Below are positions 1-64,000 of a DNA stretch of 64,000 bases, piece by piece. The notes below the pieces were generated by a model. That model saw nothing but the letters and a program-made list of their open reading frames with translations. It searched no databases and was not told where the DNA came from. The DNA comes from Escherichia virus KFS-EC. How positions within the stretch are numbered: position 1 is the first letter of the stretch; the number at the start of each line of letters is the position of its first letter. The translations under genes and the position numbers were made by a program. Location of the stretch: the sequence record MH560358; one strand, 5' to 3'.

Positions 1-278
1 TAAAATAATTTTTTGATATTTTTCTATGATGTTTGTGTAGGTCACGTCAACCGCTAGCACCGTTGCTTCGAATCCACCGTTTAACCAATGGCTATGATCA
101 TGATCGTGAAAGAAACCTAGACCAGTACGAAGACCTTCTTTATATTCGGCGCGTACATTTAGATCATCATCGATAAACAGATAAAACCATGAATTTTTAC
201 TAGGATTGATGATACAACCTTTCAGATTAGGGAGAATATCACGACTAAGAATAAACTTATCACCTACTTTGAACATAA
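1..278 (-). CDS. hypothetical protein, paralog family A member (3' end cut by window edge)
   Basis: Minus-strand open frame from ATG near 278 running off the window; predicted C-terminal HDHDHSHW...ATVLAVDV motif shared with four nearby ORFs. Confidence 0.4.
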
Positions 279-280
279 TA

Positions 281-682
281 TTAGTCCTCACTTATAAGGT
301 CAAACCAATTGTTTTTCGCATAATGCTTAATGCGTGCTTGATCTGCTTCCGCTGGTGATAGATTCCATGCAACCACTACAACTTCTGACGCATCGTCATC
401 CGTTTCTGATACCCAATGATTGTGATTCATACAGTTATTTGCTATCGAGTGAGCAAATGATTTCATCACTGGAGACGTATAATCATAGTAACGGATTTTC
501 AGATTTTCATCAACATACAAGTAGATCGTATAAGGTTTATATTCAGTAACCAGTAACAGACAGTTACGCAATTCTGGGAAAATCTTTTTAGTTAATTTCA
601 TTTTATAATCCTCGGTCTCGGCTATAGTACACGGTACGCCATACAATTTCATGTTTCGTGTCGCTCCAGCACACGATCTCAT
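281..682 (-). CDS. hypothetical protein, paralog family A member
   Basis: ORF track; motif NHNHW...EVVVVAW; real start probably an internal ATG at 652 or 601 because the track start overlaps the upstream gene. Confidence 0.45.
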   Translation of the reverse strand: MRSCAGATRNMKLYGVPCTIAETEDYKMKLTKKIFPELRNCLLLVTEYKPYTIYLYVDENLKIRYYDYTSPVMKSFAHSIANNCMNHNHWVSETDDDASEVVVVAWNLSPAEADQARIKHYAKNNWFDLISED

Positions 683-842
683 TTACTCTTAAATCTTTGT
701 TATCAACAAAAGATGAACATTGTGACGCTTCTTTCATCATTTTATCTGCTGTTTTCTCATCAAATACAGCACAGATTTCTTTATACACTCGATAATCTTT
801 GAATTGACTCTGAATACCCATAATTAACACCATTCCAACCAA
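603..842 (-). CDS. hypothetical protein, paralog family B member
   Basis: ORF track; N-terminal FKDYRVYKEI...DKMMKEASQCSSF aligns with the neighbouring ORF 781-1044. Confidence 0.4.
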   Translation of the reverse strand: MVGMVLIMGIQSQFKDYRVYKEICAVFDEKTADKMMKEASQCSSFVDNKDLRVNEIVCWSDTKHEIVWRTVYYSRDRGL

Positions 843-1044
843 TTGTTTTTGAGAAAACGTTTATCCACTGTTGAGTGTAGCATGTTTCTTTCCATGATAC
901 AATACGAGTGGAATAATGGTTTTTGTTTCCAGAAAAGGACGGGCATTTTGATGCATCTTCCATCATCTTTTCGGCGAACTCTGGTGCGTATACTCGCAGG
1001 ATCTGTTGATATGCTTTGTATTCTTTAAATTTGCTCATAATCAT
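781..1044 (-). CDS. hypothetical protein, paralog family B member
   Basis: ORF track; FKEYKAYQQI...EKMMEDASKCPSF aligns with 603-842; 3' end overlaps the paralog. Confidence 0.4.
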   Translation of the reverse strand: MIMSKFKEYKAYQQILRVYAPEFAEKMMEDASKCPSFSGNKNHYSTRIVSWKETCYTQQWINVFSKTIGWNGVNYGYSESIQRLSSV

Positions 1045-1303
1045 TCACTACCTTATCAGCTTCTTTTGTTGTTTTTACATCAACTGCGATAACTCGTAAA
1101 GGTTCGTCATGGTTCCACCAGTGGTCATGAATATCAGCTTGTGATTTATCACCAAAGGAATCACGAATATCATTTTTACATTTATAGCTAATGTGACCTT
1201 CATAGTCAACATAAAGGTAATTATCGAAAATCGGCGTTTTTAAGATCATACCGAAAAATCTTTCTTTGTGTGTCTTATCCAGCGTTACAGTAATTCGCAT
1301 CAT
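1025..1303 (-). CDS. hypothetical protein, paralog family A member
   Basis: ORF track, ATG start; motif YLYVDYEG...HDHWWNHDEPLRVIAVDV. Confidence 0.5.
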   Translation of the reverse strand: MMRITVTLDKTHKERFFGMILKTPIFDNYLYVDYEGHISYKCKNDIRDSFGDKSQADIHDHWWNHDEPLRVIAVDVKTTKEADKVVNDYEQI

Positions 1304-1315
1304 AATATATTCCTC

Positions 1316-1495
1316 TTAGAAAGGGATGGTCATTTCTTGAGCTTGTACATTCTCGTTAGGATTAAACTTCATCCAACCGATATTGTCTACCAGCATATGT
1401 ACATTTTTATCATATCCTACGTGAGTAGTCAACACTAAATGTGCTTTACCTTCAACGATGATTTCCATGTACTTCTGAACTTCGATAGCTTTCAT
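1316..1495 (-). CDS. hypothetical small protein (59 aa), not in ORF track
   Basis: ATG at 1495 preceded by GGAGAATCAAA leader and a stem-loop promoter; TAA at 1316; hand-translated MKAIEVQKYMEIIVEG... Confidence 0.4.
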   Translation of the reverse strand: MKAIEVQKYMEIIVEGKAHLVLTTHVGYDKNVHMLVDNIGWMKFNPNENVQAQEMTIPF

Positions 1496-1527
1496 TTTGA
1501 TTCTCCGTTTGTTGTCTTGATGGGAGT

Positions 1528-1556
1528 ATCTTACTACTCCCTTTAATCATTGTCAA
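1528..1556 (-). promoter_or_regulatory. sigma70-like promoter TTGACA-N17-TAAGAT; hairpin GGGAGTAGTAAGATACTCCC (1522-1541) overlaps the -10
   Basis: Read on minus strand upstream of gene 1316-1495. Confidence 0.5.
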
Positions 1557-1559
1557 CTA

Positions 1560-1727
1560 TTATTTGTTAATTTCCGGTGCGTTGCTCGGATAGTAACCTT
1601 CTTTAACACCTAGATATTTTGCAACCATTCCGGTGATCTTCTGTGCTACTACGATATCGAATTTCAGGTAGTCTTCACCGTGGTTTGCTACAATGTATGC
1701 TTCGCATTCTGCTTTAGTCTGGAACAT
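1560..1727 (-). CDS. hypothetical small protein (55 aa)
   Basis: ORF-track frame; start moved to internal ATG (MFQTKAEC...) because the track N-terminus translates the promoter; SD AGGAG upstream. Confidence 0.4.
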   Translation of the reverse strand: MFQTKAECEAYIVANHGEDYLKFDIVVAQKITGMVAKYLGVKEGYYPSNAPEINK

Positions 1728-1761
1728 TTTTGATTCTCCTATATCTCGTTGGTATGTGTGC

Positions 1762-1790
1762 ATTATAGGGGATCGGTGATCCCCTGTCAA
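1762..1790 (-). promoter_or_regulatory. sigma70-like promoter TTGACA-N17-TATAAT with palindromic spacer GGGGATCACCGATCCCC
   Basis: Exact consensus hexamers with 17-nt spacer on minus strand upstream of gene 1560-1727. Confidence 0.6.
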
Positions 1791-1795
1791 CAACT

Positions 1796-2089
1796 TTATA
1801 ATGCTTTATATGCGTATTTCATAAATTTGTCTGCCACTTCATTGGCATGTTCAGATTCTACGCCTGATTCGAGAACAATAGCTAGGTCGGTTTCGTCATT
1901 CCCGCCGTACCAATGATTTGATGTTCGATTTTTTTCAATTGGAAATTGGTCACTTTTATCTGTGCGACAAAATACATCTAAATGCTCGTCGATGTAAAAG
2001 ATCCAATCTTCATAAAGAATAACGGTATTAGCAAGATTTTTATTGCCTTCAACGAAAGGTTCGGCTACAAACAAATTAGTATGTTCCAT
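1796..2089 (-). CDS. hypothetical protein, paralog family A member
   Basis: ORF-track frame; start at internal ATG (MEHTNLF...) with SD GAGGAAAA; motif IFYIDEH...SNHWYGGNDETDLAIVLE. Confidence 0.5.
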   Translation of the reverse strand: MEHTNLFVAEPFVEGNKNLANTVILYEDWIFYIDEHLDVFCRTDKSDQFPIEKNRTSNHWYGGNDETDLAIVLESGVESEHANEVADKFMKYAYKAL

Positions 2090-2105
2090 AGTATTTTCCT
2101 CAAAA

Positions 2106-2297
2106 TTATACAGCTTCGTAAACTTCCCAATGTCCAACACCAGCACGCTTAACGAAAAGGTTTTCTTTGATGTTATTCATAAACGTCTGGATGGATTTAA
2201 TGCGGTTTGAAGGTTTCCATTCTTCGTTGGCATTGCGTCGATACATCATAACATTACCAGTTCGCTTATATTCAGCAACCATTTTAAGACCACACAT
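2106..2297 (-). CDS. hypothetical small protein (63 aa)
   Basis: ORF track; ATG with SD GAGGA upstream. Confidence 0.35.
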   Translation of the reverse strand: MCGLKMVAEYKRTGNVMMYRRNANEEWKPSNRIKSIQTFMNNIKENLFVKRAGVGHWEVYEAV

Positions 2298-2354
2298 AAT
2301 ATTATCCTCAATTTGTGGGAGAGTATTACCCCTCCCAATGATTGTTATGTTATA

Positions 2355-2675
2355 TCACACAAAATGGCGTGTCAATGCTTCTTTTGCGGTTCCGCTAAGA
2401 CTTTCGATCTCGCCTGGCATAACATCAACCGCCAGAACTTCTACAACATCCTCGGACCCTAACCAGTGAGTATGACCTTTGTAGAACTTGATAACCAGAC
2501 TACCTTCCTCGTCCCATTTAACGCTATCGCTAGCCCACCACACATCACCGTCGATAAAGTTGATGTAAAGCACACTACGCCACATTGAATTAATTACTTT
2601 CAATACTGCGCCTTTCATCTCTTCCACGGTATGGTCTTCCATTTTGAAGACCTCACCTACCTGAACTTTTGCCAT
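2355..2675 (-). CDS. hypothetical protein, paralog family A member
   Basis: ORF track, ATG start; motif LYINFIDGD...HTHWLGSEDVVEVLAVDV. Confidence 0.5.
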   Translation of the reverse strand: MAKVQVGEVFKMEDHTVEEMKGAVLKVINSMWRSVLYINFIDGDVWWASDSVKWDEEGSLVIKFYKGHTHWLGSEDVVEVLAVDVMPGEIESLSGTAKEALTRHFV

Positions 2676-2692
2676 TTAGTCACCTCTCTTTA

Positions 2693-2872
2693 TTACATAA
2701 CACTCACGCCAGCCGTTGAAAGTTGATGTTTCAACTGAGCATTTTCTGCTACCGTCAAATCAATGATTTCTTGTGACGCTGCAATCATATAGCCATTGGT
2801 GATATTGTTTTGCATCAGTTCAATGGTTTCTTCGTTGTAGCGGATTTTAGCGATGATTTCGTTGAAGTTCAT
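2693..2872 (-). CDS. hypothetical small protein (59 aa), not in ORF track
   Basis: ATG at 2872 after GGAGAATCAATT leader and stem-loop promoter; TAA at 2693. Confidence 0.35.
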   Translation of the reverse strand: MNFNEIIAKIRYNEETIELMQNNITNGYMIAASQEIIDLTVAENAQLKHQLSTAGVSVM

Positions 2873-2906
2873 AATTGATTCTCCTAGTTCGTTTCGGTAT
2901 GTGTGT

Positions 2907-2936
2907 AGTATAGGGGAGTTTAACCTCCCCTGTCAA
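2907..2936 (-). promoter_or_regulatory. sigma70-like promoter TTGACA-N18-TATACT with palindromic spacer GGGGAGGTTAAACTCCCC
   Basis: Minus-strand motif upstream of gene 2693-2872. Confidence 0.5.
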
Positions 2937-2944
2937 CAACTTTT

Positions 2945-3256
2945 TTAAAGTTTTTCCATGATAACGGTCATAATTACATCTTCTGCGCGAGCGGTCAGAT
3001 TATCAGCGTCAGCATGTGGGCGGTTGGTTGTTACAGAGATAACACCGTTGCGCACTGGTTTGATATTGATATCAAGATGATCCGCGAAACGTTCGCCAGT
3101 TACAGAATGAATTTTGGTGTTAAATTCTTTTGCCAGTGCCTTGCGAACTTCACGAATCAGGATAGCGTTTTTCAGTTGGTTCTCCGCGCTCATGGTCTTC
3201 TGGGTGTTCATGGTTCCGTCGAAGTCAATCATTGGCAGCGTTACGATGTATTTCAT
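2945..3256 (-). CDS. hypothetical protein (103 aa)
   Basis: ORF track, ATG start after GGAGAATCAAAA leader. Confidence 0.45.
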   Translation of the reverse strand: MKYIVTLPMIDFDGTMNTQKTMSAENQLKNAILIREVRKALAKEFNTKIHSVTGERFADHLDINIKPVRNGVISVTTNRPHADADNLTARAEDVIMTVIMEKL

Positions 3257-3301
3257 TTTTGATTCTCCGTTTAAGAAAGTGTGTTTCGTTTTGATGTGTG
3301 T

Positions 3302-3330
3302 AGTATAGGGGATACGTGATCCCCTGTCAA
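3302..3330 (-). promoter_or_regulatory. sigma70-like promoter TTGACA-N17-TATACT with palindromic spacer GGGGATCACGTATCCCC
   Basis: Minus-strand motif upstream of gene 2945-3256. Confidence 0.5.
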
Positions 3331-3343
3331 CAACTTTTTTGAA

Positions 3344-3688
3344 TTATTTTTTCATGAGCTTAATGGCTTCTTCCATAGCCAGCACATTTCGATAGTTAGG
3401 GTATCGTGTTAGATCGTCATACATTCGCTTAAGGGTGGAAACTTCCTCAAACTCTGGGTTTTCTAGATACAGTTGAACAAATTGTTTCTCTACCATCTCG
3501 GCTTTTAGCTTGTCTGCTTGTTCCTGTTCATATGATTTCGTTGGACCCAACACCAACAAAATGATAAAGGTGATCAACGGGCTAATGATCAATGATAGGA
3601 TAACATAACCGATAACGCTACGGTTTAAACGGCTTGCATACATGCCTACCAGGAAAACAAAAAGGATATAGATAAACAGAAAGAACAT
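3344..3688 (-). CDS. hypothetical membrane protein (two predicted hydrophobic segments)
   Basis: ORF track; N-terminal FFLFIYILFVFLVGMYA and second hydrophobic stretch. Confidence 0.5.
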   Translation of the reverse strand: MFFLFIYILFVFLVGMYASRLNRSVIGYVILSLIISPLITFIILLVLGPTKSYEQEQADKLKAEMVEKQFVQLYLENPEFEEVSTLKRMYDDLTRYPNYRNVLAMEEAIKLMKK

Positions 3689-3695
3689 ATAATGG

Positions 3696-4169
3696 TTACT
3701 CCTTATTTTCGCGCTCGTACTTTTCGAAATAAAATTCTACTGGCTGGTCATGAATTGACAGCAAGCCAAAGCGTTTAGCCGCTCGCAATCCCATATTGCG
3801 CTGAATGTACTTCTGGAAGTTCTCGCGTATACACTTACGCCAGTATTCTAAGCCCATACAGCTTTTATAAAGATTGCATTGCACACACGCCGGATTCATG
3901 TTATCAAGTATATCATGTTCCGGTTTATGCATTCCTACAACCTTATACTTCCACGATCCATCATCATTACGGGCAATTCGTCCATTTTCATCATAGACTA
4001 CCTTTGAGCGTCGCAATACTGGTTTGATGTGGTCTGCGTGCCAGCGATCCCCTAGTTCCTCGCCACAATAGGCACAGCGTCCACCATATTTCATTTTCAG
4101 GATCTGGCGTTGCTCTTTCTTTGACAATTTTTTAGGTTTAGGGGCTTTCGACCCTTCATTATCACACAT
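3696..4169 (-). CDS. HNH endonuclease (zinc-finger type), putative homing endonuclease
   Basis: CAYCGEEL...HADHIKP...N...CVQCN motif set. Confidence 0.7.
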   Translation of the reverse strand: MCDNEGSKAPKPKKLSKKEQRQILKMKYGGRCAYCGEELGDRWHADHIKPVLRRSKVVYDENGRIARNDDGSWKYKVVGMHKPEHDILDNMNPACVQCNLYKSCMGLEYWRKCIRENFQKYIQRNMGLRAAKRFGLLSIHDQPVEFYFEKYERENKE

Positions 4170-5658
4170 CGAATACCTCTTTTACTGTATTTGCAGTGGT
4201 CTTGTCGTAGCGAATACGTTTGATGATCGGGAGAAATAAAGAGAACTCCGGTTCATCTTCTTTACGTGATTTGCTGCGAATGTACCCGTTGCATGTCATC
4301 TCAATGACTTTTCCAATCAGGTTATGACGGTCAGCCCATAACATTTCTCGGTCTAGTTCATTTCGACGATCGAACGGAATTACACGTTCAATACCATCAT
4401 CACCTTTTTCGGTTGTGGTGTCGGTTAATCCCGATCCGGTGTTAGTCATCATTCGTCCGCACGCACTACGGACAGTAAAACCGCCTACCTTATTAGGATC
4501 TTTACTATGCGGATATACATCAACAATTTCAGCGTCGAAGTCAATCACTTCTTTAAATTTAACCTGATCTTTACTGCGACGATCTTCAAATACACCATGT
4601 AAATTTTTAAGGATAATACCTTCTAAGCCCATGTTTACATAGCGATGATATACTTCGCGAGCTTCATCGATATTGTTAACTACAGTATTTTCGATTATCT
4701 GAACACGAGGATCGTTAAGTTCTTCAACAATCTGTTTTAGTTCTTCGAATCGATCTTTATATTGCTTCGTTGCTTTCTCGTTTCCGTAATACACATCACG
4801 GTCGATAACATCCCAGACAGTATAAACAATACATTGGGCTTCTTCTTTTGGAATAGTTCCTTTAAGTGATTTGTTGAGGATACCATTTCCGGTCTGACGG
4901 TCTGCAACAACGGATTCTTTTACTGCTTCCGCTACTGGCGTTAATGGCATTTCCTCTTCTTCAAATATCCATGACAGAGTACCATCATAAACGCTTTCAA
5001 CGAAGTTCTGCGCTGGTGTTTGCGAAAGGGTAGGCATATATACCAATTCGCCATCTAGAACAATTCCACGGCCTCGTAGACGCTCTAAAACCGCAAACAA
5101 ATCATCAAGTCCCTGATAGGTATTACCTGAACGGGTATAGATTGCTAATGTTTCCCCGTCAATATCAGCCATACCACGAGCGCCATCGCTTTTAAGTTGT
5201 GCATACGCCGGATACTTGATATTAGCAATAGTCTTATCAGAACATGACGATGCAAGGTGGCACGGCTGCTGGGGGATCAGTTTCTTCCATACCTTGTTTG
5301 CGGTGGTAGCGGAACAACCGCATTCCAAATCACGATTCAGGACCATCATTGCAACTTTAGCATCATCTTCTGACAAGCAGGTCAGAGTATCGGTAACTAG
5401 CTGTAATGCTGCGTTACCAGTTACTTGACGCGTGGCAAGTTTATTTTTAAAGACCTGTAATGCACCGGATAAAGACAATACAGACGAATAACGCGATGGT
5501 TTATCGTATTTCTTTACGCCAAACGTAACCTGTTTGCAATATGCCAGATAAAAGCATTCTTTCAGCGTTTCATTGCTCGCGGATTCTTTCAGGATCTTTT
5601 CTTTCAGCGATGTTTTGTCTGTTGCTGCAAGCTGGTTAATGATATTAAGAATTGACAT
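4162..5658 (-). CDS. 30: ATP-dependent DNA ligase
   Basis: Adenylation motif AQLKSDGARG (KxDG); ~500 aa; T4-like position; start set at internal ATG (track start is GTG). Confidence 0.9.
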   Translation of the reverse strand: MSILNIINQLAATDKTSLKEKILKESASNETLKECFYLAYCKQVTFGVKKYDKPSRYSSVLSLSGALQVFKNKLATRQVTGNAALQLVTDTLTCLSEDDAKVAMMVLNRDLECGCSATTANKVWKKLIPQQPCHLASSCSDKTIANIKYPAYAQLKSDGARGMADIDGETLAIYTRSGNTYQGLDDLFAVLERLRGRGIVLDGELVYMPTLSQTPAQNFVESVYDGTLSWIFEEEEMPLTPVAEAVKESVVADRQTGNGILNKSLKGTIPKEEAQCIVYTVWDVIDRDVYYGNEKATKQYKDRFEELKQIVEELNDPRVQIIENTVVNNIDEAREVYHRYVNMGLEGIILKNLHGVFEDRRSKDQVKFKEVIDFDAEIVDVYPHSKDPNKVGGFTVRSACGRMMTNTGSGLTDTTTEKGDDGIERVIPFDRRNELDREMLWADRHNLIGKVIEMTCNGYIRSKSRKEDEPEFSLFLPIIKRIRYDKTTANTVKEVFDV

Positions 5659-6124
5659 TTTCACCTCGTTTTGTTAAACGTTCACGAATATCATTGAGGA
5701 TACTACAAAATTCCGATTCAGTCAATATAGTCTTTAACGGATCAGTTCCACCTATGCTATGACGTAATTTCTTATTTCCGGTAGCGAGTAATGCTTTACA
5801 AAATTCTGGGTTATTCCGTGCCATCGTAACAAATGCCAGATGTACCAGTCTGTAATAATGCTCACTCATTCGATGAATCGGGCGACCCTGAAAATATAAC
5901 ATGTGATTCTCAATCTTTTCAGATCTTCCGGTTCTTTTTGCTTTGCCACCGTGCATCAAAAAGATTTCTCTTTGTCTCTGAGGGTTCTTAAATCTTAGCC
6001 CCTGTAAAAATCCTTCTGTGCTGTTAATATCGCAACCAAATAGACGGAATGGTCTTTTATTGAAATTACTCAATTCACCCGATGGATAAGGTCCACCCGC
6101 ATAGATATCAATTTCAGAAGTCAT
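5645..6124 (-). CDS. NADAR (YbiA-like) domain protein
   Basis: 159 aa; SNFNKRPFRLFG...TEGFLQGLRF and ...ALLATGNKKLRH resemble the E. coli YbiA/NADAR fold (alignment from memory); 3' end overlaps ligase start. Confidence 0.55.
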   Translation of the reverse strand: MTSEIDIYAGGPYPSGELSNFNKRPFRLFGCDINSTEGFLQGLRFKNPQRQREIFLMHGGKAKRTGRSEKIENHMLYFQGRPIHRMSEHYYRLVHLAFVTMARNNPEFCKALLATGNKKLRHSIGGTDPLKTILTESEFCSILNDIRERLTKRGENVNS

Positions 6125-6360
6125 TGAAACTAATCTCGCTAATCAGAGAGAACGGATCATAATCGTCATTAGGAATATCGATAGTAATCGAATGAGGATT
6201 TACCCATACACCAAACTGGTCTTCATCGGTGAATACTTCGGTATGGATTTCGTGGATGTTTACATTCATAGTTTTCATAATAAAATTCCTTAATAATCAA
6301 TAACTTACAAAATCATATAGCCAAAATATAGGCGGGATTATTTCCCGCCGTTTAAAATCA

Positions 6361-6684
6361 TTAACCGTAAACTACAACAATATTCTGTTTGTGTGTTACA
6401 GTCCATTTCAGATCGATCTCTTCTTCCTTCTTAACGCCATTAATAACGTCTGGATGAGGAACTTTATTAAGTTTCCCATGAGGAAGCAATACAGTCTTGC
6501 CCAGCAATTCTTTATCAACGTTATCACCGATATCAATAATCTTACCGACTAAAGGAATCTCTCCCATAGTTCGTTTTTGCTCGATGATAATACCAAAATC
6601 GCTCTTTACTTCGGTCCCTGCGCTTTCCGCTTTAGCTTCAATGATCACATAGTCACCAAGTGCTTTAGGAGTTTTAACGGTCAT
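6361..6684 (-). CDS. 31: GroES-like co-chaperonin (gp31 family)
   Basis: 107 aa; GDYVII and NKVPHP motifs; position between cd and ligase as in T4. Confidence 0.75.
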   Translation of the reverse strand: MTVKTPKALGDYVIIEAKAESAGTEVKSDFGIIIEQKRTMGEIPLVGKIIDIGDNVDKELLGKTVLLPHGKLNKVPHPDVINGVKKEEEIDLKWTVTHKQNIVVVYG

Positions 6685-6720
6685 AATTTTCTTACCTCTT
6701 CAATTCATCTCAATAGTAAA

Positions 6721-7332
6721 TTATTTATATTTCGCGACCTTTGGATTTCTCCGCAGACCGGAATGTATTTGCGCTATACAACAATAAGAAACATTAAACA
6801 TATCAGCTATAATTTGCTTCTTAACTTTTCCTTTAAGCCGCATTATTTCTTCGACTTGCGCATTTGTCAGTTTTGCCCGTGAGTGGTTTTCACCGACATT
6901 GTTATTGAGTCCAGTTCTAAATGAATGTCTCATATTTTCTAGTAAGGTTACTATTTCTAGATTCCACACATAATTGCAGGTTTTTACACCATTGATGTGA
7001 TTAACCTCAAGTCCGGTAACGTCTCCTAGAAATGCATTTGCTACAAGTCGATGTATCTTTTCGGCTTTAACTGAGATTTTACCATTGTCTTTTTGTTTTG
7101 ACAATGTTGAATAATAATATCCATATCGGTCTAAAATTGGTTTTATTATTTTACCAGCACGTTTTTGTTTTACGAGCTTAATATTACCGGGAGAAACTTC
7201 TCTATAAAATTCGATACTTCGGTCAATAGATCTCAATCTACCATAATTAGAGATTTCATACCACGGATAACCTACAGCTTGTCTCCATTCTTCCGGCGCT
7301 GGTAATACGATATTATCATCTTTTGTTTCCAT
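6721..7332 (-). CDS. HNH homing endonuclease with NUMOD4-like N-terminal motif
   Basis: WRQAVGYPWYEISNYGRLRS (NUMOD4-like) followed by HRLVANAFLG...EVNHINGVKTCN (HNH_3); start at internal ATG. Confidence 0.7.
   Translation of the reverse strand: METKDDNIVLPAPEEWRQAVGYPWYEISNYGRLRSIDRSIEFYREVSPGNIKLVKQKRAGKIIKPILDRYGYYYSTLSKQKDNGKISVKAEKIHRLVANAFLGDVTGLEVNHINGVKTCNYVWNLEIVTLLENMRHSFRTGLNNNVGENHSRAKLTNAQVEEIMRLKGKVKKQIIADMFNVSYCCIAQIHSGLRRNPKVAKYK
6722..6729 (-). promoter_or_regulatory. T4-type late promoter box TATAAATA
   Basis: Exact TATAAATA on minus strand about 40 nt upstream of gene 31 start. Confidence 0.4.
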
Positions 7333-7334
7333 TG

Positions 7335-7655
7335 TCAACTACCACCGTAAATTTCTACGATCTGTGCTGGAGTCAGCCCGTCTACATTAATCAGACTATC
7401 AAGCCCAAAACTACGGAAACCTTCAACTGCAATTTCATATACTGGCAAAGATGTTTCTGATTCTTTACGCGGTTTTTCAACATTAGGAACTAACCACTTT
7501 TCGTATGTTTCGAAAGGCATCAGTGCCGGATCTCGCGTGGCGATCATCTCGCGGACAGTACCATCTTTCTTAGTAAACTGCAAAGAGTGAGTACCGACCG
7601 AAAACATTTTCTTTAGTGCTTCACGAAGTGCGATATTATCAATTTGTTCGGTCAT
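7335..7655 (-). CDS. hypothetical protein (106 aa)
   Basis: ORF-track frame; start moved to internal ATG (track start is TTG). Confidence 0.4.
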   Translation of the reverse strand: MTEQIDNIALREALKKMFSVGTHSLQFTKKDGTVREMIATRDPALMPFETYEKWLVPNVEKPRKESETSLPVYEIAVEGFRSFGLDSLINVDGLTPAQIVEIYGGS

Positions 7656-8154
7656 TATCAATACCCTTCAAATCAGTCAATAATGCTTTTGGAATACGCG
7701 TGATCGTAATATCTGCATTATTCAGAATATCAGCCCAATCACGCCCACCATTTCGATCATATGTGTCGCAATAGTATAGATGTTTAATTCCACTGTTTGC
7801 AATTGCTTTAGCGCAATCTGGACACGGTGAAGCAGTACACCACATACTAGCGCCTTCAATCGATACACCGCTACGGGCAGCAAACAAAATAGCATTTAAT
7901 TCAGCGTGGATCTCGTTTTTCTGTGACCATGCACTATGCTCTGGTCGTTTTTCTGGGATCATTTTGCCGTCATCATCCAGCCAACCGCTTTTATGTGCAT
8001 GACAGCTACAATTTATTTGCCCTGCTGGAGTTCCGTTAAATCCAGTAGAAATGATTCGCCCGTCTTTTTCGATCAGTGCGCCTACCTTCCACGAAACACA
8101 TTTAGAGTTCTTTGCGATCAGATAGGCGATCTGCATGTAAGTTTGTGACAACAT
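7639..8154 (-). CDS. cd: dCMP deaminase
   Basis: Zinc-binding motifs HAELNAI and PCPDCAK. Confidence 0.85.
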   Translation of the reverse strand: MLSQTYMQIAYLIAKNSKCVSWKVGALIEKDGRIISTGFNGTPAGQINCSCHAHKSGWLDDDGKMIPEKRPEHSAWSQKNEIHAELNAILFAARSGVSIEGASMWCTASPCPDCAKAIANSGIKHLYYCDTYDRNGGRDWADILNNADITITRIPKALLTDLKGIDNDRTN

Positions 8155-8175
8155 AATATAATCCTCACATATTAA

Positions 8176-8379
8176 TTAACCGTATACGCGAAAGTATTCT
8201 ACTGATCCGTCGCTATACTGTTTTACATTGAATGTATTCACACCATGATTATTTCTCATGATGACATATACACTGCGACGTTCATCGCTAAACGGCATAA
8301 CTGGCGCTGGTTCAATATCAACACTAAAACCACGTTTAGCAAGTGCTTCGCCTAATTGCTTGAGTTTATCGGTAAACAT
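8176..8379 (-). CDS. hypothetical small protein (67 aa)
   Basis: ORF track. Confidence 0.35.
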   Translation of the reverse strand: MFTDKLKQLGEALAKRGFSVDIEPAPVMPFSDERRSVYVIMRNNHGVNTFNVKQYSDGSVEYFRVYG

Positions 8380-9257
8380 TAAAATTCTCCGTAGTTAACC
8401 TGAAAACATTCTACACCAATTGAGCGGTACATGTCAACCACTTGATCACGGTCATCTACCGCCAAAACAACATGATAACGCGGTGCAATTTCAGAGAAGA
8501 AGATCTCTTTCTTCACTTCATGATCAGGACGACGATCATTAGTTTCACGTTGAAAGTGATCACTAGGTTCAATACCCTGTTCACGCAACCATTGCAGAGT
8601 ATCTTCTTCGCAAACATCCTCACGCCCTGAGCATGTGATGATACGATAACCATTATCACGATACAGTTTAAGCATTTCGATCACTTGCGGACGCGGTTTA
8701 TCTTCTTTGACCTTTGTCCAGTCAAACGGATGACGACCGCCCTTATCCGCTAATGTCCCATCAATATCAAAGATCACTGCCTTTGGCAGCATGGTATTCG
8801 GTTTGTATACTTCTTGACCCATATATTCCTGCATCAGATAAAATTGGTTGCGCAAATGAGAAAGTGGGATTGCTTTCTCTCCGCGATAGAAATTACGTTT
8901 CTTTAGTGTCTCAAATGATTCATTGAACACTTGTTCAGTATACACCGCGTTAAATTCTTTTGCAAGTTCTTTGTAGAATACACGATGTTTTTCTTTCAGG
9001 TTAGTATCAGAGATAATGATACTTAATCCGCGTGATAGAGTCTCACGAGCAATCATTCTCTGAATAGACTCTACCAGCTTTTCTTTTTCCTTAGTATACT
9101 TGTATTTCAAATGTGAGTCAACACCAAACAACATAAGACGAAGGTCATCACGATTCACATTACGATAATTACTAAACCGGTTACATGTTTCCATAGCCCA
9201 TGTAGTTTTACCAGACCCAGAACAACCAACGGTTAAAATCACTTCACATTTCGGCAT
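8379..9257 (-). CDS. pseT: polynucleotide 5'-kinase/3'-phosphatase
   Basis: Walker A GCSGSGKTT plus HAD phosphatase motif DIDGTL; start at internal ATG with SD AAGGAG. Confidence 0.9.
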   Translation of the reverse strand: MPKCEVILTVGCSGSGKTTWAMETCNRFSNYRNVNRDDLRLMLFGVDSHLKYKYTKEKEKLVESIQRMIARETLSRGLSIIISDTNLKEKHRVFYKELAKEFNAVYTEQVFNESFETLKKRNFYRGEKAIPLSHLRNQFYLMQEYMGQEVYKPNTMLPKAVIFDIDGTLADKGGRHPFDWTKVKEDKPRPQVIEMLKLYRDNGYRIITCSGREDVCEEDTLQWLREQGIEPSDHFQRETNDRRPDHEVKKEIFFSEIAPRYHVVLAVDDRDQVVDMYRSIGVECFQVNYGEF

Positions 9258-9709
9258 TATTTCTCCTTCGGTTTGCACCGTTCCTCATTAAGTTCTTTGC
9301 GATAATAACACATGATCAACTTACTTTCAAGTGTATATCTCTTAATATCCGCAAGCCAGACTCTAAATTTTTGGGAGTCCTCCCACGACATAGAAACTCT
9401 AGGTTTACCGTCTATTGTATCCACTTTCAGGTCAATGTCAACTTTTTCTATTGGTGCTGGTAGTGAAGGATGTAATTTCGGTTCCTGTGAATAATGGTCC
9501 ATTGTACACGAAGAAAGCGCAAATACAATAGGCACAGCGAAGACGTGGATTATGGCGGTCTGGAAATTCTTATGTGCTTTCTTAAACATCCAGTGTATCA
9601 CGAAAATTGAAAACACCATCAGGATAATAATGCTTGCACCTATCCACAGATAATCAACCAGATTAAAATTGCTTATCTGCTCTTGTGTAGGCAATATTTC
9701 TATGCTCAT
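9257..9709 (-). CDS. membrane protein with lipobox-like FALSSC; possible spanin component
   Basis: Two hydrophobic segments; ATGA overlap with upstream gene; strong SD AAGGGAGG; sits next to pseT where T4 has its spanin genes. Confidence 0.4.
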   Translation of the reverse strand: MSIEILPTQEQISNFNLVDYLWIGASIIILMVFSIFVIHWMFKKAHKNFQTAIIHVFAVPIVFALSSCTMDHYSQEPKLHPSLPAPIEKVDIDLKVDTIDGKPRVSMSWEDSQKFRVWLADIKRYTLESKLIMCYYRKELNEERCKPKEK

Positions 9710-10029
9710 TTAGTAGCCTCCCTTAACTCTTCGGTAAACTCCTTAAATGAATCATTAAGCTGTTTCTCTACCAACTTGGGTTTTTGTGCTACTACATAGC
9801 CTCGTGTAGCGTCTTTCATTGCTTTGTTTTGTTCTTCTGCAAACTTAGTTCTTATTCCGTGCATCTCTTTTTGCAGCGAGTCTACAATCTTCATCTTCTC
9901 ATCGGTCTTTTTCTTATACTCTGTAAATTCCTGATTCAGTCGATCTACCTCCTTTTTATTTTCCCACCACATATTGCCACCTACCCCCAGCAATACAGAG
10001 ATGATAACAATGTATATCAGCTTTGACAT
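9706..10029 (-). CDS. type II membrane protein with coiled-coil, i-spanin-like
   Basis: Start at internal ATG (MSKLIYIVIISVLLGVGG...); N-terminal TM then charged helical region. Confidence 0.45.
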   Translation of the reverse strand: MSKLIYIVIISVLLGVGGNMWWENKKEVDRLNQEFTEYKKKTDEKMKIVDSLQKEMHGIRTKFAEEQNKAMKDATRGYVVAQKPKLVEKQLNDSFKEFTEELREATK

Positions 10030-10043
10030 ATTACCCCCAACGA

Positions 10044-10070
10044 CAAAAGGCGGGGAACTAGCCCCGCTTA
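10044..10070 (-). terminator. hairpin GCGGGGCTAGTTCCCCGC followed by short T-run
   Basis: Immediately downstream of rnlA stop on minus strand. Confidence 0.45.
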
Positions 10071-10073
10071 TTA

Positions 10074-11243
10074 TTACCAATCAATCTTATCAGCCGGAAT
10101 CAGTTTCTTATAATTCCGTAGATAGTAAGTTTTCATTGAATCCAGAATACGGTCATAATCAAGACCATCAAATGCAATCATCAGACACATGAAAATATAT
10201 GCTTGTGCATCACCATGTTTACGTGATTCGATAGTCGCATTTGATGCATATGTCTTTCTGTCTTCTCCCGCGTGTGCGTTATAAAATTCTGTTGCTGTCG
10301 TGAAGGCATTGCGAAGAATAGACCTGAATGCTTCCTCGAATAGCTCGATTCTTTCCAGTGCTTCCGGTTCGCCTTCATATGCAGCACGCAAATCATCGGT
10401 TTCGCTTTCTACGACATAGTAGATCAGGTTATTAGGAAACATCGATGTGTTTTTAATGTTATGCACACCAATATACCATTCACTCTTCACTTTGAACAGT
10501 TGACCGTCTTTAGTGCGTGCAACAATTCCTTCGATACCTTCTGCGGTCCGAACTTCGTCAAGAATATTGCTAAAACGCGCTGAATCAACCTGTAACGCAT
10601 TTACCAGATGAGGACGTAGGATTGCGTCAGCAAATAGCATTTGATGCGGTACGTACTCTCCTGTGACGTTATGACGTACATTCAGAAGTGTTAGCGACGG
10701 TTCAGAATATTCTACAACAATTCGGTTGCTGGGCGCTGTATATTCAAAGTTGAAAGTATAATCAGACCCAATATCAGCAATCTTAGCGCGTAGATCCGCA
10801 TACTTCTCTGAATACAGAAGACCGTTTGCTCTCTCTGCCTGGCTTGAGTACAAGGCCGCTTTAGACTTCAACTGAACATAGCCGTTATCAATGTAGGTGC
10901 TTACTAGACTACCGTCCATTTTGTCCATGACCATTTCCACATCTTCCGGCTTAAAGCGAGCGCGATCATTCTCGCCTAAATTAAAAAACTTCTCCATAGG
11001 ACGAGATGCAATGCGGACTGGTCGGTCTTTATCGTCAATTTCAAACATGATCCCGCGACACTCTAACGCATCTGGTTTATTCCACATTTCAGGTTTGCTC
11101 AAGTACAGATAGCTAAAAATGCGCATACGGGTTTGCATCGCCGTAATTTCATCTTTGTAATAGAACGTATCAGATCCGTCACATAGTGCCATCAGATTTT
11201 TGAACAATGCTAAAACTTTTTTGTTGTTTTCTTTTGTTGACAT
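10074..11243 (-). CDS. rnlA: RNA ligase 1
   Basis: Nucleotidyltransferase motif KMDGSLVSTY (KxDG); 389 aa. Confidence 0.8.
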   Translation of the reverse strand: MSTKENNKKVLALFKNLMALCDGSDTFYYKDEITAMQTRMRIFSYLYLSKPEMWNKPDALECRGIMFEIDDKDRPVRIASRPMEKFFNLGENDRARFKPEDVEMVMDKMDGSLVSTYIDNGYVQLKSKAALYSSQAERANGLLYSEKYADLRAKIADIGSDYTFNFEYTAPSNRIVVEYSEPSLTLLNVRHNVTGEYVPHQMLFADAILRPHLVNALQVDSARFSNILDEVRTAEGIEGIVARTKDGQLFKVKSEWYIGVHNIKNTSMFPNNLIYYVVESETDDLRAAYEGEPEALERIELFEEAFRSILRNAFTTATEFYNAHAGEDRKTYASNATIESRKHGDAQAYIFMCLMIAFDGLDYDRILDSMKTYYLRNYKKLIPADKIDW

Positions 11244-11640
11244 AATTTGTGTTCCATTCTGGTTTAAATTTGGTGATCAAAACAGGTTCTTCGATATCGG
11301 CAGTGCTTATAATATCCTTACCTGTTGGATTTTCTATGCACAACTCAAAGCACTGGCGGTAATAGAATGTTACTATCTTCCCTTCCTCTAGCGCCTTATG
11401 AATATTCTTACTCTTGCGAGTATCTGCCGTTGGTGTTTGTCTGTTAATGCTCGTCCGGTAATAATTGATCCGCTTTCTGAGATTGATAGTCTGACCAATG
11501 TATACCAGTTCATCATCAACCGCAATAGCATAAAGAACATTTAAACGGTTTTTCTGAGGAGGTAGAATCACATCACCATCTTTACACTCTAAACATGAAT
11601 ATTTAACGAATCCATAGTTTTCTATTAGCTCATTAATCAT
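11179..11640 (-). CDS. GIY-YIG-like small endonuclease domain protein
   Basis: VLYAIAVDDELVYIGQTINLRKRINYY matches the GIY...YIG...R pattern; 153 aa; 3' end overlaps rnlA start. Confidence 0.45.
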   Translation of the reverse strand: MINELIENYGFVKYSCLECKDGDVILPPQKNRLNVLYAIAVDDELVYIGQTINLRKRINYYRTSINRQTPTADTRKSKNIHKALEEGKIVTFYYRQCFELCIENPTGKDIISTADIEEPVLITKFKPEWNTNYVNKRKQQKSFSIVQKSDGTM

Positions 11641-11690
11641 TATCCTTTCCTCACGTCACAACAAAGGCGGGATTTCTCCCGCCCACCTTA

Positions 11691-12089
11691 TTAACTTTCC
11701 AGAATATCGCGAGCTTCGTTACGATCCTTGATGATTTTCAAGACAAATTCCAGTTTTTCTTTGTTCAGCGTTCCATTTTCCATTGCTTCTTTGACGGTAA
11801 ACACTCCGCCACCTTGCCCGTATACAGTGACAGTGATTTCACCTAACATCGTGGTATGAAAACCGCCAATTTTCGGTGATTCGAAAGAAACAATTACCTC
11901 GCGAACAGTATTACCGTCGTTGATTTCTGAGAGGGTAATGTCGTTTTTGTAGGCGGTTGCTTTAACCATACGGATCAGCATAGTCTGATCTGGGGAGATG
12001 GTCATTTTGTCCATTGTATGTTGCAATGCAGCGTAACCGAAAACTTTAACGAAGTCCAGAACGTCTTTGCGAGTTTGAAATTTAATCAT
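11691..12089 (-). CDS. hypothetical protein (132 aa)
   Basis: ORF track, ATG start after stem-loop promoter. Confidence 0.4.
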   Translation of the reverse strand: MIKFQTRKDVLDFVKVFGYAALQHTMDKMTISPDQTMLIRMVKATAYKNDITLSEINDGNTVREVIVSFESPKIGGFHTTMLGEITVTVYGQGGGVFTVKEAMENGTLNKEKLEFVLKIIKDRNEARDILES

Positions 12090-12122
12090 CTTGATACTCC
12101 TTAGTTGTTTTGGTATGGGAGT

Positions 12123-12151
12123 ATCTTACTACTCCCGTGATATGCTGTCAA
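12123..12151 (-). promoter_or_regulatory. sigma70-like promoter TTGACA-N17-TAAGAT; hairpin GGGAGTAGTAAGATACTCCC (12117-12136)
   Basis: Minus-strand motif upstream of gene 11691-12089; hairpin identical to the one at 1522-1541. Confidence 0.5.
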
Positions 12152-12159
12152 CTGCTTTT

Positions 12160-12309
12160 TTATGCAACCGCAAACATCAACATTTGAACATTCTTGGCTG
12201 TCTGGCTTTCAAAGTTCTGACATTCTTTGATAATGTCCTCTACTTTCTCGCCGGAGATCTCCGCGTAAGTTTCGATTGCCATTTTCAGTACCGCGTCAAA
12301 GTTGTTCAT
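12160..12309 (-). CDS. hypothetical small protein (49 aa), not in ORF track
   Basis: ATG at 12309 after GGAGAATCAAATG leader; TAA at 12160. Confidence 0.3.
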   Translation of the reverse strand: MNNFDAVLKMAIETYAEISGEKVEDIIKECQNFESQTAKNVQMLMFAVA

Positions 12310-12347
12310 TTGATTCTCCTTAAAGTGTATTTCGTTTCGATGGGGGT

Positions 12348-12376
12348 ATATTACTACCCCCGTTTCATGCTGTCAA
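12348..12376 (-). promoter_or_regulatory. sigma70-like promoter TTGACA-N17-TAATAT; hairpin GGGGGTAGTAATATACCCCC (12342-12361)
   Basis: Minus-strand motif upstream of gene 12160-12309. Confidence 0.5.
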
Positions 12377-12595
12377 CTACTTTTTAATGACAAGTTCGAA
12401 TTTTGCTACCTTGCGTCCTCGTTTATTGAAAGCAACCCACGGACGGTTTTCAATGTAGAACAATTCTTCGCCAATAATGAATACTGGCTGATTGTAAAGG
12501 CGACCCATCAGGTCACGCTGGCGAATGGTAGTAGATTCGTATACTTCGCCTACTACAAAGTGCTTGCTGATAGAGTCGGTGCAAGTAAATTTCAT
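12377..12595 (-). CDS. hypothetical protein (72 aa)
   Basis: ORF track, ATG start. Confidence 0.4.
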   Translation of the reverse strand: MKFTCTDSISKHFVVGEVYESTTIRQRDLMGRLYNQPVFIIGEELFYIENRPWVAFNKRGRKVAKFELVIKK

Positions 12596-12628
12596 TTTGA
12601 TTCTCCTTTGTTTCGTTTCGATGGGGGT

Positions 12629-12658
12629 ATATTACTACCCCCGTTATTCAGTGTCAAC
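12629..12658 (-). promoter_or_regulatory. sigma70-like promoter TTGACA-N18-TAATAT; hairpin GGGGGTAGTAATATACCCCC (12623-12642)
   Basis: Minus-strand motif upstream of gene 12377-12595; hairpin identical to 12342-12361. Confidence 0.5.
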
Positions 12659-12664
12659 TACTTT

Positions 12665-12883
12665 TTACTTGTTGTATTCATTCCACCATTGGGTTAGCTT
12701 ATCAATTATTTTTGTGTTTCTATCCAACTTCTCCCACCGTTTTCTAGGGTTTATCAACCGGAATAGGTAAGGTGTACTTGTTAAGTGAACTCGGTCAATG
12801 TAGTGATTGATGTACTGCTTTTCGATTCTAAGTTTCATCTTTTTACGATGAAAATATGCAATGACTTGTTCTTCTGTTTCCAT
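12665..12883 (-). CDS. hypothetical protein (72 aa)
   Basis: ORF track. Confidence 0.4.
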   Translation of the reverse strand: METEEQVIAYFHRKKMKLRIEKQYINHYIDRVHLTSTPYLFRLINPRKRWEKLDRNTKIIDKLTQWWNEYNK

Positions 12884-12905
12884 ATGTTCCTCCGTTTCGA
12901 TGTGT

Positions 12906-12934
12906 ATTATGCTATGGCAAGATCAGATTGTCAA
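12906..12934 (-). promoter_or_regulatory. sigma70-like promoter TTGACA-N17-CATAAT
   Basis: Minus-strand motif upstream of gene 12665-12883. Confidence 0.45.
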
Positions 12935-12944
12935 CACCCAATAA

Positions 12945-12969
12945 CAAAAAAGTCGCCACTATGGGCGAC
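12945..12969 (-). terminator. rho-independent terminator, hairpin GTCGCCCATAGTGGCGAC plus T6
   Basis: Directly downstream of the HAD-like gene stop on minus strand. Confidence 0.55.
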
Positions 12970-12981
12970 TTTGAACAAACA

Positions 12982-13458
12982 TTAATCATGACCGTGATTT
13001 GCAATATCCGCTCGCGTCTTATCTTTGTGATTTCCTACGTCAAAGACACGATAACCATTTTCACGCAAAACTTTAATCACTTCTGGGTTATCCTCAAAGA
13101 CTCCGACAACTTCATCTTTATCAAAGGATTTAATTACCTCTAATTTGATGTGATAGTCTTTACGGGAATCGGTACGGCCTCTCATAAAGATTTTATCAAA
13201 ACACACCCCGTTAGAAATTAACCAATCAATTGTTTCCATGTAAGCATGTGAACTTCGTCCGGTGAGGATGTAAATCAAATGCCCGTTGTCTGAAAGAGCA
13301 TTAATAACACGAATTACATCGTAAATGGGGGAATCTCCCCCACATGCCTTGTTATATTCGATCCATGACTCGACTTTATCAAGATTTTCGGTTGGCATCT
13401 TTGCTAGTCGATGTGTTGGATCTGTGATCGTAAAATCTAAATCGACAAAATATATCAT
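12982..13458 (-). CDS. HAD-superfamily hydrolase/phosphatase-like protein
   Basis: N-terminal FVDLDFTIT (DxD motif); 158 aa; ATGA overlap with nrdB. Confidence 0.5.
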   Translation of the reverse strand: MIYFVDLDFTITDPTHRLAKMPTENLDKVESWIEYNKACGGDSPIYDVIRVINALSDNGHLIYILTGRSSHAYMETIDWLISNGVCFDKIFMRGRTDSRKDYHIKLEVIKSFDKDEVVGVFEDNPEVIKVLRENGYRVFDVGNHKDKTRADIANHGHD

Positions 13459-14618
13459 AGATATTTCCCGAATCGGTTGTAGTCTTCGTCTGTTAAATCG
13501 GTATTAACCTGAGATACCAGATACATAATCTCTACTTCCTGCGCTGCATTCTGTACTTCGTCAGAGTTCAACCATTTACGCATCCACGGTAACGGATGAC
13601 GACGAACACTAAACGGGCTTTTCAGTCCGGCAGCACGCATACGGGAATCTGCCAGGTATTCTACATAGGTTTTCAGAATTTCCGGTGACAAGCCAGGAAT
13701 TGCCCCCATTGCGAATAAGTGATCTACCCATTCTTTTTCTTGCTCGACAACATCCAGAAAGATTTTCGTTGCTTCGCCTTCAAGTTCTTCCGCAATCTGT
13801 TTCCACTCATCACCATCAGCCCCCGTTTGCCATTGACGAATAATGTATTGTGTTCCTTTTAAGTGAAGTTGTTCATCACGCGCAATAAATTTCATGATCT
13901 TCGCGTTACCTTCCAGCAAACCACGTTCGGCAAAGCTGAAAGTACATGCAAAAGACACATAAAAACGGATTGCTTCCAGTGCATTAACGCAATGCATACA
14001 CAGATAGAGTGAGTCCATCAGATTGCGTTTAGTTTCTTCCACGTACGAAATGCTATCAGAATATGCATCAAGGTCAAATTCATTTTCAGAAGAACGACTA
14101 AAACTTTCTTTAGCGTCCTCGTATTCACGGATTTTCACCAGAACATCATCATAATATTGCCCGATAGATTCCGCTCGCTTCATGATAGCAGGGTTATCGA
14201 TGATCTGGTCGAACTCACTAGCCGGATCAATGAAACAGTTACGCATAATGTGTGTATAGCTTCGGCTATGAATCGTTTCGCTGAATGTCCATGTTTGCAA
14301 CCATGTATCGAGAGTTGGATCAGATACAATTGGACCAAATGCTGCGGACGGTGCGCGACCTTGAATAGAATCAAGTAATGTCTGATACTTCAAGTTTTCA
14401 GTAAAGAAACGCTTTTCAACGTCACCCATATTAAGATATTGAATGCGGTCGGTTGCAAGTGAAATTTCTTCTGGACGCCAGAAAAATGACAGAGATTTTT
14501 CAATTAATTCTTCAAATACTTGATGACGCTGAATATCATAGCGAGCGATACCCAACCCACTACCCAGAAACATCGGTTCGTTCATAATATCAACATGTTC
14601 GCGGTTAAATACGCTCAT
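13455..14618 (-). CDS. nrdB: ribonucleotide reductase small subunit (class Ia)
   Basis: 387 aa; adjacent to nrdA; continuous ORF. Confidence 0.9.
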   Translation of the reverse strand: MSVFNREHVDIMNEPMFLGSGLGIARYDIQRHQVFEELIEKSLSFFWRPEEISLATDRIQYLNMGDVEKRFFTENLKYQTLLDSIQGRAPSAAFGPIVSDPTLDTWLQTWTFSETIHSRSYTHIMRNCFIDPASEFDQIIDNPAIMKRAESIGQYYDDVLVKIREYEDAKESFSRSSENEFDLDAYSDSISYVEETKRNLMDSLYLCMHCVNALEAIRFYVSFACTFSFAERGLLEGNAKIMKFIARDEQLHLKGTQYIIRQWQTGADGDEWKQIAEELEGEATKIFLDVVEQEKEWVDHLFAMGAIPGLSPEILKTYVEYLADSRMRAAGLKSPFSVRRHPLPWMRKWLNSDEVQNAAQEVEIMYLVSQVNTDLTDEDYNRFGKYL

Positions 14619-14633
14619 TAATTCACCTCACTA

Positions 14634-14801
14634 TCACTTTTTAACACAAAAGAACTTAGTATTTCTGTTTATTTCGCTATCCTGCTGCAATTCCTGCACA
14701 GCTTCAAAACAATTTTGATGTGATGAAAACTCTACGCTGGTAACAGTTCCTTTATTATATACGCCTACGCTAACGGAAAGTAATAACCATATTGTAGCCA
14801 T
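14634..14801 (-). CDS. hypothetical small hydrophobic protein (55 aa), not in ORF track
   Basis: MATIWLLLSVSVGVY...; TAATG overlap with upstream paralog; stop 17 nt before nrdB ATG. Confidence 0.35.
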   Translation of the reverse strand: MATIWLLLSVSVGVYNKGTVTSVEFSSHQNCFEAVQELQQDSEINRNTKFFCVKK

Positions 14802-14974
14802 TAGTTCACCTTCTGCTTTTCAACACAGTACAGATTCATAAAGCGTTTATTGTCTTCGCGGATAACCTCGCGAGCTTTAACGCAATCCTGCTTTGTTGCA
14901 AACTCAATGCTTGACATATTTCCGTAATTATACATTGAATTGCTGATTGCAATCAATAACCATACAGTAGCCAT
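14801..14974 (-). CDS. hypothetical small hydrophobic protein (57 aa), not in ORF track
   Basis: MATVWLLIAISNSMY...; paralog of 14634-14801. Confidence 0.35.
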   Translation of the reverse strand: MATVWLLIAISNSMYNYGNMSSIEFATKQDCVKAREVIREDNKRFMNLYCVEKQKVN

Positions 14975-15141
14975 TATTCGACAACCTCAAAGCATTTATC
15001 ATCAGGAAGAATAGCCCATTCTACGCCATATTCATCCTCAACGTAGTAGCAAGCCCCATCATGTCGAGCATCATATTCATCACCGACAACAAAGCTATCA
15101 GCTAGCTCAAAATCTACAGCAACACATTTTAATTTGGTCAT
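14974..15141 (-). CDS. hypothetical small acidic protein (55 aa)
   Basis: ORF-track frame; start at internal ATG (MTKLKCVAV...) with SD GTGAGGA. Confidence 0.35.
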   Translation of the reverse strand: MTKLKCVAVDFELADSFVVGDEYDARHDGACYYVEDEYGVEWAILPDDKCFEVVE

Positions 15142-15172
15142 AATAAAATCCTCACTTGTTTTTGATGGTTGT

Positions 15173-15201
15173 ATTATAGCGGGGATTTCTCCCCGCGTCA
15201 A
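15173..15201 (-). promoter_or_regulatory. sigma70-like promoter TTGACG-N17-TATAAT with palindromic spacer CGGGGAGAAATCCCCG
   Basis: Just downstream of nrdA stop on minus strand, upstream of the small-gene trio and nrdB. Confidence 0.55.
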
Positions 15202-15209
15202 CACTTATT

Positions 15210-17453
15210 TTACAGCTTGCAAGATGAGCACTCGCTAGCGTCTTCCGTACCATCTGCACCGTCGCGAACGTTCGCATAATACAGGGTTTTCAGACCGTAA
15301 TATTGAGCAAACAGCATATCATCTAACACATCAGCAATATCGACTTTACCAGTCTTATAAGTGCTTGGATCGTAGGATGTATTGGAACTAATCGCCTGAT
15401 CTACAAACTTCTGCATGATCGCTGCCAGTGTCAGATAAGGCTTGTTACCTTTCTTGATCAGTGTCCAAAGCAGGTCAATAACATCAGCATTATTCTCTAC
15501 GTTCGGAATAACCTGATTAAATTGCCCTTCTTTCGATCCTTTAACCGATACAATCCCGCGAGGCGGTTCAATACCGTTTGTGCTGTTAGATACCTGAGAA
15601 GACGACTCACAAGGCATCAGCGCCGAAAGCGTACTGTTACGAATGCCATATTTTTTCAGGTCTTCGCGCAGTTCTTCCCAATCCATCTCATACACCGGAT
15701 CAACCAGTTCATCTACTGTCTTTTTGTACCAGTCGATAGGCAGTTCACCGCGACCATAGCGTGTTTCGTGCATCAGTTCGCAAGCACCCTTCTCTTTAGC
15801 CAGTCGCACACTAGCCTTAATCAGAGCATATTGCAAGCGTTCAAACGTTTTATGCGTAAACTCGTTAGCGTCTTCATATGTGAAGAAATTATCTGCTAGA
15901 TATGATGCAAAGTTAGTAACACCAATACCCAGAGAGCGACGTTTTTTGGCTGTCAGAGCTTGTTCTACAGGATAATCCTGATAATCTAACAGGTTGTCAA
16001 GTGCACGCACCATAACCATAGCAATGCGTTCTACTTCTTCCATATTTTCGATATCAAAGTTTCCTAAAACATATGCTGCCAAAGTGCATAGGCTGATCTC
16101 TGAATCATCACGACCCATCGGTTTTGTTGGCAGAGCAATTTCACAACACAGGTTAGATTGTTTAATCGGTGCTACATTACGAATAAACGCCCCGTGATTG
16201 TTCATGTTGTCTGTGAACGTTGGGTAGATTCGACCAGTGTTAAAACGTTCAATTGCCACCGCTAAAAACAGGTCTTCGGCTTTAACACGAGTTTTACGAA
16301 CACTCGGATCTTTTTCCAGTTTTTCGTAAAGCTGGCGGAAACCTTCCTCATCTCGGAAGTATAGATCCCACAACAAGCCACCCGCAACATCTGGACTAAA
16401 CAGAGTAATGTAATCCCGTTTAAGGAATCGCTCTACCATCAGGTTATTAATCTGTACGCCGTAATCAAGATGACGAATGCGGTTATCTTCCACCCCCTTA
16501 TTGTTCTTTAACACAATCAGACTTTCAAACTCTAAATGCCACATTGGGTAATAGAGTGTCGCTGCCCCGCCACGAATACCGCCTTGTGAGCATGACTTAA
16601 CGGCAGTCTGAAAATGTTTCCAGAATGGGATAACGCCAGTATGACGAACTTCACCATGCCCGATCTTAGATCCTTCCGCGCGAATCATACCAGCATTGAT
16701 ACCGATGCCAGCACGCTTGCTAATATACTTGATGATTGCATTTGCTGTTTCGTTGATGCCCTGCAATGAGTCATCACTTTCAATCACCACACACGAACTA
16801 AATTGGCGTGTTGGGGTACGCACACCTGCCATAATCGGAGTAGGCAGAGAGATTTGCTTATTCGCAACAGCATTATAAAAATCAATCACATGTTCAAGTC
16901 GATTTTCTGTCTCTTCTTGATGCAAGCACATACCGATCAGCATATACGCAAATTGCGGTGTTTCAATGATTTTCTTAGTGCTGCGATCCTGAACAAGATA
17001 TTTCTCTTTTAACTGCATCGCACCAGCATAGGTCATTTTAAAATCAAGTTTATGGTCGATGAATTTCTCCAGATATTCCACTTCTTCACGGGAATATTTT
17101 TGCAGAATTTCGCGATCATATTTTCCGGTTGCAATATTACGCTCAATATGGCTATAAAAATCAATAGGTTGGAATTGACCGTATACTGATTTACGAAGCG
17201 CGAACATTGCAAGGTTACTTGCTACATATTGATAATCAGGTGTTTCTACAGTAATGTTATCTGCGGCGACCTTAATCAATACTTTCTGGATATCATTGGT
17301 AGACATACCTTCTGTCAGAAGTGGTTCAACCATATCAAACAATTCATATGGATCAACGTTATGACCTTCGGCTGCCGCTTCCAGAATTTTCATTACTTTT
17401 TCTTTTTCAAACGGAACAGTCAGACCGGAAGACTTAACAACATTTTTAATCAT
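15210..17453 (-). CDS. nrdA: ribonucleotide reductase large subunit (class Ia)
   Basis: 747 aa; active-site NLCCEI; C-terminal CSSC tail. Confidence 0.95.
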   Translation of the reverse strand: MIKNVVKSSGLTVPFEKEKVMKILEAAAEGHNVDPYELFDMVEPLLTEGMSTNDIQKVLIKVAADNITVETPDYQYVASNLAMFALRKSVYGQFQPIDFYSHIERNIATGKYDREILQKYSREEVEYLEKFIDHKLDFKMTYAGAMQLKEKYLVQDRSTKKIIETPQFAYMLIGMCLHQEETENRLEHVIDFYNAVANKQISLPTPIMAGVRTPTRQFSSCVVIESDDSLQGINETANAIIKYISKRAGIGINAGMIRAEGSKIGHGEVRHTGVIPFWKHFQTAVKSCSQGGIRGGAATLYYPMWHLEFESLIVLKNNKGVEDNRIRHLDYGVQINNLMVERFLKRDYITLFSPDVAGGLLWDLYFRDEEGFRQLYEKLEKDPSVRKTRVKAEDLFLAVAIERFNTGRIYPTFTDNMNNHGAFIRNVAPIKQSNLCCEIALPTKPMGRDDSEISLCTLAAYVLGNFDIENMEEVERIAMVMVRALDNLLDYQDYPVEQALTAKKRRSLGIGVTNFASYLADNFFTYEDANEFTHKTFERLQYALIKASVRLAKEKGACELMHETRYGRGELPIDWYKKTVDELVDPVYEMDWEELREDLKKYGIRNSTLSALMPCESSSQVSNSTNGIEPPRGIVSVKGSKEGQFNQVIPNVENNADVIDLLWTLIKKGNKPYLTLAAIMQKFVDQAISSNTSYDPSTYKTGKVDIADVLDDMLFAQYYGLKTLYYANVRDGADGTEDASECSSCKL

Positions 17454-17525
17454 ATTACCTCACTTCATATTTTAGCAGGAACAAGTTTATCCTCCATATT
17501 GGGGGGCTTTCGCCCCCCCTTTTGT

Positions 17526-18761
17526 TTATACTGCCATTTGAGCGGTGATTGCTGGATGGCTTTGATAGTTGTGAATTTTAAAATCTTTCGGAGTCTTTGT
17601 CAATACCTCATCTAAAGATTTAAATTCCGGCAACTCAATTGTTGGTTTATCAAACGGAACACGGCTTAACTGTTCCATAACTTGATCAAAATGGTTTTTG
17701 TAAATGTGGCAATCCCCACACTGATAAACCAGTTCGCCAACTTCTAACCCGCAAATCTTCGCGATGATATGCGTTAACAGTGCATAGCTCGCTACGTTGA
17801 ACGGATTCCCTAAAAAGAGATCATTCGAACGCATGAAAAATAAACAACTCAATTTGTTGTCGTTGGAAACATAAAACTGTACCATCGGATGACATACACC
17901 TAACACAGCATTATGCGTTTCCTGTACGTTCCATGAATCAATGATAATACGACGACTATACGGATCATTCTTGATCATGTCAATAACTTTTTGTAACTGG
18001 TCTTCCCAAATCTTCGGGCGATAGACATATTCTTCATCGTCTTTAGTGCTTGATGTGTCTACGTCCATACTAACAAACATCGTGGTATCTGGTGCTAAAA
18101 TATCCCCGCCCAGATAATCACTATCAAGCAGATAACCGAAATAACCATCATCTACCCATTCCTGGAATCCCCACAAGCAATATGCATCATTAACAAAATT
18201 AGATTGAGTCTTCCAGTGGTCTGCTACTAAGAATAGATTATATTCAGAATCAAACTCTTCATAACGCATACCACGCCAGATAGCACATAAACGGTCTTCT
18301 GTGTCATTGGTTGGCGTAAAGTCTTCTACCCACGGGTGCTTAAATGTATGTGTATATTTGCTCTTAACGCGCTTAATTTTGATTTCACCATGTGGATGAA
18401 TCGGTTTGCGTCGCCACGCCATACCATACATATTGCCGACATTATAACCATTGAATCGCAAAGGATTCTTTTCTTTCATATCAAGACAGTTACCGCGCCA
18501 AATGTCGAAGGCTTCTTCGTCAAACTGACCGCGTGTAATTTCCTGTAAGCGACGGCGGTCAAGTGATCCCTCCATAAACCATAGCAACTCGCCAATTATA
18601 GAGGCTGTAGCCATCTTTTTAGTGGTCAGTAATGGGAAACCCTTGCTTAAATCGATTCGCATCTCCGCGCCGAATTTAGAGAGCGTACCTACCCCCGTGC
18701 GGTCTTCACGAGGACAGCCATTATCAAGAACATCACGCAATAGTTTCAAATATTCTTTCAT
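17526..18761 (-). CDS. td: thymidylate synthase family enzyme with ~115-aa internal insertion
   Basis: DRTGVGT, SRRIIIDSWN, VCH, DLFLGNPFNVASY, HIYKNH motifs; 411 aa versus about 265-290 typical. Confidence 0.8.
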   Translation of the reverse strand: MKEYLKLLRDVLDNGCPREDRTGVGTLSKFGAEMRIDLSKGFPLLTTKKMATASIIGELLWFMEGSLDRRRLQEITRGQFDEEAFDIWRGNCLDMKEKNPLRFNGYNVGNMYGMAWRRKPIHPHGEIKIKRVKSKYTHTFKHPWVEDFTPTNDTEDRLCAIWRGMRYEEFDSEYNLFLVADHWKTQSNFVNDAYCLWGFQEWVDDGYFGYLLDSDYLGGDILAPDTTMFVSMDVDTSSTKDDEEYVYRPKIWEDQLQKVIDMIKNDPYSRRIIIDSWNVQETHNAVLGVCHPMVQFYVSNDNKLSCLFFMRSNDLFLGNPFNVASYALLTHIIAKICGLEVGELVYQCGDCHIYKNHFDQVMEQLSRVPFDKPTIELPEFKSLDEVLTKTPKDFKIHNYQSHPAITAQMAV

Positions 18762-19002
18762 CCCACATCACCTTTTTCTTATTGATTGCTTTCTTACGCA
18801 GTTTTGCTACTGTCTCGTCAATGTCTATAAAGATAACACCACGGTCGAATATAGTAGCAGGTCTTGATATATCGCTATTTTCTTGCACAGGAAGCCATGA
18901 TGCGCTAGCTTCATCATAGAGATATTGTAAACCGTAATAATCTACGGCTACTGCGTAGTTTTCACTGGTAGCCGTCCATAATTGAATAATACCGACTTTC
19001 AT
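18733..19002 (-). CDS. hypothetical protein (89 aa)
   Basis: ORF-track frame; start at internal ATG; overlaps td start. Confidence 0.35.
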   Translation of the reverse strand: MKVGIIQLWTATSENYAVAVDYYGLQYLYDEASASWLPVQENSDISRPATIFDRGVIFIDIDETVAKLRKKAINKKKVMWDERIFETIA

Positions 19003-19095
19003 TATTGTTCCCGTCCGCAATGTAAACACCGACTACCAGCAAACATCAAAGATTCACCACAATGTTTGCACTCATAATCTGTCAGAATTTTCATG

Positions 19096-19665
19096 TTACA
19101 CCTTCTTACGTTCTAAAATTTGTTCGCTGATCAGGTAATCATCAAGGAAGTAACTATGTTCTTCTTTTGTTGCAAAGTCAAAATATAATTCCTGAATCAT
19201 TTCCTTAGAGATCCCAACATCATATTCGAACGGATCATTAATTCCTGCTCGTTGAACATATGTTAACACAATACGATCCGAAAAGTCAACCGCTTTTTCA
19301 ATCAGGGAAGGTCCGCCGATAACACTTACCAAACCTTGCGTTTTCTCTAGGGCTTTTAACAGATCCTTCAATTCAATTCCAGTATACACATCAGGTTGGT
19401 CGCCGTTTTTAGCTTTCGGTTCTGGCTTGTTGGTATCGGTGCTAACAACCACATTCAAACGTCCCCAAAGTGCTTTAGGCAGACTTTCAAAGGTATTGCG
19501 TCCCATTACTACCGCAGAAAAATCAACCTCGCCAATAGTGCGGATTTGAAAGTTTTCCATATCTTTTTTGATTGGACGACCCCACGGTAAACCGCCTTTA
19601 AAACCAAAAGCCCAATTTTCATCCGACATTTTAGTGTTACCAATCGCAAATACACATTGAATCAT
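19096..19665 (-). CDS. frd: dihydrofolate reductase
   Basis: GGLPWGRP motif; 189 aa; directly upstream of td. Confidence 0.85.
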   Translation of the reverse strand: MIQCVFAIGNTKMSDENWAFGFKGGLPWGRPIKKDMENFQIRTIGEVDFSAVVMGRNTFESLPKALWGRLNVVVSTDTNKPEPKAKNGDQPDVYTGIELKDLLKALEKTQGLVSVIGGPSLIEKAVDFSDRIVLTYVQRAGINDPFEYDVGISKEMIQELYFDFATKEEHSYFLDDYLISEQILERKKV

Positions 19666-19681
19666 AATATATGATCTCCTA

Positions 19682-20011
19682 TTAAATCAGTTTAAAGAAG
19701 TTTTCGTTTACATTTTCTTCGGTGATTGCTGTCTTAAATTCAGTCCCATCATCAGGAGAAACATAATAGCGTTCGGAATAATCACGCCACATTTTCAGTA
19801 AGCTGACACCGACATTGACACCGTTTTCCCAGAAACGGAATACAATTTTATGTGCGGTGTAACGATAATCACTTTGAATCAAGCTACCATCACCGCGACG
19901 GGATTCATAAACAGTAATACATTCACGGTTAGCGGCTTTAAGGCATTCTTCAATAGTGCCGCACGAGATAATACTTACTTTTTCATCTACGATTTGTTCT
20001 ACAGTCCACAT
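19682..20011 (-). CDS. hypothetical protein (109 aa)
   Basis: ORF track. Confidence 0.45.
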   Translation of the reverse strand: MWTVEQIVDEKVSIISCGTIEECLKAANRECITVYESRRGDGSLIQSDYRYTAHKIVFRFWENGVNVGVSLLKMWRDYSERYYVSPDDGTEFKTAITEENVNENFFKLI

Positions 20012-20042
20012 AATATAGTCCTCTCTTTGTTTCGATGTTTGT

Positions 20043-20070
20043 ATTATACATCATCTGTGTTCGGCGTCAA
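20043..20070 (-). promoter_or_regulatory. sigma70-like promoter TTGACG-N16-TATAAT
   Basis: Minus-strand motif upstream of gene 19682-20011. Confidence 0.5.
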
Positions 20071-20396
20071 CCTTTTTGTTCCATGAAAAGCGGTGCTGTT
20101 TCTTCTTTCAGTTTAATAACTAGCGCGGAAACTTCATCAAGAAAATCTTTTTCCATATGAGCAAGCATTGATTTAGAATCTTTGATGACTCTCAAAGAAT
20201 ATTCACTTAGATTTCCTTTTCCTAACAATAATGCGGGACACACACTATGTGGGATCTCGATTTCATGATATTCACTCATAGTATAATATTTGTGAATTTT
20301 TAAATCTATATTTCTTCGTTGTACGTCTACATCAGCAATGACATACAGACGTTCGATTTTATCACTTTTTTGAGAAAGGGTAGCATTCAAAAACAT
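20067..20396 (-). CDS. hypothetical protein (109 aa)
   Basis: ORF track. Confidence 0.45.
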   Translation of the reverse strand: MFLNATLSQKSDKIERLYVIADVDVQRRNIDLKIHKYYTMSEYHEIEIPHSVCPALLLGKGNLSEYSLRVIKDSKSMLAHMEKDFLDEVSALVIKLKEETAPLFMEQKG

Positions 20397-20426
20397 TGTT
20401 AATCCTCCGTTGTTTCGATGTGTGTA

Positions 20427-20454
20427 TTATACATTACCACATCAGCATGTCAAC
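20427..20454 (-). promoter_or_regulatory. sigma70-like promoter TTGACA-N16-TATAAT
   Basis: Minus-strand motif upstream of gene 20067-20396. Confidence 0.5.
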
Positions 20455-20478
20455 ACCTTTTTCATAAAATTTTAGGCA

Positions 20479-20505
20479 ATAAAAAAGCCTCCCCGAAGGA
20501 AGGCT
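20479..20505 (-). terminator. rho-independent terminator (GC hairpin plus T6) after gene 32
   Basis: AGCCTTCCTTCGGGGAGGCT hairpin followed by TTTTTTATT on minus strand, downstream of gene 32 stop. Confidence 0.55.
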
Positions 20506-20515
20506 TTAAAATTCA

Positions 20516-21484
20516 TTACATCCCTAACAGAGCGTCAAGATCATCCAGATCAGAAGCGGAGGAAGTACCGCCACCCAGGTCCAGAGATGCCATCAGGTCA
20601 TCAGCGGAAGAACTCGACGCTGCGATAGCTGCGGTAGAAACAGACGCGGCGATAGCTGAGGTAGTGCCAGCATCGAATGCATTCATCTGTGCGTCAAAAT
20701 CGTCAAGCTGGCTGTTAATCGCTGCCGCAGCACTGGAAGCCGCCGCACCAGCTACCATAGAAACGCCCATAGTTTTCTTAAATTTGGTTTCCAGTTCATC
20801 GAACGGTTTAAACTGGCTAGGCGCTACAATCTCACCCAGATCAACCATGTTTTCCATCAGATATTTCTGATATGCTTCGTCTTCAATCTTCGGAAGCTGT
20901 GATTGCTGCATGAAACGAGAATCATCATAGTTCTGGTGTTTATCAACCTTCTTAGCTTTCAGGAGGAAGTTAGCACCGGAGAACACACAAGTTACATCTA
21001 CCGGAACTTCGCCCATATCGGTATTCACGTTCACCATTGCAACGATCTTATCATAAATTTTCTGACCGAAGCGGAATTTGAATACATTACCTTCATTTTC
21101 TGGTGCTTGAGGATCTTTCAGTACCAGAATATTTGCGTAGTAAGAGGCTTTACGCTTAATCAGTTGCCATTCGGTTTTATCGGTATTGTACAGGTCTTTT
21201 TCGTTAATATATTTGCACACAGGGCAAGAATCAAAATCACCGTGGGTGCTTGAGCAGTTTTCCCAATACCATTTACCATTAACTTTGAAGGAATGGTTTA
21301 CCAGTTTCACAATCGGCAGACCGTCTTCTGTCTTAGACGGCAGGAAGCGAATCAGGGCTTCACCGTTACCTGCTGCATCAGTCTTAATCTTCCACTCTTT
21401 CGGGTCTTCTTTGGAGAAACCGTTGCCACCTTTCAGTGCGGCCAGTTGAGCTTGCAGTTTGGAAGAATCTTGGCGTTTAAACAT
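20516..21484 (-). CDS. 32: single-stranded DNA-binding protein
   Basis: Zinc-binding [14 protein letters not shown]; acidic Ala/Ser/Asp-rich C-terminus; start at internal ATG with SD AAGGA. Confidence 0.95.
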
Positions 21485-21520
21485 ATTCACTATTCCTTCT
21501 TTTGATTAATTTACTAGACT

Positions 21521-21548
21521 ATTATACAGATTTAAATTTACTTGTCAA
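21521..21548 (-). promoter_or_regulatory. sigma70-like promoter TTGACA-N16-TATAAT upstream of gene 32
   Basis: Exact consensus hexamers on minus strand. Confidence 0.55.
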
Positions 21549-22225
21549 CTATTTGTTTCGGCTTTTAATTGAGATATTTCTTTACACTCTTTAACTACTT
21601 TAACAAATAATGCTCTTGCTTTTGCGGCGTCAATAACAAGTAGTTTCTTGTACGCCTTCATTTTAACACTATAAGTTTGCCAAATCAAGTCTTTGGCTAC
21701 CTTGTCGTGTGCGTCGATTATATTTAGAAAGCTATCTAACAACATAAACGACTCAAACGATATAATCCGATTTTGCAGTAGTTTAAAGATACCGCTAGTT
21801 TCGGTTGCGGGATTGTATGTAATTAGCTCTTTAAGAGTAACCCCGCGTTTCTCTGAGAAGTATACCAGACTTTTAATGTCATCGTCAAATCGTGTTGCCG
21901 CATCAGTGATTTTACCGATGTACTCCATGTAAAACCCGTATGCGTCAACATCAGTGATTTCACCTACCCATGCATCGGTATTAGCTACCAGATTGCTTAG
22001 GAATAGGAAGTATAATTCTCTTAGATTGTACTTTTCCGCTAATTTTGCGAAATAATACTTATCTCTGCGTTTATTGAATGCGGCATTAGACAACCGCATC
22101 CTCCAATTGTATTTTACGCAATCATAACGCCCGTTCATATGAGCTTTCATCATGCAATATAACATATACACAGATTTAGCATTAATTCGCATATCTGGAT
22201 CTGGAGGAAGACGGTTTCTGATCAT
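21545..22225 (-). CDS. 59: helicase loader (gp59-like)
   Basis: 226 aa; position directly upstream of gene 32; YNWRMRLSNAAF...ISFESFMLLDSFLNIID. Confidence 0.75.
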   Translation of the reverse strand: MIRNRLPPDPDMRINAKSVYMLYCMMKAHMNGRYDCVKYNWRMRLSNAAFNKRRDKYYFAKLAEKYNLRELYFLFLSNLVANTDAWVGEITDVDAYGFYMEYIGKITDAATRFDDDIKSLVYFSEKRGVTLKELITYNPATETSGIFKLLQNRIISFESFMLLDSFLNIIDAHDKVAKDLIWQTYSVKMKAYKKLLVIDAAKARALFVKVVKECKEISQLKAETNS

Positions 22226-22234
22226 ACATACCCC

Positions 22235-22504
22235 TTAAATATCGAGAGTGTTGGTCGGTTCGTCGATCACTCCCTTCCTGAGCGTTCTATTTACTATACA
22301 TTCTTGTGTGATCTTGTCAATAATGGACACCGGAATATACTTCTGATAGTGACCATATTCGATAGAGTTTTCCTCTACAAACTGCGTTGTCGCTTCAAGA
22401 TAAGTCAATCCCTTTTCAACAACCAGTTTTTCGATTGCAAGACCGTTTGCTGTTTTGTTCGCGGCTTTTACCGCATGTTCATTAAGCATTGAACACCCGA
22501 TCAT
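22235..22504 (-). CDS. 33: late transcription accessory protein (gp33-like)
   Basis: Position and size; start uncertain. Confidence 0.55.
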   Translation of the reverse strand: MIGCSMLNEHAVKAANKTANGLAIEKLVVEKGLTYLEATTQFVEENSIEYGHYQKYIPVSIIDKITQECIVNRTLRKGVIDEPTNTLDI

Positions 22505-22757
22505 AGAGTTCTACCGCTTCGTCGCGTTCTGCTTCGAAGGTTTCTCGCTGTTGCTGGTGATACAGTTTAAACAGAATGCCCCACATTTTACCATCTACGC
22601 CTAATTCTTCTTTAGCACGCTGTTTGATCTCTTTGATCTTATCGCCATATGCTTCTTGAATGGTTTTCTGATCACTGGCTTCTTTAATCAGTTGTGCCAG
22701 GGTATTTCCGTGCACTGCTTCGTCAAATACTACTTTTTCTTTTTTCTGTTCAGTCAT
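22482..22757 (-). CDS. dsbA: DsbA-like dsDNA-binding late-transcription protein
   Basis: 91 aa; position between rnh and 33. Confidence 0.6.
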   Translation of the reverse strand: MTEQKKEKVVFDEAVHGNTLAQLIKEASDQKTIQEAYGDKIKEIKQRAKEELGVDGKMWGILFKLYHQQQRETFEAERDEAVELYDRVFNA

Positions 22758-22761
22758 AATA

Positions 22762-23358
22762 TTAACCCTCTTTCGTCATTAATTGAAAACCACGTTCAGC
22801 TTTTGAAATTTCGCTAGGACTTAAATCGTCACCAACATATTCTAGCATCATTTCTCGGATAATGTCAAGTGCTTTTTCATCACCTGATTTTAACTCGAAC
22901 TCAAGTTCATAGTGAGCCTCTCCCATTCTTTCGCCGACTTTGCAATAATAGAAAGTGTCTTTGCACATTTCCACTATAGCACCCTCAAGGTCAAGTGTCA
23001 ATGACTTGCGGTATGTCATTACTTGAAGTAAAGGAACGATAAGGTCGGAGTTTACGCCTAGACTATCAACATAGTGATAGAAATCATCCGTTGTTGAAAA
23101 AGTAATTTCTTCTCGGTTGAAGAGTCCAGATTCACTATCACCTATTTTGACCATGATCAATGATCTATTAACGTCAAGTCGAGCATAAATTCCTTTTCGA
23201 CGTAGTGCATGATCTTCGGTATCATAATAAAATTCGTGTTTTAGAGTGTTAGCACGATCTACTAGATTGTACCCGTCATACATTGCTACCCACAAATCAC
23301 AGATTGTTTCGACGCCAATTTGTGAGTGTGCATAGTATTTTAATTCAAGTTCTTTCAT
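22762..23358 (-). CDS. CYTH-like (triphosphate tunnel metalloenzyme) domain protein
   Basis: N-terminal ExExK (MKELELKY), central RRKGIYARL...VKI and C-terminal YELEFELK acidic strand pattern. Confidence 0.45.
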   Translation of the reverse strand: MKELELKYYAHSQIGVETICDLWVAMYDGYNLVDRANTLKHEFYYDTEDHALRRKGIYARLDVNRSLIMVKIGDSESGLFNREEITFSTTDDFYHYVDSLGVNSDLIVPLLQVMTYRKSLTLDLEGAIVEMCKDTFYYCKVGERMGEAHYELEFELKSGDEKALDIIREMMLEYVGDDLSPSEISKAERGFQLMTKEG

Positions 23359-23368
23359 ATGTCAACCC

Positions 23369-24316
23369 TTAGAACTCACCAATTTTCTGCAACATTTTAA
23401 CCAACGCATTTGTTACAAAATAGTTATAAATTTTACCGCGTGGTGCTGGTTTAGATTTTTCCCATGCTAACAAAATTTCATATTCGATGTTATCGGGAAT
23501 AAATTCGAAATCAATAAGTTCGCGGTTTTCGTCAAAGCGTCGTGCTTCTTCCTCTGTCATCAAAGACTTTGGATCTTCGGCATCGAAAATTTGCTCTAAC
23601 CATTTGGTTGCAATTGGTTTAGCCCTTTCTCCTTCCAGTCGTGAGATAATGAAATCACTACGGCACTTGATAGAAGCTACACCGTCTTTTGCGTCACCCT
23701 TAACACATTTTACCATAAGGTCTTTGTAAGGGCTACCATATTTGCATTTCTTCCACGCTTTCTGTACTGGCGCCCACTGTTTCACGTTTTTGTATTTGTG
23801 CAACTGTGTGTAGTCACCATCGCCTGAGTTGATCAGCACCTGGCGACCTTCGACAGAAAACTTTTTAGTTAATACAGCGATTATATCATCTGCTTCAACT
23901 TTGTCAACCTTAATAACGTGATAAGGCATGTTCTCTTTAAACTCTTCGGTGATCTTATTGATCGCAGCAAAGATCATCTCCCAATCACGCGGATCTGCGT
24001 CTCGTTTTTCCTTACGGTTGCGTTTATAGTAAGGGGCGATATCACGTCGCCAGTAACCTTTGCTTGAATCAAAAGCAAGTACCGTAATAGGGTATTGCTC
24101 TTTGAATTTTGTCATATTATAACGCATGGTGTCAAGGATAAGATGACGGATCATGCCTTCATTAATAGGATCTTCCGGTTTAAAGGTATGTGAGATAGTA
24201 GCAATCATAAGCTGCGACATATCAATCAAATGCACACCTTCCGGCAGTTTATCTTCTGGATCATCAAAGAAATCATTAAGTGTAGCGGTAGTTTTTGTAA
24301 ACGGGTTATACGTCAT
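23369..24316 (-). CDS. rnh: RNase H / FEN-type 5'-3' exonuclease
   Basis: 315 aa; acidic active-site clusters (GDGDYTQLHKY); T4-like position upstream of the tail-fibre genes. Confidence 0.85.
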   Translation of the reverse strand: MTYNPFTKTTATLNDFFDDPEDKLPEGVHLIDMSQLMIATISHTFKPEDPINEGMIRHLILDTMRYNMTKFKEQYPITVLAFDSSKGYWRRDIAPYYKRNRKEKRDADPRDWEMIFAAINKITEEFKENMPYHVIKVDKVEADDIIAVLTKKFSVEGRQVLINSGDGDYTQLHKYKNVKQWAPVQKAWKKCKYGSPYKDLMVKCVKGDAKDGVASIKCRSDFIISRLEGERAKPIATKWLEQIFDAEDPKSLMTEEEARRFDENRELIDFEFIPDNIEYEILLAWEKSKPAPRGKIYNYFVTNALVKMLQKIGEF

Positions 24317-24318
24317 AA

Positions 24319-24504
24319 TTAAGTTCTCTCCACTCTCACAACAACATATTCGCCAAACGAGTTAGATACTTCACGATCATACCCGTATTTCTCCATAACT
24401 CGCAGAATTGCATTGTTTAATTCGGCACGGAAATAATTGTAATCCTTATCTGGGATTCTGTCAACTATCCATTTTGCACCGTCTGACAAATCAACTTTAA
24501 CCAT
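24319..24504 (-). CDS. hypothetical small protein (61 aa)
   Basis: ORF track. Confidence 0.35.
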   Translation of the reverse strand: MVKVDLSDGAKWIVDRIPDKDYNYFRAELNNAILRVMEKYGYDREVSNSFGEYVVVRVERT

Positions 24505-24510
24505 AATATA

Positions 24511-25092
24511 TCATCCTCTTTTTGGAAAATTTAAATAAGCATACTCGCCAACTATTTCATGTGCTGCACGGTCATAAGCCTTAGCCGCCTCAACTTCTGT
24601 CTCAAAGTATCCTAGATGTATATTCTTTCGATTGATAACAATATACGCCTTCCACGGCTTTTTCTTGCTTGGTGATAATGATACACCTTTATATTTGCTA
24701 TGGCAAGCCTTTTTCTTTGAGACGTTAAACTGATTTTGCTGTTCGGTTGCTTCTCTCATGTTTGACGGTCTATTGTTAGTTTTGTCTTGGTCTATGTGAT
24801 CTATTCGTTCAACCTGAGTACCATACTCTAAAAACCAGACAACTCTATGTACAAACAGATTAAGTTTATGACCATTGTTGTAAAATGTAAAGTATAAATA
24901 TCCTTCTTTATGGAGACATACCCTTACCACATCACCTTTTTTGTATATGGACCCTTCTTTTCGGAATCCAGCAGCTACAGAATCCTTTAAATGGTATAAT
25001 ATTCCATCGACATGATAGAATCTACCTTTTATCGCTTTCTGTGTCTCGATATCCCAAAATTTTGTTTTTGCCACAACAAACACCACACACAA
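24511..25092 (-). CDS. HNH homing endonuclease with C-terminal AP2-like DNA-binding domain
   Basis: HRVVWFLEYG...IDHIDQDKTNNRPSNMREAT (HNH_3) plus YKGVSL...WKAYI...LGYFETEVEAAKAYD (AP2-like). Confidence 0.7.
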   Translation of the reverse strand: MCVVFVVAKTKFWDIETQKAIKGRFYHVDGILYHLKDSVAAGFRKEGSIYKKGDVVRVCLHKEGYLYFTFYNNGHKLNLFVHRVVWFLEYGTQVERIDHIDQDKTNNRPSNMREATEQQNQFNVSKKKACHSKYKGVSLSPSKKKPWKAYIVINRKNIHLGYFETEVEAAKAYDRAAHEIVGEYAYLNFPKRG

Positions 25093-25126
25093 TAAATAAT
25101 TTCATATTATAACAGGAGACCCAATA

Positions 25127-28100
25127 ATGGCAGATTTTTCTCAACATTTCAAGGCCACCTTTGGCTTTGACGCTGGTAATGAAAAGGTCGTCAATGTAGC
25201 ATACGCAGATAAAAACACATCAACGGATGCGGTCAACGTTGAATTTTTCAATTACCATAATGGTATTACTCAGTATGACACAACTCGCGGTTATGATCAA
25301 TACGGAACTACAATCTATCAAAACCGTCCGTATTATGCAAAAGAAGATATCACAAAGCCAGCAGGTGATTTTGACCCGACTAAATGGCAAGCACTGCGCA
25401 CGGACCCACGTTGGGATTATATTGCAGCAACTTCCGGTGATACTCCTTTAAAGTCTGGTGATTATATCGCAGCAGATGGTCAATTTGCAAACTTGACTTT
25501 CTCGATGCCAACTAAACCAGCAGAGGGAGACACTATAACAGTAAAAGATATCGGTGGCAAGTGTGGTGTTAACGAATTATCGTTCTTGAGTTCAGGACAT
25601 GAGTTTTACCATAACGGTAATGTGTATAACCGAAAATGGTATTGCACTACCCCGTATGCAATGAACTATTTCATCTTTGTTCGGAATCGTTGGCATGTTT
25701 ATCAGACGGGAACAGAGCCGCGCGGTGTGTACGCACAGCCAGCGATTGATGCTATTCAAATGCAGAATGGTGATCAGGTATTTCGTCGTAGTTCGTTGGG
25801 TAATATTACCTTAGTGCTTCCTAAGTTTGCCAACAATGGCGACATGATCCAGACTACAGACCTTGACGGATTAACCGCAACCAACCACGTTACGGTTAAA
25901 GTTCATGAGCACGCAGAAGAACAATCAATTGGCACGTCCGGTCTAAAAGAGATTATTGGTAAGCGTAGCGGTCATGGTGTATTCATCTTTGACAAGACGG
26001 AAAACTTATGGCGTTTGTGGGATGGTGATCAGTCTGTTCGTCTTAAACCGATCATCGATGACACTCGCTTGCAACCTAATAGCTATGTTGCTGTATTTGG
26101 TGGTCGTGATGTTACTCTGACGCTGCCAACCAATGTCGAGCCGGGTGATCGTATTCAAGTTTCTATGCAGTATATGCACGGAAACCAGAATTGCCGTATT
26201 ATCACCCCCACAGAGGATACAAAAATCCTTATGCCGAAAAACATGGTTCAGTTTCCGAAGCGTAGCGAGTACCCATTCAACGGGACCGACACATGGAAGG
26301 AAGTGTCTGAATTGTCGTTCAATGCGGCTAGTGATTATGTACCTTATCTGGAGTTCTCTTATTCAGAAGGTGATGATGGTAAGAAATACTGGTTGGTGGC
26401 ACACGCTCATCCGATCGTAGAACGAGTAGATCCGACTCGTAAAGCGCGTGTCGGTGTAATTGCACTGGCTACCCAGACTGAAACGAATAAAAACCATGAA
26501 GAGAATCCTAGCGACGAAGTTGCAGTAACACCAAAAATGCTGGCTAATAAAACAGCCAACGAAACTCGACGCGGTATTGCTCGCATTGCGACTCAAGCGG
26601 AAACGCATCAAGATACTGGTTCCAACTTCATGGATGATGTTATCGTTACGCCTAAAAAGTTAAATGACTGTGTTGCTACCGAAGCCCGTCGTGGTGTGAT
26701 GGAAATTGCAACCCAGCACGAAACCAATGAAGGTTTAGACGATACCCGCGCTATTACTCCTAAGAAATTAGAAGAACGTCGCGCTTCCGAAGATTTAGCT
26801 GGTATTGCTGAAATTGTTCAGGCTGGCGGTAGTGCTGCCGCTCGACGTGGCGAAGCTGGTACAGGGATCTATAACATCAACGACCATGCTAAAATTGTTA
26901 CTCCACAAAACATCAACGAAGTCAAGGCGACAGAAACTTCCCGTGGTGTTGGCTATCTGGCAACTGACGCGGAAGTGCAAGGGGCTACAGAATCAACCCC
27001 GCAAGATGCTTTACTAATCACGACTCGCACGCTAACGAAACGTACTGCTACCGAATCGCGCACTGGTATCGCTGAAATTGCAACCCAGGAAGAAACAAAC
27101 TTAGGTCAAAGTGATAACCATATCATCACGCCTAAAAAGCTGCATACTCGCCGCGCAACGGAAACTTTACATGGTTTAGCAGAAATTGCAACTCAGCCGG
27201 AATTTGATGCAGGTCTTGATGATGCTCGCATTTCTACCCCATTGAAGATTAAAACCTTCTTTGAGAATGCACAGCGTTTGAAAGTAGATCCGACTCAGGG
27301 GCTTAACCTTACTGGTGATTTGTGGCAAGGTATCATGATCAGCGGTCTGGATGCAACCGAAGACACAAAAGGTGTCGCTAAAGTTGCTACTACTCAGCTT
27401 ACGGATGCTGGTCAAGATGATACTACAATCATCACGCCTAAAAAGCTGCAAGGCAAAAAAGCCACCGAAGGTAAAGAAGGTATTATCCGCGTTGGTACTC
27501 AAGACGAAACCGTCGCTGGTACTATGGACAATGTAGCAATTTCGCCTAAAAACTTCAAATATGTTGTTCAGACAGAAGAAACATGGCAAGCAACGGAAGC
27601 CCGTCGCGGATTCCTGAAAGTAGCAACACAAGAAAACTGTTTTGTTGGTGATAATCTGCAAGGTTCTACTCAAGAGCTTGATGAATATCAGCATGATGGG
27701 ATTGCGGTAACTCCGAAAGGATTAAACTACGCACTTGCTAATTTCTTACCTAAAATGGCAACCGCTCAGAATAGTTTGAAATTGGGTAACGTAGAGGCCG
27801 CTAAATGGGCGCGTAGAGACATTGACCAGACCATTGAGAGCAATTACACGTTTAATAAAAACGTTAACTTGAAGGGCGATTTAGAGTGCTTAAAATCCGG
27901 TTCCTTTGAAACTCTGTTTGTGACTAAGAACTCGACTGACGATCCGAGTAATGGTCATCTGGTATTGGGTGAGCGTGGAGTTGACGGTCACACCGGAATT
28001 ACTCTGCATGGCACAACCTTGTCAGAAGGTATGGAAAACTCATGGTCTATTATCGTTGGTGGTACTGGAACGGCGCAAGCAGTTAATAGTGATGCTATCG

Positions 28101-28867
28101 CTTTCTGTAAGATTGACGATTCTGGATCTGTTGAGCATTATGCCTTTGCTATGGAACGTGACGGCGATGCGTTAGCATATAGAGACTTCATAGCAGGTCG
28201 TAACCTGTATGCGAAACAAGGCGGTTTATATATTGTAGACCACGCCAATCCGGCAATGACTCGCTCTACAGACGGTATGTTGAATATCGGTCACGGTGGA
28301 AGTGTTAACATCAAAGCCGGTTATCAGAATCTGACTACAGAGATCGCAGGACAGAAATACCAGATCGTTCACGCAGGAAACGCAGACGAAGTTCTCGACC
28401 GTCAGTTTGTCAAGAATGCTGGCGATACGATGACCGGAAAGCTGATTATGGATAATGCGCCTATTGTTTCTGTTAAGCATGAGGCTATCGCGGCAACCGC
28501 TCCGGCAATCGGTAACATCGGTTTCTGGAACATGCGAGTAACTACCCAAAACATCAAAGAAACCTATCCAGAGAAGAAAAACGGCACATTGATGCAATGG
28601 GGTACTGATGAAAACGGCCTTACCCAAATCTGGTCGCCTGATGGTACTCATAAGCATTATATCCGTTCCGGTACAGATGGTCAATGGACCGCATGGGGCG
28701 AAATTTACACCAAACAGAACAAGCCTACCGCTCAGGAAATCGGGGCAGTTGTTGCCGAAGGTGGATTGATGAACTCTATGACGGTTCGTGACTGGATCAA
28801 GGTTGGTAATGTTAAAATTATTGCCAATAATCTGACTCGTACCGTAGATTTTATCTGGGAAGACTAA
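25127..28867 (+). CDS. 34: long tail fibre proximal subunit
   Basis: 1246 aa; repeated ATE-RRG-IAEIATQ motifs; first gene of the plus-strand tail-fibre module. Confidence 0.85.
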   Translation: MADFSQHFKATFGFDAGNEKVVNVAYADKNTSTDAVNVEFFNYHNGITQYDTTRGYDQYGTTIYQNRPYYAKEDITKPAGDFDPTKWQALRTDPRWDYIAATSGDTPLKSGDYIAADGQFANLTFSMPTKPAEGDTITVKDIGGKCGVNELSFLSSGHEFYHNGNVYNRKWYCTTPYAMNYFIFVRNRWHVYQTGTEPRGVYAQPAIDAIQMQNGDQVFRRSSLGNITLVLPKFANNGDMIQTTDLDGLTATNHVTVKVHEHAEEQSIGTSGLKEIIGKRSGHGVFIFDKTENLWRLWDGDQSVRLKPIIDDTRLQPNSYVAVFGGRDVTLTLPTNVEPGDRIQVSMQYMHGNQNCRIITPTEDTKILMPKNMVQFPKRSEYPFNGTDTWKEVSELSFNAASDYVPYLEFSYSEGDDGKKYWLVAHAHPIVERVDPTRKARVGVIALATQTETNKNHEENPSDEVAVTPKMLANKTANETRRGIARIATQAETHQDTGSNFMDDVIVTPKKLNDCVATEARRGVMEIATQHETNEGLDDTRAITPKKLEERRASEDLAGIAEIVQAGGSAAARRGEAGTGIYNINDHAKIVTPQNINEVKATETSRGVGYLATDAEVQGATESTPQDALLITTRTLTKRTATESRTGIAEIATQEETNLGQSDNHIITPKKLHTRRATETLHGLAEIATQPEFDAGLDDARISTPLKIKTFFENAQRLKVDPTQGLNLTGDLWQGIMISGLDATEDTKGVAKVATTQLTDAGQDDTTIITPKKLQGKKATEGKEGIIRVGTQDETVAGTMDNVAISPKNFKYVVQTEETWQATEARRGFLKVATQENCFVGDNLQGSTQELDEYQHDGIAVTPKGLNYALANFLPKMATAQNSLKLGNVEAAKWARRDIDQTIESNYTFNKNVNLKGDLECLKSGSFETLFVTKNSTDDPSNGHLVLGERGVDGHTGITLHGTTLSEGMENSWSIIVGGTGTAQAVNSDAIAFCKIDDSGSVEHYAFAMERDGDALAYRDFIAGRNLYAKQGGLYIVDHANPAMTRSTDGMLNIGHGGSVNIKAGYQNLTTEIAGQKYQIVHAGNADEVLDRQFVKNAGDTMTGKLIMDNAPIVSVKHEAIAATAPAIGNIGFWNMRVTTQNIKETYPEKKNGTLMQWGTDENGLTQIWSPDGTHKHYIRSGTDGQWTAWGEIYTKQNKPTAQEIGAVVAEGGLMNSMTVRDWIKVGNVKIIANNLTRTVDFIWED

Positions 28868-28871
28868 TTAA

Positions 28872-28889
28872 AGGGGGCGAAAGCCCCCT
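28872..28889 (+). promoter_or_regulatory. intercistronic stem-loop AGGGGGC-GAAA-GCCCCCT (GNRA loop) between genes 34 and 35
   Basis: 7-bp GC stem with GAAA tetraloop, no T-run, 12 nt before gene 35 ATG. Confidence 0.45.
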
Positions 28890-28900
28890 ATGGGGTTATT

Positions 28901-30040
28901 ATGACACAAGAGATAGAATTACGCAATACTGGAATTAAGTTTGCGCATTTCGACGAAGACTCCGCGACATTTACAAGCATTTCAGAAAACAACTCTGTGA
29001 TGTATAAGCTGGAAGTGCGCGGATCTAATGCGGATTCTTCCAAACCAGCAAGGATTAGATTTAATGGAGTGGAGATCGTCGGGACTGGCTATGAAACTGG
29101 CCTAAATTTTAAAGTTCTTACTCCAACTGGAAAACTACACGAAGAAAAGGTATTCTATGGTCGCGGTGCTGTTTTGGCAATGCGTGATTATCTTTCTTTG
29201 TTGAAAGGTGACTATATCATTGCGATGGCAACGCATGGAGAATTGTTTGCAGATCCGATAAGTGATGTTGTATTTTCTAAGATGGGATCTGTATCATTCC
29301 CGAATCACATTTTGTTACAGCAAATTCCTCGTGTATCCTATGCAGCAATTTATTCTACTAAAATGGGTAAAATTGTGTGCGAAGGGATGCAAGCAACGCA
29401 CGGAGAAGGTCAAGATTCGTCTATACAAATTGAGAAGGTTTATGATACTATAGATGATCTTGCGGTCACAGGAACACCACAACGATTTTTAGATTATCCG
29501 GTTGAGTATGTTAGCGAAGATGCCGAACATTTCGAGCTAATACAATGGCCTCATGATGAGATCAGCGCACCACTTGAATATTTTAACATAAAGGCAGGTG
29601 ACAAACTATCAATATCCTTTGAATTGTTCCGTGATAGTGCCGCAGCCGCAGCCAACGTAACAGCGCGTTTCTATCACAACTACTTCACTGATGGACAATA
29701 TCAAACTGGCGTTCGTTATAATGCCAGCCAGAAAGATCAATGGGAAAAGTTTGAAGCCGTCTATACCGTACCGGAAGGAGTTGATAGTGTTGCCACTGGT
29801 TGTATCAGATATCCAACCAACTCAAATGAAGGTATTGTTAAAATTAGAAACATACTAATAACGCCGATCAGTGGAGTCGTCAAAACTACTGGTCCTACTT
29901 CATTTGGTGTTAATGGTGTTAGAACAACTCATATTCAGGATAACGGTGATTTTACTAACCCTGTAATGAGTCTTCTTAAACTGCCTAGAGATAATAAACA
30001 CATCACATCCAACAACTTTAAAGAGTTCGATGTTGATTAA
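28901..30040 (+). CDS. 35: tail fibre hinge protein (gp35-like)
   Basis: 379 aa; position between 34 and 36. Confidence 0.6.
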   Translation: MTQEIELRNTGIKFAHFDEDSATFTSISENNSVMYKLEVRGSNADSSKPARIRFNGVEIVGTGYETGLNFKVLTPTGKLHEEKVFYGRGAVLAMRDYLSLLKGDYIIAMATHGELFADPISDVVFSKMGSVSFPNHILLQQIPRVSYAAIYSTKMGKIVCEGMQATHGEGQDSSIQIEKVYDTIDDLAVTGTPQRFLDYPVEYVSEDAEHFELIQWPHDEISAPLEYFNIKAGDKLSISFELFRDSAAAAANVTARFYHNYFTDGQYQTGVRYNASQKDQWEKFEAVYTVPEGVDSVATGCIRYPTNSNEGIVKIRNILITPISGVVKTTGPTSFGVNGVRTTHIQDNGDFTNPVMSLLKLPRDNKHITSNNFKEFDVD

Positions 30041-30051
30041 CATTTTTAACA

Positions 30052-30083
30052 AGCCGATCCTCGTGGTCGGCTTTATTTTTATA
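30052..30083 (+). terminator. rho-independent terminator (AGCCGA...TCGGCT hairpin plus T-run)
   Basis: Downstream of gene 35 stop on plus strand. Confidence 0.5.
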
Positions 30084-30201
30084 CAGTTGGTTAAAACATA
30101 ACCAAAACGAAGAAAGATCTTTAGAATAATAGAAAATTTGTTTCGGTTAAAAAATAGTCAGTGCCTACGGCACGTCGCGAAGCGATATTTTGTTAACATT
30201 C

Positions 30202-30209
30202 TATAAATA
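30202..30209 (+). promoter_or_regulatory. T4-type late promoter box TATAAATA
   Basis: Exact TATAAATA about 34 nt upstream of gene 36 ATG. Confidence 0.5.
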
Positions 30210-30242
30210 CTCGGAACTATAACTAATTTTTGAGGTTACTTT

Positions 30243-31733
30243 ATGGCAGATTTGAAACATGGATCTACTGTAGGCGGATCTCCCATTTGGACGCAAGGAA
30301 ACTTGACGATCCAGCCAGCGGGGGATCAGCTTTTCTACAAAGGTCATAAAATCTATACCGCTTTTGATAAACCTTCGGCTGCCGATTTTGATGCTGTTAG
30401 TGCTAAAGACGGTGGCACATTTCAAAAGCAGGTCCATTTTGAGGAAGGTTTAAGCGTCGGTAGTGCATCGGCTGGAGAAACCAAAAAGAACGGGATCTTT
30501 AAAGGAAATAGTGATGCGGCTAACTTTGATGGTGTAAGTTGGGGTTTCCATTCGTGGAAATCTATTGGTTTTGTTAATGCTCGTGATGATGTTATCATGG
30601 CTTATATTGACACTACCACAGGTGATTTTAAAACTAAAGGGACTATCGAAGGGACAACCATTAAAGACACAGGTCAACGCGTCTATAGCCCTGTTAATAA
30701 ACCAACGAATAATGATTTAGATTTGGTGTCTCGTCGCGGTGATACCCTCACAGGAACATATAATTTAAACACTGTCACTGTTAAACTATCGGTTGATTCG
30801 AAATTAATTGCAAGGGAACGTGATTTAATTAATTTTGATGCGACTAAGATCTATTATGGTAACGTTCTTGATACGTTGGTCTTCCGAAGTAAAGATGAGC
30901 CTACCATTTTTGTTAATGGCAGAGAAGGTCGTTTTTATCACACCAACAATAAACCAACTAAAGCCGATGTTGGGCTAGGCAATGTCACCAATGATGCACA
31001 GGTTAAACGTGCTGGTGATATTATGGAAGGTAACTTGCAAGCGCCTAGAATGTTGGCGACAAACGATCCGGCTGGTCCTAATGAATTGGTTCGTTTGAGC
31101 TACTTTGAGAGAAAATCAATGGTAGCAAATCCAACCATCATAGGAAACGTTGATTGGAACACTCTTATTAATCGCGGTATCTATCGTGTGGAAAATGCTG
31201 GGTCAGGTACTAATAAACCGTCTGATAGCTATTATAACGGCGTTTTGATGGTATATCGCCCAGAAGATGCGGTCGGTACTCGTCGAATTGTTCAGGTGTA
31301 TTATCCTGAATCTATTGACCATCCGATGTGCTGGCGTTCGTGTTCTAATGAATCATGGACTGCATGGAACTATGTAGATCACCGTAAATTGGCTGATATT
31401 CGCTATGTTAACGTAACTGGAGATACCATGACAGGACCGTTAACTGTTCCGGCTGCAAACGGTGTTAGCACAGCTAGAGGTGCATATAATGGTGATAACT
31501 ACTATGCTGGGTTAAATAGTGCCGATGGCACGGCTATGATTCACCGTATCAGCGATATTAAAGCCACTGAAAAATTGGGTATTACACATGATTCGAAAGC
31601 TGTTTTCGTTAAATCGCGTGGAAATACTCAAGCCACCGACCGCTATGAACTTTACCACGAAGGGCATAAACCTACCCCTGCCGAAGTTGGCGCGGTTCCG
31701 CTCAATGCGGTAATTGATTTTGGTACTTTCTAA
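30243..31733 (+). CDS. 36: tail fibre protein, gp36-like N-terminus with extended C-terminal region
   Basis: MADLKHGSTVGGSPIW N-terminus; 496 aa. Confidence 0.7.
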   Translation: MADLKHGSTVGGSPIWTQGNLTIQPAGDQLFYKGHKIYTAFDKPSAADFDAVSAKDGGTFQKQVHFEEGLSVGSASAGETKKNGIFKGNSDAANFDGVSWGFHSWKSIGFVNARDDVIMAYIDTTTGDFKTKGTIEGTTIKDTGQRVYSPVNKPTNNDLDLVSRRGDTLTGTYNLNTVTVKLSVDSKLIARERDLINFDATKIYYGNVLDTLVFRSKDEPTIFVNGREGRFYHTNNKPTKADVGLGNVTNDAQVKRAGDIMEGNLQAPRMLATNDPAGPNELVRLSYFERKSMVANPTIIGNVDWNTLINRGIYRVENAGSGTNKPSDSYYNGVLMVYRPEDAVGTRRIVQVYYPESIDHPMCWRSCSNESWTAWNYVDHRKLADIRYVNVTGDTMTGPLTVPAANGVSTARGAYNGDNYYAGLNSADGTAMIHRISDIKATEKLGITHDSKAVFVKSRGNTQATDRYELYHEGHKPTPAEVGAVPLNAVIDFGTF

Positions 31734-31738
31734 TATTA

Positions 31739-31765
31739 GCGGGGATTATCTCCCCGCTTTTCTAA
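31739..31765 (+). terminator. rho-independent terminator (AGCGGGGATTATCTCCCCGCT plus TTTTCT)
   Basis: Downstream of gene 36 stop on plus strand. Confidence 0.5.
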
Positions 31766-31803
31766 ATAATATTATTCTAATAACCGTTTAAGGATTTTAT
31801 AAA

Positions 31804-34566
31804 ATGGCAGATTTAAACAGAATCCAGTTTAAACGCACTAGCGCAGCCGGACGTAAACCGGATGCTGGTACGATGAATCCGGGAGAGTTGGCAATTAACT
31901 TAGCAGACCAATATCTGCTTACAAAAAATGATGGTGGGCAAATTGTTAATTTAAGCTGCCCTCCAGTTTATGACAAGAGCGTTAATGTAAAAGGTCGTGT
32001 GGTTGCAGATGACCTTATGTGGAGTAATACCGCAAACTATTTCGATGACCCGACCGCACGAAATCTTGATAAATTTGGGGCATTTCGTACTAATGATATG
32101 GATGGTCATCTAGCACTTGCTTTGCATATTCCCCATCCTAGCGGTATAAATCATGCTCGTGGGTTTGATTTTACTTATGGTTCTAACGTTGTTCCTACTG
32201 TAAAAACCTATGGTTATAACGCTGATGGTGTATTGGCATATTCATATCGCATGTATCACGAAGGTGATAAGCCTAGTCCGTCAGAATTAAATGTATACAG
32301 CAAACAAGAAGTAGACCGGATGTTCCAGAAGACCATCAACTTTGGTGTAGAAACTGGATGGTTTAAAATTGCTACCGCCTTTATTCCGCAAAATGATGGA
32401 CGTAGCTTGAAAATTAGATTGATTGGTGGAAGTGGGTGGAACGTAGGACAAACTGGACAATGTAATATTATTGAACTTGTTATAAGGACTAGCAACGGTT
32501 CGCCTAAAGGAATTAACTTTGTTGCGTATCATCATGTTTCTGGTTACGAAAATCAATTTTGTGCCATTAATACAGGTGATGACACTTATGATATCTATGC
32601 ATATTACTTCGAATTTACTAATATGGTAATGGCTGAATATCAAGCGTCCAGCGGTGTTAATTTAACTGTACTTGATCGACCTGAATATGTCGGCGAAAAA
32701 CCTGTAGCTGATCATATCTATGATGCATATACAATATACTCCTTTAACAGTTTCAGTAACCGTGGAACGTTAAATTTTGCTGGAAACCCTCAAGGCCAAT
32801 ATGACATTGAGCATTTGAACGTGCAACAAACTAACAGCAAAAAGATGTTGCGTCGCTTCCGTAGTTCTGGTCCTGCCACTATCTGGCATGAGACAGTTGA
32901 TGATAACCAGTATCGTCTTGCTACTGGATACGAAGATACAAATCAGGAATTATTGCTGACAGCAACATCCGGGTTACATGTCAAGAAATTAACATTGGAT
33001 GGCGGTGTCACTGGAAATTCTGGTATTGATATTCGTCGAGGACCAAACGAATCAAGCCATTTTAATTTCATGGATTATCGCACTGGACAAGATGTTCGTA
33101 ATGGTTGGTTTGGTTTTGGTGATGGAACAACCAAAGATTTTATTTGGTGGAACGATAACGGTCAAAACTCTATAAACCTGATTGAAGACGGTGAATTACA
33201 TATTACTGGCGGTAGAGGCCAGAAAATTGTAATGAATAGCGAAGTTGCATTATCTGAAAATGCTCGTTTGGCTGTTAAAGGTGGCAATTATGGCTTAATT
33301 TTTAGAAATGATGGCGTTGGCTTCCATATTCTTACCACAGATCTCGGTGATTCATTTGGACCGTGGAATACTCGTAGACCATTCAGCTATGATTTTGCGG
33401 ACGGTGGATTGTATTTAGGTGGTACTGCAACCGCTCGTTGTTTGCATCTGGGAATTGATGGTAGCACTCGTCTCGAAGACAACCTTTTCTTTAAAGCTGG
33501 TTCTCGTCAATCTATGGACTATATGGAACTAGTCCATTGGGGGGCAAGCAATACAGGTCGAAATAACGTTTTAAGTCTTCGTGACTCAAAAGGATTTTTC
33601 GCAGAATTTGAACGATTGGGTGATGATACCATTAAAAACACCTTCTTCGGGAAACTTAAAGTTAATCGTGGTTCTGACGCAATCGTCATGAATGCCGAAA
33701 CGGGTGATTCGTCTATATATTTGCTGGGTACTTGTGCTGATAATAACAACTGGTATATCGGTAAAGGTGGTGCTGATAATGGATTAGCGTTCTATAGCTA
33801 TGCTACTAATGCTGCTATCAATATTACAAACGCTGGTGATATCGCGCTAAGTCCAAAAGGTGTCGAAATGACTCATGTCAATAACGTTCGATTCTATGTT
33901 CATGGTGAACGTTGGACTGCTAGCCAATCTGGAGGCTGGGGCGATCAATGGGGATTAGAAGCGCCGATATTTGTCGATCATGGTTATGTTGGACCAGATA
34001 GCTATTATCCAATTATTAAAGGAAGAAGTTTAATCACCAATCAAGGGTATACAACTGCCGTCGATTTTGGTCTTCGTCGTGTTCCTCAAAATTGGGGGCA
34101 AGCTATTATTCGTGTTGGATCTGCGGATGCATCGCCAGCGGCTGGTCATCCTCAAGCTGTATTCGAGTTCCATCATGATGGTACTTTCTATTCTCCTGGT
34201 AATGGTAACTTTAACGATGTTTATATTCGTTCCGATGGTCGTCTGAAAATTAATGTTGAAGATTACGAAGAAAATGCGGTGGATAAGGTAAATAAACTCA
34301 AAGTTAAAACCTACGATAAAGTTAAATCTCTTAATGACCGAGAAGTTATAGGTCATGAGATTGGTATTATCGCACAGGATTTACAAGAGGTATTACCGGA
34401 AGCTGTTAAAACCGCAAAAATTGGTGGTCTTGATAACCCAGAAGAAATTTTAACAATTTCAAACTCCGCAGTGAACGCGCTTTTAATTAAAGCGGTCCAA
34501 GAAATGAGCGAAGAAAATAAACTTCTTCGTGAACGTCTTGCTGCAATTGAAGCTAAATTAGGGTAA
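31804..34566 (+). CDS. 37: long tail fibre distal subunit with C-terminal chaperone-like domain
   Basis: MADLNRIQFKRTSAAGRKPDAG...GELAINL N-terminus; 920 aa; C-terminal SDGRLKINVE...GIIAQDLQEVLPEAV...coiled-coil tail. Confidence 0.85.
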   Translation: MADLNRIQFKRTSAAGRKPDAGTMNPGELAINLADQYLLTKNDGGQIVNLSCPPVYDKSVNVKGRVVADDLMWSNTANYFDDPTARNLDKFGAFRTNDMDGHLALALHIPHPSGINHARGFDFTYGSNVVPTVKTYGYNADGVLAYSYRMYHEGDKPSPSELNVYSKQEVDRMFQKTINFGVETGWFKIATAFIPQNDGRSLKIRLIGGSGWNVGQTGQCNIIELVIRTSNGSPKGINFVAYHHVSGYENQFCAINTGDDTYDIYAYYFEFTNMVMAEYQASSGVNLTVLDRPEYVGEKPVADHIYDAYTIYSFNSFSNRGTLNFAGNPQGQYDIEHLNVQQTNSKKMLRRFRSSGPATIWHETVDDNQYRLATGYEDTNQELLLTATSGLHVKKLTLDGGVTGNSGIDIRRGPNESSHFNFMDYRTGQDVRNGWFGFGDGTTKDFIWWNDNGQNSINLIEDGELHITGGRGQKIVMNSEVALSENARLAVKGGNYGLIFRNDGVGFHILTTDLGDSFGPWNTRRPFSYDFADGGLYLGGTATARCLHLGIDGSTRLEDNLFFKAGSRQSMDYMELVHWGASNTGRNNVLSLRDSKGFFAEFERLGDDTIKNTFFGKLKVNRGSDAIVMNAETGDSSIYLLGTCADNNNWYIGKGGADNGLAFYSYATNAAINITNAGDIALSPKGVEMTHVNNVRFYVHGERWTASQSGGWGDQWGLEAPIFVDHGYVGPDSYYPIIKGRSLITNQGYTTAVDFGLRRVPQNWGQAIIRVGSADASPAAGHPQAVFEFHHDGTFYSPGNGNFNDVYIRSDGRLKINVEDYEENAVDKVNKLKVKTYDKVKSLNDREVIGHEIGIIAQDLQEVLPEAVKTAKIGGLDNPEEILTISNSAVNALLIKAVQEMSEENKLLRERLAAIEAKLG

Positions 34567-34604
34567 TTGGAAAGCGGGGAGAAATCTCCGCTAAGGATTC
34601 TTAT

Positions 34605-34928
34605 ATGGGATATTGGGTAAGTAGTGAAATTAATACTAAAATCGATGCTTTAAAATGGCATGTATTTGATATTCCTAACGGCTATGGTACTGCTCGTGCT
34701 GGTGTCGCTGTAATGCGTCATAATGCTGGTGGTGGGTGGTCTGATGCACATATTAACGTAGATGGTTTGACCGTTGCTCGTCGTCGTGGTGGGACCAATT
34801 GGGGATCTACTATAAATTCGTTTGTTCCTGCTGGCTGCACCGTCTCCTTTGGTTTAGGGGGTGAAGGTGGTGACTCAGAATTGCTTTTGCATGGCTTTTG
34901 TGTGTCTGGAAGTCATAAGGGGTCATGA
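34605..34928 (+). CDS. hypothetical glycine-rich protein downstream of gene 37
   Basis: 107 aa; GGGW, GGEGGD glycine-rich stretches; SD AAGGA upstream. Confidence 0.4.
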   Translation: MGYWVSSEINTKIDALKWHVFDIPNGYGTARAGVAVMRHNAGGGWSDAHINVDGLTVARRRGGTNWGSTINSFVPAGCTVSFGLGGEGGDSELLLHGFCVSGSHKGS

Positions 34929-35087
34929 TTGGGGACAGATCCATTCTTGTATTGTGCCGCAGGGAGTAACGATCACGGTAACTACAAACAGGGGTATTTC
35001 CCATCTTCGTTATAGACGCTTGAGCAACCGTTAAAAAAAGAATTAAGGAAAACTCCCAGGGAAGGGAACTACTAAGGAGAAACGGCT

Positions 35088-35306
35088 ATGGTCTATAATA
35101 TCGTCATTGGTGCTTTGTCTAATTTCGGAATGAAACTATTGTCAAAGTTAATTAGTGAAAAGATGCTCACTAAAATTTTCTTCTATTGCGCTCGTCGTCT
35201 TGCGGCTTATACCAATACGCCAATTGATGATCGTTTTGTGGAAGAACTTTATAAGGAGTTTAATAAAGATCAGTCAGAAGATAGCAACGAGCAAAATAAA
35301 AAATAG
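35088..35306 (+). CDS. hypothetical small protein (72 aa)
   Basis: ORF track; SD AAGGAGAAA upstream. Confidence 0.35.
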   Translation: MVYNIVIGALSNFGMKLLSKLISEKMLTKIFFYCARRLAAYTNTPIDDRFVEELYKEFNKDQSEDSNEQNKK

Positions 35307-35361
35307 TGATAGTCAAGTACCTAAATAAGAGTACACTGTCATAGTTATCTTAGGGCATTAT

Positions 35362-36018
35362 ATGCAAGTTTCTGAAAAAGGGAAAGACTTTTCTATCTCA
35401 AATGTCCTGCGCGCTATTTTCACAACTAAAAGCACGGAGTTGCTCGTACTTCGTGTTTTTGCTGCCGTCGTGTTGTCCATATTAGCATTTGTCGTTTATA
35501 GTAAAAACGAGTTATTTGCGCTTTATAAAGAGACTCGTTATGAGACTTATGCTCACGTTCTCCAGGTAGAGAAAGACCGCAATTTTGATAATGCAGCACA
35601 GGAGCAGTTACAGATAGTTCATGTGTCGGCTGATGCCGATTTTTCTGCTGTTTTTAGTTTTCGTCCGAAAAACCTAAACTATTTTGTTGATTTGGTGGCA
35701 TATGAAGGAAAGTTACCGCATACAATCGATGAAAAAAATTTAGGCGGATTCCCTATCAATAAAACGAGTGAAGAATATCGTAGGCATCTTTTAGGTAAAT
35801 CCTATTTTACCGATAAAGATTTCCAGTATATTCCATCAAGAGAAAAGAAATTAGAGAGTATCGATATAGGGGTTATGTATTCTTGTCCTATATTCAATCT
35901 CGACAATGTCTATTCTGGTAGTATCTCCATTGCATGGAAGAATAAACCGGATATTGACATTGAGAATTTAGATACTCTTTGCAATCAATCTGCCAGAATC
36001 CTCGGAAGGATTAGATAA
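35362..36018 (+). CDS. t: holin (T4 t family)
   Basis: 218 aa; single N-terminal TM (VLRVFAAVVLSILAFVVY) then large periplasmic domain; position after tail-fibre genes. Confidence 0.85.
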   Translation: MQVSEKGKDFSISNVLRAIFTTKSTELLVLRVFAAVVLSILAFVVYSKNELFALYKETRYETYAHVLQVEKDRNFDNAAQEQLQIVHVSADADFSAVFSFRPKNLNYFVDLVAYEGKLPHTIDEKNLGGFPINKTSEEYRRHLLGKSYFTDKDFQYIPSREKKLESIDIGVMYSCPIFNLDNVYSGSISIAWKNKPDIDIENLDTLCNQSARILGRIR

Positions 36019-36022
36019 CTTA

Positions 36023-36056
36023 AAGGGGAAGCCTTTCGGCCTCCCCTTCTTTTTAT
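36023..36056. terminator. bidirectional terminator between convergent holin gene and minus-strand gene
   Basis: GGGGAAGCC-TTTC-GGCCTCCCC hairpin flanked by A-run and T-run. Confidence 0.5.
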
Positions 36057-36301
36057 TGGCGCATAGAAGCCCCTGAATCACATTTTGACGCTGTATGATG
36101 AAAACAGGTAGCGTACCAGTCATCGGCTTGTTTGTCTTCGTCAGAAAACGCGTAATTGCGTTGTATGCCGTTTTCTACTTTGACCAGTGCAATAGCTGTT
36201 TCTGGAAGATCAATCAATCGGACAAAATCACCATCTTCCCACTCTACACGAGCAATATCATAGCCCATCTCAAAGTATACAATCGCTTGTTCTAATTTCA
36301 T
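36053..36301 (-). CDS. hypothetical protein (82 aa)
   Basis: ORF track. Confidence 0.4.
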   Translation of the reverse strand: MKLEQAIVYFEMGYDIARVEWEDGDFVRLIDLPETAIALVKVENGIQRNYAFSDEDKQADDWYATCFHHTASKCDSGASMRQ

Positions 36302-36627
36302 TCTGGAAACTTCCCGTAAACATTCTCTGCCAGCTTACGTGCATCTTTTACAATATCTTTCATATAATGACTATAATTTTTAGCTAGATCAATGATGCAA
36401 TCAACAAAGAAGTAATAGCGTCGCAGTGCTACCAGCTCAACATCTTCAAGATGACCATTTTCTCCAATCGCTGAAATATGTTTAAATTCCTTTCGGATCG
36501 CGTCCATCGCTACATTAACTTCTTTTATAATATCTTTCGTATTATATGCACCTCGACTAATCAAAATTTTGGTTAGGTCTTCTGCTTTTTCGTGAAAGTT
36601 GTCAATTTCAAACTCGATCATAATCAC
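36298..36627 (-). CDS. hypothetical protein (109 aa), paralog of 36736-37068
   Basis: C-terminal IVKDARKLAENVYGKF matches IVDEARIMTENIFGKF in the neighbour. Confidence 0.4.
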   Translation of the reverse strand: MIMIEFEIDNFHEKAEDLTKILISRGAYNTKDIIKEVNVAMDAIRKEFKHISAIGENGHLEDVELVALRRYYFFVDCIIDLAKNYSHYMKDIVKDARKLAENVYGKFPE

Positions 36628-36735
36628 CTCTCATAATTTCACGCTGTTGTTTCAACATTTTTTCGTGGTTTGCTAATTCTATACCTTGTAATAGCATAAC
36701 CAGTGCAATTTTCAATGATTCATCATCTTTCATAA

Positions 36736-37068
36736 TCAAAATTTACCGAAAATATTCTCTGTCATAATTCTTGCTTCGTCGACTATTTTCGTCATGTTCA
36801 TGGTGTAGTTATGATCATTTAGTGCCTTAATGACAACGAGCAAGGAATCTAAAAACACTCGATATCGGGTATATTCTACGCTATTTGTGAATACCGATGT
36901 TTTCTCTACTTTATCGATCAGATAGCCTAAAGCCGATAGCGCCTCGTTTACTTCCCTTGTTACTTTATCGGCGCTAAACAACACCGGATAAAGACGCGGT
37001 GTGATTAACCGCGCTGCCTCTTTCAATTCGGTCGCTTTCCATGATTCATATTTGTCATAGTTAAACAT
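36736..37068 (-). CDS. hypothetical protein (110 aa), paralog of 36298-36627
   Basis: ORF track; shared C-terminal motif. Confidence 0.4.
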   Translation of the reverse strand: MFNYDKYESWKATELKEAARLITPRLYPVLFSADKVTREVNEALSALGYLIDKVEKTSVFTNSVEYTRYRVFLDSLLVVIKALNDHNYTMNMTKIVDEARIMTENIFGKF

Positions 37069-37080
37069 TGTATAGTCTCC

Positions 37081-37413
37081 TTACAGATGAAAACCTGTTA
37101 CGATCACCGCGTCGATCATACCGCTAGGAATAAACGGTTCGCCCTCTTTTATTTCAACTTTGAATTGATGCCATTTCGCTAATACTTCTTCCGGTACACC
37201 CAGCGATTCGGCGTCTGCTTTAGTTTCATCCATAATCCAACTAGGCTGCATGAGAGCATAGTTTACATAGTCCATTTCTGGGGTCATGTCATCAATGTTA
37301 ATATATTTGCAGTTGACGCGTTTCAGAATTTCAAATTCTTTATTATCAACCTGTACCATGTATAATTCAGTAGTTTCTGGAATCAGTTCCCACACAATCA
37401 GTACATTTTTCAT
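37081..37413 (-). CDS. hypothetical protein (110 aa)
   Basis: ORF track. Confidence 0.4.
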   Translation of the reverse strand: MKNVLIVWELIPETTELYMVQVDNKEFEILKRVNCKYINIDDMTPEMDYVNYALMQPSWIMDETKADAESLGVPEEVLAKWHQFKVEIKEGEPFIPSGMIDAVIVTGFHL

Positions 37414-37421
37414 AGTTCACC

Positions 37422-37790
37422 TCACTTAACAAAGATTTTCTTTAATGCTTTCAGGATCGTTGCTTCCGGCGCTTCTTCCGGTGGAGGAAGCAATTCTACC
37501 ACTTCCTCTTCCAACTCGATATAGTCTACCAGATATTCTACATAGAATGCAAGTGCTTCCATGAAATTAGATGCTACATCCGATTCACCACACGCGCCTA
37601 CATGCATTGTATAAACATCACTGCGATCAAGTTTGTGGATGCTTCCAAGATAGTTTCGGTTATACCAGACTTCCCACACTTTCAACTTTCCGGTTTTGGT
37701 TGCTGTTTTATAATCGGTTTCGTAATGATGCAATTGACGTTGCAAATCATTGATAATAACACATTTTTCGTAATTGTTTTGAATTTCCAT
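37422..37790 (-). CDS. hypothetical protein (122 aa)
   Basis: ORF track. Confidence 0.4.
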   Translation of the reverse strand: MEIQNNYEKCVIINDLQRQLHHYETDYKTATKTGKLKVWEVWYNRNYLGSIHKLDRSDVYTMHVGACGESDVASNFMEALAFYVEYLVDYIELEEEVVELLPPPEEAPEATILKALKKIFVK

Positions 37791-37800
37791 GATGTAATCC

Positions 37801-37992
37801 TCACTTATCGTTAAGAAGTTCTAAAACTTTCTGTCGTACTTTGTCAATATTAGTTGATTCAAAAACTGTACGGTATCCCCAGCTTTGACCGTATGAGCGG
37901 TTGCAATCTCCATATCCCCATTGTTCAACCTGATAGTATTCAAGGAATGGGTGCTGCCGAACTATGATACCATCGCGATTAAAAATTACCAT
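37801..37992 (-). CDS. hypothetical small protein (63 aa)
   Basis: ORF track. Confidence 0.35.
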   Translation of the reverse strand: MVIFNRDGIIVRQHPFLEYYQVEQWGYGDCNRSYGQSWGYRTVFESTNIDKVRQKVLELLNDK

Positions 37993-38015
37993 AATATAAT
38001 CCTCACGTCAACAAC

Positions 38016-38297
38016 TTATTTTCGGTTGTACTTCTGCCACTTTCGGTAATACTGCTTGTAAAATTGTTTTGCGTTTTCACCATCTTTACTATACATGTTA
38101 TCTACCATCAAGTCAATAAGACCTCCCGGTGTCTGGTAGTTCCCCGCTCGGATAAGTTCTTTAATTAAATTGTCCTGATGATCTTTGTATACTACGTTAA
38201 TGATGGTCTTTTCTGCTTTCTTCGTCCCGATCATCCGGTGATTAGCTTTCATCGCATCCCACCAATCTTTTGTGATCTTCATGTTATTGAATTGCAT
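38016..38297 (-). CDS. hypothetical basic protein (93 aa)
   Basis: ORF track. Confidence 0.4.
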   Translation of the reverse strand: MQFNNMKITKDWWDAMKANHRMIGTKKAEKTIINVVYKDHQDNLIKELIRAGNYQTPGGLIDLMVDNMYSKDGENAKQFYKQYYRKWQKYNRK

Positions 38298-38308
38298 AAT
38301 TTAACCTC

Positions 38309-39067
38309 TTACTTGCAAACGTATTGATCTACATCAATTGCGCCACCGAATGTAGGATGACGTTTTTCGAATCGAATAGTTCCGTCGTTTGGTTCGAAAA
38401 CGGAGTATTCATATAGATCTTTCTTGCCAACATTCTTATAAAACCCGCCTTTAGTCATAACGGTTTCTTGTACGTTTGCTTTGTGTACGTTGTATTCATC
38501 AATGTATACAAAATCAACCATCTTCCCATTTTTAATTGTTACTTTAAGATCTCCTGGTTGGTTTCCATATTTTGCATACAGTGGGGCTTCTTTAATTTTG
38601 GTGGAAATTCCATCTTTCATACTCCACTCATAACGAACGGTGCATTGATAGGTAAAAGTTTCGACCTTCGGTTCTTCTACAACTTTTGCTTCCTGTTTCG
38701 GTTGTTCTTCGTCAACCTTCGCAGAAGTCTCTGAATCGCTTTCCGACGCAGTTTCTTCTTTAGGTAATACATTCATCAAGTTTTGAATTTGAGCGTTATA
38801 TACAGCCTCCAGTGGCTGAATCTGCCCGATATTGATCATTGTATCACGAACAGTTTTATTCCAGTTGCGTTGCTCTTGTTTAAGCGACAGATCAATCTTA
38901 ACAGCCTTAACATATACTTCATGAAGTTTAGAATCCAGTGCGGAGATTGACTCATTGGCACAAATAAACTTCTCTGATTTGGTAGTGGCTTTAGCGCAAT
39001 CAAAGGACGCAGCATTAGCACCGAAAGCAGTAGCAGAAAGAACGATAGCAGCGATAATGTTTTTCAT
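38309..39067 (-). CDS. secreted protein with DUF1311/LprI-like (lysozyme-inhibitor-type) N-terminal domain
   Basis: Signal peptide MKNIIAAIVLSATAFGANA-AS; then FDCAKATTKSEKFICANESISALDSKLHEVY...EQRNW pattern; own promoter. Confidence 0.55.
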   Translation of the reverse strand: MKNIIAAIVLSATAFGANAASFDCAKATTKSEKFICANESISALDSKLHEVYVKAVKIDLSLKQEQRNWNKTVRDTMINIGQIQPLEAVYNAQIQNLMNVLPKEETASESDSETSAKVDEEQPKQEAKVVEEPKVETFTYQCTVRYEWSMKDGISTKIKEAPLYAKYGNQPGDLKVTIKNGKMVDFVYIDEYNVHKANVQETVMTKGGFYKNVGKKDLYEYSVFEPNDGTIRFEKRHPTFGGAIDVDQYVCK

Positions 39068-39101
39068 AATATATTCCTCAATGTTTTGTCTTGATGGGAG
39101 T

Positions 39102-39130
39102 ATCTTACTACTCCCTTAATCCGGTGTCAA
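39102..39130 (-). promoter_or_regulatory. sigma70-like promoter TTGACA-N17-TAAGAT; hairpin GGGAGTAGTAAGATACTCCC (39096-39115)
   Basis: Upstream of gene 38309-39067; hairpin identical to 1522-1541 and 12117-12136. Confidence 0.5.
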
Positions 39131-39137
39131 CTACTTT

Positions 39138-39293
39138 TTAAATTTCTTCTACAGTAAAGTCTTCAATGTTGTTGTGCTCGGAGAACGTTGCCAGACCAGC
39201 ATTCCATGCATCATCCTCAGAGAAGAATACACCGTAACGTTCATATCCTTTAGCGCCTTCAAATTTAATCATTAATTTGTGAGTATGTTTCAT
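39138..39293 (-). CDS. hypothetical small protein (51 aa)
   Basis: ORF-track frame; start at internal ATG after GGAGAATCAAA leader. Confidence 0.35.
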   Translation of the reverse strand: MKHTHKLMIKFEGAKGYERYGVFFSEDDAWNAGLATFSEHNNIEDFTVEEI

Positions 39294-39324
39294 TTTGATT
39301 CTCCTTCGTTGTCTTGATGGGTTT

Positions 39325-39353
39325 AGTATAGGGGATCGCCGATCCCCTGTCAA
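39325..39353 (-). promoter_or_regulatory. sigma70-like promoter TTGACA-N17-TATACT with palindromic spacer GGGGATCGGCGATCCCC
   Basis: Upstream of gene 39138-39293. Confidence 0.5.
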
Positions 39354-39363
39354 CATCTATTTT

Positions 39364-39576
39364 TTAATTTTTACCCGCTCGTGCATTAATACGCATTTTC
39401 TGCATAGCCATGATCTGGCTTACTGCTTCTTCTTTACGTTCTTGCGTGATAACGTGACCAGATTCCGCAAACTCTCCCGCAACTTCTTCTACGATCTCGC
39501 GAACTTGAGAACGTCCAAAGATGCGGTTTCCTTCGTAGCTCATAAATTCAGTCACTACTTGCTCAATAGATTTCAT
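39364..39576 (-). CDS. hypothetical small protein (70 aa)
   Basis: ORF-track frame; start at internal ATG after GGAGAATCACATG leader. Confidence 0.35.
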   Translation of the reverse strand: MKSIEQVVTEFMSYEGNRIFGRSQVREIVEEVAGEFAESGHVITQERKEEAVSQIMAMQKMRINARAGKN

Positions 39577-39605
39577 GTGATTCTCCTTTCGTTTGGTATG
39601 GGAGT

Positions 39606-39634
39606 ATAATACTACTCCCATTTCTTTACGTCAA
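39606..39634 (-). promoter_or_regulatory. sigma70-like promoter TTGACG-N17-TATTAT; hairpin GGGAGTAGTATTATACTCCC (39600-39619)
   Basis: Upstream of gene 39364-39576. Confidence 0.5.
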
Positions 39635-39637
39635 CAA

Positions 39638-39799
39638 CTATTTTAAATTATTTTCGACCTTCACCCATTCCGCGTATTCTTGCGCGGCTACTTTCGGATT
39701 TAGTCCGTCTTCGTACATTGCATCAAGTAATTCTTTGTCGGTGGGCTTATACCCTAGATAAGCCTCCACCTGATTTTTCCAAATTTTATACCAGTTCAT
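39638..39799 (-). CDS. hypothetical small protein (53 aa)
   Basis: ORF-track frame; start at internal ATG. Confidence 0.3.
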   Translation of the reverse strand: MNWYKIWKNQVEAYLGYKPTDKELLDAMYEDGLNPKVAAQEYAEWVKVENNLK

Positions 39800-39803
39800 A
39801 TTA

Positions 39804-40076
39804 TCACCAATCAAGAGCGCGTGTCTCTGCGTCTTCCCATGCTTGATCCATAACAGCCTTGAAAACATATTCTAGAGTATCATCTTTAGAGAATCCGAAG
39901 ACTTTAGACGGAATATCTTCGATTGCTACTCCCGCAACTTCTGCATTACGCGCTTGGCAATAATGCAACTCTAAGTTATCGAGATAGCGACCGCCTAATT
40001 TCTCCATATCATCCCAGCATTTCCAGTAACCTACTTTATTTGCAATTGCTAACACTTTGCTGTTTTCGTTGCTCAT
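39804..40076 (-). CDS. hypothetical protein (90 aa)
   Basis: ORF-track frame; start at internal ATG after GGAGAATCAAAGATG leader. Confidence 0.4.
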   Translation of the reverse strand: MSNENSKVLAIANKVGYWKCWDDMEKLGGRYLDNLELHYCQARNAEVAGVAIEDIPSKVFGFSKDDTLEYVFKAVMDQAWEDAETRALDW

Positions 40077-40107
40077 CTTTGATTCTCCTTTTGTTTGGTA
40101 TGTGTGT

Positions 40108-40136
40108 ATTATGCGAGGCTGGATTCGTGAAGTCAA
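40108..40136 (-). promoter_or_regulatory. sigma70-like promoter TTGACT-N17-CATAAT
   Basis: Upstream of gene 39804-40076. Confidence 0.45.
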
Positions 40137-40144
40137 CAACTTTT

Positions 40145-40176
40145 TAAAATAAAAAAGCCGACCACAAGGATCGGCT
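40145..40176 (-). terminator. rho-independent terminator (AGCCGATCCTTGTGGTCGGCT plus T6ATTTT)
   Basis: Directly downstream of gene 40187-40582 stop on minus strand. Confidence 0.6.
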
Positions 40177-40186
40177 TAATAATCAG

Positions 40187-40582
40187 TTACTTACTAAATT
40201 TCTTTTTGGCTTCGTCTACCGCATGAGATGCCAGTACCGCAGCCGCATGTGCACTTTTATCTGTGTTGCAGAGAACGCCCAGATAAACATCACGCCAAAG
40301 TTTAATCATCTCGTAGATCATATCAATATCATTTTCTTGTTTGTTGGCGATGCTATTCGTCGTTATCTGGTAAGGTAACGGCTTGATCTGTACTGGTTCC
40401 GCCATCGGGCTAATCGGTTTCGGATCAGTCATAATAGGTGCTGTTGTGGGTGGTGTTTTCCATACATCATTATTCCACGGTTTAATCGTTGTGTCGTAAA
40501 GTTTATAAGGATTTTTGTCTGGGTCAACCATCCATGCATGATGAGTACCCAAACCATTTGAAGTGATGCGTCGTTCAGTCAT
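40187..40582 (-). CDS. hypothetical proline-rich protein (131 aa)
   Basis: ORF track. Confidence 0.4.
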   Translation of the reverse strand: MTERRITSNGLGTHHAWMVDPDKNPYKLYDTTIKPWNNDVWKTPPTTAPIMTDPKPISPMAEPVQIKPLPYQITTNSIANKQENDIDMIYEMIKLWRDVYLGVLCNTDKSAHAAAVLASHAVDEAKKKFSK

Positions 40583-40784
40583 ACTTTCCCTCCAAAAATT
40601 CTTTCATCAAATAGTCTATCGTTGCTCTGTGTTCTGGTGTGTTTGTTATCTCTGCTAACTTATTCAGAGATTCAATAGTGATCCGGTTGGCTTCTTCCAT
40701 AGTCTCAACGACCATTGGCACAATCTTTTTATTGTTGTACACAAATGCAATATAACCGCCTTCTGGATATTCTTTCATAATCAA
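40575..40784 (-). CDS. hypothetical small protein (69 aa)
   Basis: ORF track; overlaps neighbours. Confidence 0.35.
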   Translation of the reverse strand: MIMKEYPEGGYIAFVYNNKKIVPMVVETMEEANRITIESLNKLAEITNTPEHRATIDYLMKEFLEGKYD

Positions 40785-42142
40785 CCCTTCTTAAGTTCTT
40801 TAAGATCTTTCTTATATTCCTTCATTGCGGTCGTCTTTGTCCAATACTCATATTCACTATGATGTTTATCGGCATCTTTGACCAGTCGATCATACTCTTC
40901 TTGAGTAACGCTATATAATGGCATAGAAACTAGCTTATCGGCGTATGGACGCAGTTTTTCATGTCCATTTATGGATTGCATTACCTCGGCCTTTTTCTTG
41001 CCCTGTAGCTCGATTTCGCCCTTAATTACGCGATCGATAAATTCGGCTTTAGCCATTGCATAATTGTATGCTTCCAGCGTTTCCGCTTGCATCAATTCAA
41101 TGCGTTTATCGACATACCCTAATCGGATTTCGACGAATCGACGGATCAGATCGCTCGCTTTCTCGAATACTTCTACTAAACCACGTTCGTTAACTACTAC
41201 GATATTCTGGGCTACTAACTGCGTTAGTTTAAAATCCTTCATGATTTGCTCATGTCGAGCGGATTCATCTTCGCTTTTGAAATAATCGCGTTTCAGTGTT
41301 ACTTCAAATCTGAATCCGTCCTTAGAGCAACGGTCATTATACGATACAATCAGATCTTTTTCTTCCAGTGCATCCAGTACCGCTACATATTCTTCACGGT
41401 CGAACTTATAAGGAACTTCTGATATTGTCAGTTTAGTCTTGCCGTTTAGTTCATATGTACCCTCAAGAATCACACCATCGCGATCATCTCGCGGGATAAC
41501 TTTACCTGTGAATTTCGGGAATTGAACACTAGGTTCTTTATCCAGTTTTCCGGCAAGTGCTAGCTCTGTGCATTCAATAAGGCTTTCCAGTGAATGCGGT
41601 AAAATGTCAGTTTTATACCCTGTAGCAATACCACTAATACCATTAGCCAATACCATTGGCACAACTGGCAAGTAGAAAGCTGGCGGGATGTGTTCCAGAT
41701 CTTCGTGCTTAGGTGCGCAATTCATATCTTTATAGATTTTAAAGAAGTTTTCATGCACACGAGCAAAGATATAACGTGCCGCACCTGCTTTCTGGACTAA
41801 ACGCGATCCGAAGTTACCTTGACCGTCAAGCAGTGGAGTATTATTGCTCCATGTATTCGCCATGAGTGATCCGGCTTCTACGGCATTAGTTTCCCCGTGG
41901 TGATAACCCAACTCAGCAACACCAGATCCAATATCTGCCATCTTACGGAATTTCTTACGGTCGCCTTTACTCTTTTGCAAAGCACATTCCATAACAAAGC
42001 GTTGCACTGGTTTAAGTCCGTCTACCAATTGAGGAATCCCGCGTTCCTCGGCAGAATAGATCGCATATTCCTTAGCTTCATTATGTACAATGCTTTCAAG
42101 GCTGCGGTAAGTAACTGATTTATTCATCTTCACCTCATACAC
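40781..42142 (-). CDS. 52: DNA topoisomerase II medium subunit (GyrA-like cleavage-religation)
   Basis: 453 aa; LKPVQRF and GYHHGE motifs. Confidence 0.85.
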   Translation of the reverse strand: MYEVKMNKSVTYRSLESIVHNEAKEYAIYSAEERGIPQLVDGLKPVQRFVMECALQKSKGDRKKFRKMADIGSGVAELGYHHGETNAVEAGSLMANTWSNNTPLLDGQGNFGSRLVQKAGAARYIFARVHENFFKIYKDMNCAPKHEDLEHIPPAFYLPVVPMVLANGISGIATGYKTDILPHSLESLIECTELALAGKLDKEPSVQFPKFTGKVIPRDDRDGVILEGTYELNGKTKLTISEVPYKFDREEYVAVLDALEEKDLIVSYNDRCSKDGFRFEVTLKRDYFKSEDESARHEQIMKDFKLTQLVAQNIVVVNERGLVEVFEKASDLIRRFVEIRLGYVDKRIELMQAETLEAYNYAMAKAEFIDRVIKGEIELQGKKKAEVMQSINGHEKLRPYADKLVSMPLYSVTQEEYDRLVKDADKHHSEYEYWTKTTAMKEYKKDLKELKKG

Positions 42143-42497
42143 GCTTACAAATCACATTCTTTACTTTATCAGATTTATCAGCCCAATCCAATAGCCATTT
42201 TAACGGAAGGATTGAAACAATAAACGGGGCAGCAATCAAAGCAAACATGATACACCGGATAATCAGGAAAGCGCAAGTAACAAAGCTAGCGATACTGATC
42301 CCGACAAAACAAAATACCATAGAAAACAGAGTAATGATATAGAAAGGCCAGAATACCCACTCCCGCATCTTAACGCCTTTGTATTCTCTGAATTGCTTAA
42401 AATCTACAAACAACTCTCGGATAGACGCATACAGGACCGAAAAATCATCTTTCATTGCTCTGAATGAGCAATCTTCTATTTTAGAATGACCTAGCAT
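42135..42497 (-). CDS. hypothetical membrane protein (120 aa)
   Basis: Two to three hydrophobic segments. Confidence 0.45.
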   Translation of the reverse strand: MLGHSKIEDCSFRAMKDDFSVLYASIRELFVDFKQFREYKGVKMREWVFWPFYIITLFSMVFCFVGISIASFVTCAFLIIRCIMFALIAAPFIVSILPLKWLLDWADKSDKVKNVICKRV

Positions 42498-42499
42498 TA

Positions 42500-42793
42500 T
42501 TAACCGCCTTTCATCATTGATACTGGAATTGTTTTCTGATTTGTGTATAATTGGCCTACTTCAATTTTTTCTTGAATCACCACGACGTTACAATATCCAC
42601 TGTCTTTAAGTTTTCTGATAATGACTCGCTTTTGTTCGTCGGTAATAGGATTGACTGTTCTCACCAATTCACCGCAAATAATAGCACCATCTTTACAATT
42701 ACCAGTAACTTTCATGCTACGACCGTGAACAACAACCACGTCACCGTAAATCACATTTTCGTCGTCGTATTTGGTAATAACCGTTACCGTCAT
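42500..42793 (-). CDS. hypothetical protein (97 aa)
   Basis: ORF track. Confidence 0.4.
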   Translation of the reverse strand: MTVTVITKYDDENVIYGDVVVVHGRSMKVTGNCKDGAIICGELVRTVNPITDEQKRVIIRKLKDSGYCNVVVIQEKIEVGQLYTNQKTIPVSMMKGG

Positions 42794-42805
42794 AATGTAT
42801 TCCCT

Positions 42806-42832
42806 CTAAGAAAGGCCGCGCAAAGCGGCCTA
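42806..42832 (-). terminator. hairpin AGGCCGCTTTGCGCGGCCT followed by TTTCTT
   Basis: Downstream of gene 42839-43165 stop on minus strand. Confidence 0.45.
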
Positions 42833-42838
42833 TGTTGA

Positions 42839-43165
42839 TTATTGTTCTACAGTATAGCCGTTGTTTTCAAGCCATGCAATAACAATCTTTTCACCAATTT
42901 CATCGAGCATTTCATCAGCGCCATATTCTTTGATGAAAATCGATGGATCATTATTGCTTACTACGTGCTGGATCACAACATGTTCAGGAATTGCGTCTAG
43001 CAGTTCGCTATGATCATACTCATTAACGATATCTTCAACACTAACACTATTAACCAAATCAACATCATCCATAGTCACAGTAACGCGACCGGACGGACGA
43101 AGTGAATATTGGCTACTTTCAACTTCAACATGTGCACTTTCGCAAGTAACTTTCATATCAACCAT
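42839..43165 (-). CDS. hypothetical acidic protein (108 aa)
   Basis: ORF track. Confidence 0.4.
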   Translation of the reverse strand: MVDMKVTCESAHVEVESSQYSLRPSGRVTVTMDDVDLVNSVSVEDIVNEYDHSELLDAIPEHVVIQHVVSNNDPSIFIKEYGADEMLDEIGEKIVIAWLENNGYTVEQ

Positions 43166-43179
43166 AATTAATTCCTCTG

Positions 43180-44181
43180 TTAGTAATGGCTAAAACCTTC
43201 GGTTACATCTTCAACCACATAGTAACGATGACAGCGCATTTTGGCATTCGCATAATCTTTCGGAATACTTACAACATGACGCGGATCAACTTTACATTTA
43301 ATGATTCGGCCTCTTCCACCGCCATAGTGCGGAATATAGTGTTTCGCTGCAACGTGGAGGCCATTAGAGCAAGTGCGATCATCATCTGGGTCCACGTCTT
43401 TACGCTTCATTTTAACCGTGCGCCCTGGGCTATTATCAAACGTATGCGTAAAGAAATCTTTATAATCAACATCAACACGTTTCCATGCATAGAAACAACC
43501 ATCTTCCCCGATCTCAATGTCGTTGTGCTCTAAGAAGTCAAACAGACGATCTACGGCCTTACGGCTAGGGTTTTTCTTGCACTTCTCAAAGAAGTTCAGA
43601 TAGTGCGTATATGGCTTATTCTCTTTAATCGACTCCACAACTCGACGAGTCAGATTATTATCAAGAACAATATTATGATAATACACAATACCATTTTCGA
43701 TACGGAAAGCGCCGTGATAATATACTTCAACCGCTTTCTTAATGTCAATCAGCGTAATTGCTTTAATAAAATCATTCTGCTTAACCGCTTCCAGTGCTTC
43801 ATTAAAGTTAACATGTGATGGATCAGCAGTATAAACAATGTCACCACATGTAATAGTAATAAACTTAGTTGAGGCTATGGCTACGATTTTTGAGGAAGTA
43901 GTCACGGGCTTTTTTGCGCGTTCACCGCCTTTTCCTTTACTGGTTTTACGGCGTGCTTTACGTTTTTCTAGTGCCTTGCGACCTTCCGCTACTGCGTCTT
44001 TCTGAATCAGTAATACGCGGGAAGCAGTACGACGAGATACACCAAATGCTGCCGCAAGTGCTTCGCGGGTAGTAAACTTACCTTCGCCCCACTGTTTAGC
44101 CAGTTTGATTTGTTTTTCAGAATCCAGGCATTGAACGTTACGGTCAGAGACGGTGATTTTTGCTTTAGTCATAGTATTCAT
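43180..44181 (-). CDS. rIIB: rIIB-like membrane-associated protein
   Basis: 333 aa; position downstream of rIIA; conserved stretch RLFDFLEHNDIEIGEDGCFYAWK...FDNSPGRTVKM. Confidence 0.75.
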   Translation of the reverse strand: MNTMTKAKITVSDRNVQCLDSEKQIKLAKQWGEGKFTTREALAAAFGVSRRTASRVLLIQKDAVAEGRKALEKRKARRKTSKGKGGERAKKPVTTSSKIVAIASTKFITITCGDIVYTADPSHVNFNEALEAVKQNDFIKAITLIDIKKAVEVYYHGAFRIENGIVYYHNIVLDNNLTRRVVESIKENKPYTHYLNFFEKCKKNPSRKAVDRLFDFLEHNDIEIGEDGCFYAWKRVDVDYKDFFTHTFDNSPGRTVKMKRKDVDPDDDRTCSNGLHVAAKHYIPHYGGGRGRIIKCKVDPRHVVSIPKDYANAKMRCHRYYVVEDVTEGFSHY

Positions 44182-44234
44182 TCCTCTATTAGTTGGGCGA
44201 CTATCGCCGCCCGATTCACATCATTATACCAGAA

Positions 44235-44366
44235 TTATTTTGCTTCGACAACCTTGCGGATTGTGCGGTCTGATACATTATAGATTCGTGCCAGTTCGCC
44301 TTTAGTCAAGCCGCGAGCGTATTGTTTACGGATGGTTTCTTTCTGGATAGCGGTCAGTTTAGTCAT
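44235..44366 (-). CDS. hypothetical small helix-turn-helix-like protein (43 aa), not in ORF track
   Basis: ATG with SD; ARGLTKGELARIYNVSDRTIRKVV resembles an HTH; coordinates +/-1. Confidence 0.3.
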   Translation of the reverse strand: MTKLTAIQKETIRKQYARGLTKGELARIYNVSDRTIRKVVEAK

Positions 44367-44377
44367 AATATCACCTC

Positions 44378-46486
44378 TTAAAATTTAACATTCTTAACCA
44401 GTTTCATAAAGTCTTGTGCGCGTTTGTCATTATGCAGAATACGATACCAGTTATCTACAATATCATACAGTAACGGGCTATTCTCTTTAAACTTCGCACA
44501 AACTGCTTTAATTCGTTCGTTTGCTACCGTGAATTTTTCATCACAAATCTTTTTAGTTTCTTCGTCCATAATCCAACGAGTACGAAGGAGTAACTTGGAA
44601 ACCTCTTTATTATAATGACGACCGTACAGTCTGTCAATAAATTCTGGAACACAGCGTTCTAGTTCATCGTCATGAAACAACATAGTGATCACACCCAGAT
44701 ATTCGCCATACCCCAGATGATTGGTCTTAACCTTCTTAGCCAGACCAGCCAGCTTACCGCAAACAAATTCTAGCGCACATTCCAATTGTTCGTCAACGAG
44801 ATATTTTTGTGTCTCGTTTCGAGTAATAATATACTTTGTTACCCCGAAGTAGTCAAGCGCCGTGTGTAATGTATTTTCACTATGGATCGATTTACGACTA
44901 CGGCTTTCGAATGCATCACCTACGCGGAACATGTGCAAGCCTGATAACTCGCGAATCTCTGCCGCTTTCATGTGATGGCTGGTTTTATGCCAATTGTCAC
45001 CAATCTTTTCCATAATATACACGTTAGGCAGCTTGGGAGTAGCTTCACGTTGTGTACGCTCGGTCTTTTCCGGTTTAACTGCTTTAGCACGCAGATCATC
45101 GGCCTCAGACACTTTAATCACGGTCATTTCAGAATCATCATAATACTGTTTGATGTACTCGAAAGTCTCCATATGTTTTTCGTTGTTCTGACGGAACACC
45201 AGTACCTTTTTATTGATTCCGTATTCCTGGACCATGCCGTTAAGAGTCAGTGCACGCAGTTTCGGTTTATCTGTATCATCAATAAGACACGTAATATCTT
45301 CTTTATGCATCCATACAAAATGCGTAATGTTGTATTGACTGCTAACGAAAGCAGGGCGCAATTTACTGATTGTGTGACGAGTACGATACAGAGTATACAC
45401 CTGACCTTCTACGTCATTTGGCGAATCTTTACCAGCATTCACAAACTTATTATAGATTGCTACCGGATCATCCCACTGACCGATCTTACCCATCTTGCTA
45501 ATAATATTGCGTTGCGTCGATGAATACTCGCTCATAAATTGAGCAAGTTTACGCTCTGTTTTAATGTTGGCGATCTTTTCTTTAACCTTTTCCAACATCA
45601 TTTCATTGATTTCTGCAATGCGTTTTTCGATGTTCGCTTTAGTCTCAATTGACAAGTGAACTTCTTCACGCGATGGCATAAGGTCCAGATCACCCAACTC
45701 AAAATTAATGTAAATGGTCTGGTGCTGGCGGTTTACAGCTTCTAACCATGTTCCGCGAACATATTCATACGGGATCGGATACTGGATCTTACCCATGATT
45801 GCATATACTACATAGGAATCGTTATCACGCCCATTACAAACATAATAATTATCAAAGCTAGGGAAATAATTAATTTCGATTGCATTGATATTAGGTTTGT
45901 GTTCCCCAAAATGACGCAGTACAAATTGCGCTTCTCGATGCCATGTCTGAATGTCTTTTTCTTTCACCGGAATAGTGATTTTCAGACCATTGTCTTCATA
46001 GGTCGGTTCGTCGAAAATCTGCACCATTTTCGGCATCGAGTTTTGCACAAATGCCGTAAAGCCATAAGCGCGACCATTGTAATAGTTTACGATTGTAAAG
46101 GTGTCGGTATAGCTATAAGCAGATTTCGCACCTAAACCAAAAGATCCGATATAATCATTAGTCTGGTCTTTTGTTGATTCAAAGTAAACCGTAAACAGTT
46201 GTTCTAATTCTTTCTTAGACGGAATACCAGTACCATAATCACGCACAGAAAAATACGGTTCGATTGCAGTCGGTAAATGAATATCAAACGGACGATCTAA
46301 GGTTCCGGCTTCTTTGTGAGTGTCGGTAGCATTGCACGAATACTCACGGACGCAAGCACGCTCACAATATTGATAAGTGTTCTTAGAAAGCACCATAAAA
46401 GCCTTGCTACTTGCTTTCAGTGAAAAATCAACCGCACCGCTCAAGTCACTGCCAAATACTTCTTCATTATCAATATGCATTTTCAT
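44378..46486 (-). CDS. rIIA: rIIA-like protein
   Basis: 702 aa; N-terminal GHKL-like ATPase region (GTGIP, GxGxKS); position between topoisomerase gene and rIIB. Confidence 0.75.
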   Translation of the reverse strand: MKMHIDNEEVFGSDLSGAVDFSLKASSKAFMVLSKNTYQYCERACVREYSCNATDTHKEAGTLDRPFDIHLPTAIEPYFSVRDYGTGIPSKKELEQLFTVYFESTKDQTNDYIGSFGLGAKSAYSYTDTFTIVNYYNGRAYGFTAFVQNSMPKMVQIFDEPTYEDNGLKITIPVKEKDIQTWHREAQFVLRHFGEHKPNINAIEINYFPSFDNYYVCNGRDNDSYVVYAIMGKIQYPIPYEYVRGTWLEAVNRQHQTIYINFELGDLDLMPSREEVHLSIETKANIEKRIAEINEMMLEKVKEKIANIKTERKLAQFMSEYSSTQRNIISKMGKIGQWDDPVAIYNKFVNAGKDSPNDVEGQVYTLYRTRHTISKLRPAFVSSQYNITHFVWMHKEDITCLIDDTDKPKLRALTLNGMVQEYGINKKVLVFRQNNEKHMETFEYIKQYYDDSEMTVIKVSEADDLRAKAVKPEKTERTQREATPKLPNVYIMEKIGDNWHKTSHHMKAAEIRELSGLHMFRVGDAFESRSRKSIHSENTLHTALDYFGVTKYIITRNETQKYLVDEQLECALEFVCGKLAGLAKKVKTNHLGYGEYLGVITMLFHDDELERCVPEFIDRLYGRHYNKEVSKLLLRTRWIMDEETKKICDEKFTVANERIKAVCAKFKENSPLLYDIVDNWYRILHNDKRAQDFMKLVKNVKF

Positions 46487-46500
46487 AATATAATCCTCAC

Positions 46501-46758
46501 TTAATTAAAATCTTCTTTGTCCATCTCTGCGTAGATTACATCCCACGCCCATAAATCAATAAACGCATTATATGTCACGGTGCAATCGTTGTCAATCACT
46601 TCTTTCGCATATTTCTTGATGTTTTCGTAGGAAACTTGCGGATCAATTTTGTGTTTACGAAGGTGTGCATATTCATACCTCAAACATTTCATAAACAGGT
46701 CCATCGATTTCTTTTCTCGATGACACTTGGCGATCAGAAAATCAAAACTTCGACTCAT
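46501..46758 (-). CDS. hypothetical protein (85 aa)
   Basis: ORF track. Confidence 0.4.
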   Translation of the reverse strand: MSRSFDFLIAKCHREKKSMDLFMKCLRYEYAHLRKHKIDPQVSYENIKKYAKEVIDNDCTVTYNAFIDLWAWDVIYAEMDKEDFN

Positions 46759-46768
46759 TTTCTACTCC

Positions 46769-46963
46769 TTATACATTTTCAATCACCCATTGCAGATGGG
46801 CTTCTGCGTCAACCAGTTCAGCGCGGCTTTTCTCTAAACACTTGCTGTATTCTTTACGTTCCCAATCAGCAATTTCGTTTTTCAGGACTTCTTCATAGTA
46901 AGCAATTACGCCTTTCAGGTCTGAAACTTTACGGCTTGCCAGTTCGATGTAATGGTTACGCAT
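46769..46963 (-). CDS. hypothetical small protein (64 aa)
   Basis: ORF track; GGAGAATCAAAATG leader. Confidence 0.35.
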   Translation of the reverse strand: MRNHYIELASRKVSDLKGVIAYYEEVLKNEIADWERKEYSKCLEKSRAELVDAEAHLQWVIENV

Positions 46964-47150
46964 TTTGATTCTCCTTTGTTACTAGATAACGAATTTGGTC
47001 TTGCATTGCGATCAGTTCCCAGCGTGCTACTTTCATCATGGAAACCGACTCTTTGAACATAATATTAGCTTTTTCCTTATTCCCTGTCAAGTAGATTTCT
47101 GCAATTTTTTCACAAAATTTTTGAGTTTCTTCATTCTTAAACGGTTTCAT
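46956..47150 (-). CDS. hypothetical small protein (64 aa)
   Basis: ORF-track frame; start moved to ATG (track start is TTG). Confidence 0.35.
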   Translation of the reverse strand: MKPFKNEETQKFCEKIAEIYLTGNKEKANIMFKESVSMMKVARWELIAMQDQIRYLVTKENQNA

Positions 47151-47180
47151 ATAAGTCAACCTTTTGTTTTCGATGGGGAC

Positions 47181-47209
47181 ATTATGATATATCCCCGATC
47201 CAGTGTCAA
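47181..47209 (-). promoter_or_regulatory. sigma70-like promoter TTGACA-N17-CATAAT; flanking GGGGA...TCCCC inverted repeat
   Basis: Upstream of gene 46956-47150. Confidence 0.45.
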
Positions 47210-47216
47210 CAGATTT

Positions 47217-47516
47217 TTAATCTTTTTTCAGTACATCCATTACTCGCTCTGCGATCAGTTCTCGTAAGCACTGATAACCATGATATTTGATGGCAATGTC
47301 ACGCAGATCATTAACCAGTTCCCGTACTTCATGGTCTTTCAGATCGTCTCTGTATTTCGATTTAACCGTGTCTTTAGGTGGACTGTGGATAACCTGAAAA
47401 CCTTGTTCTGCAATCACTGCGGCTTCTCGCTGGCGTTCATGTTGTACTGTATTTTTGATCAGGTCTGCTTCCATGAACTTTGCCATACTCATCATCATGT
47501 TATTCTTTTTGCTCAT
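47217..47516 (-). CDS. hypothetical protein (99 aa)
   Basis: ORF-track frame; start at internal ATG with SD GAGGA. Confidence 0.4.
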   Translation of the reverse strand: MSKKNNMMMSMAKFMEADLIKNTVQHERQREAAVIAEQGFQVIHSPPKDTVKSKYRDDLKDHEVRELVNDLRDIAIKYHGYQCLRELIAERVMDVLKKD

Positions 47517-47550
47517 TATTAAATCCTCATAAAAGAAAAGGGAGACTCCC

Positions 47551-47578
47551 ATTATAGAGAATCTCCCTTGTATGTCAA
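47551..47578 (-). promoter_or_regulatory. sigma70-like promoter TTGACA-N16-TATAAT
   Basis: Just downstream of topoisomerase gene stop on minus strand. Confidence 0.5.
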
Positions 47579-47581
47579 GTG

Positions 47582-49405
47582 TTATGATTGCATCCAAATT
47601 TTGCGTTGATCTGCATCTTCACTATAGAGCAAATCGAATAGCTCTTTATAGTTTTCCGGCAACGTGATGATCTCCATGACAGGATCGTTGATCACGCGAT
47701 GATAGTCTGATTCTGTGAGCGATGCTAAACCTTTGATATATCGAATGTTGTAACCTTTGATATTATCTCGGTCGTTCTCGAAATCTTCTAGGTCATAATA
47801 CCATCGAACATCATCACCTTTCTTTGGTTCCGCAATGATAATAGGTGTTTTGATAAACCGGATTCGTCCATCTTCGAACAATTCAGGCCAACGTGCAAAG
47901 AAAGAGATCAGACTAGGTTTAATAGACCCGATGCCGTCAGTATCAGCGTCAGTCATAATCGCAATATTTTTGTATTGCATAACTTCCAATGCATCAACAC
48001 CAAATTGCAAGCCAGTGATCGCCATGATGTTAAAAATTTCGGCGTTCTTAACGATCTTTGCCTCCGGTTGTTCCCACGTTGTAAGAGTTTTGCCTCGCAA
48101 CGGGAAACCGCCATGTAAATCTTGGTCACGTACAGAGATCAGATAGTTGATCGCGGAATCACCTTCCGTCAAAAACAGGGTAGTTTCTGCGTCAGTTCCA
48201 ATAAGGTTAGCTTTAACGTGTTTTGACACCTTAGCCCGTTTTGCTGCCTTTGCTGCCTTAGTCGCTGCCGCTTTATCTGCTGCCTCTTTGCGTGCCAGGA
48301 CTACAGCAATAATAGGCATGATAATGTTTTCTTTCTTCGCAATGACTTTAGCCAGCTTTTTAAAATCAAGATCAATATGACGCTTGATATCACCAGTCGG
48401 GTTAGTCAAGCGTTCTTTTGTCTGTGAATCAAAACGAAGGTTAGGCAATTCACGAACAATAAGAATACAGGTCAATCCAGATTTAACCGCAGCTTTAGTA
48501 ACATCAACCTTATATTCTTTCTTGATTCGTTTTACAATCTCTTCACAAAGATCATCTGTCACATAATCAACGTGTGTTCCCCCGTTTTTGGTAAACAGAC
48601 CGTTAGCAAAGGATACTGATTTAAAACCTTCTCCCTCGACCGCCGGAACTAGGGCAAGTGAAAAGTTTTTATCTTCAATGACAAACGGATCATCATTGTA
48701 TAGTTTAGCATAATCCTTGAACTTACTAACAATACGTTTACCATTAAACTTAAACGTGATCTTAGGAAATATTACGCTCAATGATTGCAGACGATCATGA
48801 ACAATATCTAAAACAGAGTTGTCCATCATATAACCTTCGAAGTGGTCGAAGTCTGGACAAAATGTAACCTTCGTTCCCTTCAATTTTGATGGTTTTGATG
48901 ACCATGTGACATTTTCAGCACCGTTTGTGCATTGAACGGTCATTTCTGTTTCGCCGTCACAGGTCACACCAGTAAACCAATCGCTAAAGAAATTTGATAA
49001 CGACGACCCAACACCGTTCATCCCTTGCGTTAATCGATTGGTATCATCAAAGTTAGACCCTGCTTTTGTTCGTGTCCATGCGGCTACAGGTTGCGGAATC
49101 TGCGTACCCTCTGGGGTAGTAACCATATGTTGAGGAATACCGCGACCATTGTCTGTTACCGTAACAATATTGTTTTGGATATCGACGCTAATCACATTGG
49201 CAAATTCAAAGTTAGTGCGGATCGCCTCGTCTACAGAGTTGTCGATGATCTCATCAATGATTTTAACCAGTCCTGGAACATATGAAATTTTTGTCCATTT
49301 ACCGAACAGGAAACGTTGATGTTCTTCGTAAGTTGTTGATCCTATATACATTCCTGCACGCTTAAGGACATGTTCACGATCAGATAAAATGCGAAACTCA
49401 CTCAT
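47582..49405 (-). CDS. 39: DNA topoisomerase II large subunit (GyrB-like), single ORF covering the T4 gene 39 and gene 60 parts
   Basis: 607 aa; GHKL motifs EIIDNSVDEA and DNGRGIP; TOPRIM region; uninterrupted. Confidence 0.9.
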   Translation of the reverse strand: MSEFRILSDREHVLKRAGMYIGSTTYEEHQRFLFGKWTKISYVPGLVKIIDEIIDNSVDEAIRTNFEFANVISVDIQNNIVTVTDNGRGIPQHMVTTPEGTQIPQPVAAWTRTKAGSNFDDTNRLTQGMNGVGSSLSNFFSDWFTGVTCDGETEMTVQCTNGAENVTWSSKPSKLKGTKVTFCPDFDHFEGYMMDNSVLDIVHDRLQSLSVIFPKITFKFNGKRIVSKFKDYAKLYNDDPFVIEDKNFSLALVPAVEGEGFKSVSFANGLFTKNGGTHVDYVTDDLCEEIVKRIKKEYKVDVTKAAVKSGLTCILIVRELPNLRFDSQTKERLTNPTGDIKRHIDLDFKKLAKVIAKKENIIMPIIAVVLARKEAADKAAATKAAKAAKRAKVSKHVKANLIGTDAETTLFLTEGDSAINYLISVRDQDLHGGFPLRGKTLTTWEQPEAKIVKNAEIFNIMAITGLQFGVDALEVMQYKNIAIMTDADTDGIGSIKPSLISFFARWPELFEDGRIRFIKTPIIIAEPKKGDDVRWYYDLEDFENDRDNIKGYNIRYIKGLASLTESDYHRVINDPVMEIITLPENYKELFDLLYSEDADQRKIWMQS

Positions 49406-49504
49406 TATTAAACCTCTTCATAACATAACCATAACTTACTGCAACCGCCACAAAGACGGCTGCAACAATCATATTAAAAATTGAGTGATTGTCAAGTATA
49501 TGAC

Positions 49505-49678
49505 TCATGACACGCGCACATTTTTATCATAGTACCCGCCATTAATCCCGCGCGGGGCAGTTAATCCCTGTTTGCATTCTTTACCACATTCAGGGCATTC
49601 TGCCTTTTCACGCTCGGAAATTTTGCGGATTTTCTGAAATTGACCGTGTTCTTCACAAGAATAATCGTATAATGGCAT
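49505..49678 (-). CDS. FmdB-family zinc-ribbon small protein
   Basis: MPLYDYSCEEHG...CPECGKEC; start at internal ATG. Confidence 0.45.
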   Translation of the reverse strand: MPLYDYSCEEHGQFQKIRKISEREKAECPECGKECKQGLTAPRGINGGYYDKNVRVS

Positions 49679-49679
49679 A

Positions 49680-50348
49680 TTATCCCCTTTGTTTCTTAAC
49701 TGAATTTGGATCTGGATTTTCTGGTAGGTCTTCCAGACCCATAGCATAACGTTGTGCATAGATTAGCATAAGAATATCGCGAGCGCAATCATGAATTGCA
49801 TCATGTGCGATAAAACCATCTAGCGTACCCATTGGTAACGGACACTCACACATCCCGCGATGCATCAATGTACGCTCAATGGCGGTGCGAACATCTCGGA
49901 TATTCCAGAATCGCACAGGTTCAAGGCTGAACGTCTCTCGTGTATTGTGTGCACGGCGGATCATATCAACTAGTAACGGAATATCAAACGCATTACCGCG
50001 TGACCACAATACGGATTTAACCGGATCTACTCCTACGGCTTCATAGAATGCGTTAAAACGCGCTAAACCTTCTTTAGTTGATACTTCCGTACCATTTGTG
50101 ATTAATTGCTTTCTCATGCCTTCTGAGGCGGTATTCTTCCACCATTCAACCACACCATGATCAAACACCCTTACACCTTTCTGGGAAGGAATATCAAATT
50201 TTACCAGAAAGGAATTGTCAACCAGTTCTTTAAATGTAGGTGGATTGTGCGGATCTTCTTTAAATCCGATTGCCGCCATATTGATAACCGCCCCATCAGG
50301 CGGATAACCTAAACTTTCAAAGTCAATCATTAAATCCACTGGAAGCAT
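49680..50348 (-). CDS. dexA: DEDDh 3'-5' exonuclease (DexA-like)
   Basis: MIDFESLG (DxE) and HDAIHD motifs; start at internal ATG with SD GGAGGA. Confidence 0.8.
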   Translation of the reverse strand: MLPVDLMIDFESLGYPPDGAVINMAAIGFKEDPHNPPTFKELVDNSFLVKFDIPSQKGVRVFDHGVVEWWKNTASEGMRKQLITNGTEVSTKEGLARFNAFYEAVGVDPVKSVLWSRGNAFDIPLLVDMIRRAHNTRETFSLEPVRFWNIRDVRTAIERTLMHRGMCECPLPMGTLDGFIAHDAIHDCARDILMLIYAQRYAMGLEDLPENPDPNSVKKQRG

Positions 50349-50349
50349 T

Positions 50350-50589
50350 TTAAATATCCTCCGCGATGTGCCGGAATAACTCCAGATCATTTTTATCTAA
50401 CACTAGATTGCATTTGGTTGACCGATAATTGCAAACATTAATCAGTAAACTTTCCATCGCCTGTACCGACTGTACTTTATGTCGAAAAGACATTACATGT
50501 TGTGCATAATCAGCGTGAATTTTATCACGATGGAATGTTACGATGGCATCTAAACATAACAGTTTATCAATTTCATCAATAATCATCAT
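50350..50589 (-). CDS. hypothetical protein (79 aa)
   Basis: ORF track. Confidence 0.35.
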   Translation of the reverse strand: MMIIDEIDKLLCLDAIVTFHRDKIHADYAQHVMSFRHKVQSVQAMESLLINVCNYRSTKCNLVLDKNDLELFRHIAEDI

Positions 50590-50590
50590 A

Positions 50591-50773
50591 TCAGTAACCC
50601 CGCTTAGTGAAGTGATCTATCATGGAATTAATACAATCGGCCTCGCTGATTCCAGATATACCCCATCCGTAGTTACCCCACCTGAAATGCATGTATACAC
50701 ATTCGCCATGATACGATACTTTCACTTCGTCAAATTCTGGGATACTTCGCATAATCATAATAATATTCCTCAA
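50591..50773 (-). CDS. hypothetical small protein (60 aa)
   Basis: ORF track; ATGA overlap with dda. Confidence 0.35.
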   Translation of the reverse strand: MRNIIMIMRSIPEFDEVKVSYHGECVYMHFRWGNYGWGISGISEADCINSMIDHFTKRGY

Positions 50774-52161
50774 ATATAGTCTACACGATACCGAGCACGG
50801 GTAACACCAACATATAATAACTGCATTGCCAATTCAAAGTCAACATTGTCTGTACACATGCAAGGGGTATACAGGAACACGCGGTCTACGCTGATCCCTT
50901 GTGACTTATGAATGGTGCAAGCTGGTAATGCTTTTACATTCAAGAACATACGCCTCATCGTCCAGAAGGAATCCCAATCTGGTTTAAATTTTGGATTCTC
51001 TTTCTTCATTTCGCGATATTGTCCGGCGACCGTATTCAGATAGATAGAGAAAATGTTCTTCTGACGTTGTTCTGTCAGAATGTTGATTTCTACTAAATCC
51101 GGTTTATCTGTAGTGATTCCGACTGCATCTAAACCGACTTTCTGATTTAGGATTTCTTTGTCTTCGTCATCATCGACGCTTTCCACTTTCAGAGTATAGC
51201 CTAAAACTGGTTGCGGATCTACCCCCGTGCAACGTAATGTAAATTCGCGCGGGATGACCTCTTTAACTCGGATCATCTCACCATTGTTAAAAATAACATT
51301 GGGAATCTTCTTCCCGCGTTCATCTCGCAGATATTCGATCAACGGTTCCTGAGTAACCAGAATTTCATCTACAATCACTGGTTCATCGGTGTTATAAACG
51401 CGCTTACGTACAATTTCATTGAGTTTTTCGACGCTCTTGTTAGTGTAGGCCAGAATACGGTTTTCTAGAAGGTCTTCCGGCGTTTTAACGGTTTCGAAAT
51501 AATGCTTCATAAACTCCGGCAGAGTTGAGCTATGGAATACACCCTCGTTACCGCACTGCTTTTCGAATACCCATTTACCGTTACGGACAGCGGTCGCCAC
51601 ATCAATTATTGGCGCATTAGATCGTTTAATCTCTGTAAGTTCTACATTCTGGAACCTTTCATCGGTGAAGAAAGGAGAGATCGACGTTGCACCGCTCGTA
51701 TCAACTGGTCGTAACTGGTACAGATCACCCACAGCAATAATAACAATTCGACCGTTAATACTCTTCATGAGGATATCAAATAGTTTCTTATCGACCATAC
51801 TCGCTTCATCAACAATGATGATCTGAACATCATCAAGTTTAGGAGTATCTTTTTGCTCAAATACTTGAGTGTCTTCATAGTTGGTCGGATTGAGTCGCAG
51901 AAGTGCATGTAAGGTAAACGCTTGACGGCCTACCGCCTTACTCAAAACTTTTTTAGCCTGGTGGGTAGGCGTTGCCAAAACCACACCAGTTACACCACGG
52001 CGGACCATTTCCTGAACAATGAATTTCATCATTGCGGTTTTACCAGTACCCGCCGCACCACGGACAGTTGTATGCTTCTTTTGTTCAATACGTTTCATTA
52101 GAACATCAAAAGCATGTTTTTGCCCGTCTGTTAACATATCGAAAGTTAATACTCTGCTCAT
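50770..52161 (-). CDS. dda: SF1 DNA helicase (Dda-like)
   Basis: Walker A GAAGTGKT; 463 aa. Confidence 0.9.
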   Translation of the reverse strand: MSRVLTFDMLTDGQKHAFDVLMKRIEQKKHTTVRGAAGTGKTAMMKFIVQEMVRRGVTGVVLATPTHQAKKVLSKAVGRQAFTLHALLRLNPTNYEDTQVFEQKDTPKLDDVQIIIVDEASMVDKKLFDILMKSINGRIVIIAVGDLYQLRPVDTSGATSISPFFTDERFQNVELTEIKRSNAPIIDVATAVRNGKWVFEKQCGNEGVFHSSTLPEFMKHYFETVKTPEDLLENRILAYTNKSVEKLNEIVRKRVYNTDEPVIVDEILVTQEPLIEYLRDERGKKIPNVIFNNGEMIRVKEVIPREFTLRCTGVDPQPVLGYTLKVESVDDDEDKEILNQKVGLDAVGITTDKPDLVEINILTEQRQKNIFSIYLNTVAGQYREMKKENPKFKPDWDSFWTMRRMFLNVKALPACTIHKSQGISVDRVFLYTPCMCTDNVDFELAMQLLYVGVTRARYRVDYI

Positions 52162-52475
52162 TATCCTAAAATCCTCACCTTGCGAACACAGATAGTATTG
52201 AGTTCTCGCCGTACCCGTTCTTTTTCATATTCAGGAATTTTATATTCGATACCATCCCGAACAATTTCAGAAGACCGGATTATGCCAAATTTTCGTTTAG
52301 GTACAACCTTGTATTTCGGTTCACCCGCCAATAGACTCTCACAATAATCTATCTGATCACACATTGACGCTAACGCAGCATCATGTGTTTCGCAAGTTAG
52401 GACGCGACCCTTCGCGTCCACTGAGTATTGAAAGAATCCGTCTTTATCACGATAACATATAGCAAATACATGCAT
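52161..52475 (-). CDS. hypothetical protein (104 aa)
   Basis: ORF track; ATGA overlap with dda. Confidence 0.4.
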   Translation of the reverse strand: MHVFAICYRDKDGFFQYSVDAKGRVLTCETHDAALASMCDQIDYCESLLAGEPKYKVVPKRKFGIIRSSEIVRDGIEYKIPEYEKERVRRELNTICVRKVRILG

Positions 52476-53230
52476 TATAAACCTACCTTCGCTTTCATCA
52501 ATTCAATCCACGACGCATCAATCGGAAGCCCGTATTTCACGCGTTCTTTTTGTGCTGGCGTTAAGTTCTCATACTTAGAAAGAGATTCAATCAAAACGCT
52601 GGTATATTTTAGCACGATTTCGGTATTGTTTGCAATAGCCTTAAGTTTTTCTTCTTTCTTGTTGATTTCGCTAAGGGCTTGCTTGAGATCTGCAATTTTC
52701 TGATAACGTTCTTCCATACGGAAGAGAGTATTTTTAATCGCTCGCTCGGCTGCCTCTGCTTTCTCCGGTTCGTTGTGCTTTTTGTGGCGCTCGATTGCTA
52801 ATTTCTTTTCTTCGATTGCTATTTCCTGATTTTTGATGCGATTCTCGTTAAGTTCGATCCACTCGATGTACTTCGCACGTAGGGTAATTTCATCATCAGA
52901 AAGTTTACCGTTAGTTCCTAGTTCCTGGATCTCTTTAAGAGATTCGATAGTGTGATTGCCACGGAAAGAATTGTATTTCCGTTTAACCGGAATTACATTG
53001 CCATCAACATATCCTAGATTGCAATCAATGCGCTCTAAGGAGAGTCCATCATCACCTTCACCGAACGCTTCACCTGAATATGCGCAATGAGTCTGACGGT
53101 AAATGTTACGCACAGTGACTAAGCTCATAGAGAAGTCTTTGTTGCGACGTGAAGCGCCAGTCATGATAGAGTTCAGACGGAAAACAACCAGCGCCAATTC
53201 TTCGTTAGATTTAAAAGCAAACAGTTTCAT
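52475..53230 (-). CDS. hypothetical protein with degenerate HNH-like N-terminal region and C-terminal coiled coil
   Basis: HCAYSGEAF...LSLERIDCNLGYVDGNVIPV pattern; 251 aa; own promoter. Confidence 0.4.
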   Translation of the reverse strand: MKLFAFKSNEELALVVFRLNSIMTGASRRNKDFSMSLVTVRNIYRQTHCAYSGEAFGEGDDGLSLERIDCNLGYVDGNVIPVKRKYNSFRGNHTIESLKEIQELGTNGKLSDDEITLRAKYIEWIELNENRIKNQEIAIEEKKLAIERHKKHNEPEKAEAAERAIKNTLFRMEERYQKIADLKQALSEINKKEEKLKAIANNTEIVLKYTSVLIESLSKYENLTPAQKERVKYGLPIDASWIELMKAKVGL

Positions 53231-53259
53231 AATTGATTCTCCTTAGTTGGTATGTGTGT

Positions 53260-53288
53260 ATTATTGTCTATCTGGTTTGTGCTGTCAA
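53260..53288 (-). promoter_or_regulatory. sigma70-like promoter TTGACA-N17-AATAAT
   Basis: Upstream of gene 52475-53230 with GGAGAATCAATT leader. Confidence 0.45.
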
Positions 53289-53291
53289 CAC

Positions 53292-53795
53292 TTAAATTAA
53301 AGAAAATTTGTAAATCTCTATCAGATCGCCATTACACGCGTAAACTTCCTCGATCTCATCAAGGATCATGGTCGTCCCTGTCTTGTATATGCACTCGCGC
53401 TCATCTGCCAACATAGCATACAAAGACAGTCGAGTAGTTGGATTGTCATACTCTTTAGACACCACTCGGTCAATAGCATGTTCGTAATAATTCATGCAAG
53501 GCTTGGTAGGTTTTATTGCAATAATCTTTCCTGTTGCATAAACATCGGTTGCAAAGTCCTCTGCTGTTGATTGCAGTGGCGTAAAGCTCATAGGACGCTC
53601 TACAACGAAAGAATCACCCACAATTAAGGTATCCAGCTTACGGCCTTCTCTTTTGCTCACACCGCGATACAAGGCTTCATGATGCACTAACCGCTCAGTC
53701 TTTTCGATCAATCCATTAAGGATCGACATATCGATATTTTCTTTAGAGTTCATCACTTCATCAATGATGTTAAGTTCTTCTGGTGTAAATTGCAT
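53292..53795 (-). CDS. hypothetical protein (167 aa)
   Basis: ORF track. Confidence 0.4.
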   Translation of the reverse strand: MQFTPEELNIIDEVMNSKENIDMSILNGLIEKTERLVHHEALYRGVSKREGRKLDTLIVGDSFVVERPMSFTPLQSTAEDFATDVYATGKIIAIKPTKPCMNYYEHAIDRVVSKEYDNPTTRLSLYAMLADERECIYKTGTTMILDEIEEVYACNGDLIEIYKFSLI

Positions 53796-53864
53796 AATAA
53801 AAAAGCCTCCAATCTTTCGACGGGAGGCATAATAAAACCATTATAGAGTAGTGTCAACTAATTT

Positions 53865-54383
53865 TTAGTAGCCGCGTTCTTGACGGGCGAAGTTTTCAGC
53901 ATTTTTCAGATAGTACAGCTTGAAGATATCCTTAGCGGTTAAACCTAAGCCCAGCATTTTAATCAGCACAAAATGCCAGATATCGATCAATTCCATCGAA
54001 ATTTCGGTTTTATCGTCATCTGACAGGTCAGCAAATTTACGCGATCGTGCTTCGCCGTGGTTTTTCTTCCACACTTTAGTAATTGCGCTTGCATCTTTGC
54101 CATTTGACATGCCACCCAGGGCAACATAAAGTTCTCGTGTCTCGTCGTCGATTGCGTCATCCCACAACTTCATCCAGTCAAGGATTTCTCCACAAGTTTC
54201 CAGCTTATCAGGATGCGGCACCCACTCAAATTTATCAGCTAGTGCGACCTGTAATCCTTTTTGCATATCTAACATTACTTGCAGCGGATCTTTGCCGCTA
54301 GTGATTGCCTCGGAATACGCAATACCAGCTTTAGACATAGTTTCATCATTAACAAGACCAGCACAAGAATTAAATTCACTCAT
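53865..54383 (-). CDS. 56: NTP pyrophosphatase, gp56 (dCTPase/dUTPase)-like
   Basis: 172 aa; position adjacent to gene 61; conserved C-terminal LYYLKNAENFARQERGY; start at internal ATG. Confidence 0.6.
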   Translation of the reverse strand: MSEFNSCAGLVNDETMSKAGIAYSEAITSGKDPLQVMLDMQKGLQVALADKFEWVPHPDKLETCGEILDWMKLWDDAIDDETRELYVALGGMSNGKDASAITKVWKKNHGEARSRKFADLSDDDKTEISMELIDIWHFVLIKMLGLGLTAKDIFKLYYLKNAENFARQERGY

Positions 54384-54393
54384 AATAAACCTC

Positions 54394-54957
54394 TCAAATA
54401 ACATTAAACACTGCAAATTCACCGTGATACTTATACGCATAGTCATTATATACTATTGCGGCGTCTATTTCTAGGTCAAATTGTCCTATATAGACTTTAT
54501 TTCCTTCATTGTCCCTTATCTGGGCGACCCATTTACCCGAACGACTATTATAATGCACTCCTTTAAAATTGCTAGTTTTAGTTTGGTTATTTCTTCTCAT
54601 ATTTTGGGTATTCTGTTTTTGTGTCGCCTCTCTTAAGTTTGGAGGGTCGTTGTTTTCTGGATTCCCGTCAATATGGTCAATGACAGGTGGGCAATACCCA
54701 TGCTCTAAGAAGAATACTATTCTATGCACAAGCTCAAAATATTGTTTTCCTTCAAAAGAAAACGAGACTTTTAGGTGTCCGGCTGTGACTTTAGATACCT
54801 TTACTATATCACCAACCTTATAAAACTGGCCTTCTTTCGTCGTTCGGCTTGCTTTGCTGTTTGTTTTATGAATCAATATACCACTTTCGTGTCTATATCT
54901 TCGACGTATTTCATCCTTTAGTTCATCGCTCCATTCTTTGGCTTTCCTTACCCTCAC
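54394..54957 (-). CDS. HNH homing endonuclease with C-terminal AP2-like domain
   Basis: HRIVFFLEHG...IDHIDGNPENNDPPNLREAT plus FKGVHY...WVAQI...IGQFDLEIDAAIVYN; paralog of 24511-25092. Confidence 0.7.
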   Translation of the reverse strand: MRVRKAKEWSDELKDEIRRRYRHESGILIHKTNSKASRTTKEGQFYKVGDIVKVSKVTAGHLKVSFSFEGKQYFELVHRIVFFLEHGYCPPVIDHIDGNPENNDPPNLREATQKQNTQNMRRNNQTKTSNFKGVHYNSRSGKWVAQIRDNEGNKVYIGQFDLEIDAAIVYNDYAYKYHGEFAVFNVI

Positions 54958-54974
54958 AATACAACCCTCATTAA

Positions 54975-56003
54975 TTAAAATTTACAATATTTCATAAACC
55001 GCATTTTAGCCATCAGACCTTGTACGGTGTTCTCTTTGATATATTCCATGATCTGGTCGCGTGTAGCGCCCTCGTCCTGAATCATGGCGTTAACGTCTTT
55101 AGAATGCCACGGGCAACGGTCCCACAATACAATCTTTTCCCCTGCATTGATAAACTTTTCCAGTCGGTGCATTGTATCGGCAGACCGTGGTTCCGCATCA
55201 AGTACAAACACTCGCTGGTCTGGGAAAGGGATTTCATCTAATCCCAAAGTACCGCCAGTAATTGCACACCCGTTATCAATAAACAATGAATCGATCGGAC
55301 CTTCTAAGAAATACACTGGTTTACTCGGATCGGCGCGTTCAAGACCATAGACCTTACTCGCTAACTCGTGAGTTTTAATCGTCATATATTTGGTCTTTCC
55401 GTAATCCTTTCTCAATGCTCGCCCCTGAATGGATTCTATCTTGTTCTCGCGGTTAAAGATAGGAATCACTAAACGTGGTTCAGGTTGTGGATTCTTGAAA
55501 GTATCAGCCTTAATGTGATTTGCTACCTTTTGCCATTCTCTCGTGAAATACAGAAGATCCCATTTATCGTGAGGGATGCAACGATCACTGACATACTTTA
55601 TTATAGGATGATTAGCCGGAAGAGTATCTAATCTCTCGCAGAAAGGCAATGTTTGCACTTTCTTAATCTCCGACTTTTCTACCTTTTTCAGTGGCTTGAA
55701 CGTGGTGTTCTTGTGGTCGCCTTGTTCCTTCCGTCGTTCCATAAGCCATTCCCTGAATAGGTCCGGCTTATACTGTTTGAGAAATTCACCTAACGGCTGA
55801 TTGTAGTTACAGTTGAAACAGCCGCAACGCAAACTATCCTTATAGGTATAGATACGGAATCGCGCTTGAGTATGATTTTTCTTTGAGTCACCGCAGATCG
55901 GACAACTACAGACCAGCGTAAATGAGCTAGTATGCAACCGTTTAAAATTTCGTTCGCCGTATATGGCTTTTTCCGCTATTTCATAATCTGCGTAGTAAAT
56001 CAT
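54975..56003 (-). CDS. 61: DNA primase
   Basis: Zinc ribbon CPICGDSKKN...CFNC plus TOPRIM region; 342 aa. Confidence 0.9.
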   Translation of the reverse strand: MIYYADYEIAEKAIYGERNFKRLHTSSFTLVCSCPICGDSKKNHTQARFRIYTYKDSLRCGCFNCNYNQPLGEFLKQYKPDLFREWLMERRKEQGDHKNTTFKPLKKVEKSEIKKVQTLPFCERLDTLPANHPIIKYVSDRCIPHDKWDLLYFTREWQKVANHIKADTFKNPQPEPRLVIPIFNRENKIESIQGRALRKDYGKTKYMTIKTHELASKVYGLERADPSKPVYFLEGPIDSLFIDNGCAITGGTLGLDEIPFPDQRVFVLDAEPRSADTMHRLEKFINAGEKIVLWDRCPWHSKDVNAMIQDEGATRDQIMEYIKENTVQGLMAKMRFMKYCKF

Positions 56004-56012
56004 AATAACCTC

Positions 56013-56216
56013 TTATAGCTCAAATTTCATGAAAGTTCCTACACTTTCATTTTCATTCTCTCCGTTTTCATCTAAGCCAAATTTGTAGACACTACCATCT
56101 GGCGATGTGTAAGAGAATACACGAAAACGGCCTACCGAATCAAGTTCTGTAAATTCATATTCTTTTCCGGCTTCAAAAAGTGCATATGTGCTTTTAAGAC
56201 ATTTCATCGTAATCAT
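56013..56216 (-). CDS. hypothetical small protein (67 aa)
   Basis: ORF track. Confidence 0.35.
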   Translation of the reverse strand: MITMKCLKSTYALFEAGKEYEFTELDSVGRFRVFSYTSPDGSVYKFGLDENGENENESVGTFMKFEL

Positions 56217-56536
56217 TTAAGCGCCACCGACAACAGAATGAGAACTACACCAACATACATTGTGATCTCGGATAACTTTTCTGTTTTTGTTTTGTGTCCA
56301 GATAATCCGAAAACAACAACACCGATAATAGCGGACAGCAAGCCAACGATAAACATGATGATACTAAGCACCGTCTTTCTCCTTTTTGCGTTTTTCTTTA
56401 CCCGCTACACTAGGTCCACGATTGGTAATAGATCCGCTCGTTTCACCTGCTGCGATCTTCTCAGGATTGCCGCCAGCATCGCCAGTGGTCATATCTTCTT
56501 TGAGTTTATTTTCTTCAACAAACTGTTTAAATCCAA

Positions 56537-56914
56537 TCATAGAATAATCTCTTTCAGTAAGTCAACAATCTGGTCTTTCGTCAGTTTATCCTGATTCTCT
56601 ACAATCTTGATAACACAAGCATTAACATCTTTTCGAGTCACGCGGGAGATCGTTTTAATACGATGAAACGGTTCGTAGAAATATACTGCTTCATTATAGA
56701 GCGCAGCAATTTTTCGACGCATTTGATCTTTATCTGACAAGAAAACAAGTGCTGTTTTATGACCTTCTACACCCGCCACGTTATATAGTTCAGCAACACC
56801 CCAGCGACCTTCCGGTTCAATCATTCCGGCGTGTTTACCGTCGATAAAAATAAGAATATCTCCGTTGAATGCGGTTTTGAATGCTACATCTTCCGGCGTA
56901 ATCATATTTTTCAT
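56537..56914 (-). CDS. hypothetical protein (125 aa)
   Basis: ORF track. Confidence 0.4.
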   Translation of the reverse strand: MKNMITPEDVAFKTAFNGDILIFIDGKHAGMIEPEGRWGVAELYNVAGVEGHKTALVFLSDKDQMRRKIAALYNEAVYFYEPFHRIKTISRVTRKDVNACVIKIVENQDKLTKDQIVDLLKEIIL

Positions 56915-56944
56915 AATATAGTCTCCTTAGAGTTTCATTATAGA

Positions 56945-57580
56945 TCAAGCGAATGTAGAAAGCAAATGTTTTGTTTCTTTCAGTTGTCGTTCAAGATCTT
57001 TGCGTTTCTCTTTAAGTTGCATTTTAGCATTATTTCGCTGTTTTTCAACATCTTTATCAATACTCTTATTCCAGTTATCAATATCAGAATAAGTTGGCAT
57101 ACCCAATTCTAGACCTAATGCGGTTGGATACAAGGTAACAGTCCATAAACCGCTAATCTTCTTAAATAGGTCGGGGTGTAGTGTACTATCTACATCTTCC
57201 GGTGTCAACTCTTTTTCTTCTTTCAGTGGTGGGATCTCGTCATATGGTTCCAGTGCATTTACTTTAATGTCAGATACCTCATCAAAGAATCCGCGTACAT
57301 CCGCAGGAAATACACAAGCAATTTCCCAACCGTGATCACGCAGAGAAGTAATATTTTTCACTCCCCCACCATGTGTGATGATTGATGTGACATTGCCATC
57401 AAGGTCCACCGAATTTACGAGAAATGGCTTATCGTCTGTCAGATCATTATAAAACTGTGCTTCGGCTGTAGTCATCTCCAGAAACAGATCTCGGATCGGA
57501 CGACCATCAGGTGCGTTACCTTCCTTGAGAGTATAAAAGCGACTTACGATCCATTTTGGCGGTAAAGCATTAGCGATCAT
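56945..57580 (-). CDS. hypothetical protein (211 aa)
   Basis: ORF track; SD AGGAGA upstream. Confidence 0.45.
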   Translation of the reverse strand: MIANALPPKWIVSRFYTLKEGNAPDGRPIRDLFLEMTTAEAQFYNDLTDDKPFLVNSVDLDGNVTSIITHGGGVKNITSLRDHGWEIACVFPADVRGFFDEVSDIKVNALEPYDEIPPLKEEKELTPEDVDSTLHPDLFKKISGLWTVTLYPTALGLELGMPTYSDIDNWNKSIDKDVEKQRNNAKMQLKEKRKDLERQLKETKHLLSTFA

Positions 57581-57630
57581 GTTATATCTCCTATCAAATC
57601 ATTCACCAGCGCCCCGCAGGGCGCATTTTA

Positions 57631-59043
57631 TTAGAAAGTCATGTTATTTGCTAGCTCGTCGAGTTTTTCTCGTTTCTCGGCTTGCTGTGCGCTTTGTGGT
57701 TTAACCTGTGCATTCTCCTGATCTGCGATCTGGTTTGGGACTTCATACCAACGCTGATTGCCTTTTTTCACACCAACGTTAAACCGTGAATAATAGTTCT
57801 TATCACCGTAACGAGACTTGATCTGCTTCATGAGTTGGACGCCCATTTTAGCCAGGTCTTCGGTTTCGATAACACCCAACATAAAGTCGGCAGTAGCCGG
57901 AAGACCTGCCGATTCAGCGGTATCACTCATGTTAAGGTCGGAAGCATCCCAACCCGCGCGGGTAGTCTGTGCCGCAGTCCAACCAACAACATCCCACTTA
58001 ACAAAAAATCCTCGCAGTTCTTCCGCAATCGCCTTAACTAGTGTGTAACTATTTTCAGAGTATACACGCAAGCGAGACGATGCGCAAATCCCAAGATAGT
58101 CAACAATCACAACATCAGGTTTAAACTGTTTCTTGAGTCGCAATTCATTCATTAACGCCTCAAAGTGATTGGAGTTCGCGCCACCAGTCGGATACTGCTT
58201 GATCATCAATTTTCCAACCGGACGATCTCCGTTCTTCTTATTCTTAACCCGCTTCATACGTGCGGAATATTCCGCAAAAGAAACATTACCATTATCCAAT
58301 TCATCTAATGTAATGTCAAGCAAGTTTGCGTCAATACGTTTGGCTACGACATGCTCTGCCATCTCCATTGAGATATACAATACATCATAACCACATTCCA
58401 TATAATCCGCAGCAAGAGAACACAGTCCAAGCGATTTGCCAACGTTTACACCAGCAAGCAACACATTTAGCGTTTTTCTTTCCGCCCCTCCTTTCGTGAT
58501 TTTATTCAACATCGGCAGCTTAAATGGGATCTTATTCGCCTTAGTCTGATATAACAGGAATCGTTTTTCAAAGTCATTAAACCAGTCATGACCTACATCA
58601 GAATCAAACGTAATGGATAGTGCTTCCTGCATAATTTCAGGAATAGCGCCCTCACTAGGCAATTTCTTATTCTGTTTCTCTTTTGGTAGTTGTGCGTTCG
58701 CCTGAATCTCTAGCGCCCGTGACATTGCATTGTACATAGCACGGTCACGAATAAATTTTTCGGTTTCCTTCATTAACCAATCAAGGTCTTCCGGTGTATT
58801 CTCCAGCGAATCGAGAAGAGTTTTAGCCCCTTCATATGTTGTCTGATTGCCTCTCTCCTTGTCTAAAGCAATCTGTAATGCAGTTGGCGTAGGAATATTG
58901 GAATATTCGTCTACGTGCTTTTTAATCAGCTTATAAATCAGTTTTTCTTCGTCTTCGGTGAAGTAGTCCGCTTTAAGGTGAGGCCATACATTCGTAAAGA
59001 ATGCGCCATTGTAAATCAACTGTGAAAAGATAGTTTTAATCAT
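57631..59043 (-). CDS. 41: replicative DNA helicase (DnaB-like)
   Basis: Walker A GVNVGKS; 470 aa. Confidence 0.95.
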   Translation of the reverse strand: MIKTIFSQLIYNGAFFTNVWPHLKADYFTEDEEKLIYKLIKKHVDEYSNIPTPTALQIALDKERGNQTTYEGAKTLLDSLENTPEDLDWLMKETEKFIRDRAMYNAMSRALEIQANAQLPKEKQNKKLPSEGAIPEIMQEALSITFDSDVGHDWFNDFEKRFLLYQTKANKIPFKLPMLNKITKGGAERKTLNVLLAGVNVGKSLGLCSLAADYMECGYDVLYISMEMAEHVVAKRIDANLLDITLDELDNGNVSFAEYSARMKRVKNKKNGDRPVGKLMIKQYPTGGANSNHFEALMNELRLKKQFKPDVVIVDYLGICASSRLRVYSENSYTLVKAIAEELRGFFVKWDVVGWTAAQTTRAGWDASDLNMSDTAESAGLPATADFMLGVIETEDLAKMGVQLMKQIKSRYGDKNYYSRFNVGVKKGNQRWYEVPNQIADQENAQVKPQSAQQAEKREKLDELANNMTF

Positions 59044-59357
59044 ACGTAGCCCCCAACTACACGCATAACAAAGGTCTTGAGTTTATACCAGAAAGTTTCT
59101 TTTTTCAACTTTTCTTCTGCTTCTTTGATCTGCGCGGTTAACGCCTTAATGACGTGTGGATATACCACATCACGATCTGACGGCGTGGAGTAGTCGACCA
59201 CAATACCTTTAGTGTCTGGATCGTATTCAACATTATGAATATAGACAATATGATGTTCTCCCTCTTCATCAACAATTATCAGTTCCTGAATAACTGTCTT
59301 CATTGCTTCTTGAATCAAGCTGTGTGCTTCTTCTAAACTTGTTGGTTTCTTATCCAT
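59040..59357 (-). CDS. hypothetical protein at the gene 40 position
   Basis: 105 aa between uvsX and 41; assignment by position only. Confidence 0.35.
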   Translation of the reverse strand: MDKKPTSLEEAHSLIQEAMKTVIQELIIVDEEGEHHIVYIHNVEYDPDTKGIVVDYSTPSDRDVVYPHVIKALTAQIKEAEEKLKKETFWYKLKTFVMRVVGGYV

Positions 59358-59398
59358 AATATAATCCTCTCAGTCAAAATATCATTTTACTACTTTAA

Positions 59399-60148
59399 TT
59401 ATTCTATGTCAACAAATTTCCAATTTGGAAAGTCTGGACTCATACAACGACGCCGAACGGTTCCGCGCTCGTTTCCTAGTACCTTAGATACTTCCGATAC
59501 AGATTTATAAATCACACCATCAACAAATACAGCCTTTCGGTCTTTCCTGTTTTGGTTTTTGCTCTTTTCTCTTCTGGCTTCTACGTTATCCGAATCATTC
59601 CATTGTCTCTTTGCTGTCTCTCTGGAAGATATTGCCTTTTGTTCTTTAACAATATCTTTAACGAGTTGTTCTTGTCCTGTTATCTTCGCCCACACATTAA
59701 CAGACTGGATAGCATTAGCCTCACTCATTCCCCAGCGTTTGCCGGATATATTCTTACGACGCACGCGTAGAAATTCGTTAAAGACTTCTTCGCATTGGTG
59801 CATATAATCACGAAATCCATATTTCTTAGCCCATGCCTCTTTAATTGCATCAGACATATTTTCGGCAATACGTCTACGCATCCATGCATACTCCTTATTA
59901 TTGCGACCGTGACTGGTCATGCACATCATACGCGAAGCCATAATAAGACCCACATGTTTAGGATACATTTTAGCTAAAAGTAGATGTGCTGTAAAGTGTT
60001 CCTCTGGAGTCAATGGAACGAGATTTTCGTGGTCATCGGTTCCACCCATACAACGTGGTTTAACGTGATGGATCTCTACATATCCGGTCGGCTTCTCGCG
60101 GGTTCTTGCTCGTTCAATCAATTTTTCGTAATGTGCTTTGTAGTTCAT
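59399..60148 (-). CDS. HNH homing endonuclease
   Basis: EIHHVKPRCMGGTDDHENLVPLTPEEH motif; start at internal ATG with SD GGAGGA. Confidence 0.7.
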   Translation of the reverse strand: MNYKAHYEKLIERARTREKPTGYVEIHHVKPRCMGGTDDHENLVPLTPEEHFTAHLLLAKMYPKHVGLIMASRMMCMTSHGRNNKEYAWMRRRIAENMSDAIKEAWAKKYGFRDYMHQCEEVFNEFLRVRRKNISGKRWGMSEANAIQSVNVWAKITGQEQLVKDIVKEQKAISSRETAKRQWNDSDNVEARREKSKNQNRKDRKAVFVDGVIYKSVSEVSKVLGNERGTVRRRCMSPDFPNWKFVDIE

Positions 60149-60161
60149 GTGATCCTCCATA

Positions 60162-60185
60162 TGAAAAAGGGGCATAACGCCCCTT
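60162..60185 (-). terminator. rho-independent terminator (AAGGGGCGTTATGCCCCTT plus TTTTCAT) after uvsX
   Basis: Between uvsX stop and the HNH gene start on minus strand. Confidence 0.5.
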
Positions 60186-60199
60186 AACTGTCACTGATA

Positions 60200-61270
60200 T
60201 TATGCTAACATATCTTCGATTTCTTTGTCAACTGCTTCGTCGCTGATAATCTGGCCTAACTGATAATGATCGTTGATTGCTTTCTGGAAGTGCTCATTGG
60301 TCAGTAGAGGTTTCCAGAACTCCACACTGTCAGTGTCTTTTGCACGCACCTTGCGGTCTTCAACTTCCATTTCTCCGGTCTCCTCGTTAAGAATAGCGCG
60401 AGAATACCAGCCATTTGATGGTTTAACTACCCAACCCAACTCCACCGCAAGATCCAGCAATCCAGAATAAGGATCGATGCCACCACTAAACGTTACGCTA
60501 ATCGGGAACTTTGATCCCTCTCTAACCGTTCGTGATTTCTCGGCTTTCAGAATAAAGTCATAACCCGTAACCTCGGTTCCTTCTTTCTGCTGGCGACGCC
60601 CAATGATGAAAATTTCATTGGAAGAGTAAACGCCACCAGTACCGCCACCCATGATATCTTTCGGGTAAAGATCCATTGAGCTATAAACGTGGTTAATCGC
60701 AATGCACGGAATATCATTCATGGTCAGATACGGCGTAATCATACGGAACAAGCCTTTAAGTGCTTTAGCTCTCGTCATATCCTGCGCCGATTTCTCATTA
60801 ATCGCGTCTTCAACTTCTTTTTTACTTGCCAAGTTACCGATTGAGTCAATAAAGATGATCACTTTATCTTCACGGGTAATTTGCTCAAGCTGGTTCATGA
60901 TCTCAAATTTAAGTTCTTCGATGTTCTTGATTGGAACGTGCACCACTCGATCAGGATCTACACCCATAGATGACAGATACGCGGAAGTAATGCCAAATTC
61001 TGAATCAAAGAACAAACAAGCCGCATCTGGATTCTGTTTCATGTATGCACTAACACAAGTTAATCCCATGTTTGATTTAAAGTGCTTAGACGGACCAGCA
61101 AAGAAAATCAGACCAGATTGAAAGCCTTTTTTAAGATCACCAGAAAACGCAATATTCAGCATCGGGTTCTTAGTGCGAGTATTTGTTTTTTCGTTAAAGA
61201 AGCTGGATTTAGACAGTACCGCAGTAGTTTTCAGGGTAGAGTTCTTTTTCAGTTTTTCCAGTACAGACAT
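60200..61270 (-). CDS. uvsX: RecA-like recombinase
   Basis: Walker A AGPSKHFKS; 356 aa. Confidence 0.95.
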   Translation of the reverse strand: MSVLEKLKKNSTLKTTAVLSKSSFFNEKTNTRTKNPMLNIAFSGDLKKGFQSGLIFFAGPSKHFKSNMGLTCVSAYMKQNPDAACLFFDSEFGITSAYLSSMGVDPDRVVHVPIKNIEELKFEIMNQLEQITREDKVIIFIDSIGNLASKKEVEDAINEKSAQDMTRAKALKGLFRMITPYLTMNDIPCIAINHVYSSMDLYPKDIMGGGTGGVYSSNEIFIIGRRQQKEGTEVTGYDFILKAEKSRTVREGSKFPISVTFSGGIDPYSGLLDLAVELGWVVKPSNGWYSRAILNEETGEMEVEDRKVRAKDTDSVEFWKPLLTNEHFQKAINDHYQLGQIISDEAVDKEIEDMLA

Positions 61271-61281
61271 TATTAATACCT

Positions 61282-61470
61282 CTATTCAGTTAATCCGTAA
61301 TACTTTAATTGCTTCATTGTTATTCGATCTTTGTAGTGCTCTTGAATTAACTTTTTCATCACATCAACATCGATCGTCACAAATACTTCGTTGCTGTGAT
61401 TTCCGTGAACTTTCTTGAAATGCTCTATGCCTTCCTCACGTTCACGTTTAATCTTTTCAATGTCTCTCAT
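61282..61470 (-). CDS. hypothetical small protein (62 aa)
   Basis: ORF-track frame; start at internal ATG; only gene between 43 and uvsX. Confidence 0.35.
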   Translation of the reverse strand: MRDIEKIKREREEGIEHFKKVHGNHSNEVFVTIDVDVMKKLIQEHYKDRITMKQLKYYGLTE

Positions 61471-61531
61471 AATATATTTCTCACATTGGCGGGTATCGTA
61501 ACCCAACACCCGCCATTATACACACTTTATC

Positions 61532-64000
61532 TTAAATGTCAAACAGGTCCGTAAGCGATGCCACCTTTTCATATTGCAGCTTTGCAGCCGTGGTAATGTT
61601 CTCCAGTGGTTTGACGAAAGTCTTATTAAACAACAAAGGCCAGTCCAACCACTTCAACACCTCTGATTCAATTTCTGGAGGAATACGAGTACCAGACAAC
61701 CAACCAAAACAGATTTCTCCAAACGGATTTCGATCTTTAAGCGGTACAATCATAACCTTCTCGCCTTCACGAATCGGATCTAGTCCGAATTTTCGAGCAT
61801 TACGATTATAACACAATACACTCTTAACCGCATACGGACAACCCTTAATCGGATACCCGTTTGAATCGCTGTATTTCTGTAGGTTGTTTGCAGATGATAC
61901 CGCAGCAACATCAAGATAGTCAAGTTTTCTAAATTCTTGCTCAAAAATACCGTAGTATTCCTGCAATGACTCTTCACCTTCCTGCAACATACGGCGAATA
62001 CATTCTTTCAGTGATTTCTGACATGCTTTAGGGGTGGAGCTACGTTGCGTTTCCAAGCCCATGATTTTTAGCTTAGGTTCAGCAAAGCGCGTTCCTTCCA
62101 TATCCCAAACATTAAGAGCATAACGCTTTTTGCCAGTCCAGAATCCACCGATACCCGCAGATTTCAACGGAGGACCAGCAATTGCCTCACGGTCCATAAA
62201 CATCAAGTGCTCATAGTTATTCATGTACTCGCATAACTCGCGATATCCCTTGTCGATAATAGGTTCCATCCGATGTTTACCGAAATTATCAAGGAAGTCA
62301 ACAAGTTTTTCGGTATCGTCGAAACGATCTTCCCCGCCAACCTTATCAACAACATTGTTAACCAGCACATAAACGGAGTCAGTATCACAATAACGAACAT
62401 ATGCAAAATCGGTTGTTCCGCAAAGCTCGTTTAAGTATTCGTTAATCTTACGCTCAATCCACTGAATTGCAAGCTGACCAAACAAGGTGATCGCACTAGC
62501 GTTACGGAGATCATAAAAACGGAATTTAGGATTCCCCAACGCACCATAAAGGGAGTTGATCAAAACTTTTCGAGAAAGCTGGTTTGTATTGCACAAGATC
62601 GACTCGTCTTTACATTCTTCCAGCAATTTCTCTAAGGCATCTTTACTTAATTCAGAAAGCATCGATTTAAACGCTTCATCAAAGTCGTGACGCACTTCAA
62701 CGCTATAGCTAATGGTTCCCCCATAAACATGATTTTCATCGTGTAGAATCGCTTTACAGAGTTCAGCATTGCGATCACATGCCAGCATCATATTTTTGTA
62801 CTGCTTGCGCTGGTCGAATACCTTTTTAATCTCAATCGGTACGATACCATGAATATCTTTTCGATACATCCACCCGTTAGGCGAGCAAGAATACTCATCG
62901 CTCGGACGCGGGGCAGTTTTATTGATATACTCGTGCATCGGTGCAGCATCAAAAGATCCAGCGATTGTTTCCGGCGAAATGTTAACCTGACGGATGATTG
63001 ATGGATACAGACTTGTTAAGTCAAAGCTCATCATCCAGCGATAAGCATTAGGTACAGGTTCTTTTACAAAAGCACCTGGATAAGTCTGCTTAGGCTGTAT
63101 CTTGTTCTCCGGTACTACTTTACCCTCAGCTTTCAGAGATCCGAAAATAATAGCATCCCATACTTTCATCGGGTTATAAACATGGTTAAATTTAATCTTT
63201 GCATAGAAACATAGGCTATACACCAGATCGATAAATCCGCGCTTTTTATCAATCGCCAGCACACGATCAACGTCGCCGATGTTATAATCGATGTAAAGTT
63301 GATGGTTGTCATCACGCAATTTCTTTAACGGACCGTCATAATCAACCTTACCGATTCCTGTCTCATATTCAGCAACATAATCTAATGCATATGTTGGTTG
63401 AGTCGTAAAGCTAAATTTCTTGTACAGGTCAATATAATCAAGGCTTTCGATCCCCATGATCGTAAATGCTTCACGCTCGTTGCCAAAATCATCCTGTGAG
63501 ATTCGGGATTTAATCTTACCGCACGGGCTTAGACGGGTAGCGGTTCTACTTCCGAACTTATTACTGATACGCTTAATGATATATGGAATATCGAATGTTT
63601 CTGTGTTCCAGCCAGTGAAACCAACTGGTCGGTTTTCCTCAAAGAATCGGATGTATTCTAACAGCAATTCATCTTCTGTATCATAGACATTATAAACAAC
63701 GCGCTCTACAATATCTGGACGAAGAATGGATTTGCTTGCTTCCCAAGATTCACCGTTTTTTCCTTTCAAGTCAAATACAAAGAAACGATCATGTACGGAA
63801 TCATAATGCGTAATTGCATCGATAGGATATTTCGCTTCTTCTGGTTTAGGAAATTCCGGTGCAGTGACCTCAATATCAACCCAGGATACACGGATTTTAT
63901 TTCGGTCATATCGAATCTCACCTTTATATGTATCGGACAGATAGGAGATGATAAAATCATCCATCCCTAGTGCCTCCTGCCCCATTTCTCCCATCTTTTT
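61532..64000 (-). CDS. 43: family B DNA polymerase (partial; N-terminus beyond window end)
   Basis: Exo motif VDIEVT, pol motifs SFDLTSLYPSII, KVLINSLYG, VRYCDTDSVYV; frame remains open to position 64000. Confidence 0.95.
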   Translation of the reverse strand, partial: KKMGEMGQEALGMDDFIISYLSDTYKGEIRYDRNKIRVSWVDIEVTAPEFPKPEEAKYPIDAITHYDSVHDRFFVFDLKGKNGESWEASKSILRPDIVERVVYNVYDTEDELLLEYIRFFEENRPVGFTGWNTETFDIPYIIKRISNKFGSRTATRLSPCGKIKSRISQDDFGNEREAFTIMGIESLDYIDLYKKFSFTTQPTYALDYVAEYETGIGKVDYDGPLKKLRDDNHQLYIDYNIGDVDRVLAIDKKRGFIDLVYSLCFYAKIKFNHVYNPMKVWDAIIFGSLKAEGKVVPENKIQPKQTYPGAFVKEPVPNAYRWMMSFDLTSLYPSIIRQVNISPETIAGSFDAAPMHEYINKTAPRPSDEYSCSPNGWMYRKDIHGIVPIEIKKVFDQRKQYKNMMLACDRNAELCKAILHDENHVYGGTISYSVEVRHDFDEAFKSMLSELSKDALEKLLEECKDESILCNTNQLSRKVLINSLYGALGNPKFRFYDLRNASAITLFGQLAIQWIERKINEYLNELCGTTDFAYVRYCDTDSVYVLVNNVVDKVGGEDRFDDTEKLVDFLDNFGKHRMEPIIDKGYRELCEYMNNYEHLMFMDREAIAGPPLKSAGIGGFWTGKKRYALNVWDMEGTRFAEPKLKIMGLETQRSSTPKACQKSLKECIRRMLQEGEESLQEYYGIFEQEFRKLDYLDVAAVSSANNLQKYSDSNGYPIKGCPYAVKSVLCYNRNARKFGLDPIREGEKVMIVPLKDRNPFGEICFGWLSGTRIPPEIESEVLKWLDWPLLFNKTFVKPLENITTAAKLQYEKVASLTDLFDI

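Follow-up and report, generated by a model that had tools for sequence, protein, structure and literature searches.

The window analysed here is the whole 64,000-nucleotide stretch of Escherichia virus KFS-EC (MH560358). Its first 6 kb are 98% identical to Shigella phage Sf20 and Escherichia phage RB49, and its positions 560-1100 are 100% identical to RB49; judged by this identity, the window is assigned to an RB49-type Krischvirus, a T4-like coliphage (Straboviridae). The minus strand carries all of the genes here; downstream of the DNA ligase gene (gene 30) and of an HNH endonuclease gene comes a run of about 15 small hypothetical ORFs, to which the two genes under study belong. They correspond to the deposited genes RB49p202 (copy 1; 781-1044, minus strand) and RB49p201 (copy 2; 603-821, minus strand), whose overlap by 41 nt is already annotated in the RefSeq RB49 record. 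The surrounding region, comprising RB49 ORFs 197-211, counts among the hyperplastic regions described by Arbiol et al. (2010, PMC2839356); in RB49 and Phi1 such regions are abundant in non-essential ORFs and in PeSL promoter/stem-loop cassettes. The text of that RB49/Phi1 comparison makes no mention of ORFs 201 and 202, and a literature search by locus tags and PHROG number returned no papers. The genes and sites at the locus are as follows:

281-601, minus strand: downstream gene RB49p200 (phrog_9345), with its ATG 1 nt after the copy 2 stop
603-821, minus strand: copy 2 (RB49p201), 72 aa from ATG 821, from the RB49 annotation and ortholog starts
781-834, minus strand: new copy 1 tail, codons 69-85 (NGVNYGYSESIQRLSSV, by translation), with the TAA at 783-781
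781-1044, minus strand: copy 1 (RB49p202), 87 aa from ATG 1044 or 85 aa from ATG 1038, from the ORF list and RB49 annotation
824-832, minus strand: relic of the ancestral copy 1 end, TGG TGT TAA (W C stop; TGGTGTTAA), intact and now out of frame
828-831, minus strand: SD-like GGTG, 6 nt upstream of the copy 2 ATG and inside copy 1
about 833-837, minus strand: 5-nt insertion TGGAA, from DNA alignment with G37-3, G5211, 011D4, ECD7, Phi1 and JSE; the exact site is ambiguous (TGG repeat)
1025-1303, minus strand: upstream gene RB49p203 (phrog_15972), whose end, ...DYEQI-TAA, overlaps the copy 1 start by 14-20 nt
1528-1556, minus strand: sigma-70-type early promoter match, TTGACA-17-TAAGAT, the nearest upstream in a consensus scan (stem-loop unchecked)

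The HNH endonuclease gene of this region, RB49p212 (3696-4169, minus strand), lies directly downstream of the ligase gene 30 with an 8-nt overlap, a placement typical of homing-endonuclease insertion.

Copies 1 and 2 form a tandem paralog pair: they are adjacent, lie on one strand, resemble each other across a whole domain, and have the same predicted four-helix fold. The sequence-only reading had proposed such a pair; both ORFs are present on the minus strand, and the aligned strings that it quoted are correct. On formal pairwise alignment, which it had asked for, the similarity is significant at the protein level (BLASTP: 25/63 identities, or 40%; 63% positives; no gaps; E=9e-17), with nucleotide identity at 52-59%. 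Both products match phrog_8471, a 71-position profile (copy 1: E=3.3e-36, residues 1-71 only; copy 2: E=2e-33, residues 3-70), and the family HMM yielded exactly two matches, the pair itself, among the 1035 six-frame ORFs of the 64 kb. While the similarity noted earlier in the N-terminal region is real, it is not limited to the N-terminus, as homology covers the full domain of about 65 aa (...IVxWxxT...W...V...). Numbered from ATG 1038, copy 1 consists of a four-helix domain (residues 1-68) followed by a 17-aa frameshift tail; in its AlphaFold2 model (mean pLDDT 83) residues 1-65 score above 90 and residues 71-85 below 50. The copy 2 model (mean pLDDT 89.9) has the same helix pattern. In their domain the window's copies are no different from the other phrog_8471 members (RB49p201/p202, Phi1 ORF201/202, JSE EpJSE_00207), all of them hypothetical Krischvirus proteins, whereas the 17-aa tail of copy 1, which only RB49-type genomes have, is not covered by the 71-position profile. 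A Cys that had been described as conserved between the copies is not so in the wider family: it is Tyr in the other copy 2 allele (AEQYESF) and varies in remote homologs. We rejected a metal-binding or disulfide role for this residue, the position being Y, Q, R, I or V in other members.

The assignment of start codons determines how the overlap is read. The conserved M-S-x-F-K-D-Y N-terminus of copy 2 falls at ATG 821, where its orthologs begin, and on the conservation of this N-terminus both TTG 842 and the GTG start annotated in Sf20 were rejected. For copy 1, only the ATG at 1038, and not that at 1044, is kept in Phi1. The consistent reading of the sequences would thus have copy 2 begin at the conserved ATG 821 and copy 1 carry a lineage-specific stop-loss tail. 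The sequence-only reading had described copy 1 as extending across the copy 2 start in another frame, and this is confirmed; it had, however, placed that start at 842, and the overlap is 41 nt rather than 62. Deposited annotations vary at this locus. In Sf20 (MF327006), copy 2 is called from an internal GTG and its conserved N-terminus is cut away; in kvi (MN850615) and MIZ2, it is called from an upstream ATG at 833 that was itself created by the insertion. In GoldenSnicker (OR896832), a 31-aa ORF in another frame replaces copy 1, and in pEJ01 (OP114734) and Brandy (MZ504876) copy 1 is omitted. The insertion and the overlap explain why the deposited Krischvirus annotations disagree here.

We read the junction between the copies directly in 13 non-RB49-type loci, namely G37-3, G5211, 011D4, ECD7 (together with a duplicate contig in IMG/VR), Phi1, JSE, G2248, E26, JK32, Brandy, KMB43, and one IMG/VR metagenome contig. 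In every one of them copy 1 is 69 aa long and ends in ...K-T-L-(D/E)-W-(C/S)-TAA, after which come TT and the next ATG; on four further metagenome contigs the gene coordinates are the same as in this unshifted layout. RB49-type genomes read ...ACA ATT GGT TGG AAT GGT GTT AAT TAT GGG... where the others read ...ACT CTT GAT TGG TGT TAA TT ATG..., a difference of +5 nt plus a few substitutions. Twelve of the 13 relatives have the 9-mer of the relic, unchanged, as the in-frame end of copy 1; the thirteenth, JK32, has TGGTCTTAA (W-S-stop). A 71-nt junction probe aligned without gaps, and with 0-1 mismatch, to 24 phage records from many countries, which excludes sequencing error. The frameshifted junction proposed in the sequence-only reading, which had also called for a comparison of related phages, is therefore borne out: copy 1 lost its stop through a +5-nt insertion close to its 3' end, which is present in the 24 RB49-type records and absent from 13/13 non-RB49-type loci, and so confined to the RB49 sublineage.

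Several features bear on the order of events. G2248 has an RB49-type copy 2, including a 9-nt N-terminal insertion (MGIQSQF...), beside an unshifted copy 1, which indicates that the 5-nt insertion was a separate and later event. Through the 9-nt insertion in copy 2, TTTAAA became TTCAAA and a TAA was lost, so that the shifted frame runs on; otherwise it would stop after 14 nt. Upstream, the gene p203 has the homologous TAA, within copy 1, as its own stop codon. In copy 2, the stretch S-x-F-K-D-Y-R is kept also in the N-terminus of copy 1 and in distant homologs, and so it is older than the tail that it encodes. This greater age of the tail-coding stretch, the short form of copy 1 in every other lineage, and the relic stop that is still visible together argue that the short copy 1 is ancestral. 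The family profile ends at position 71, and the C-termini of homologs are short and variable.

On these alignments, the overlap is a young stop-loss extension that arose by the 5-nt insertion in the RB49 lineage only. In the ancestral layout, the TAA of copy 1 stood two bases before the ATG of copy 2. Insertion of 5 nt after codon 67/68 of copy 1, in the RB49 sublineage, then put the old stop out of frame; copy 1 lost its terminal Cys only and gained 17 aa by reading copy 2 codons 1-13 out of frame, to end at the next TAA (783-781) with the 41-nt overlap as the result. The full account, in which ancient tandem paralogs underwent a 5-nt stop loss and acquired a tail overprinted on copy 2, is in our judgement highly probable as a description of both the evolution and the structure of the locus. 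The observation made in the sequence-only reading is confirmed, and its interpretation partly supported.

The tail overprints copy 2 codons 1-13 from position 821 downwards, one base out of register, so that the overlap covers 781-821 (41 nt). Among the RB49-type genomes read, the sole polymorphism in the overlap is T813C, a silent change in copy 2 (I3I) that gives S76P in the tail. The structure model predicts the tail to be disordered (pLDDT <50 at residues 71-85). Most likely it is a tolerated, unstructured passenger, a suggestion of neutrality that draws on structure prediction and a single variable site. A clade of wide geographic range is fixed for the frameshifted allele, and fixation is an outcome that selection would also give. 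The tryptic peptide that would identify the tail is TIGWNGVNYGYSESIQR.

The duplication itself is old, and both copies are under purifying selection. When codon-aligned, copy 1 and copy 2 have a nucleotide identity of 52% in the window and 59% in Phi1, and an amino-acid identity of 40-45%; between them dN comes to about 0.5, and dS has reached saturation (1.56, or not computable). Among the Krischvirus orthologs of copy 1, dN/dS is 0.02-0.16, the alpha and beta alleles of copy 2 differ with a dN of 0.23 and a dS of 1.7-1.9, and the copy 1 domain of the window compared with that of Makalu_002 gives a dN of 0.023 and a dS of 0.17. Given this saturation of dS, and the conservation of each copy in its own right, both copies are real genes under constraint and their duplication is much older than the Krischvirus radiation. 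Most Krischvirus lineages have both copies with an unshifted junction. In JSE and KMB43, copy 2 is missing, and the same TAATTATG junction leads from copy 1 into a relative of the downstream neighbour; copy 2 is therefore dispensable.

The 3' part of the RB49-type copy 1 domain has diverged more than the rest: codons 44-68 have a dN of 0.09-0.11, compared with 0.01-0.03 in the first 43 codons, and dS is raised there too. This cluster resembles a patch brought in by recombination with a more divergent allele; the changes could reflect such recombination, relaxed constraint, or adaptation. Gene conversion from copy 2 was rejected as their source, since copy 2 has other residues where copy 1 has R45, C53, N60, I66, and G67. 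In the beta-type phages 011D4, ECD7, and Phi1, the first 17-20 nt of both copies are identical (TTATGAGCAAATTTAAAGA), at an overall identity of about 59%, which suggests either homogenisation or a shared constraint at the translation start; identical starts of this kind are also a ready substrate for unequal crossing-over.

The SD-like site before copy 2 is kept in all relatives as TGGTGTTAATTATG (TGGTCTT in JK32), and each copy would be translated from its own SD and ATG, with copy 2 initiating independently. Tightly packed, translationally coupled stop/start gene pairs are common in T4-type operons. The ancestral TAA-TT-ATG, with its SD inside the upstream gene, is of that kind in the 13 relatives, and the translationally coupled overlap put forward in the sequence-only reading fits this ancestral spacing of TAA, 2 nt, and ATG. 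It does not fit the window, where, unlike in coupled pairs, the copy 1 stop (783-781) lies 38 nt 3' of the copy 2 ATG at 821. Ribosomes on copy 1 run through the copy 2 start and stop 38 nt further on, so that copy 2 needs de novo initiation. Coupling by termination and reinitiation is unlikely in the window's layout, and the insertion would have weakened rather than created it. RNA folding of the junction in both layouts gave no consistent hairpin, and the probability that the SD-ATG segment is unpaired was 0.35-0.58 (MFE folds).

For transcription, an early unit p204-p203-copy 1-copy 2-p200 is probably driven from the promoter match at 1528-1556. The promoter scan returned 16 sites, compared with 14.2 ± 4.0 in shuffled controls; because the scan is no richer than the controls, individual promoter matches are leads and not proof. 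Sigma-70-type promoters of this region of RB49 have been described as PeSL cassettes (PMC2839356), and none of these cassettes was found between the two copies or immediately flanking them. Two further sites on the minus strand resemble PeSL cassettes as described by Arbiol et al. 2010 (PMC2839356). At 1762-1790 there is a perfect TTGACA-17-TATAAT (12/12) with a hairpin, GGGGATC...GATCCCC, at 1768-1784 between the hexamers, and at 2347-2375 a second promoter stands beside a GGGAG/CTCCC hairpin (about 2317-2336). The former lies between RB49 ORFs 206 and 205, the interval from which PeSL206/205, tested in that study, takes its name.

The pair shares several features with the ORFans of PeSL hyperplastic regions (PMC2839356; Comeau et al. 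2014, PMC4122927), being likewise small, early-type, and downstream of sigma-70-like promoters. Like PeSL-bounded ORFans, it varies in presence and absence among close relatives, copy 2 being the variable member (missing in JSE and KMB43). It differs from a PeSL-mediated module swap in that the event here is a 5-nt insertion inside a coding sequence, with no PeSL between the copies. Such an event is nothing unusual in variable regions of T4-like phages, and the ORFs are already annotated as hypothetical.

We weighed stop loss in an old tandem pair against four other explanations. The overlap could be adaptive, the tail being a newborn functional peptide or the read-through having been selected to tune the ratio of the paralogs. 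The fixation of the junction in 24 geographically wide records is compatible with this, as are an upstream copy 1 domain that has stayed intact and conserved (the Makalu_002 comparison above) and the fact that other genes of the unit overlap in the same relative frame, p203 lying over copy 1 as shifted copy 1 lies over copy 2. We nonetheless consider it unlikely, given that the tail is modelled with a pLDDT below 50, has a sequence dictated by the older copy 2 coding sequence, and is missing in all other lineages; that its lone polymorphism, silent in copy 2, is a radical S/P change for the tail; and that RNA folding showed no consistent occlusion of the copy 2 start in either layout. Decay of copy 1 in the RB49 lineage, with the frameshift as the first step in pseudogenisation of a redundant paralog, we also think improbable. 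Its supporting evidence includes the raised dN in codons 44-64 of the RB49-type allele, the omission of copy 1 from several deposited annotations (Brandy, GoldenSnicker, and pEJ01), and a second, independent frameshift (+1 A, cutting the domain) found on metagenomic contigs of Krischvirus and in more than one sample (P0005). Against decay, the domain loses no more than its last residue to the insertion, 24/24 records have an ORF open for 85 codons, and most substitutions within the RB49-type clade remain synonymous; dS is also up in the 3' patch, which fits recombination better, and the +1 variant could be a homopolymer assembly error. In this variant, an additional A in the run GGAAACAAAAAATC truncates the copy 1 domain after residue 40 (L022:1501-1701 and L023:520-720; six contigs, more than one sample), and it is either a natural knockout or such an assembly error.

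A recent tandem duplication whose junction was frameshifted at its formation had been one of the two interpretations offered in the sequence-only reading. The tandem arrangement speaks for it, as do the identical first 17-20 nt of the copies in beta-type phages such as 011D4; the explanation is nevertheless very improbable and in effect already refuted, because nucleotide identity between the copies is only 52-59%, dS is saturated, each copy is separately conserved, and most Krischvirus lineages have both copies with an unshifted junction, the 5-nt insertion being later. Least probable of the explanations that we considered is a technical or recoding origin: either an error made in sequencing or assembly, or a programmed ribosomal frameshift by which the short form would be regained. 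Errors often take the form of frame changes at gene ends, and 10 nt upstream of the insertion there is an A-run (CAAAAAC); yet the same junction is present in 24 independently sequenced genomes, copy 1 has no X XXY YYZ heptamer in its frame between 860 and 820, and RNA folding gave no stable, conserved structure downstream.

Homologs of the family were found well beyond Krischvirus. Searches of Pfam and NCBIfam with the family returned no match, a sequence profile search of the PDB returned none (best E=0.08), and a fold search gave no informative match. Word-indexed homolog searches recovered Krischvirus-like proteins only, and IMG/VR yielded two loci. An exhaustive HMM search of 1.8 billion representatives recovered nine proteins in all, five of them remote additions, which marks the family as a small one. 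One remote member lies between ligase and Alt-type ADP-ribosyltransferase genes on another T4-like contig, and other homologs are near SAM lyase genes. By tblastn, Foldseek, and hhalign, we also found homologs in Autographiviridae, where they occupy the first 4 kb of the genome, i.e., the early region (ISAO8 and SDFMU_Pec, for example). Yersinia phage ISAO8 gp03 and Enterobacter phage SDFMU_Pec WNO29623.1 are homologous by profile (hhalign probability 97.6-99.1%), while BFVD models from Aeromonas phiAS7 and Yersinia fHe-Yen3-01 match in fold (Foldseek E 2e-3 to 1e-2, TM about 0.6). These Autographiviridae homologs are single-copy, in contrast to the tandem pair here; they share its early-gene position and are annotated as hypothetical, as is every neighbour of the pair and every homolog.

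ISAO8 gp03 (L025:2489-2776) and the proteins P0014, P0018, and P0019, metagenomic homologs of unassigned phage type, bear at the N-terminus a strongly basic arm (MNKNARRKNK..., MIKRKRKINKQR...), which is absent from the Krischvirus copies; the arm hints that the protein may bind nucleic acid in those phages that bear it. The invariant positions of the family are Ala, Met, Ile, Val, Trp, and Phe, all core residues, and no catalytic-looking residue is conserved. From genomic context, we tentatively suggest, at somewhat less than even odds, that the family is a non-enzymatic early binder of a host or phage macromolecule, with an accessory role in host takeover or counter-defence. A more elaborate version, in which the family is an unrecognised host-takeover or counter-defence factor and the RB49-clade tail is an early case of overprinting, kept because it alters copy 1 binding or the amount of copy 2, appears quite doubtful.

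Beyond annotation housekeeping, the significance of the locus is small. The occurrence of the family among the early genes of both T4-like and T7-like phages, which are very different groups, makes it a reasonable, if unremarkable, candidate for screens of early accessory proteins. The unshifted G2248 and G37-3, on the one hand, and the shifted RB49, on the other, provide a natural contrast with a nearly identical copy 2, with which one could measure the effect on a downstream gene of an upstream frame running through its start site.

A second paralog family is interleaved with the pair, consisting of RB49p200, p203, and probably p206 (281-601, 1025-1303, and 1796-2089, all on the minus strand). 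Its members have the common motif LY(V/I)D...H(D/N)HW, and their profiles (phrog_9345, phrog_15972, and phrog_17255) mutually cross-match. In JSE and KMB43, a member of the p200/p203 family stands directly in the place of copy 2.

Follow-up and report, generated by a model that had tools for sequence, protein, structure and literature searches.

Why should the same hairpins stand at widely separated loci of a single phage genome? The window analysed here (64,000 nucleotides of Escherichia virus KFS-EC, sequence record MH560358) gave rise to the original prediction that such hairpins mark mobile cassettes, and the hairpins themselves are indeed there, in nine copies, all on the minus strand. 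In the minus-strand reading, the 20-nt GGGAGTAGTAAGATACTCCC occurs exactly at 1522-1541, 12117-12136 and 39096-39115, with a loop variant, GGGAGTAGTATTATACTCCC (2 mismatches), at 39600-39619, and GGGGGTAGTAATATACCCCC, likewise of 20 nt, occurs at 12342-12361 and 12623-12642; sequence shuffles gave 0 matches, and no copy is expected by chance. GGGGATC-NNN-GATCCCC, thought to occur three times, is exact at 1768-1784 and 39331-39347 only; the third copy (3308-3324, GGGGATACGTGATCCCC) has one arm mismatch and therefore a 6-bp stem with a 5-nt loop. Further hairpins of the same kind, absent from the prediction, lie at 2913-2930, 15179-15196, 47175-47196 and 47539-47568. Predicted stabilities range from -10 to -21 kcal/mol (z -2 to -6). 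Self-comparison extends the similarity beyond the promoter hexamers: in an unbiased repeat search the cassettes are among the window's nine top-ranking families of direct repeats, with matches of 25-79 nt whose identity to the reference copy goes down to 60%, and the longest exact shared words measure 35 nt (12376 versus 12657) and 32 nt (1556 versus 39130, 37.5 kb apart). The similarity does not continue into the adjacent ORFs; ORF227 and ORF228 are unrelated.

Each hairpin is embedded in a sigma-70 promoter close to consensus, which lies in one of the 70-90 bp gaps separating small minus-strand ORFs. The hairpin's placement with respect to TTGACA is constant, as had been claimed: six GGGnGTA-type hairpins start 9 nt past TTGACA or TTGACG and overlap the -10 hexamer, and three GGGGATC-type hairpins start immediately past TTGACA and fill the 17-nt spacer. 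Every cassette fills one intergenic gap. An A-rich tract holding the upstream ORF's stop codon comes first, followed by TTGACA and a G(n)-loop-C(n) hairpin that either occupies the spacer or spans the -10; next come the TATAAT-like hexamer, a start region with conserved CAT(C/A), GGAG and finally the ATG. Promoters lacking a hairpin are also present (20070, 21548, 53290). All hairpins end upstream of the +1 predicted from hexamer spacing, so that the transcript of their own promoter would not contain them. A GC-rich hairpin directly after a stop codon recalls intrinsic (Rho-independent) terminators, and the full form with a T-run does occur in KFS-EC (47539-47568, 40151-40176 and 20481-20506). 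The nine hairpins of the prediction, however, are placed within the next promoter, with TATAAT-like or ATCAAG sequence after them; they are not canonical intrinsic terminators, because they have no U-tract and a simple terminator scan did not pick them up.

The window represents a Krischvirus (RB49-like) genome, whose nucleotide identity to other genomes of the genus, RB49, JSE and PHB13 among them, is 96-97%, and the repeated hairpins are the PeSLs (promoter-early stem-loops) of RB49-like T4-type coliphages, described by Arbiol et al. 2010 (Genome Biol Evol 2:140; PMC2839356) and Comeau et al. 2014 (PMC4122927) as driving small early genes and serving as recombination points for their gain and loss. 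The prediction thus rediscovered a known system: its observation is confirmed and its recombination interpretation supported. The PeSLs of RB49 and phi1, phages of the same genus, occupy the same hyperplastic regions with the same ORF numbering, share the architecture (AT-rich stop-codon tract, TTGACA-N17-TATAAT, G(n)-loop-C(n), Shine-Dalgarno, ATG), likewise place the stem-loop between the two boxes or across the -10, and show indels at the same places as our comparison, e.g. ORF211 and ORF263.1 (PMC2839356). Over its 93 nt the element at 3330 matches RB49 PeSL211/210 with 100% identity; the stem-loop of the RB49 element, of spacer type and from another phage, lowered lacZ read-through to an extent similar to rrnB T1 and is the only one with measured terminator activity (PMC2839356). 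The public annotation of GEC-3S marks promoters throughout the region, in the gaps between small ORFs, and the ORFs flanking PeSLs are unrelated ORFans. The elements of the window are as follows.

1493..1565, minus strand: PeSL between the ORF205 and ORF204 homologues; -35 TTGACA 1556-1551; hairpin GGGAGTA-GTAAGA-TACTCCC 1522-1541 (-11.9 kcal/mol, z -4.5), with the -10 TAAGAT (1533-1528) in its loop and 3' arm; GGAG Shine-Dalgarno; ATG 1495.
1725..1800, minus strand: PeSL206/205 homologue; -35 1790-1785; hairpin GGGGATCACCGATCCCC 1768-1784, the entire 17-nt spacer; -10 TATAAT 1767-1762; ATG 1727; its RB49 counterpart is a tested promoter of ~13,000 Miller units (PMC2839356).
2870..2945, minus strand: PeSL210/209 homologue; -35 2936-2931; spacer hairpin GGGGAG-GTTAAA-CTCCCC 2913-2930; -10 TATACT 2912-2907; ATG 2872.
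3254..3352, minus strand: PeSL211/210; -35 3330-3325; imperfect spacer hairpin GGGGATCACGTATCCCC 3308-3324; -10 TATACT 3307-3302; ATG 3256; left breakpoint of ORF211 presence/absence variation at 3351.
12087..12165, minus strand: PeSL226/225; -35 12151-12146; hairpin 12117-12136, the same 20-mer as at 1522-1541; -10 TAAGAT 12128-12123; ATG 12089; one partner in the ORF226 cassette deletion of JSE and ECD7.
12307..12390, minus strand: PeSL227/226; -35 12376-12371; hairpin GGGGGTA-GTAATA-TACCCCC 12342-12361, with a compensated pair (A-T to G-C); ATG 12309; the other partner in the ORF226 deletion.
12593..12670, minus strand: PeSL228/227; -35 12657-12652; hairpin 12623-12642; ATG 12595; shares the 35-nt exact word with the 12376 element, the flanked ORFs being unrelated.
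15173..15201, minus strand: element of the same architecture upstream of nrdA; TTGACG 15201-15196; spacer hairpin GCGGGGA-GAAA-TCCCCGC 15179-15196; TATAAT ending at 15173.
20043..20506, minus strand: cassette between two early promoters (-35 at 20453 and 20070), with a canonical hairpin and T-run terminator (20481-20506) upstream of the first; its ORF (20067-20396) is absent, replaced or exchanged for an endonuclease gene in relatives, whose breakpoints lie within its promoters.
39065..39145, minus strand: PeSL263/262; -35 39130-39125; hairpin 39096-39115 (identical 20-mer); ATG 39067; partner in the ORF263 cassette deletion of pEJ01, PHB13 and GEC-3S.
39291..39375, minus strand: PeSL264/263; -35 39353-39348; spacer hairpin GGGGATCGGCGATCCCC 39331-39347; -10 TATACT; ATG 39293; phi1 has a 272-bp insertion (ORF263.1) in the AT-rich part, at 39367-39374.
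39574..39656, minus strand: PeSL265/264; -35 TTGACG 39634-39629; hairpin GGGAGTA-GTATTA-TACTCCC 39600-39619; -10 TATTAT; ATG 39576; insertions just upstream in PHB13 (356 bp) and GEC-3S (502 bp); one end of a 469-bp ECD7 deletion.
40107..40176, minus strand: PeSL of the type in which the stem-loop precedes the -35; intrinsic terminator AGCCGATC-CTTGTG-GTCGGC-TTTTTT (40151-40176) ahead of TTGACT (40135-40130)-N17-CATAAT; other end of the 469-bp ECD7 deletion; site of a 236-bp pEJ01 insertion.
47175..47211, minus strand: PeSL; -35 47211-47206; hairpin GGGGATAT-ATCATA-ATGTCCCC 47175-47196, enclosing the -10 CATAAT, with a U·G wobble in the stem on the sense strand.
47539..47578, minus strand: PeSL; -35 47578-47573; long stem 47539-47568 (13 predicted pairs including one G·U; -21.3 kcal/mol, z -6.0) with the -10 TATAAT in its loop, followed by TTTTCTTTT, i.e. 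a canonical intrinsic terminator with an embedded promoter; site of a 589-bp pEJ01 insertion.

The account we favour, with a probability of roughly 90%, combines a promoter, a read-through hairpin and homologous exchange between copies. Judging from the sequence together with the published reporter data, host sigma-70 RNA polymerase would start early transcription at every cassette, and the hairpin would form only in read-through RNA from the upstream cassette, attenuating or terminating it there, which would insulate each small ORF as a separate unit. With ~20 similar copies of 45-80 bp in one orientation available to the phage's efficient homologous recombination, crossovers take place between them that delete, insert or replace the intervening ORFs and homogenise the hairpin modules.

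Comparison with eight Krischvirus genomes supports recombination between PeSLs. Breakpoints fall inside a PeSL, where the prediction had proposed to look for them in related phages, at 10 of the 19 structurally variable loci (at least 100 bp), and the cassettes make up only ~4% of the sequence (p = 4e-7 if tested against that fraction, 0.003 if tested against an estimated null of intergenic junctions). The other nine loci lie away from PeSLs and include homing-endonuclease insertions and the tail-fibre region. Three clean cassette deletions (ORF226, 12164-12298; the ORF at 20051-20402; ORF263, 39145-39342) have each left a single chimeric cassette, with an alignment overlap of 27-95 bp across the junction. 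Hairpin modules have also been exchanged at orthologous sites beside a 120-nt downstream coding anchor of 98-100% identity; the hairpin at site 2936, for instance, is GGGGAGGTTAAACTCCCC, GGGGATCACCGATCCCC or GGGGATCGGGAGATCCCC depending on the phage. To this comparative evidence for the crossover step the literature adds experimental support for the published recombination model, as mini-circle junctions within PeSLs have been sequenced (PMC2839356).

It might be asked whether the hairpin structure itself drives the exchange, by replication stalling and template switching (copy-choice) or by cruciform cleavage, the promoter sequence being incidental. The loop at site 1790 reads ACC in the window, pEJ01, phi1, PHB13 and GEC-3S and GGT in RB49, JSE and ECD7, an exact palindrome inversion of the kind left by intra-hairpin template switching, although a single such flip among few 3-nt loop variants has a ~5% probability by chance. 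A partial tandem duplication in G2248 begins at the hairpin of the 3330 element. In RB49, the crossover of the ORF210 mini-circle was located in the loop, and without betaine the stem-loops caused sequencing polymerases to stall (PMC2839356). However, several junctions lie outside the hairpin, in the AT-rich tract upstream of the -35 or in the leader that follows the hairpin (the ORF263 and ORF226 deletions, the phi1 and PHB13 insertions), and the 20051-20402 cassette recombined between two promoters with no embedded hairpin, which makes this explanation rather improbable.

Homologous exchange between PeSLs must also be weighed against the view that the copies are alike only as independently constrained strong promoters, their stem bases reflecting polymerase contacts or spacer needs. 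Most relatives keep the three identical 20-mers at the orthologous sites, all eight share an identical nrdA element, and the 9 nt between -35 and hairpin vary among copies, so that no recent wholesale duplication is visible. Stems as different as GGGGATC, GGGGAG, CGGGGA, GGGAGTA, GGGGGTA and GGGTGTAT, however, occupy the same promoter position with compensatory changes, indicating that structure is kept and not polymerase contacts, and promoters do exist without hairpins. The compensatory changes (AU/GC at pair 4-17, GC/AU/UA at 4-19, GC/AU at 5-18) leave 96-100% of cells paired, the observed score being reached in 9/500 and 0/500 shuffles, and the sense-strand mismatches comprise seven independent G·T/T·G (G·U) and 0 A·C (binomial 0.008, from a small count that poly-G slippage may bias). 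Hairpin identity alone, which had suggested copy-paste, is therefore no proof of mobility, as selection on the sense-strand hairpin also maintains it; what upholds the suggestion are the chimeric junctions and the multi-base hairpin swaps beside nearly identical downstream sequence, which require exchange. Constraint without exchange is largely refuted by the junction analysis and appears highly improbable; two things account for the 20-nt identity at distant loci, namely selection in favour of a stable hairpin on the sense strand and recurrent exchange among the copies.

Active mobilisation by a dedicated site-specific recombinase acting on the hairpins as integron attC-like sites (folded ssDNA), an idea raised by the original PeSL authors (PMC2839356) and fitting the integron-like array of small promoter-equipped ORFan cassettes with imperfect boundary hairpins and reported circular excision products, is very unlikely, given that no integrase, excisionase or recombinase was found in RB49/phi1 (PMC2839356), the tested cassette ORFs have no Pfam recombinase domain, crossovers scatter over the ~100-bp element with no fixed site, and the stems are too variable for one sequence-specific site.

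PeSLs resemble integron gene-cassette arrays and phage morons in their small, individually expressed accessory ORFs and repeated imperfect hairpins at the bounds, but unlike integron cassettes each has its own promoter, and, in contrast to morons, it is in the regulatory sequences themselves that exchange takes place. PeSL-type elements of PST/T4 and nt-1/KVP40 also combine a promoter with a stem-loop, are concentrated in hyperplastic regions and go together with indels between close relatives, but differ in promoters (TTTACW..TAYWAT; TTGYVH..TAWWAT) and stems (AGNA-loop-TCNT; A3-4G3-loop-C3T3-4) (PMC4122927), KFS-EC having RB49-type near-perfect sigma-70 boxes and G/C stems. From the RB49/phi1 PeSLs there is no essential difference; KFS-EC combines hairpin variants and cassettes in a way of its own, with GGGGAGGTTAAACTCCCC at site 2936 where RB49 has GGGGATCACCGATCCCC, and with ORF226, ORF263 and the ORF at 20067-20396 all present.

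The nine hairpins of three families named in the original prediction are real: all lie on the minus strand where they had been placed, with one copy (3308-3324) being imperfect, and dinucleotide-preserving shuffles yielded 0 matches to these families. The copies are distributed as follows.

1522-1541, 12117-12136 and 39096-39115, minus strand: GGGAGTAGTAAGATACTCCC
39600-39619, minus strand: loop variant of GGGAGTAGTAAGATACTCCC with two mismatches
12342-12361 and 12623-12642, minus strand: GGGGGTAGTAATATACCCCC
1768-1784 and 39331-39347, minus strand: GGGGATC-NNN-GATCCCC
3308-3324, minus strand: imperfect copy of the preceding hairpin, GGGGATACGTGATCCCC

Additional hairpins of the same kind, not included in the prediction, are found at the following positions.

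2913-2930, minus strand: hairpin GGGGAG-GTTAAA-CTCCCC
15179-15196, minus strand: hairpin upstream of nrdA
47175-47196, minus strand: hairpin
47539-47568, minus strand: long stem with TATAAT in the loop, followed by a T-run

Every copy is located in a gap of 70-90 bp between small minus-strand ORFs, and the elements have a common layout, reading 5' to 3': the stop codon of the upstream ORF within an A-rich tract (..TAAAAAGTAG / AAAAAGTTG), TTGACA, a 17-nt spacer, a TATAAT-like hexamer, a conserved CAT(C/A) stretch, GGAG(AATCAAA) and ATG. All nine sites have near-consensus sigma-70 boxes of the form TTGACA-N17(16-18)-TATAAT-like (TTGACA or TTGACG, a 17-nt spacer, and TAAGAT, TAATAT, TATTAT, TATAAT or TATACT as the -10 hexamer), and each is preceded by an AT-rich tract (..TAA AAAGTAG/AAAGTTG TTGACA). 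The stem-loops are of a stable G(n)-loop-C(n) form with stems of 6-8 bp (RNA folding energies of -10 to -15 kcal/mol, z -2 to -5), and leaders of the GGAGAATCAAAATG type at the 3' end provide a Shine-Dalgarno sequence and a start codon. The position of the hairpin relative to TTGACA, previously proposed to be constant, is indeed fixed, in two settings: six of the nine hairpins start 9 nt past TTGACA and carry the -10 hexamer (TAAGAT, TAATAT, TATTAT) in the loop and 3' arm, their last base being -1 if standard spacing is assumed, and the other three make up the entire 17-nt spacer. Because the hairpin either ends at the predicted -1 or fills the spacer, the transcript from its own promoter would, judging from hexamer spacing, never include it. 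Selfish repeats of the MITE or REP kind can be rejected, as the hairpins always occur in this fixed promoter register and never alone.

Across the whole window the minus strand has 48 promoter-like sites (TTGACN-16..18-TAnnnT) and the plus strand has 1, in a census that misses CATAAT/AATAAT -10 elements (those with -35 boxes at 40135, 47211, 12934 and 53290, recovered by the repeat search). The plus-strand tail-fibre block (25127-36018) has no such site, as would be expected if it were transcribed late from promoters of another type.

Elements of this type were described in RB49 and phi1 by Arbiol et al. 2010 (PMC2839356) as PeSLs (promoter-early stem-loops). Each genome has about 51-52 of them, which precede ORFans and are concentrated in its hyperplastic regions. 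A PeSL combines an AT-rich tract on its upstream side with sigma-70 boxes that are close to perfect and with a G(n)-loop-C(n) stem-loop, whose commonest place is between the two boxes or across the -10. The notion was later widened to other T4-like phages by Comeau et al. 2014 (PMC4122927). PeSLs are among the few concrete mechanisms proposed for accessory-gene shuffling in large lytic phages: as conserved linkers with a regulatory role, they serve to express small ORFs and also to move them. Our window matches them in promoter, AT-rich tract, stem-loop, leader, location and indels. Its first 25 kb matched 74 phage records, the best matches (96-97% identity) being the Krischvirus genomes PHB13, pEJ01, RB49, JSE and ECD7, and the RB49 counterparts of the three hairpin clusters (1.5-3.4 kb, 12.1-12.9 kb and 39.1-40.2 kb) are ORFs 204-211, 225-228 and 262-266, respectively, all three being hyperplastic, early-oriented regions with the elements upstream of ORFans. 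The public annotation of GEC-3S likewise places promoters in the small-ORF gaps across this region. The 93-nt element at 3330 (elements are designated by the coordinate of their -35 box) is 100% identical to RB49 PeSL211/210, and element 1790 is the homologue of PeSL206/205, with a loop that differs from the tested RB49 promoter. The feature is thus the already described PeSL system in another RB49-like isolate. Whole-window comparison with Rfam at gathering thresholds returned no family for the hairpins, and nine of the ten flanking cassette ORFs have no Pfam match. The ORF262 homologue (38309-39067, minus strand, 252 aa), directly downstream of the PeSL at 39130, matches LprI (lysozyme inhibitor, PF07007) weakly, just above the curated cut-off (E = 6e-5).

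In the published experiments the PeSL211/210 stem-loop was roughly equal to rrnB T1 in lowering lacZ read-through, and the PeSL206/205 promoter gave an output of ~13,000 Miller units (PMC2839356); by transfer from these results, the elements in the window would be expected to act in vivo as promoters and as terminators or attenuators. Terminator activity was measured for one spacer-type stem-loop only, i.e. one filling the 17-nt spacer (PMC2839356). A simple terminator scan picked up 0 of the nine hairpins of the original prediction, which lack a U-tract and are followed by TATAAT/TATACT or ATCAAG/ATACCA, and the canonical intrinsic terminator was rejected for them on account of the missing U/T-run and the negative scan. 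The intrinsic terminator form, a GC-rich hairpin with a T-run, occurs only elsewhere in the window (47539-47568, 40151-40176 and 20481-20506), and a canonical hairpin with a T-run stands directly upstream of the -35 box in elements 40135, 20453 and 12934.

The similarity between copies is not confined to the promoter hexamers. When direct repeats were sought without bias throughout the 64 kb of the window, these cassettes made up the top nine families, with repeats of 25-79 nt and identity to the reference copy going down to 60%; the longest words in common measure 35 nt, shared by 12376 and 12657, and 32 nt, shared by 1556 and 39130, which lie 37.5 kb from each other; and in an anchored comparison similarity extends from about -26 to +57 relative to TTGACA, with none in the flanking ORFs. 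From these three lines it follows that the matches exceed the hexamers. Similarity spans 45-79 nt between elements and ends at the ORFs (the published criterion is ~100 bp of conserved intergenic sequence), so that the repeated unit is the regulatory element alone, with no gene. Tandem paralogy of ORF227 and ORF228, as a source of the near-identical elements upstream of them, was rejected, the two proteins being unrelated. Exact repeats of at least 18 nt fall mostly within cassettes. Three small sets lie elsewhere: a word at 267-284, a pair near 47.0 kb, and a repeat inside gene 34, the proximal tail-fibre ORF, which has a 41-nt direct repeat (27104-27144 and 27410-27450, 83% identity, 306 bp apart).

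Comparison with related phages connects the elements to gene gain and loss. We aligned positions 1-49,000 to eight relatives (pEJ01, RB49, phi1, PHB13, JSE, ECD7, G2248 and GEC-3S), taking every alignment discontinuity of at least 100 bp as a variable locus; these GenBank genomes were used instead of IMG/VR, where scans with the ORF225 protein and the exact 20-mer together gave three motif-bearing contigs. Ten of the 19 variable loci have a breakpoint inside a PeSL interval, such intervals making up ~4% of the sequence (binomial 4e-7 against the sequence fraction; 0.003 against a null of intergenic junctions only, whose fraction of 0.22 is an estimate). In three clean cassette deletions the alignments overlap by 27-95 bp and a single chimeric element is left in each. 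Rearrangement breakpoints at the hairpin sites of relatives, which had been proposed as a check, are therefore present, and they include the following.

12164-12298: ORF226 deletion, absent in JSE and ECD7, chimeric element
20051-20402: ORF deletion, absent in PHB13 and JSE, chimeric element
39145-39342: ORF263 deletion, absent in pEJ01, PHB13 and GEC-3S, chimeric element
39367-39374: phi1 ORF263.1 insertion, AT-rich tract just upstream of -35
~39635-39656: PHB13 and GEC-3S insertions, AT-rich tract just upstream of -35
40073-40109: pEJ01 insertion, at the element itself
47578-47610: pEJ01 insertion, at the element itself

The ORF at 20051-20402 is replaced in pEJ01, and an endonuclease gene stands there instead in RB49, phi1 and GEC-3S. 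Earlier work had already traced the ORFs gained or lost between RB49 and phi1 to PeSLs; mini-circles arising between neighbouring elements were reported, by inverse PCR, for RB49 and phi1 ORF192 and ORF210, and circular products of these ORFs sequenced from infected cells and virions had crossovers within PeSLs (PMC2839356). The ORF210 homologue in our window (2945-3256) has elements 3330 and 2936 on its two sides.

The stems themselves covary. Hairpin variants include a compensatory A-U to G-C pair (GGGAGTA/TACTCCC vs GGGGGTA/TACCCCC) and two pair changes between GGGGATAT/ATATCCCC and GGGTGTAT/ATACACCC; 96-100% of all cells in the alignments are paired, with 9/500 and 0/500 shuffles reaching the observed covariation score. 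Counting variants from the window, the relatives and IMG/VR fragments, we found seven independent G·T or T·G sense-strand mismatches vs 0 A·C (binomial 0.008, a small count), a bias that favours a structure working in sense-strand RNA and agrees with its acting on transcripts that read through. Most relatives keep each of the three identical 20-mers at its orthologous site, and the 9 nt from the -35 box to the hairpin vary between copies; their identity is therefore no recent duplication. The idea of copy-paste by recombination between cassettes is supported at the sequence level by breakpoints, chimeras and swaps.

The swaps concern orthologous sites, located by a 120-nt anchor in the downstream coding sequence (98-100% identical at the reported sites), at which the hairpin module differs by multi-base blocks. 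Site 2936 carries GGGGAGGTTAAACTCCCC, GGGGATCACCGATCCCC or GGGGATCGGGAGATCCCC depending on the phage (GGTGAGGTTAAACTCCCC in G2248 is a point variant of GGGGAGGTTAAACTCCCC), and site 12657 has five variants, one being an arm chimera, GGGGGTA..TACTCCC. Such blocks represent short-patch exchange between copies. At site 1790 (1768-1784 in the window) the loop is ACC in the window, pEJ01, phi1, PHB13 and GEC-3S, GGT in RB49, JSE and ECD7, and GGGA in G2248. The ACC and GGT forms are an exact palindrome inversion, which suggests hairpin-templated switching or exchange with another copy; we found no mention of this flip in PMC2839356. In the G2248 orthologue of 3254-3352, PeSL211/210 is partially duplicated in tandem (..TCCCCTATACTACACACATCAAAACGAA GGGGATCACGTATCCCCTATACTACACACATCAAAACGAA..), with the repeat starting at the hairpin.

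Template switching at hairpins is a possible source of part of these events, given the exact ACC/GGT inversion and the G2248 duplication that starts at the hairpin, but many junctions lie outside the hairpin, and elements 20070 and 20453, which recombined with each other, contain no embedded hairpin. A stronger proposal makes the hairpins active recombination hot spots rather than passive patches of homology: they would fold when DNA is single-stranded in replication and there provoke template switching or structure-specific cleavage. This seems to us rather improbable; if true, it would account for cassettes being lost and gained, for very short conversion tracts confined to the hairpin and for the ACC vs GGT loop inversion at 1790, and PeSL shuffling would be structure-directed, attC-like but without an integrase. 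A dedicated site-specific recombinase acting on the hairpins is unlikely, as none has been reported in RB49 or phi1 (PMC2839356), the stems are variable and the junctions are dispersed over the element, whereas integron attC arrays have a fixed crossover in conserved core sites and an integrase of the tyrosine-recombinase type. The chimeric junctions and the swapped blocks exclude the view that promoter constraint alone, with no exchange, keeps the copies alike.

With this window, one more isolate fits the published model, and the comparison grows from the original phage pair to nine genomes, with breakpoints once more enriched at PeSLs. The find itself opens no new question. Three small additions, namely the G·U bias of the sense strand, the swapping of hairpins between orthologous sites' copies and the loop flip, bear on a question that the original papers left open: does the stem-loop work at the level of RNA or of DNA?

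Away from PeSLs, most of the variable loci are genes for homing endonucleases (6707-7348, 24522-25092, 14612-14973) or belong to the tail-fibre region. Presence or absence of homing/HNH endonuclease genes at PeSL-unrelated sites, which also include 21489-21556, is a second, independent source of indels in the region; ORF 6721-7338 is an HNH endonuclease in the ECD7 annotation and ORF 24511-25092 a homing endonuclease in that of PHB13. In the distal tail-fibre gene (ORF 31804-34566; region 32324-35035) the 3' part aligns over 34199-34515 only, at ~74%, and a 519-bp stretch (34515-35035, with ORF 34605-34928) is missing in seven of the eight relatives and rearranged differently in G2248, probably as a result of a host-range module swap.

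Follow-up and report, generated by a model that had tools for sequence, protein, structure and literature searches.

The three HNH open reading frames analysed here, ORF A (3696-4169), ORF B (6721-7332) and ORF C (59399-60148), all on the minus strand, are probably intact genes for HNH (His-Me finger) nucleases with three distinct architectures, belonging to two classes: judged from their sequences, ORF B and ORF C would be homing endonuclease genes propagated by intronless homing, and ORF A a fixed nuclease that has been retained. The window, a stretch of 64,000 nucleotides from Escherichia virus KFS-EC (MH560358), derives from a Krischvirus (an RB49-like T4-type coliphage) and displays 97-99% identity to 57 Krischvirus records, which are not independent, as they include several GenBank/RefSeq duplicates and near-identical isolates. 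A preliminary description of this DNA had given the three ORFs with correct coordinates, and its HNH calls, for which it had proposed profile searches as a check, were upheld by Pfam and PHROG matches. Public genomes already carry annotations for all these genes, and the present analysis adds some useful detail to what is ordinary biology.

The same description had regarded all three as free-standing homing endonucleases and had counted six such putative genes in the window. The designation holds for ORF B, ORF C and two HNH-AP2 genes, all of which are sporadic and appear as insertions relative to RB49 in a blastn map; on present evidence it does not hold for ORF A, which is present in every record and constrained like the neighbouring ligase gene. 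The count of six is too high because the GIY-YIG-like ORF included in it is denA, which is no homing gene; the six in fact comprise denA, ORF A as a fixed HNH gene, and four sporadic genes of homing type. Pfam confirmed the two HNH-AP2 genes as HNH_3-AP2 homing endonuclease genes, the first located between rnh and gene 34 (24511-25092, minus strand; 7 records) and the second between genes 56 and 61 (54394-54957, minus strand; 6 records). Together with ORF B (10 carriers) and ORF C (3 carriers) they assort independently among the 57 Krischvirus records, and no database genome was found to hold all four.

The GIY-YIG-like ORF (11179-11640, minus strand) scores 22.2 bits with the Pfam GIY-YIG profile, just under the cut-off of 22.6, and matches phrog_1111 ('endonuclease') at 3.5e-51. 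An assignment as a homing gene of the Seg type was rejected, as the ORF is collinear with RB49 denA and thus the positional ortholog of a conserved T4-type gene, endonuclease II. T4-type phages use endonuclease II for degradation of host DNA.

ORF B encodes a protein of 203 amino acids with NUMOD4 (44.2 bits; Pfam cut-off 23.4) and HNH_3 (35.4 bits; cut-off 24.8) domains, and the HNH_3 motif VNHINGVKTCNYVWNLEIVTLLENMRH, read from the translation, is intact. Coordinates and domains were as first described, and the position given there, between cd and gene 31, is approximate: gene 31.1 (7335-7661, minus strand; WYL_2/SH3-like fold, Pfam WYL_2 1.3e-9 and RB49 annotation) intervenes as the upstream neighbour, and cd (7639-8154) lies one gene further. 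The insertion carrying ORF B (6708-7347), located between 31.1 and 31, comprises 640 nt that replace 25 nt of RB49 in the blastn map, with the junctions GAAATT/TA...GAAATA/TAAATAA (slashes mark the joints), and it changes the C-terminus of gene 31.1 from YK to YGGS before the stop codon. The T4-type late-promoter consensus TATAAATA (6722-6729, minus strand), one of just three matches in the window, lies at the ORF B stop codon. It is kept in filled and empty sites alike, being found at the 31.1 stop codon when ORF B is absent, and may function as a late promoter.

The ORF B protein is 100% identical to the copies of E26, ECD7 and PHB13, and its closest relative outside Krischvirus is just 39% identical. 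Two of the 10 copies among the 57 records are frameshifted: that of G37-3 has a 1-nt deletion within the HNH motif, and that of FL20 is also split. Directly adjoining the insertion, alignments display a divergent tract (6469-6718) that covers codons 11-72 of gene 31, its ribosome-binding site and the spacer. Gene 31 (6361-6684, minus strand) encodes the GroES-like co-chaperonin (phrog_931 at 5e-36, RB49 annotation). Identity to genomes without ORF B is 82% within the tract versus 97-98% on both sides of it, and a 5.1-kb alignment contains 37 perfectly segregating SNPs, every one of them inside the tract. Compared with RB49, gene 31 displays 36 codon differences over its whole length (31 synonymous, 5 non-synonymous), 32 of them in codons 11-72. 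Across 58 records, the tract is at least 98% identical in exactly the 10 that carry ORF B and 83-92% identical in the other 48. ORF B is hence an insertion between conserved genes, sporadic in its distribution and inherited together with its flank, as is typical of co-conversion, and the linked tract makes gene 31 its predicted target.

The third HNH gene had been placed between uvsX and the 40/41 region, and this location was borne out, with the matches below supporting the nuclease family. ORF C encodes an intact protein of 249 amino acids, a putative Mob-type HNH homing endonuclease with an I-TevI-like C-terminal DNA-binding domain. It matches phrog_655 ('homing endonuclease') at 4e-49 and the Pfam profile I-TevI_DNA-bd with 27.7 bits (2.6e-6; cut-off 27.0); Pfam HNH reaches 18.6 bits, below its cut-off of 21.4, and the HH...N...H motif EIHHVKPRCMGGTDDHENLVPLTPEEHFTAH is intact. 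The ATG at 60148 is the right start. A longer ORF from 60175 was rejected, as it begins within the intrinsic terminator hairpin after uvsX (60167-60185, minus strand), which RB49 and the other empty sites also possess. Over 90% of its length, ORF C shares 36-37% identity with homing endonucleases of Tequatrovirus encoded beside uvsW (named mobD or mobE in some records), and its 3' third displays 74% DNA identity to T4 mobB over 90 nt.

The insertion carrying ORF C (59372-60158) comprises 787 nt; in their place RB49 has 3 nt, which separate the uvsX terminator from the ribosome-binding site of gene 40 (59040-59357, minus strand; Pfam Phage_head_chap 6e-25), the downstream neighbour, which encodes the head vertex assembly chaperone. 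Within the 3' end of ORF C, a sigma-70-like sequence TTGACA-17-TAAAAT (59384-59412, minus strand; an 11/12 consensus match) faces genes 40 and 41; it is missing from the empty site and may act as a promoter. On the other side of the insertion, a divergent tract (60159-60760) covers the uvsX terminator and the 3' 560-600 nt, approximately, of uvsX (residues ~178-356). The linkage of this tract with ORF C is based on four carriers, whose two haplotypes are 17-19% apart: tract identity is 81-83% to the second C-positive haplotype (Sf20, JEP8) and 79% to genomes without ORF C, versus 97-99% outside the tract. At the uvsX/ORF C locus, 50 of the 56 segregating SNPs lie inside the tract, and pS of uvsX is 0.42 there versus 0.12 in the remainder of the gene. 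The uvsX allele of the window is common only to pEJ01, the other 56 records being 90-95% identical over a 4-kb query. ORF C thus resembles ORF B in being an insertion between conserved genes with a sporadic distribution (3 of 57 records) and a linked divergent flank. We predict uvsX (60200-61270, minus strand; RecA-like recombinase, RB49 annotation) to be its target gene, based on the tract and on the precedent of T4 SegA (PMC2988022).

Both loci carry what appears to be the signature expected of intronless homing with co-conversion. The divergent tracts are contiguous with the insert, lie on one side of it only and are ~18-21% diverged from genomes without the gene. Free-standing endonucleases cut at some distance from where they are inserted, with co-conversion of the flanks, and T4 segA, located downstream of uvsX, cuts uvsX (PMC2988022). 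By analogy, when a carrier and a relative devoid of the gene infect the same cell, ORF B would cut or nick a predicted site in the 5' part of gene 31 and ORF C one in the 3' half of uvsX. Recombination-dependent repair of the T4 type would then transfer the endonuclease gene and flanking donor sequence to the cleaved genome. Carriers would be protected from their own enzyme because their own target region is the diverged allele.

It could also be that the tracts arrived with the genes through ordinary recombination and that the nucleases are inactive today. Mosaicism pervades Krischvirus genomes, as seen in the tail-fibre region and in cassette exchanges reported earlier (Arbiol et al., 2010), and mosaic alleles of gene 31 are present in UPWr_E1 and JK32, both of which are devoid of ORF B. 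From this one may argue that the gene 31 and uvsX tracts are ordinary mosaic segments unrelated to endonuclease activity, and that ORF B and ORF C are inactive passengers. We consider this improbable. Both tracts abut the insert exactly and on one side only, and the co-occurrence of ORF B with its tract is perfect over the 58 records. Furthermore, purifying selection acts on the intact copies of ORF B (pN/pS 0.063) and ORF C (pN/pS 0.14), their catalytic motifs are preserved, and the layout mirrors T4 cases that have been proven experimentally. Intronless homing is therefore retained here as the favoured reading for ORF B and ORF C.

ORF A encodes a stand-alone HNH nuclease of 157 amino acids with a Cys4 zinc site, the ortholog of RB49 ORF212. 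It had been described as a zinc-finger HNH gene directly downstream of DNA ligase with an overlap of 8 nt, and the sequence agrees: the ATG of ORF A lies within the final codons of gene 30 (4162-5664, minus strand; ATP-dependent DNA ligase, Pfam DNA_ligase_A_M 2.8e-22, phrog_114 1e-141). The overlap at 4162-4169 (ATGTGTGA) reads ...GAT GTG TGA for the ligase stop and ATG TGT GAT... for the ORF A start, with AAGAGG upstream, and through it ORF A is predicted to be translationally coupled to, and co-translated with, the ligase. The Pfam HNH profile (PF01844) scores 27.0 bits (5e-6; cut-off 21.4) and aligns with the first half of ORF A alone because of an internal insertion; phrog_2118 ('HNH endonuclease') matches at 2e-54. 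In an alignment of 40 homologs, C32, C35, D46, H47, N90, C95, C98 and N99 are invariant, comprising the catalytic His/Asn residues and two CxxC zinc pairs. Matches of the AlphaFold2 model (pLDDT 91) to PDB structures in Foldseek are weak (E of at least 0.05, TM at most 0.5) and are mostly to HNH domains (4h9d, Cas9 HNH, Cap5, McrA), with a few unrelated proteins. No separate DNA-binding domain was detected in ORF A.

In its distribution ORF A departs from what is expected of a homing gene. All 57 Krischvirus records covering the ligase region contain it, and therefore no empty site is known among them. All 12 copies examined are intact, and the Krischvirus records display no pseudogene copies. 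Neither relaxed constraint nor decay was observed: pN/pS is 0.029 for ORF A, equal to that of the ligase (0.027), compared to 0.28 for gp30.3. No flanking divergent tract could be defined for ORF A. Because of its universal presence and a constraint as strong as that on the ligase, ORF A is best described, on sequence grounds, as a fixed HNH nuclease whose mobility is not demonstrable. Directly downstream lies a variable cassette of small membrane proteins (RB49 ORF211 type; 3344-3688, minus strand, from genome comparison), followed by an early promoter (TTGACA-stem-loop-TATACT, 3330-3302). The cassette is missing from Phi1, ECD7 and pEJ01, and this indel starts within the final codons of ORF A.

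Strong constraint alone is compatible with an actively selfish ORF A. All three genes might simply be selfish, with ORF A fixed in the Krischviruses sampled so far and persisting by homing into unsampled relatives that lack it. The family is spread over unrelated siphophages and prophages and was not found in Straboviridae other than Krischvirus. The closest relatives of ORF A are at most 51% identical, except for a protein with 70% identity encoded on a 1.3-kb contig, and their gene contexts vary, frequently with an overlap to the gene upstream and typically against the 3' end of a gene of DNA metabolism. RB49ORF212c has been listed under putative mobile DNA elements (Nolan et al., 2006; PMC1524935), and the variable cassette starts right at the 3' end of ORF A. 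ORF A is probably of homing-endonuclease ancestry. We nevertheless regard present-day selfishness of ORF A as doubtful, given the combination of fixation, intact copies and ligase-like constraint in contrast to the sporadic ORF B with 2 of 10 copies broken, and given that neither a divergent tract nor a DNA-binding module was detected. Most likely, ORF A is today a retained DNA nuclease that would serve the phage or exclude competitors and no longer invades empty sites.

As to such a role, we tentatively hypothesize that ORF A is a domesticated HNH nuclease acting with DNA ligase in a genus-specific module for DNA processing or competitor exclusion. Its substrate might, for instance, be foreign or damaged DNA, which it would nick or cut, with the ligase resealing the DNA of the phage. 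If true, this would account for every Krischvirus preserving a gene of selfish ancestry as strictly as it does an essential enzyme.

A role in packaging, comparable to that of the HNH proteins that accompany terminase in HK97-type phages (gp74), appears highly improbable to us. Phage Bas79 encodes a homolog 43% identical to ORF A as its gene 1, with the large terminase three genes downstream, and the Geobacter Gme HNH nicking endonuclease 4h9d, from a group of small HNH proteins that we take to be terminase-associated, is among the weak structural matches. However, terminase vicinity applies to one of seven homolog contexts examined, other homologs being encoded in replication, nin, recombination or methylase modules. 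In Krischvirus, ORF A is part of the early ligase operon, not adjacent to terminase genes and far from genes 16/17, and the T4-type terminase already has its own nuclease. The retained nuclease of the ligase operon described above remains our preferred interpretation of ORF A.

Among known systems, T4 SegA is a free-standing GIY-YIG endonuclease encoded between uvsX and beta-gt. ORF C is found at the corresponding position, immediately after uvsX, and its linked sequence is the 3' part of uvsX. The same inheritance would be expected for ORF C, namely cleavage of both strands of the neighbouring gene, followed by carrier-templated repair and co-conversion (PMC2988022). The two differ in that ORF C is an HNH protein with no sequence relationship to SegA, and in the downstream neighbour, which is gene 40 instead of beta-gt. 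Like the free-standing HNH endonucleases MobB, MobD and MobE of T4, ORF C appears to combine an N-terminal HH...N...H nuclease with a distinct C-terminal DNA-binding region, and several T4 mob and seg genes likewise contain a promoter-like site for the downstream gene within their coding end. ORF C differs from the Mob endonucleases, for which activity is proven only in the case of MobE, in its insertion site and presumed target, and in a Pfam HNH score below cut-off. ORF B shares the NUMOD4 and HNH_3 domains, both above Pfam cut-offs, with phage endonucleases of the I-HmuI type; its C-terminal segment appears helix-turn-helix-like by eye, and it differs in being free-standing rather than intron-encoded. 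I-HmuI itself nicks DNA. The small stand-alone HNH nuclease of Geobacter (Gme HNH, 4h9d) and the HNH domains of Cas9, Cap5 and McrA have neither the beta-hairpin insertion of ~30 residues that ORF A displays between its His and Asn motifs nor its conserved C-terminal helical part ending in FYFEK, and they share with ORF A the same HNH core, the two CxxC pairs and the H-N-N catalytic pattern.

The preliminary description had placed three HNH genes in the window, and all three open reading frames were found there: ORF A (3696–4169, minus strand), ORF B (6721–7332, minus strand) and ORF C (59399–60148, minus strand), in regions whose genes are coded on the minus strand. ORF A (157 aa) is indeed a zinc-finger HNH gene that overlaps DNA ligase by 8 nt (overlap ATGTGTGA; Pfam HNH above cut-off; phrog_2118, 2e-54); its ATG lies within the final ligase codons, and an AAGAGG ribosome-binding site is located upstream. 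ORF B (203 aa) had been described as a NUMOD4-like HNH gene between cd and gene 31. Both domains, NUMOD4 and HNH_3, score over their cut-offs, and the placement is approximate: the flanking genes are gene 31.1 (7335–7661) and gene 31 (6361–6684), with cd one gene further upstream. A TTG start of ORF B at 7338 was rejected, as it would overlap the 3' end of gene 31.1, and relatives are annotated from the ATG at 7332. ORF C (249 aa) matches phrog_655 ('homing endonuclease', 4e-49) and has an intact HH...N...H motif; Pfam HNH stays below cut-off, and profile search yields an I-TevI DNA-binding domain marginally over cut-off. Judged from the sequence, 60148 is the correct start, because the in-frame ATG upstream sits within the uvsX terminator hairpin that is also present in RB49; a longer ORF C from 60175 was discarded on this ground.

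A GIY-YIG-like ORF and two HNH-AP2 genes had been added to these three, giving a tally of six putative homing endonucleases. The HNH_3-AP2 architecture is confirmed for both AP2 genes, AP2#1 (24511–25092) and AP2#2 (54394–54957). By position, the GIY-YIG-like ORF (11179–11640) is orthologous to RB49 denA (endonuclease II), a conserved T4-type gene and no homing endonuclease, and the count of six is therefore too high. An ORF at 52475–53230 was considered as an additional HNH gene and rejected: it is the ortholog of the anti-sigma factor Srd, and its similarity to PHROGs of HNH and endonuclease VII is weak (2e-12 to 3e-5). It holds a CxxG...ERID...N motif and may represent a degenerate HNH-derived fold. 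The longest ORFs of gene 56 (53865–54446) and AP2#2 (GTG start) overlap by 53 nt (54394–54446). As RB49 gene 56 measures 519 nt, this overlap is probably an artefact of choosing the longest ORF, with the true gene 56 start probably near 54383. NCBIfam and PADLOC scans of ORFs A, B and C returned solely generic sub-threshold HNH matches (retron/PtuB, IscB, Cas9, DpdF-type), which lends no support to a defence-system identity.

Public Krischvirus genomes already carry annotations for all these genes, and several are explicitly labelled HNH homing endonucleases. Homing endonucleases of T4-type phages are textbook material, and free-standing ones are a well-known source of mosaicism and marker exclusion in these phages; the finding itself is ordinary. 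No experimental characterisation of the ORF A, B or C proteins was found in the literature searched. The useful additions are predicted targets for ORFs B and C, and the recognition of ORF A as a fixed gene that is as constrained as ligase.

Across the phage collection, ORF A is universal in Krischvirus, being present in 57/57 records holding the ligase region at 95.9–99.6% DNA identity (a 58th record in some searches is a 1.5-kb RB49 gene 31 fragment), and was not found outside the genus within Straboviridae. ORF B occurs in ten Krischvirus records, ORF C in three, AP2#1 in seven and AP2#2 in six, and these four genes assort independently among genomes. No genome of the collection carries all four sporadic genes together, which makes the phage a new mosaic assembled from known parts; pEJ01, its nearest relative in the uvsX region, has ORF B, ORF C and AP2#1 only. 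Broken ORF B copies number two: in G37-3 a single nucleotide is deleted at nt 352, within the HNH motif, and in FL20 the alignment of the gene falls into two pieces. Intact copies evolve under purifying selection (pN/pS 0.063 for ORF B and 0.14 for ORF C), consistent with active enzymes.

The region around the three ORFs is 97–99% identical to the 57 Krischvirus records, and blastn mapping displays a window collinear with RB49 apart from a few replacements: 6708–7347 (640 nt vs 25 nt in RB49), 20078–20398 (where RB49 has a 486-aa endonuclease gene), 24523–25091, the distal tail-fibre region, 54378–54965, and 59372–60158 (787 nt vs 3 nt in RB49). The exchange site 20067–20398 lies between gene 32 and the ORF that follows frd; the window ORF located there encodes 109 aa without family match and is unrelated to the 486-aa 'endonuclease' RB49p240. 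The distal long tail-fibre segment (32325–35034) is strongly diverged (no alignment, or just 75% identity) and is the usual host-range hypervariable segment. Gene 43 (DNA polymerase) is annotated as two pieces split by an insert in JEP8 (L015, 7033–10001), where the gap holds a 274-aa ORF, and in JSE (L017, 6246–9213); in the window, gene 43 (61532–63994) is uninterrupted up to the window end.

Genomes without ORF B have an empty site reading ...GTCGAAATT / TATAAATAATTC... (slashes mark junctions), in which TAT AAA TAA comprises the final codons and stop of gene 31.1. At filled sites the left end reads ...GAAATT / TACGGTGGTAGTTGACA ATG... and the right end ...GTCGCGAAATA / TAAATAATTT.... The insertion gives gene 31.1 a new terminus, YGGS-stop instead of YK-stop, and the old 31.1 stop codon forms the end of ORF B. 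The late-promoter consensus TATAAATA before gene 31 is retained at filled sites; three copies are found in the window vs 5.4 expected (no enrichment), and the one at 6722–6729 is called a late promoter from its position only. In a 5.1-kb alignment of six carriers and four non-carriers, all perfectly segregating SNPs (37/37) lie inside 6469–6718, a tract that begins where ORF B ends, crosses the spacer and reaches codon 72 of gene 31, and none lies on the 31.1 side. Identity of the window to non-carriers is 82% within this tract, as compared to 97–98% on both sides. Relative to RB49, gene 31 as a whole differs in 31 codons synonymously and in 5 non-synonymously, with 32/36 located within codons 11–72. 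A search with the 252-nt tract returned at least 98% identity in exactly the ten ORF B records and 83.4–92.3% in the other 48. UPWr_E1 and JK32 (L025, L026) lack ORF B and possess mosaic gene 31 alleles of intermediate identity, carrier-type at 6469–6553, far from the insertion, and non-carrier-type at 6562–6720, adjoining it. These mosaics narrow the region tied to ORF B absence to the spacer and about 40 codons at the start of gene 31, and are consistent with either loss of ORF B by recombination or partial co-conversion.

The ORF C insert is located between the uvsX terminator hairpin (60185–60167) and the gene 40 ribosome-binding site. Its 3' end includes a TTGACA-17-TAAAAT match (59412–59384) that points at genes 40/41 and is missing from the empty site. 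Alignment of 7.8 kb from four carriers and three non-carriers places 50 of 56 perfectly segregating SNPs within 60157–60760, a stretch comprising the terminator plus the 3' half of uvsX, and none on the gene 40/41 side. In this uvsX tract the window is identical to pEJ01; the two share 79% identity with non-carriers and 81–83% with the other two carriers (Sf20, JEP8), while non-carriers are 98.7–99.3% identical among themselves and identity outside the tract is 97–99% throughout. Synonymous divergence amounts to 0.42 in the tract vs 0.12 in the remaining uvsX. Krischvirus records other than pEJ01 reach just 90–95% identity across a 4-kb query, hence the window-type uvsX allele is common to pEJ01 only. 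ORF C differs by 4–6% between the two carrier haplotypes, which suggests two separate introductions or one old introduction. In IMG/VR scans, ORF B matched only ECD7 itself and a single relative at 32% identity, ORF C had no matches, and no donor lineage was found for either divergent tract.

Over 12 genomes, pN/pS is 0.029 for ORF A and 0.027 for DNA ligase, and ten-fold higher (0.28) for the neighbouring gp30.3. The closest relative beyond the genus is a 70% identical protein on a 1.3-kb contig; the remaining ones are at most 51% identical, 115–215 aa long (most 120–140), and reside in siphophages and prophages. In an alignment of 40 family sequences, C32, C35, D46, H47, N90, C95, C98 and N99 are invariant, and the C-terminal part, which ends in FYFEK, is conserved. 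The AlphaFold model is confident (pLDDT 91), and Foldseek gives weak matches, mostly to HNH domains (Gme HNH 4h9d, Cas9 HNH, Cap5, McrA); sequence search of the PDB gave nothing under E = 0.18. Homologs often overlap the gene upstream, and their neighbourhoods vary (terminase downstream, the lambdoid nin region, a replication module, after a methyltransferase, near recT), which gives the family the appearance of a promiscuous, free-standing cassette of HNH type. No shared neighbour was found among seven contexts, and guilt-by-association gave no function. The gene is not new, since RB49ORF212c has been listed as a putative mobile HNH element (Nolan et al., 2006; PMC1524935). However, its distribution does not support the 'mobile' label: in Krischvirus ORF A behaves like a gene that is fixed and functionally retained, under ligase-level constraint. 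Candidate roles are a nuclease partnering ligase, or a competitor-exclusion nuclease. The 'homing endonuclease' annotation of the RB49 ORF212 type tags a fixed gene, and neither annotation pipelines nor safety screens for phage therapy should treat it as a mobile element.

Directly 3' of ORF A, a cassette (3302–3688) encodes a small membrane protein of the RB49 ORF211 type, present in about 20 of 57 Krischvirus records and absent from the others. The indel begins within the final ORF A codons (ERENKE-stop vs EREHQEK-stop). The ORF is followed by TTGACA-stem-loop-TATACT, resembling the 'promoter early stem-loop' cassettes proposed as recombination points (Arbiol et al., 2010).

In T4, seg and mob enzymes cut in a neighbouring gene, some way from where their own genes are inserted, and the sequence in between is co-converted during repair (PMC2988022). 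Based on our sequence data and this analogy, we hypothesize that ORF B would cleave gene 31 within its first ~70 codons, and ORF C would cleave uvsX within its 3' half. T4 SegA is positioned downstream of uvsX and cleaves uvsX (PMC2988022); ORF C, which belongs to the HNH family, hence looks like another occupant of that slot. A second nuclease family in the slot used by SegA suggests a repeatedly favoured position. ORFs B and C resemble the T4 seg and mob genes (PMC2988022) in their sporadic occurrence, clean intergenic insertion and mosaics at the tract edge, and in a strongly diverged flank that is confined to one side and contiguous with the gene.

Follow-up and report, generated by a model that had tools for sequence, protein, structure and literature searches.

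A 159-aa open reading frame (ORF) runs into the start of the DNA ligase gene of Escherichia virus KFS-EC, and its position and sequence raise the question of whether the phage encodes an enzyme that frees its DNA from ADP-ribose attached by the host. The window analyzed is a stretch of 64,000 nt of record MH560358, and all features described lie on its minus strand (Table 1). An initial annotation, made from the sequence, had described the ORF as a NADAR-domain protein and a candidate for counter-defense against DNA ADP-ribosylation, and had taken its place in the ligase operon as fitting a role in repairing or reversing ADP-ribosylation inflicted on the DNA by the host.

Identity and conservation of gene 30.3

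The ORF was recovered exactly as initially delimited, with an ATG start and a translation that contains SNFNKRPFRLFG, GFLQGLRF, and ALLATGNKKLRH. The encoded protein matched the Pfam family PF08010 ("Bacteriophage protein GP30.3") over profile positions 2-138 of 138 (132.4 bits, cut-off 36; E = 1.3e-38) and matched PHROG 652 (E = 2.9e-45). Homologs were found by tblastn in 1508 of 50,697 phage records, with hosts that include Escherichia, Klebsiella, Aeromonas, Acinetobacter, and Vibrio, and an exhaustive HMMER search of the family yielded 974 clusters (50% identity) at E ≤ 1e-3. The dN/dS values among the copies of the window, RB49, ECD7, and a metagenomic Krischvirus-like relative, the latter only 69% identical, ranged from 0.02 to 0.13, and the gene is under purifying selection. 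Thus, the family matches, the number of records and clusters, and the low dN/dS together identify 30.3 as a real gene and not a chance ORF.

Table 1 Features of the gene 30.3 region and of the primase-helicase interval in the window
Feature	Position	Strand	Description
Gene 30.3 (adfN ortholog)	5645..6124	-	159-aa single-domain phage NADAR, ATG start
Gene 30 (downstream neighbor)	4162..5658	-	ATP-dependent DNA ligase; PF01068, E = 2.8e-22; phrog_114, E = 1.4e-141
30.3/30 junction	5645..5667	-	GAGG ribosome-binding site (5667..5664) and ligase ATG (5658..5656) inside the end of 30.3
Gene 31.-1 (upstream neighbor)	6114..6278	-	54-aa acidic protein, phrog_15277, E = 2.3e-41; function unknown; present in RB49-type phages
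Terminator-like GC hairpin and T-run	6331..6349	-	Pattern scan, consensus match only; separates gene 31 from 31.-1/30.3/30
Glu37 codon	6014..6016	-	Catalytic Glu of E-x6-K; equivalent to T4 E36, P. nicotianae NADAR E43, E. coli C7 NADAR E88
Arg44 codon	5993..5995	-	Natural Lys-to-Arg at the ADP-ribose phosphate-binding Lys of E-x6-K (T4 K43, P. nicotianae K50, E. coli C7 K95)
His122 codon	5759..5761	-	Histidine after the last strand, in KLRHSIGG; mark of phage (gp30.3-type) NADARs
C-terminal helix region	5648..5718	-	Residues 136-157 in the model; intact; alignment reaches the T4 C-terminus
Primase-helicase slot	56013..57580	-	Unrelated ORFs phrog_16187 and phrog_16174, functions unknown; between primase (54975..56003) and helicase gp41 (57631..59043)

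Region 5000-7000 of the window is 95-99% identical to 58 phage records, and nearly all of these are Krischvirus phages (the RB49 group of T4-type phages) of Escherichia or Shigella. The closest described protein, RB49 gp30.3 (CAD79437, GenBank AJ550428), is 99.4% identical, with one residue different (T in RB49, S68 in the window), and is flanked by the same genes 31.-1 and 30 with the same overlaps. The RB49 record annotates it just as "unknown", and the RefSeq label of the ECD7 counterpart is "gp30.3 conserved hypothetical protein".

The protein is an ortholog of T4 gp30.3, now named AdfN. Both are single-domain members of PF08010 that align over their full length (39% identity, E = 1e-30), share the catalytic Glu, the phage-type His, and an intact C-terminal helix, and are encoded in the same neighborhood of a T4-type genome, between genes 31 and 30. 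They differ in genus (Tequatrovirus in T4, Krischvirus in the window), in length (152 aa in T4; the window protein has seven extra C-terminal residues), and at one active-site position, which is Lys43 in T4 and Arg44 in the window. The protein has been catalogued as a member of the gp30.3 family since the RB49 sequence was deposited, and the function of the T4 ortholog is already known.

The family survey also revealed other architectures. Two gp30.3-type domains occur in tandem in some metagenomic relatives (P0019, P0020, P0067, P0118, and P0128), and the second copy lacks the catalytic Glu or His in some of them. Many other relatives are fused to further domains and are 250-540 aa long.

NADAR fold and active-site residues

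The NADAR pattern read in the initial annotation held at the level of the sister family PF08010 and of the fold, but not at that of the generic NADAR profile: PF08719 matched below significance (15.5 bits against a threshold of 35.1, E = 0.021), so that the assignment rests on fold and sister family. Sixteen of 65 family members matched PF08719 individually at E ≤ 0.01 (best E = 1.1e-6). A profile built from the 65 sequences aligned to E. coli YbiA (E = 1.2e-3) and to the NADAR of P. nicotianae (E = 0.33), and in the profile alignments to YbiA and 8bau the family motif S-x-E-G-F-L-Q-x-x-K fell on the NADAR motif E-x6-K. When the predicted structure was searched with Foldseek, NADAR-fold matches were obtained with TM 0.66 and 0.61, the remainder being noise; the top match was E. 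coli YbiA. As modeled, the 30.3 protein has the YbiA/NADAR three-dimensional fold. Earlier bioinformatic studies had already assigned gp30.3 proteins to the NADAR superfamily as its phage branch. When PDB sequences were searched with the single 30.3 sequence, no NADAR was found; the top match, a D-alanyl carrier protein ligase (E = 2.8e-4), was discarded as spurious, being partial and unsupported by fold, profile, or context.

The equivalences of residues Glu37, Arg44, and His122 were set by sequence and profile alignments. Glu37, aligned through BLASTP to T4 and through profiles to YbiA and 8bau, is Glu in 161 of approximately 165 family domains; the catalytic role of the residue at the T4 E36 position has been reported (PMC11825919, PMC11543638). 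His122 is conserved in 160 of approximately 163 domains, is invariant in alignments A1 and A2, and is immediately preceded by the modeled strand 119-121. The residue at this last-strand position distinguishes phage NADARs (His) from YbiA-type (Glu) and DarG1-type (Asp) proteins (PMC11125620, PMC11543638). The C-terminal helix is intact in the window protein; in the DarTG1-sensitive phage RB69, a natural frameshift deletes this helix from gp30.3, and the loss was tied to sensitivity by the authors (PMC11825919).

Function of the 30.3 protein

The statement of the initial annotation that NADARs remove ADP-ribose from guanine in DNA and serve as DarT antitoxins agrees with Schuller et al. (2023, PMC11543638), who demonstrated that guanine-linked ADP-ribose is hydrolyzed by NADARs and that the DarG1 antitoxin of DarT1 is a NADAR. 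T4 gp30.3 was renamed AdfN ("anti-DarT factor NADAR") by Johannesman et al. (Nat Commun 2025, PMC11825919), who traced the resistance of T-even phages against DarTG1 to this gene. In that study, deletion of adfN made T4 sensitive to DarTG1, expressed adfN rescued RB69, and the substitutions E36A and K43A impaired the protein, with partial rescue by K43A. In vitro, AdfN freed DNA of ADP-ribose. A two-hybrid assay detected no stable association between AdfN and DarT1, and AdfN-T4 was fully effective only during T-even infection (PMC11825919). In an independent transposon screen of T4, adfN was conditionally essential on DarTG1. Purified T4 gp30.3 removed guanine-ADPr in vitro but not thymidine-ADPr (PMC11125620, PMC12945103).

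The proposed counter-defense role therefore coincides with the published function of the ortholog, an anti-DarTG1 enzyme, and is supported by it. By analogy with T4, the ORF probably is the Krischvirus (RB49-type) ortholog of T4 30.3 in function as well, that is, a NADAR ADP-ribosylglycohydrolase that counters DarTG1. We infer from T4 the enzymatic activity, the guanine-ADPr target on DNA, and the anti-DarTG1 phenotype of the window allele. A free-standing, core-only NADAR-fold protein would be produced during infection, as in T4, and would hydrolyze the N-glycosidic bond between ADP-ribose and guanine (N2-guanine) placed by the host DarT1 on phage DNA. Removal of the ADP-ribose would relieve the block and allow replication to proceed. 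The protein would thereby act as an orphan mimic of the antitoxin, by enzymatic action and not by binding of the toxin. Several points count against this explanation, among them Arg44 in place of Lys43, the 39% identity to T4, and the sub-threshold PF08719 match. Because AdfN-T4 is fully effective only in T-even infections, transfer of the function to another genus is not guaranteed, and a literature search for RB49 and Krischvirus phages found no DarTG test or phenotype.

Known NADARs outside the gp30.3 family differ from the window protein in several respects. The DarG1 antitoxins (the BC4488 family, with the G. lovleyi 8BAT and E. coli C7 proteins) are encoded beside DarT1, carry Asp in the last strand, and are longer (219 against 159 residues) by an N-terminal extension, whereas the window protein lies between 31.-1 and the ligase gene, carries His122, and lacks the extension. 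DarG1 proteins are antitoxins, whereas the T4 member of the window's family cannot act as one in uninfected cells. The window protein would share the mode of action of DarG1 but falls outside the DarG1 family. E. coli YbiA (2B3W) and the P. nicotianae NADAR (8BAU) carry Glu where the window protein carries His, are only marginally similar in sequence (profile E = 1e-3 and 0.33, respectively), and belong to other biological contexts. AdfN-Bas32 and AdfN-Bas60, from T5-like and Vequintavirinae phages, are, like the 30.3 protein, phage-borne orphan NADARs, and both counter DarTG1; they represent other, independently acquired NADAR branches that need no T-even-specific context (PMC11825919), whereas the window protein is placed on the T4-superfamily branch.

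T4 also encodes a second anti-DarT factor, AdfA (gp61.2), in the interval between primase and helicase that holds 61.1, 61.2, sp, and dmd. Neither a tblastn search of the window nor inspection of the syntenic primase-helicase slot revealed an AdfA homolog. As judged from the sequence, 30.3 is the sole recognizable anti-DarT factor within this window.

An active NADAR hydrolase could also have a main substrate other than DarT1-modified DNA, which we regard as unlikely. Such a substrate could be guanine-ADPr on RNA, a soluble ADP-ribose derivative (an immune signal or toxin), or an adduct made by the phage's own ADP-ribosyltransferases. Guanine-ADPr on RNA is removed in vitro by all NADAR families (PMC12945103), and the failure of AdfN-T4 to neutralize DarT1 outside T-even infection is in line with another substrate. 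The window itself encodes a Mod-like ADP-ribosyltransferase (53292..53795, minus strand, 167 aa; phrog_832 "RNA polymerase ADP-ribosylase", E = 1e-20), with 33% identity to T4 ModB over 113 aa, so that the phage encodes both an ADP-ribosyltransferase and a NADAR hydrolase. Against other substrates stand the direct and strong DarTG1 phenotype of T4, seen both on deletion and in the transposon screen, the inability of the T4 NADAR to attack thymidine-ADPr, and the lack of a reported phenotype with respect to other substrates.

The substitution at position 44 bears on how far the T4 function extends to the window allele. In the family survey (approximately 165 domains), this column is Lys in 151, Arg in 10 (approximately 6%), and another residue in 4. 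The Arg-bearing members are scattered: their identity to each other is only 30-61%, several have a closer relative among the Lys-bearing sequences than among those with Arg, and most retain the Glu and the His. Each of the four Krischvirus-like copies that were compared (those of the window, RB49, and ECD7 and the 69%-identical one) carries Arg. This scattered recurrence, together with fixation, suggests a tolerated functional variant and not decay, and we favor the reading of Arg44 as neutral and tolerated.

It is doubtful that the Lys-to-Arg change marks a functional shift of the Krischvirus AdfN, with tight translational coupling to the ligase as part of the adaptation. Such a shift could consist of tuning to the DNA of RB49-type phages, which contains unmodified cytosine, or to another host ADP-ribosyltransferase or another nucleic-acid adduct. 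Somewhat less likely still is a weakened or specificity-shifted allele, in which the change cuts efficiency and DarTG1 protection is lost or partial. The position is that of T4 K43, at which alanine leaves only part of the rescue, and in the DarG1 NADAR of E. coli C7 the K95R substitution retained hydrolysis in vitro but lost the rescue from DarT1 toxicity (Schuller et al. 2023, PMC11543638). However, Arg is fixed in Krischvirus-like copies down to 69% identity under a dN/dS of approximately 0.1, and it recurs in unrelated sub-lineages of the family in which the catalytic residues are mostly kept.

If the preferred AdfN-like function holds, RB49-type coliphages would carry the AdfN counter-defense gene in a compact form, which could be used in forecasting which therapeutic or model phages should resist E. 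coli that bears DarTG1. The natural Arg44 would also lend itself to testing if a change that disables a bacterial antitoxin in vivo is tolerated by phage NADARs, and hence what sets AdfN apart from DarG1.

The junction with DNA ligase and neighboring genes

The overlap between the ORF and the ligase start, as initially noted, is real. It spans 14 nt (5645..5658) when counted from the ligase ATG at 5658, and 20 nt from the mechanical GTG start at 5664. Annotations of RB49 and ECD7 place the ligase start at the ATG, which is preceded by GAGG, a ribosome-binding site also marked in RB49, and an identical 14-nt overlap was found in the divergent metagenomic relative L009. Such an overlap suggests translational coupling of 30.3 and 30. 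At the opposite end, the stop of 31.-1 overlaps the start of 30.3 by 11 nt.

The gene order in T4 is 31, rIII, 30.9 to 30.4, 30.3, 30.2, 30.1, 30, and alt, and that in Acinetobacter Lazarusvirus is 30.3, 30.2, 30, and alt. In the window and in L009, only 31.-1 and 30.3 are left between 31 and 30; T4 Alt, 30.1, 30.2, and 30.4 had no matches within the window. Thus, 30.3 lies apart from the ligase gene in T4, but the absence of 30.1 and 30.2 from the window brings it into contact with that gene. Neither Aeromonas phage phiAS4 nor Rhizobium phage RHph_Y68 has its 30.3 homolog near a ligase. These gene orders identify the contact as inherited T4-type synteny in compacted form, with varied linkage in other phages, and the placement in the ligase operon was rejected as a sign of a repair role. 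The contact probably ensures only co-expression.

It is very improbable, for the same reason, that 30.3 is a DNA-repair accessory of the ligase and that the overlap with gene 30 forms a functional module for adduct removal followed by sealing. The conservation of the 14-nt overlap in RB49, ECD7, and L009 and the proximity of 30.3 to gene 30 in T4 and Acinetobacter Lazarusvirus would agree with a module, but after NADAR hydrolysis the base is intact again and there is no nick to be sealed (PMC11543638), 30.2 separates the two genes in both T4 and Lazarusvirus (in T4 together with 30.1), and the phiAS4 and RHph_Y68 homologs are unlinked to the ligase. A YbiA-type N-glycosidase of riboflavin-pathway intermediates is the least credible reading, since, although E. 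coli YbiA is the best structural match, His122 stands where the YbiA family has its defining last-strand Glu, the T4 member of the phage gp30.3 family, to which the protein belongs, acts on DNA, and riboflavin damage control is of no obvious use to a lytic phage.

Relatives G37-3 and G2494 carry a "terminator" annotation in the region corresponding to the terminator-like hairpin of the window. A pattern scan found neither a late nor a sigma-70 promoter directly upstream of 31.-1/30.3. The T4 late-promoter consensus TATAAATA occurs only once nearby, at 6722..6729 (minus strand), where it serves gene 31: the start of that gene follows 38 nt downstream, and the motif overlaps with the stop codon of a homing-endonuclease ORF. 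Because TATAAATA occurs near gene 31 only and not ahead of 31.-1/30.3, the timing of 30.3 expression stays inferred.

Three endonuclease-like ORFs, all on the minus strand, accompany these genes. An HNH endonuclease ORF of 157 aa (3696..4169; Pfam HNH, E = 5e-6; phrog_2118, E = 2e-54) lies directly downstream of the ligase gene, overlaps its stop by 8 nt, and probably encodes a homing endonuclease that travels with gene 30. The homing-endonuclease ORF between gene 31 and gene 31.1 (6721..7338, 205 aa) is of the NUMOD4/HNH type. Its insertion varies among strains, as many Krischvirus relatives align only to approximately position 6707 (85% of region 5000-7000 covered). The ORF that adjoins the primase gene (54394..54957, 187 aa) has HNH/AP2-like features, judged by eye (HIDGNPENN and GVHYNSRSGKWVAQI), and is probably a further homing endonuclease.
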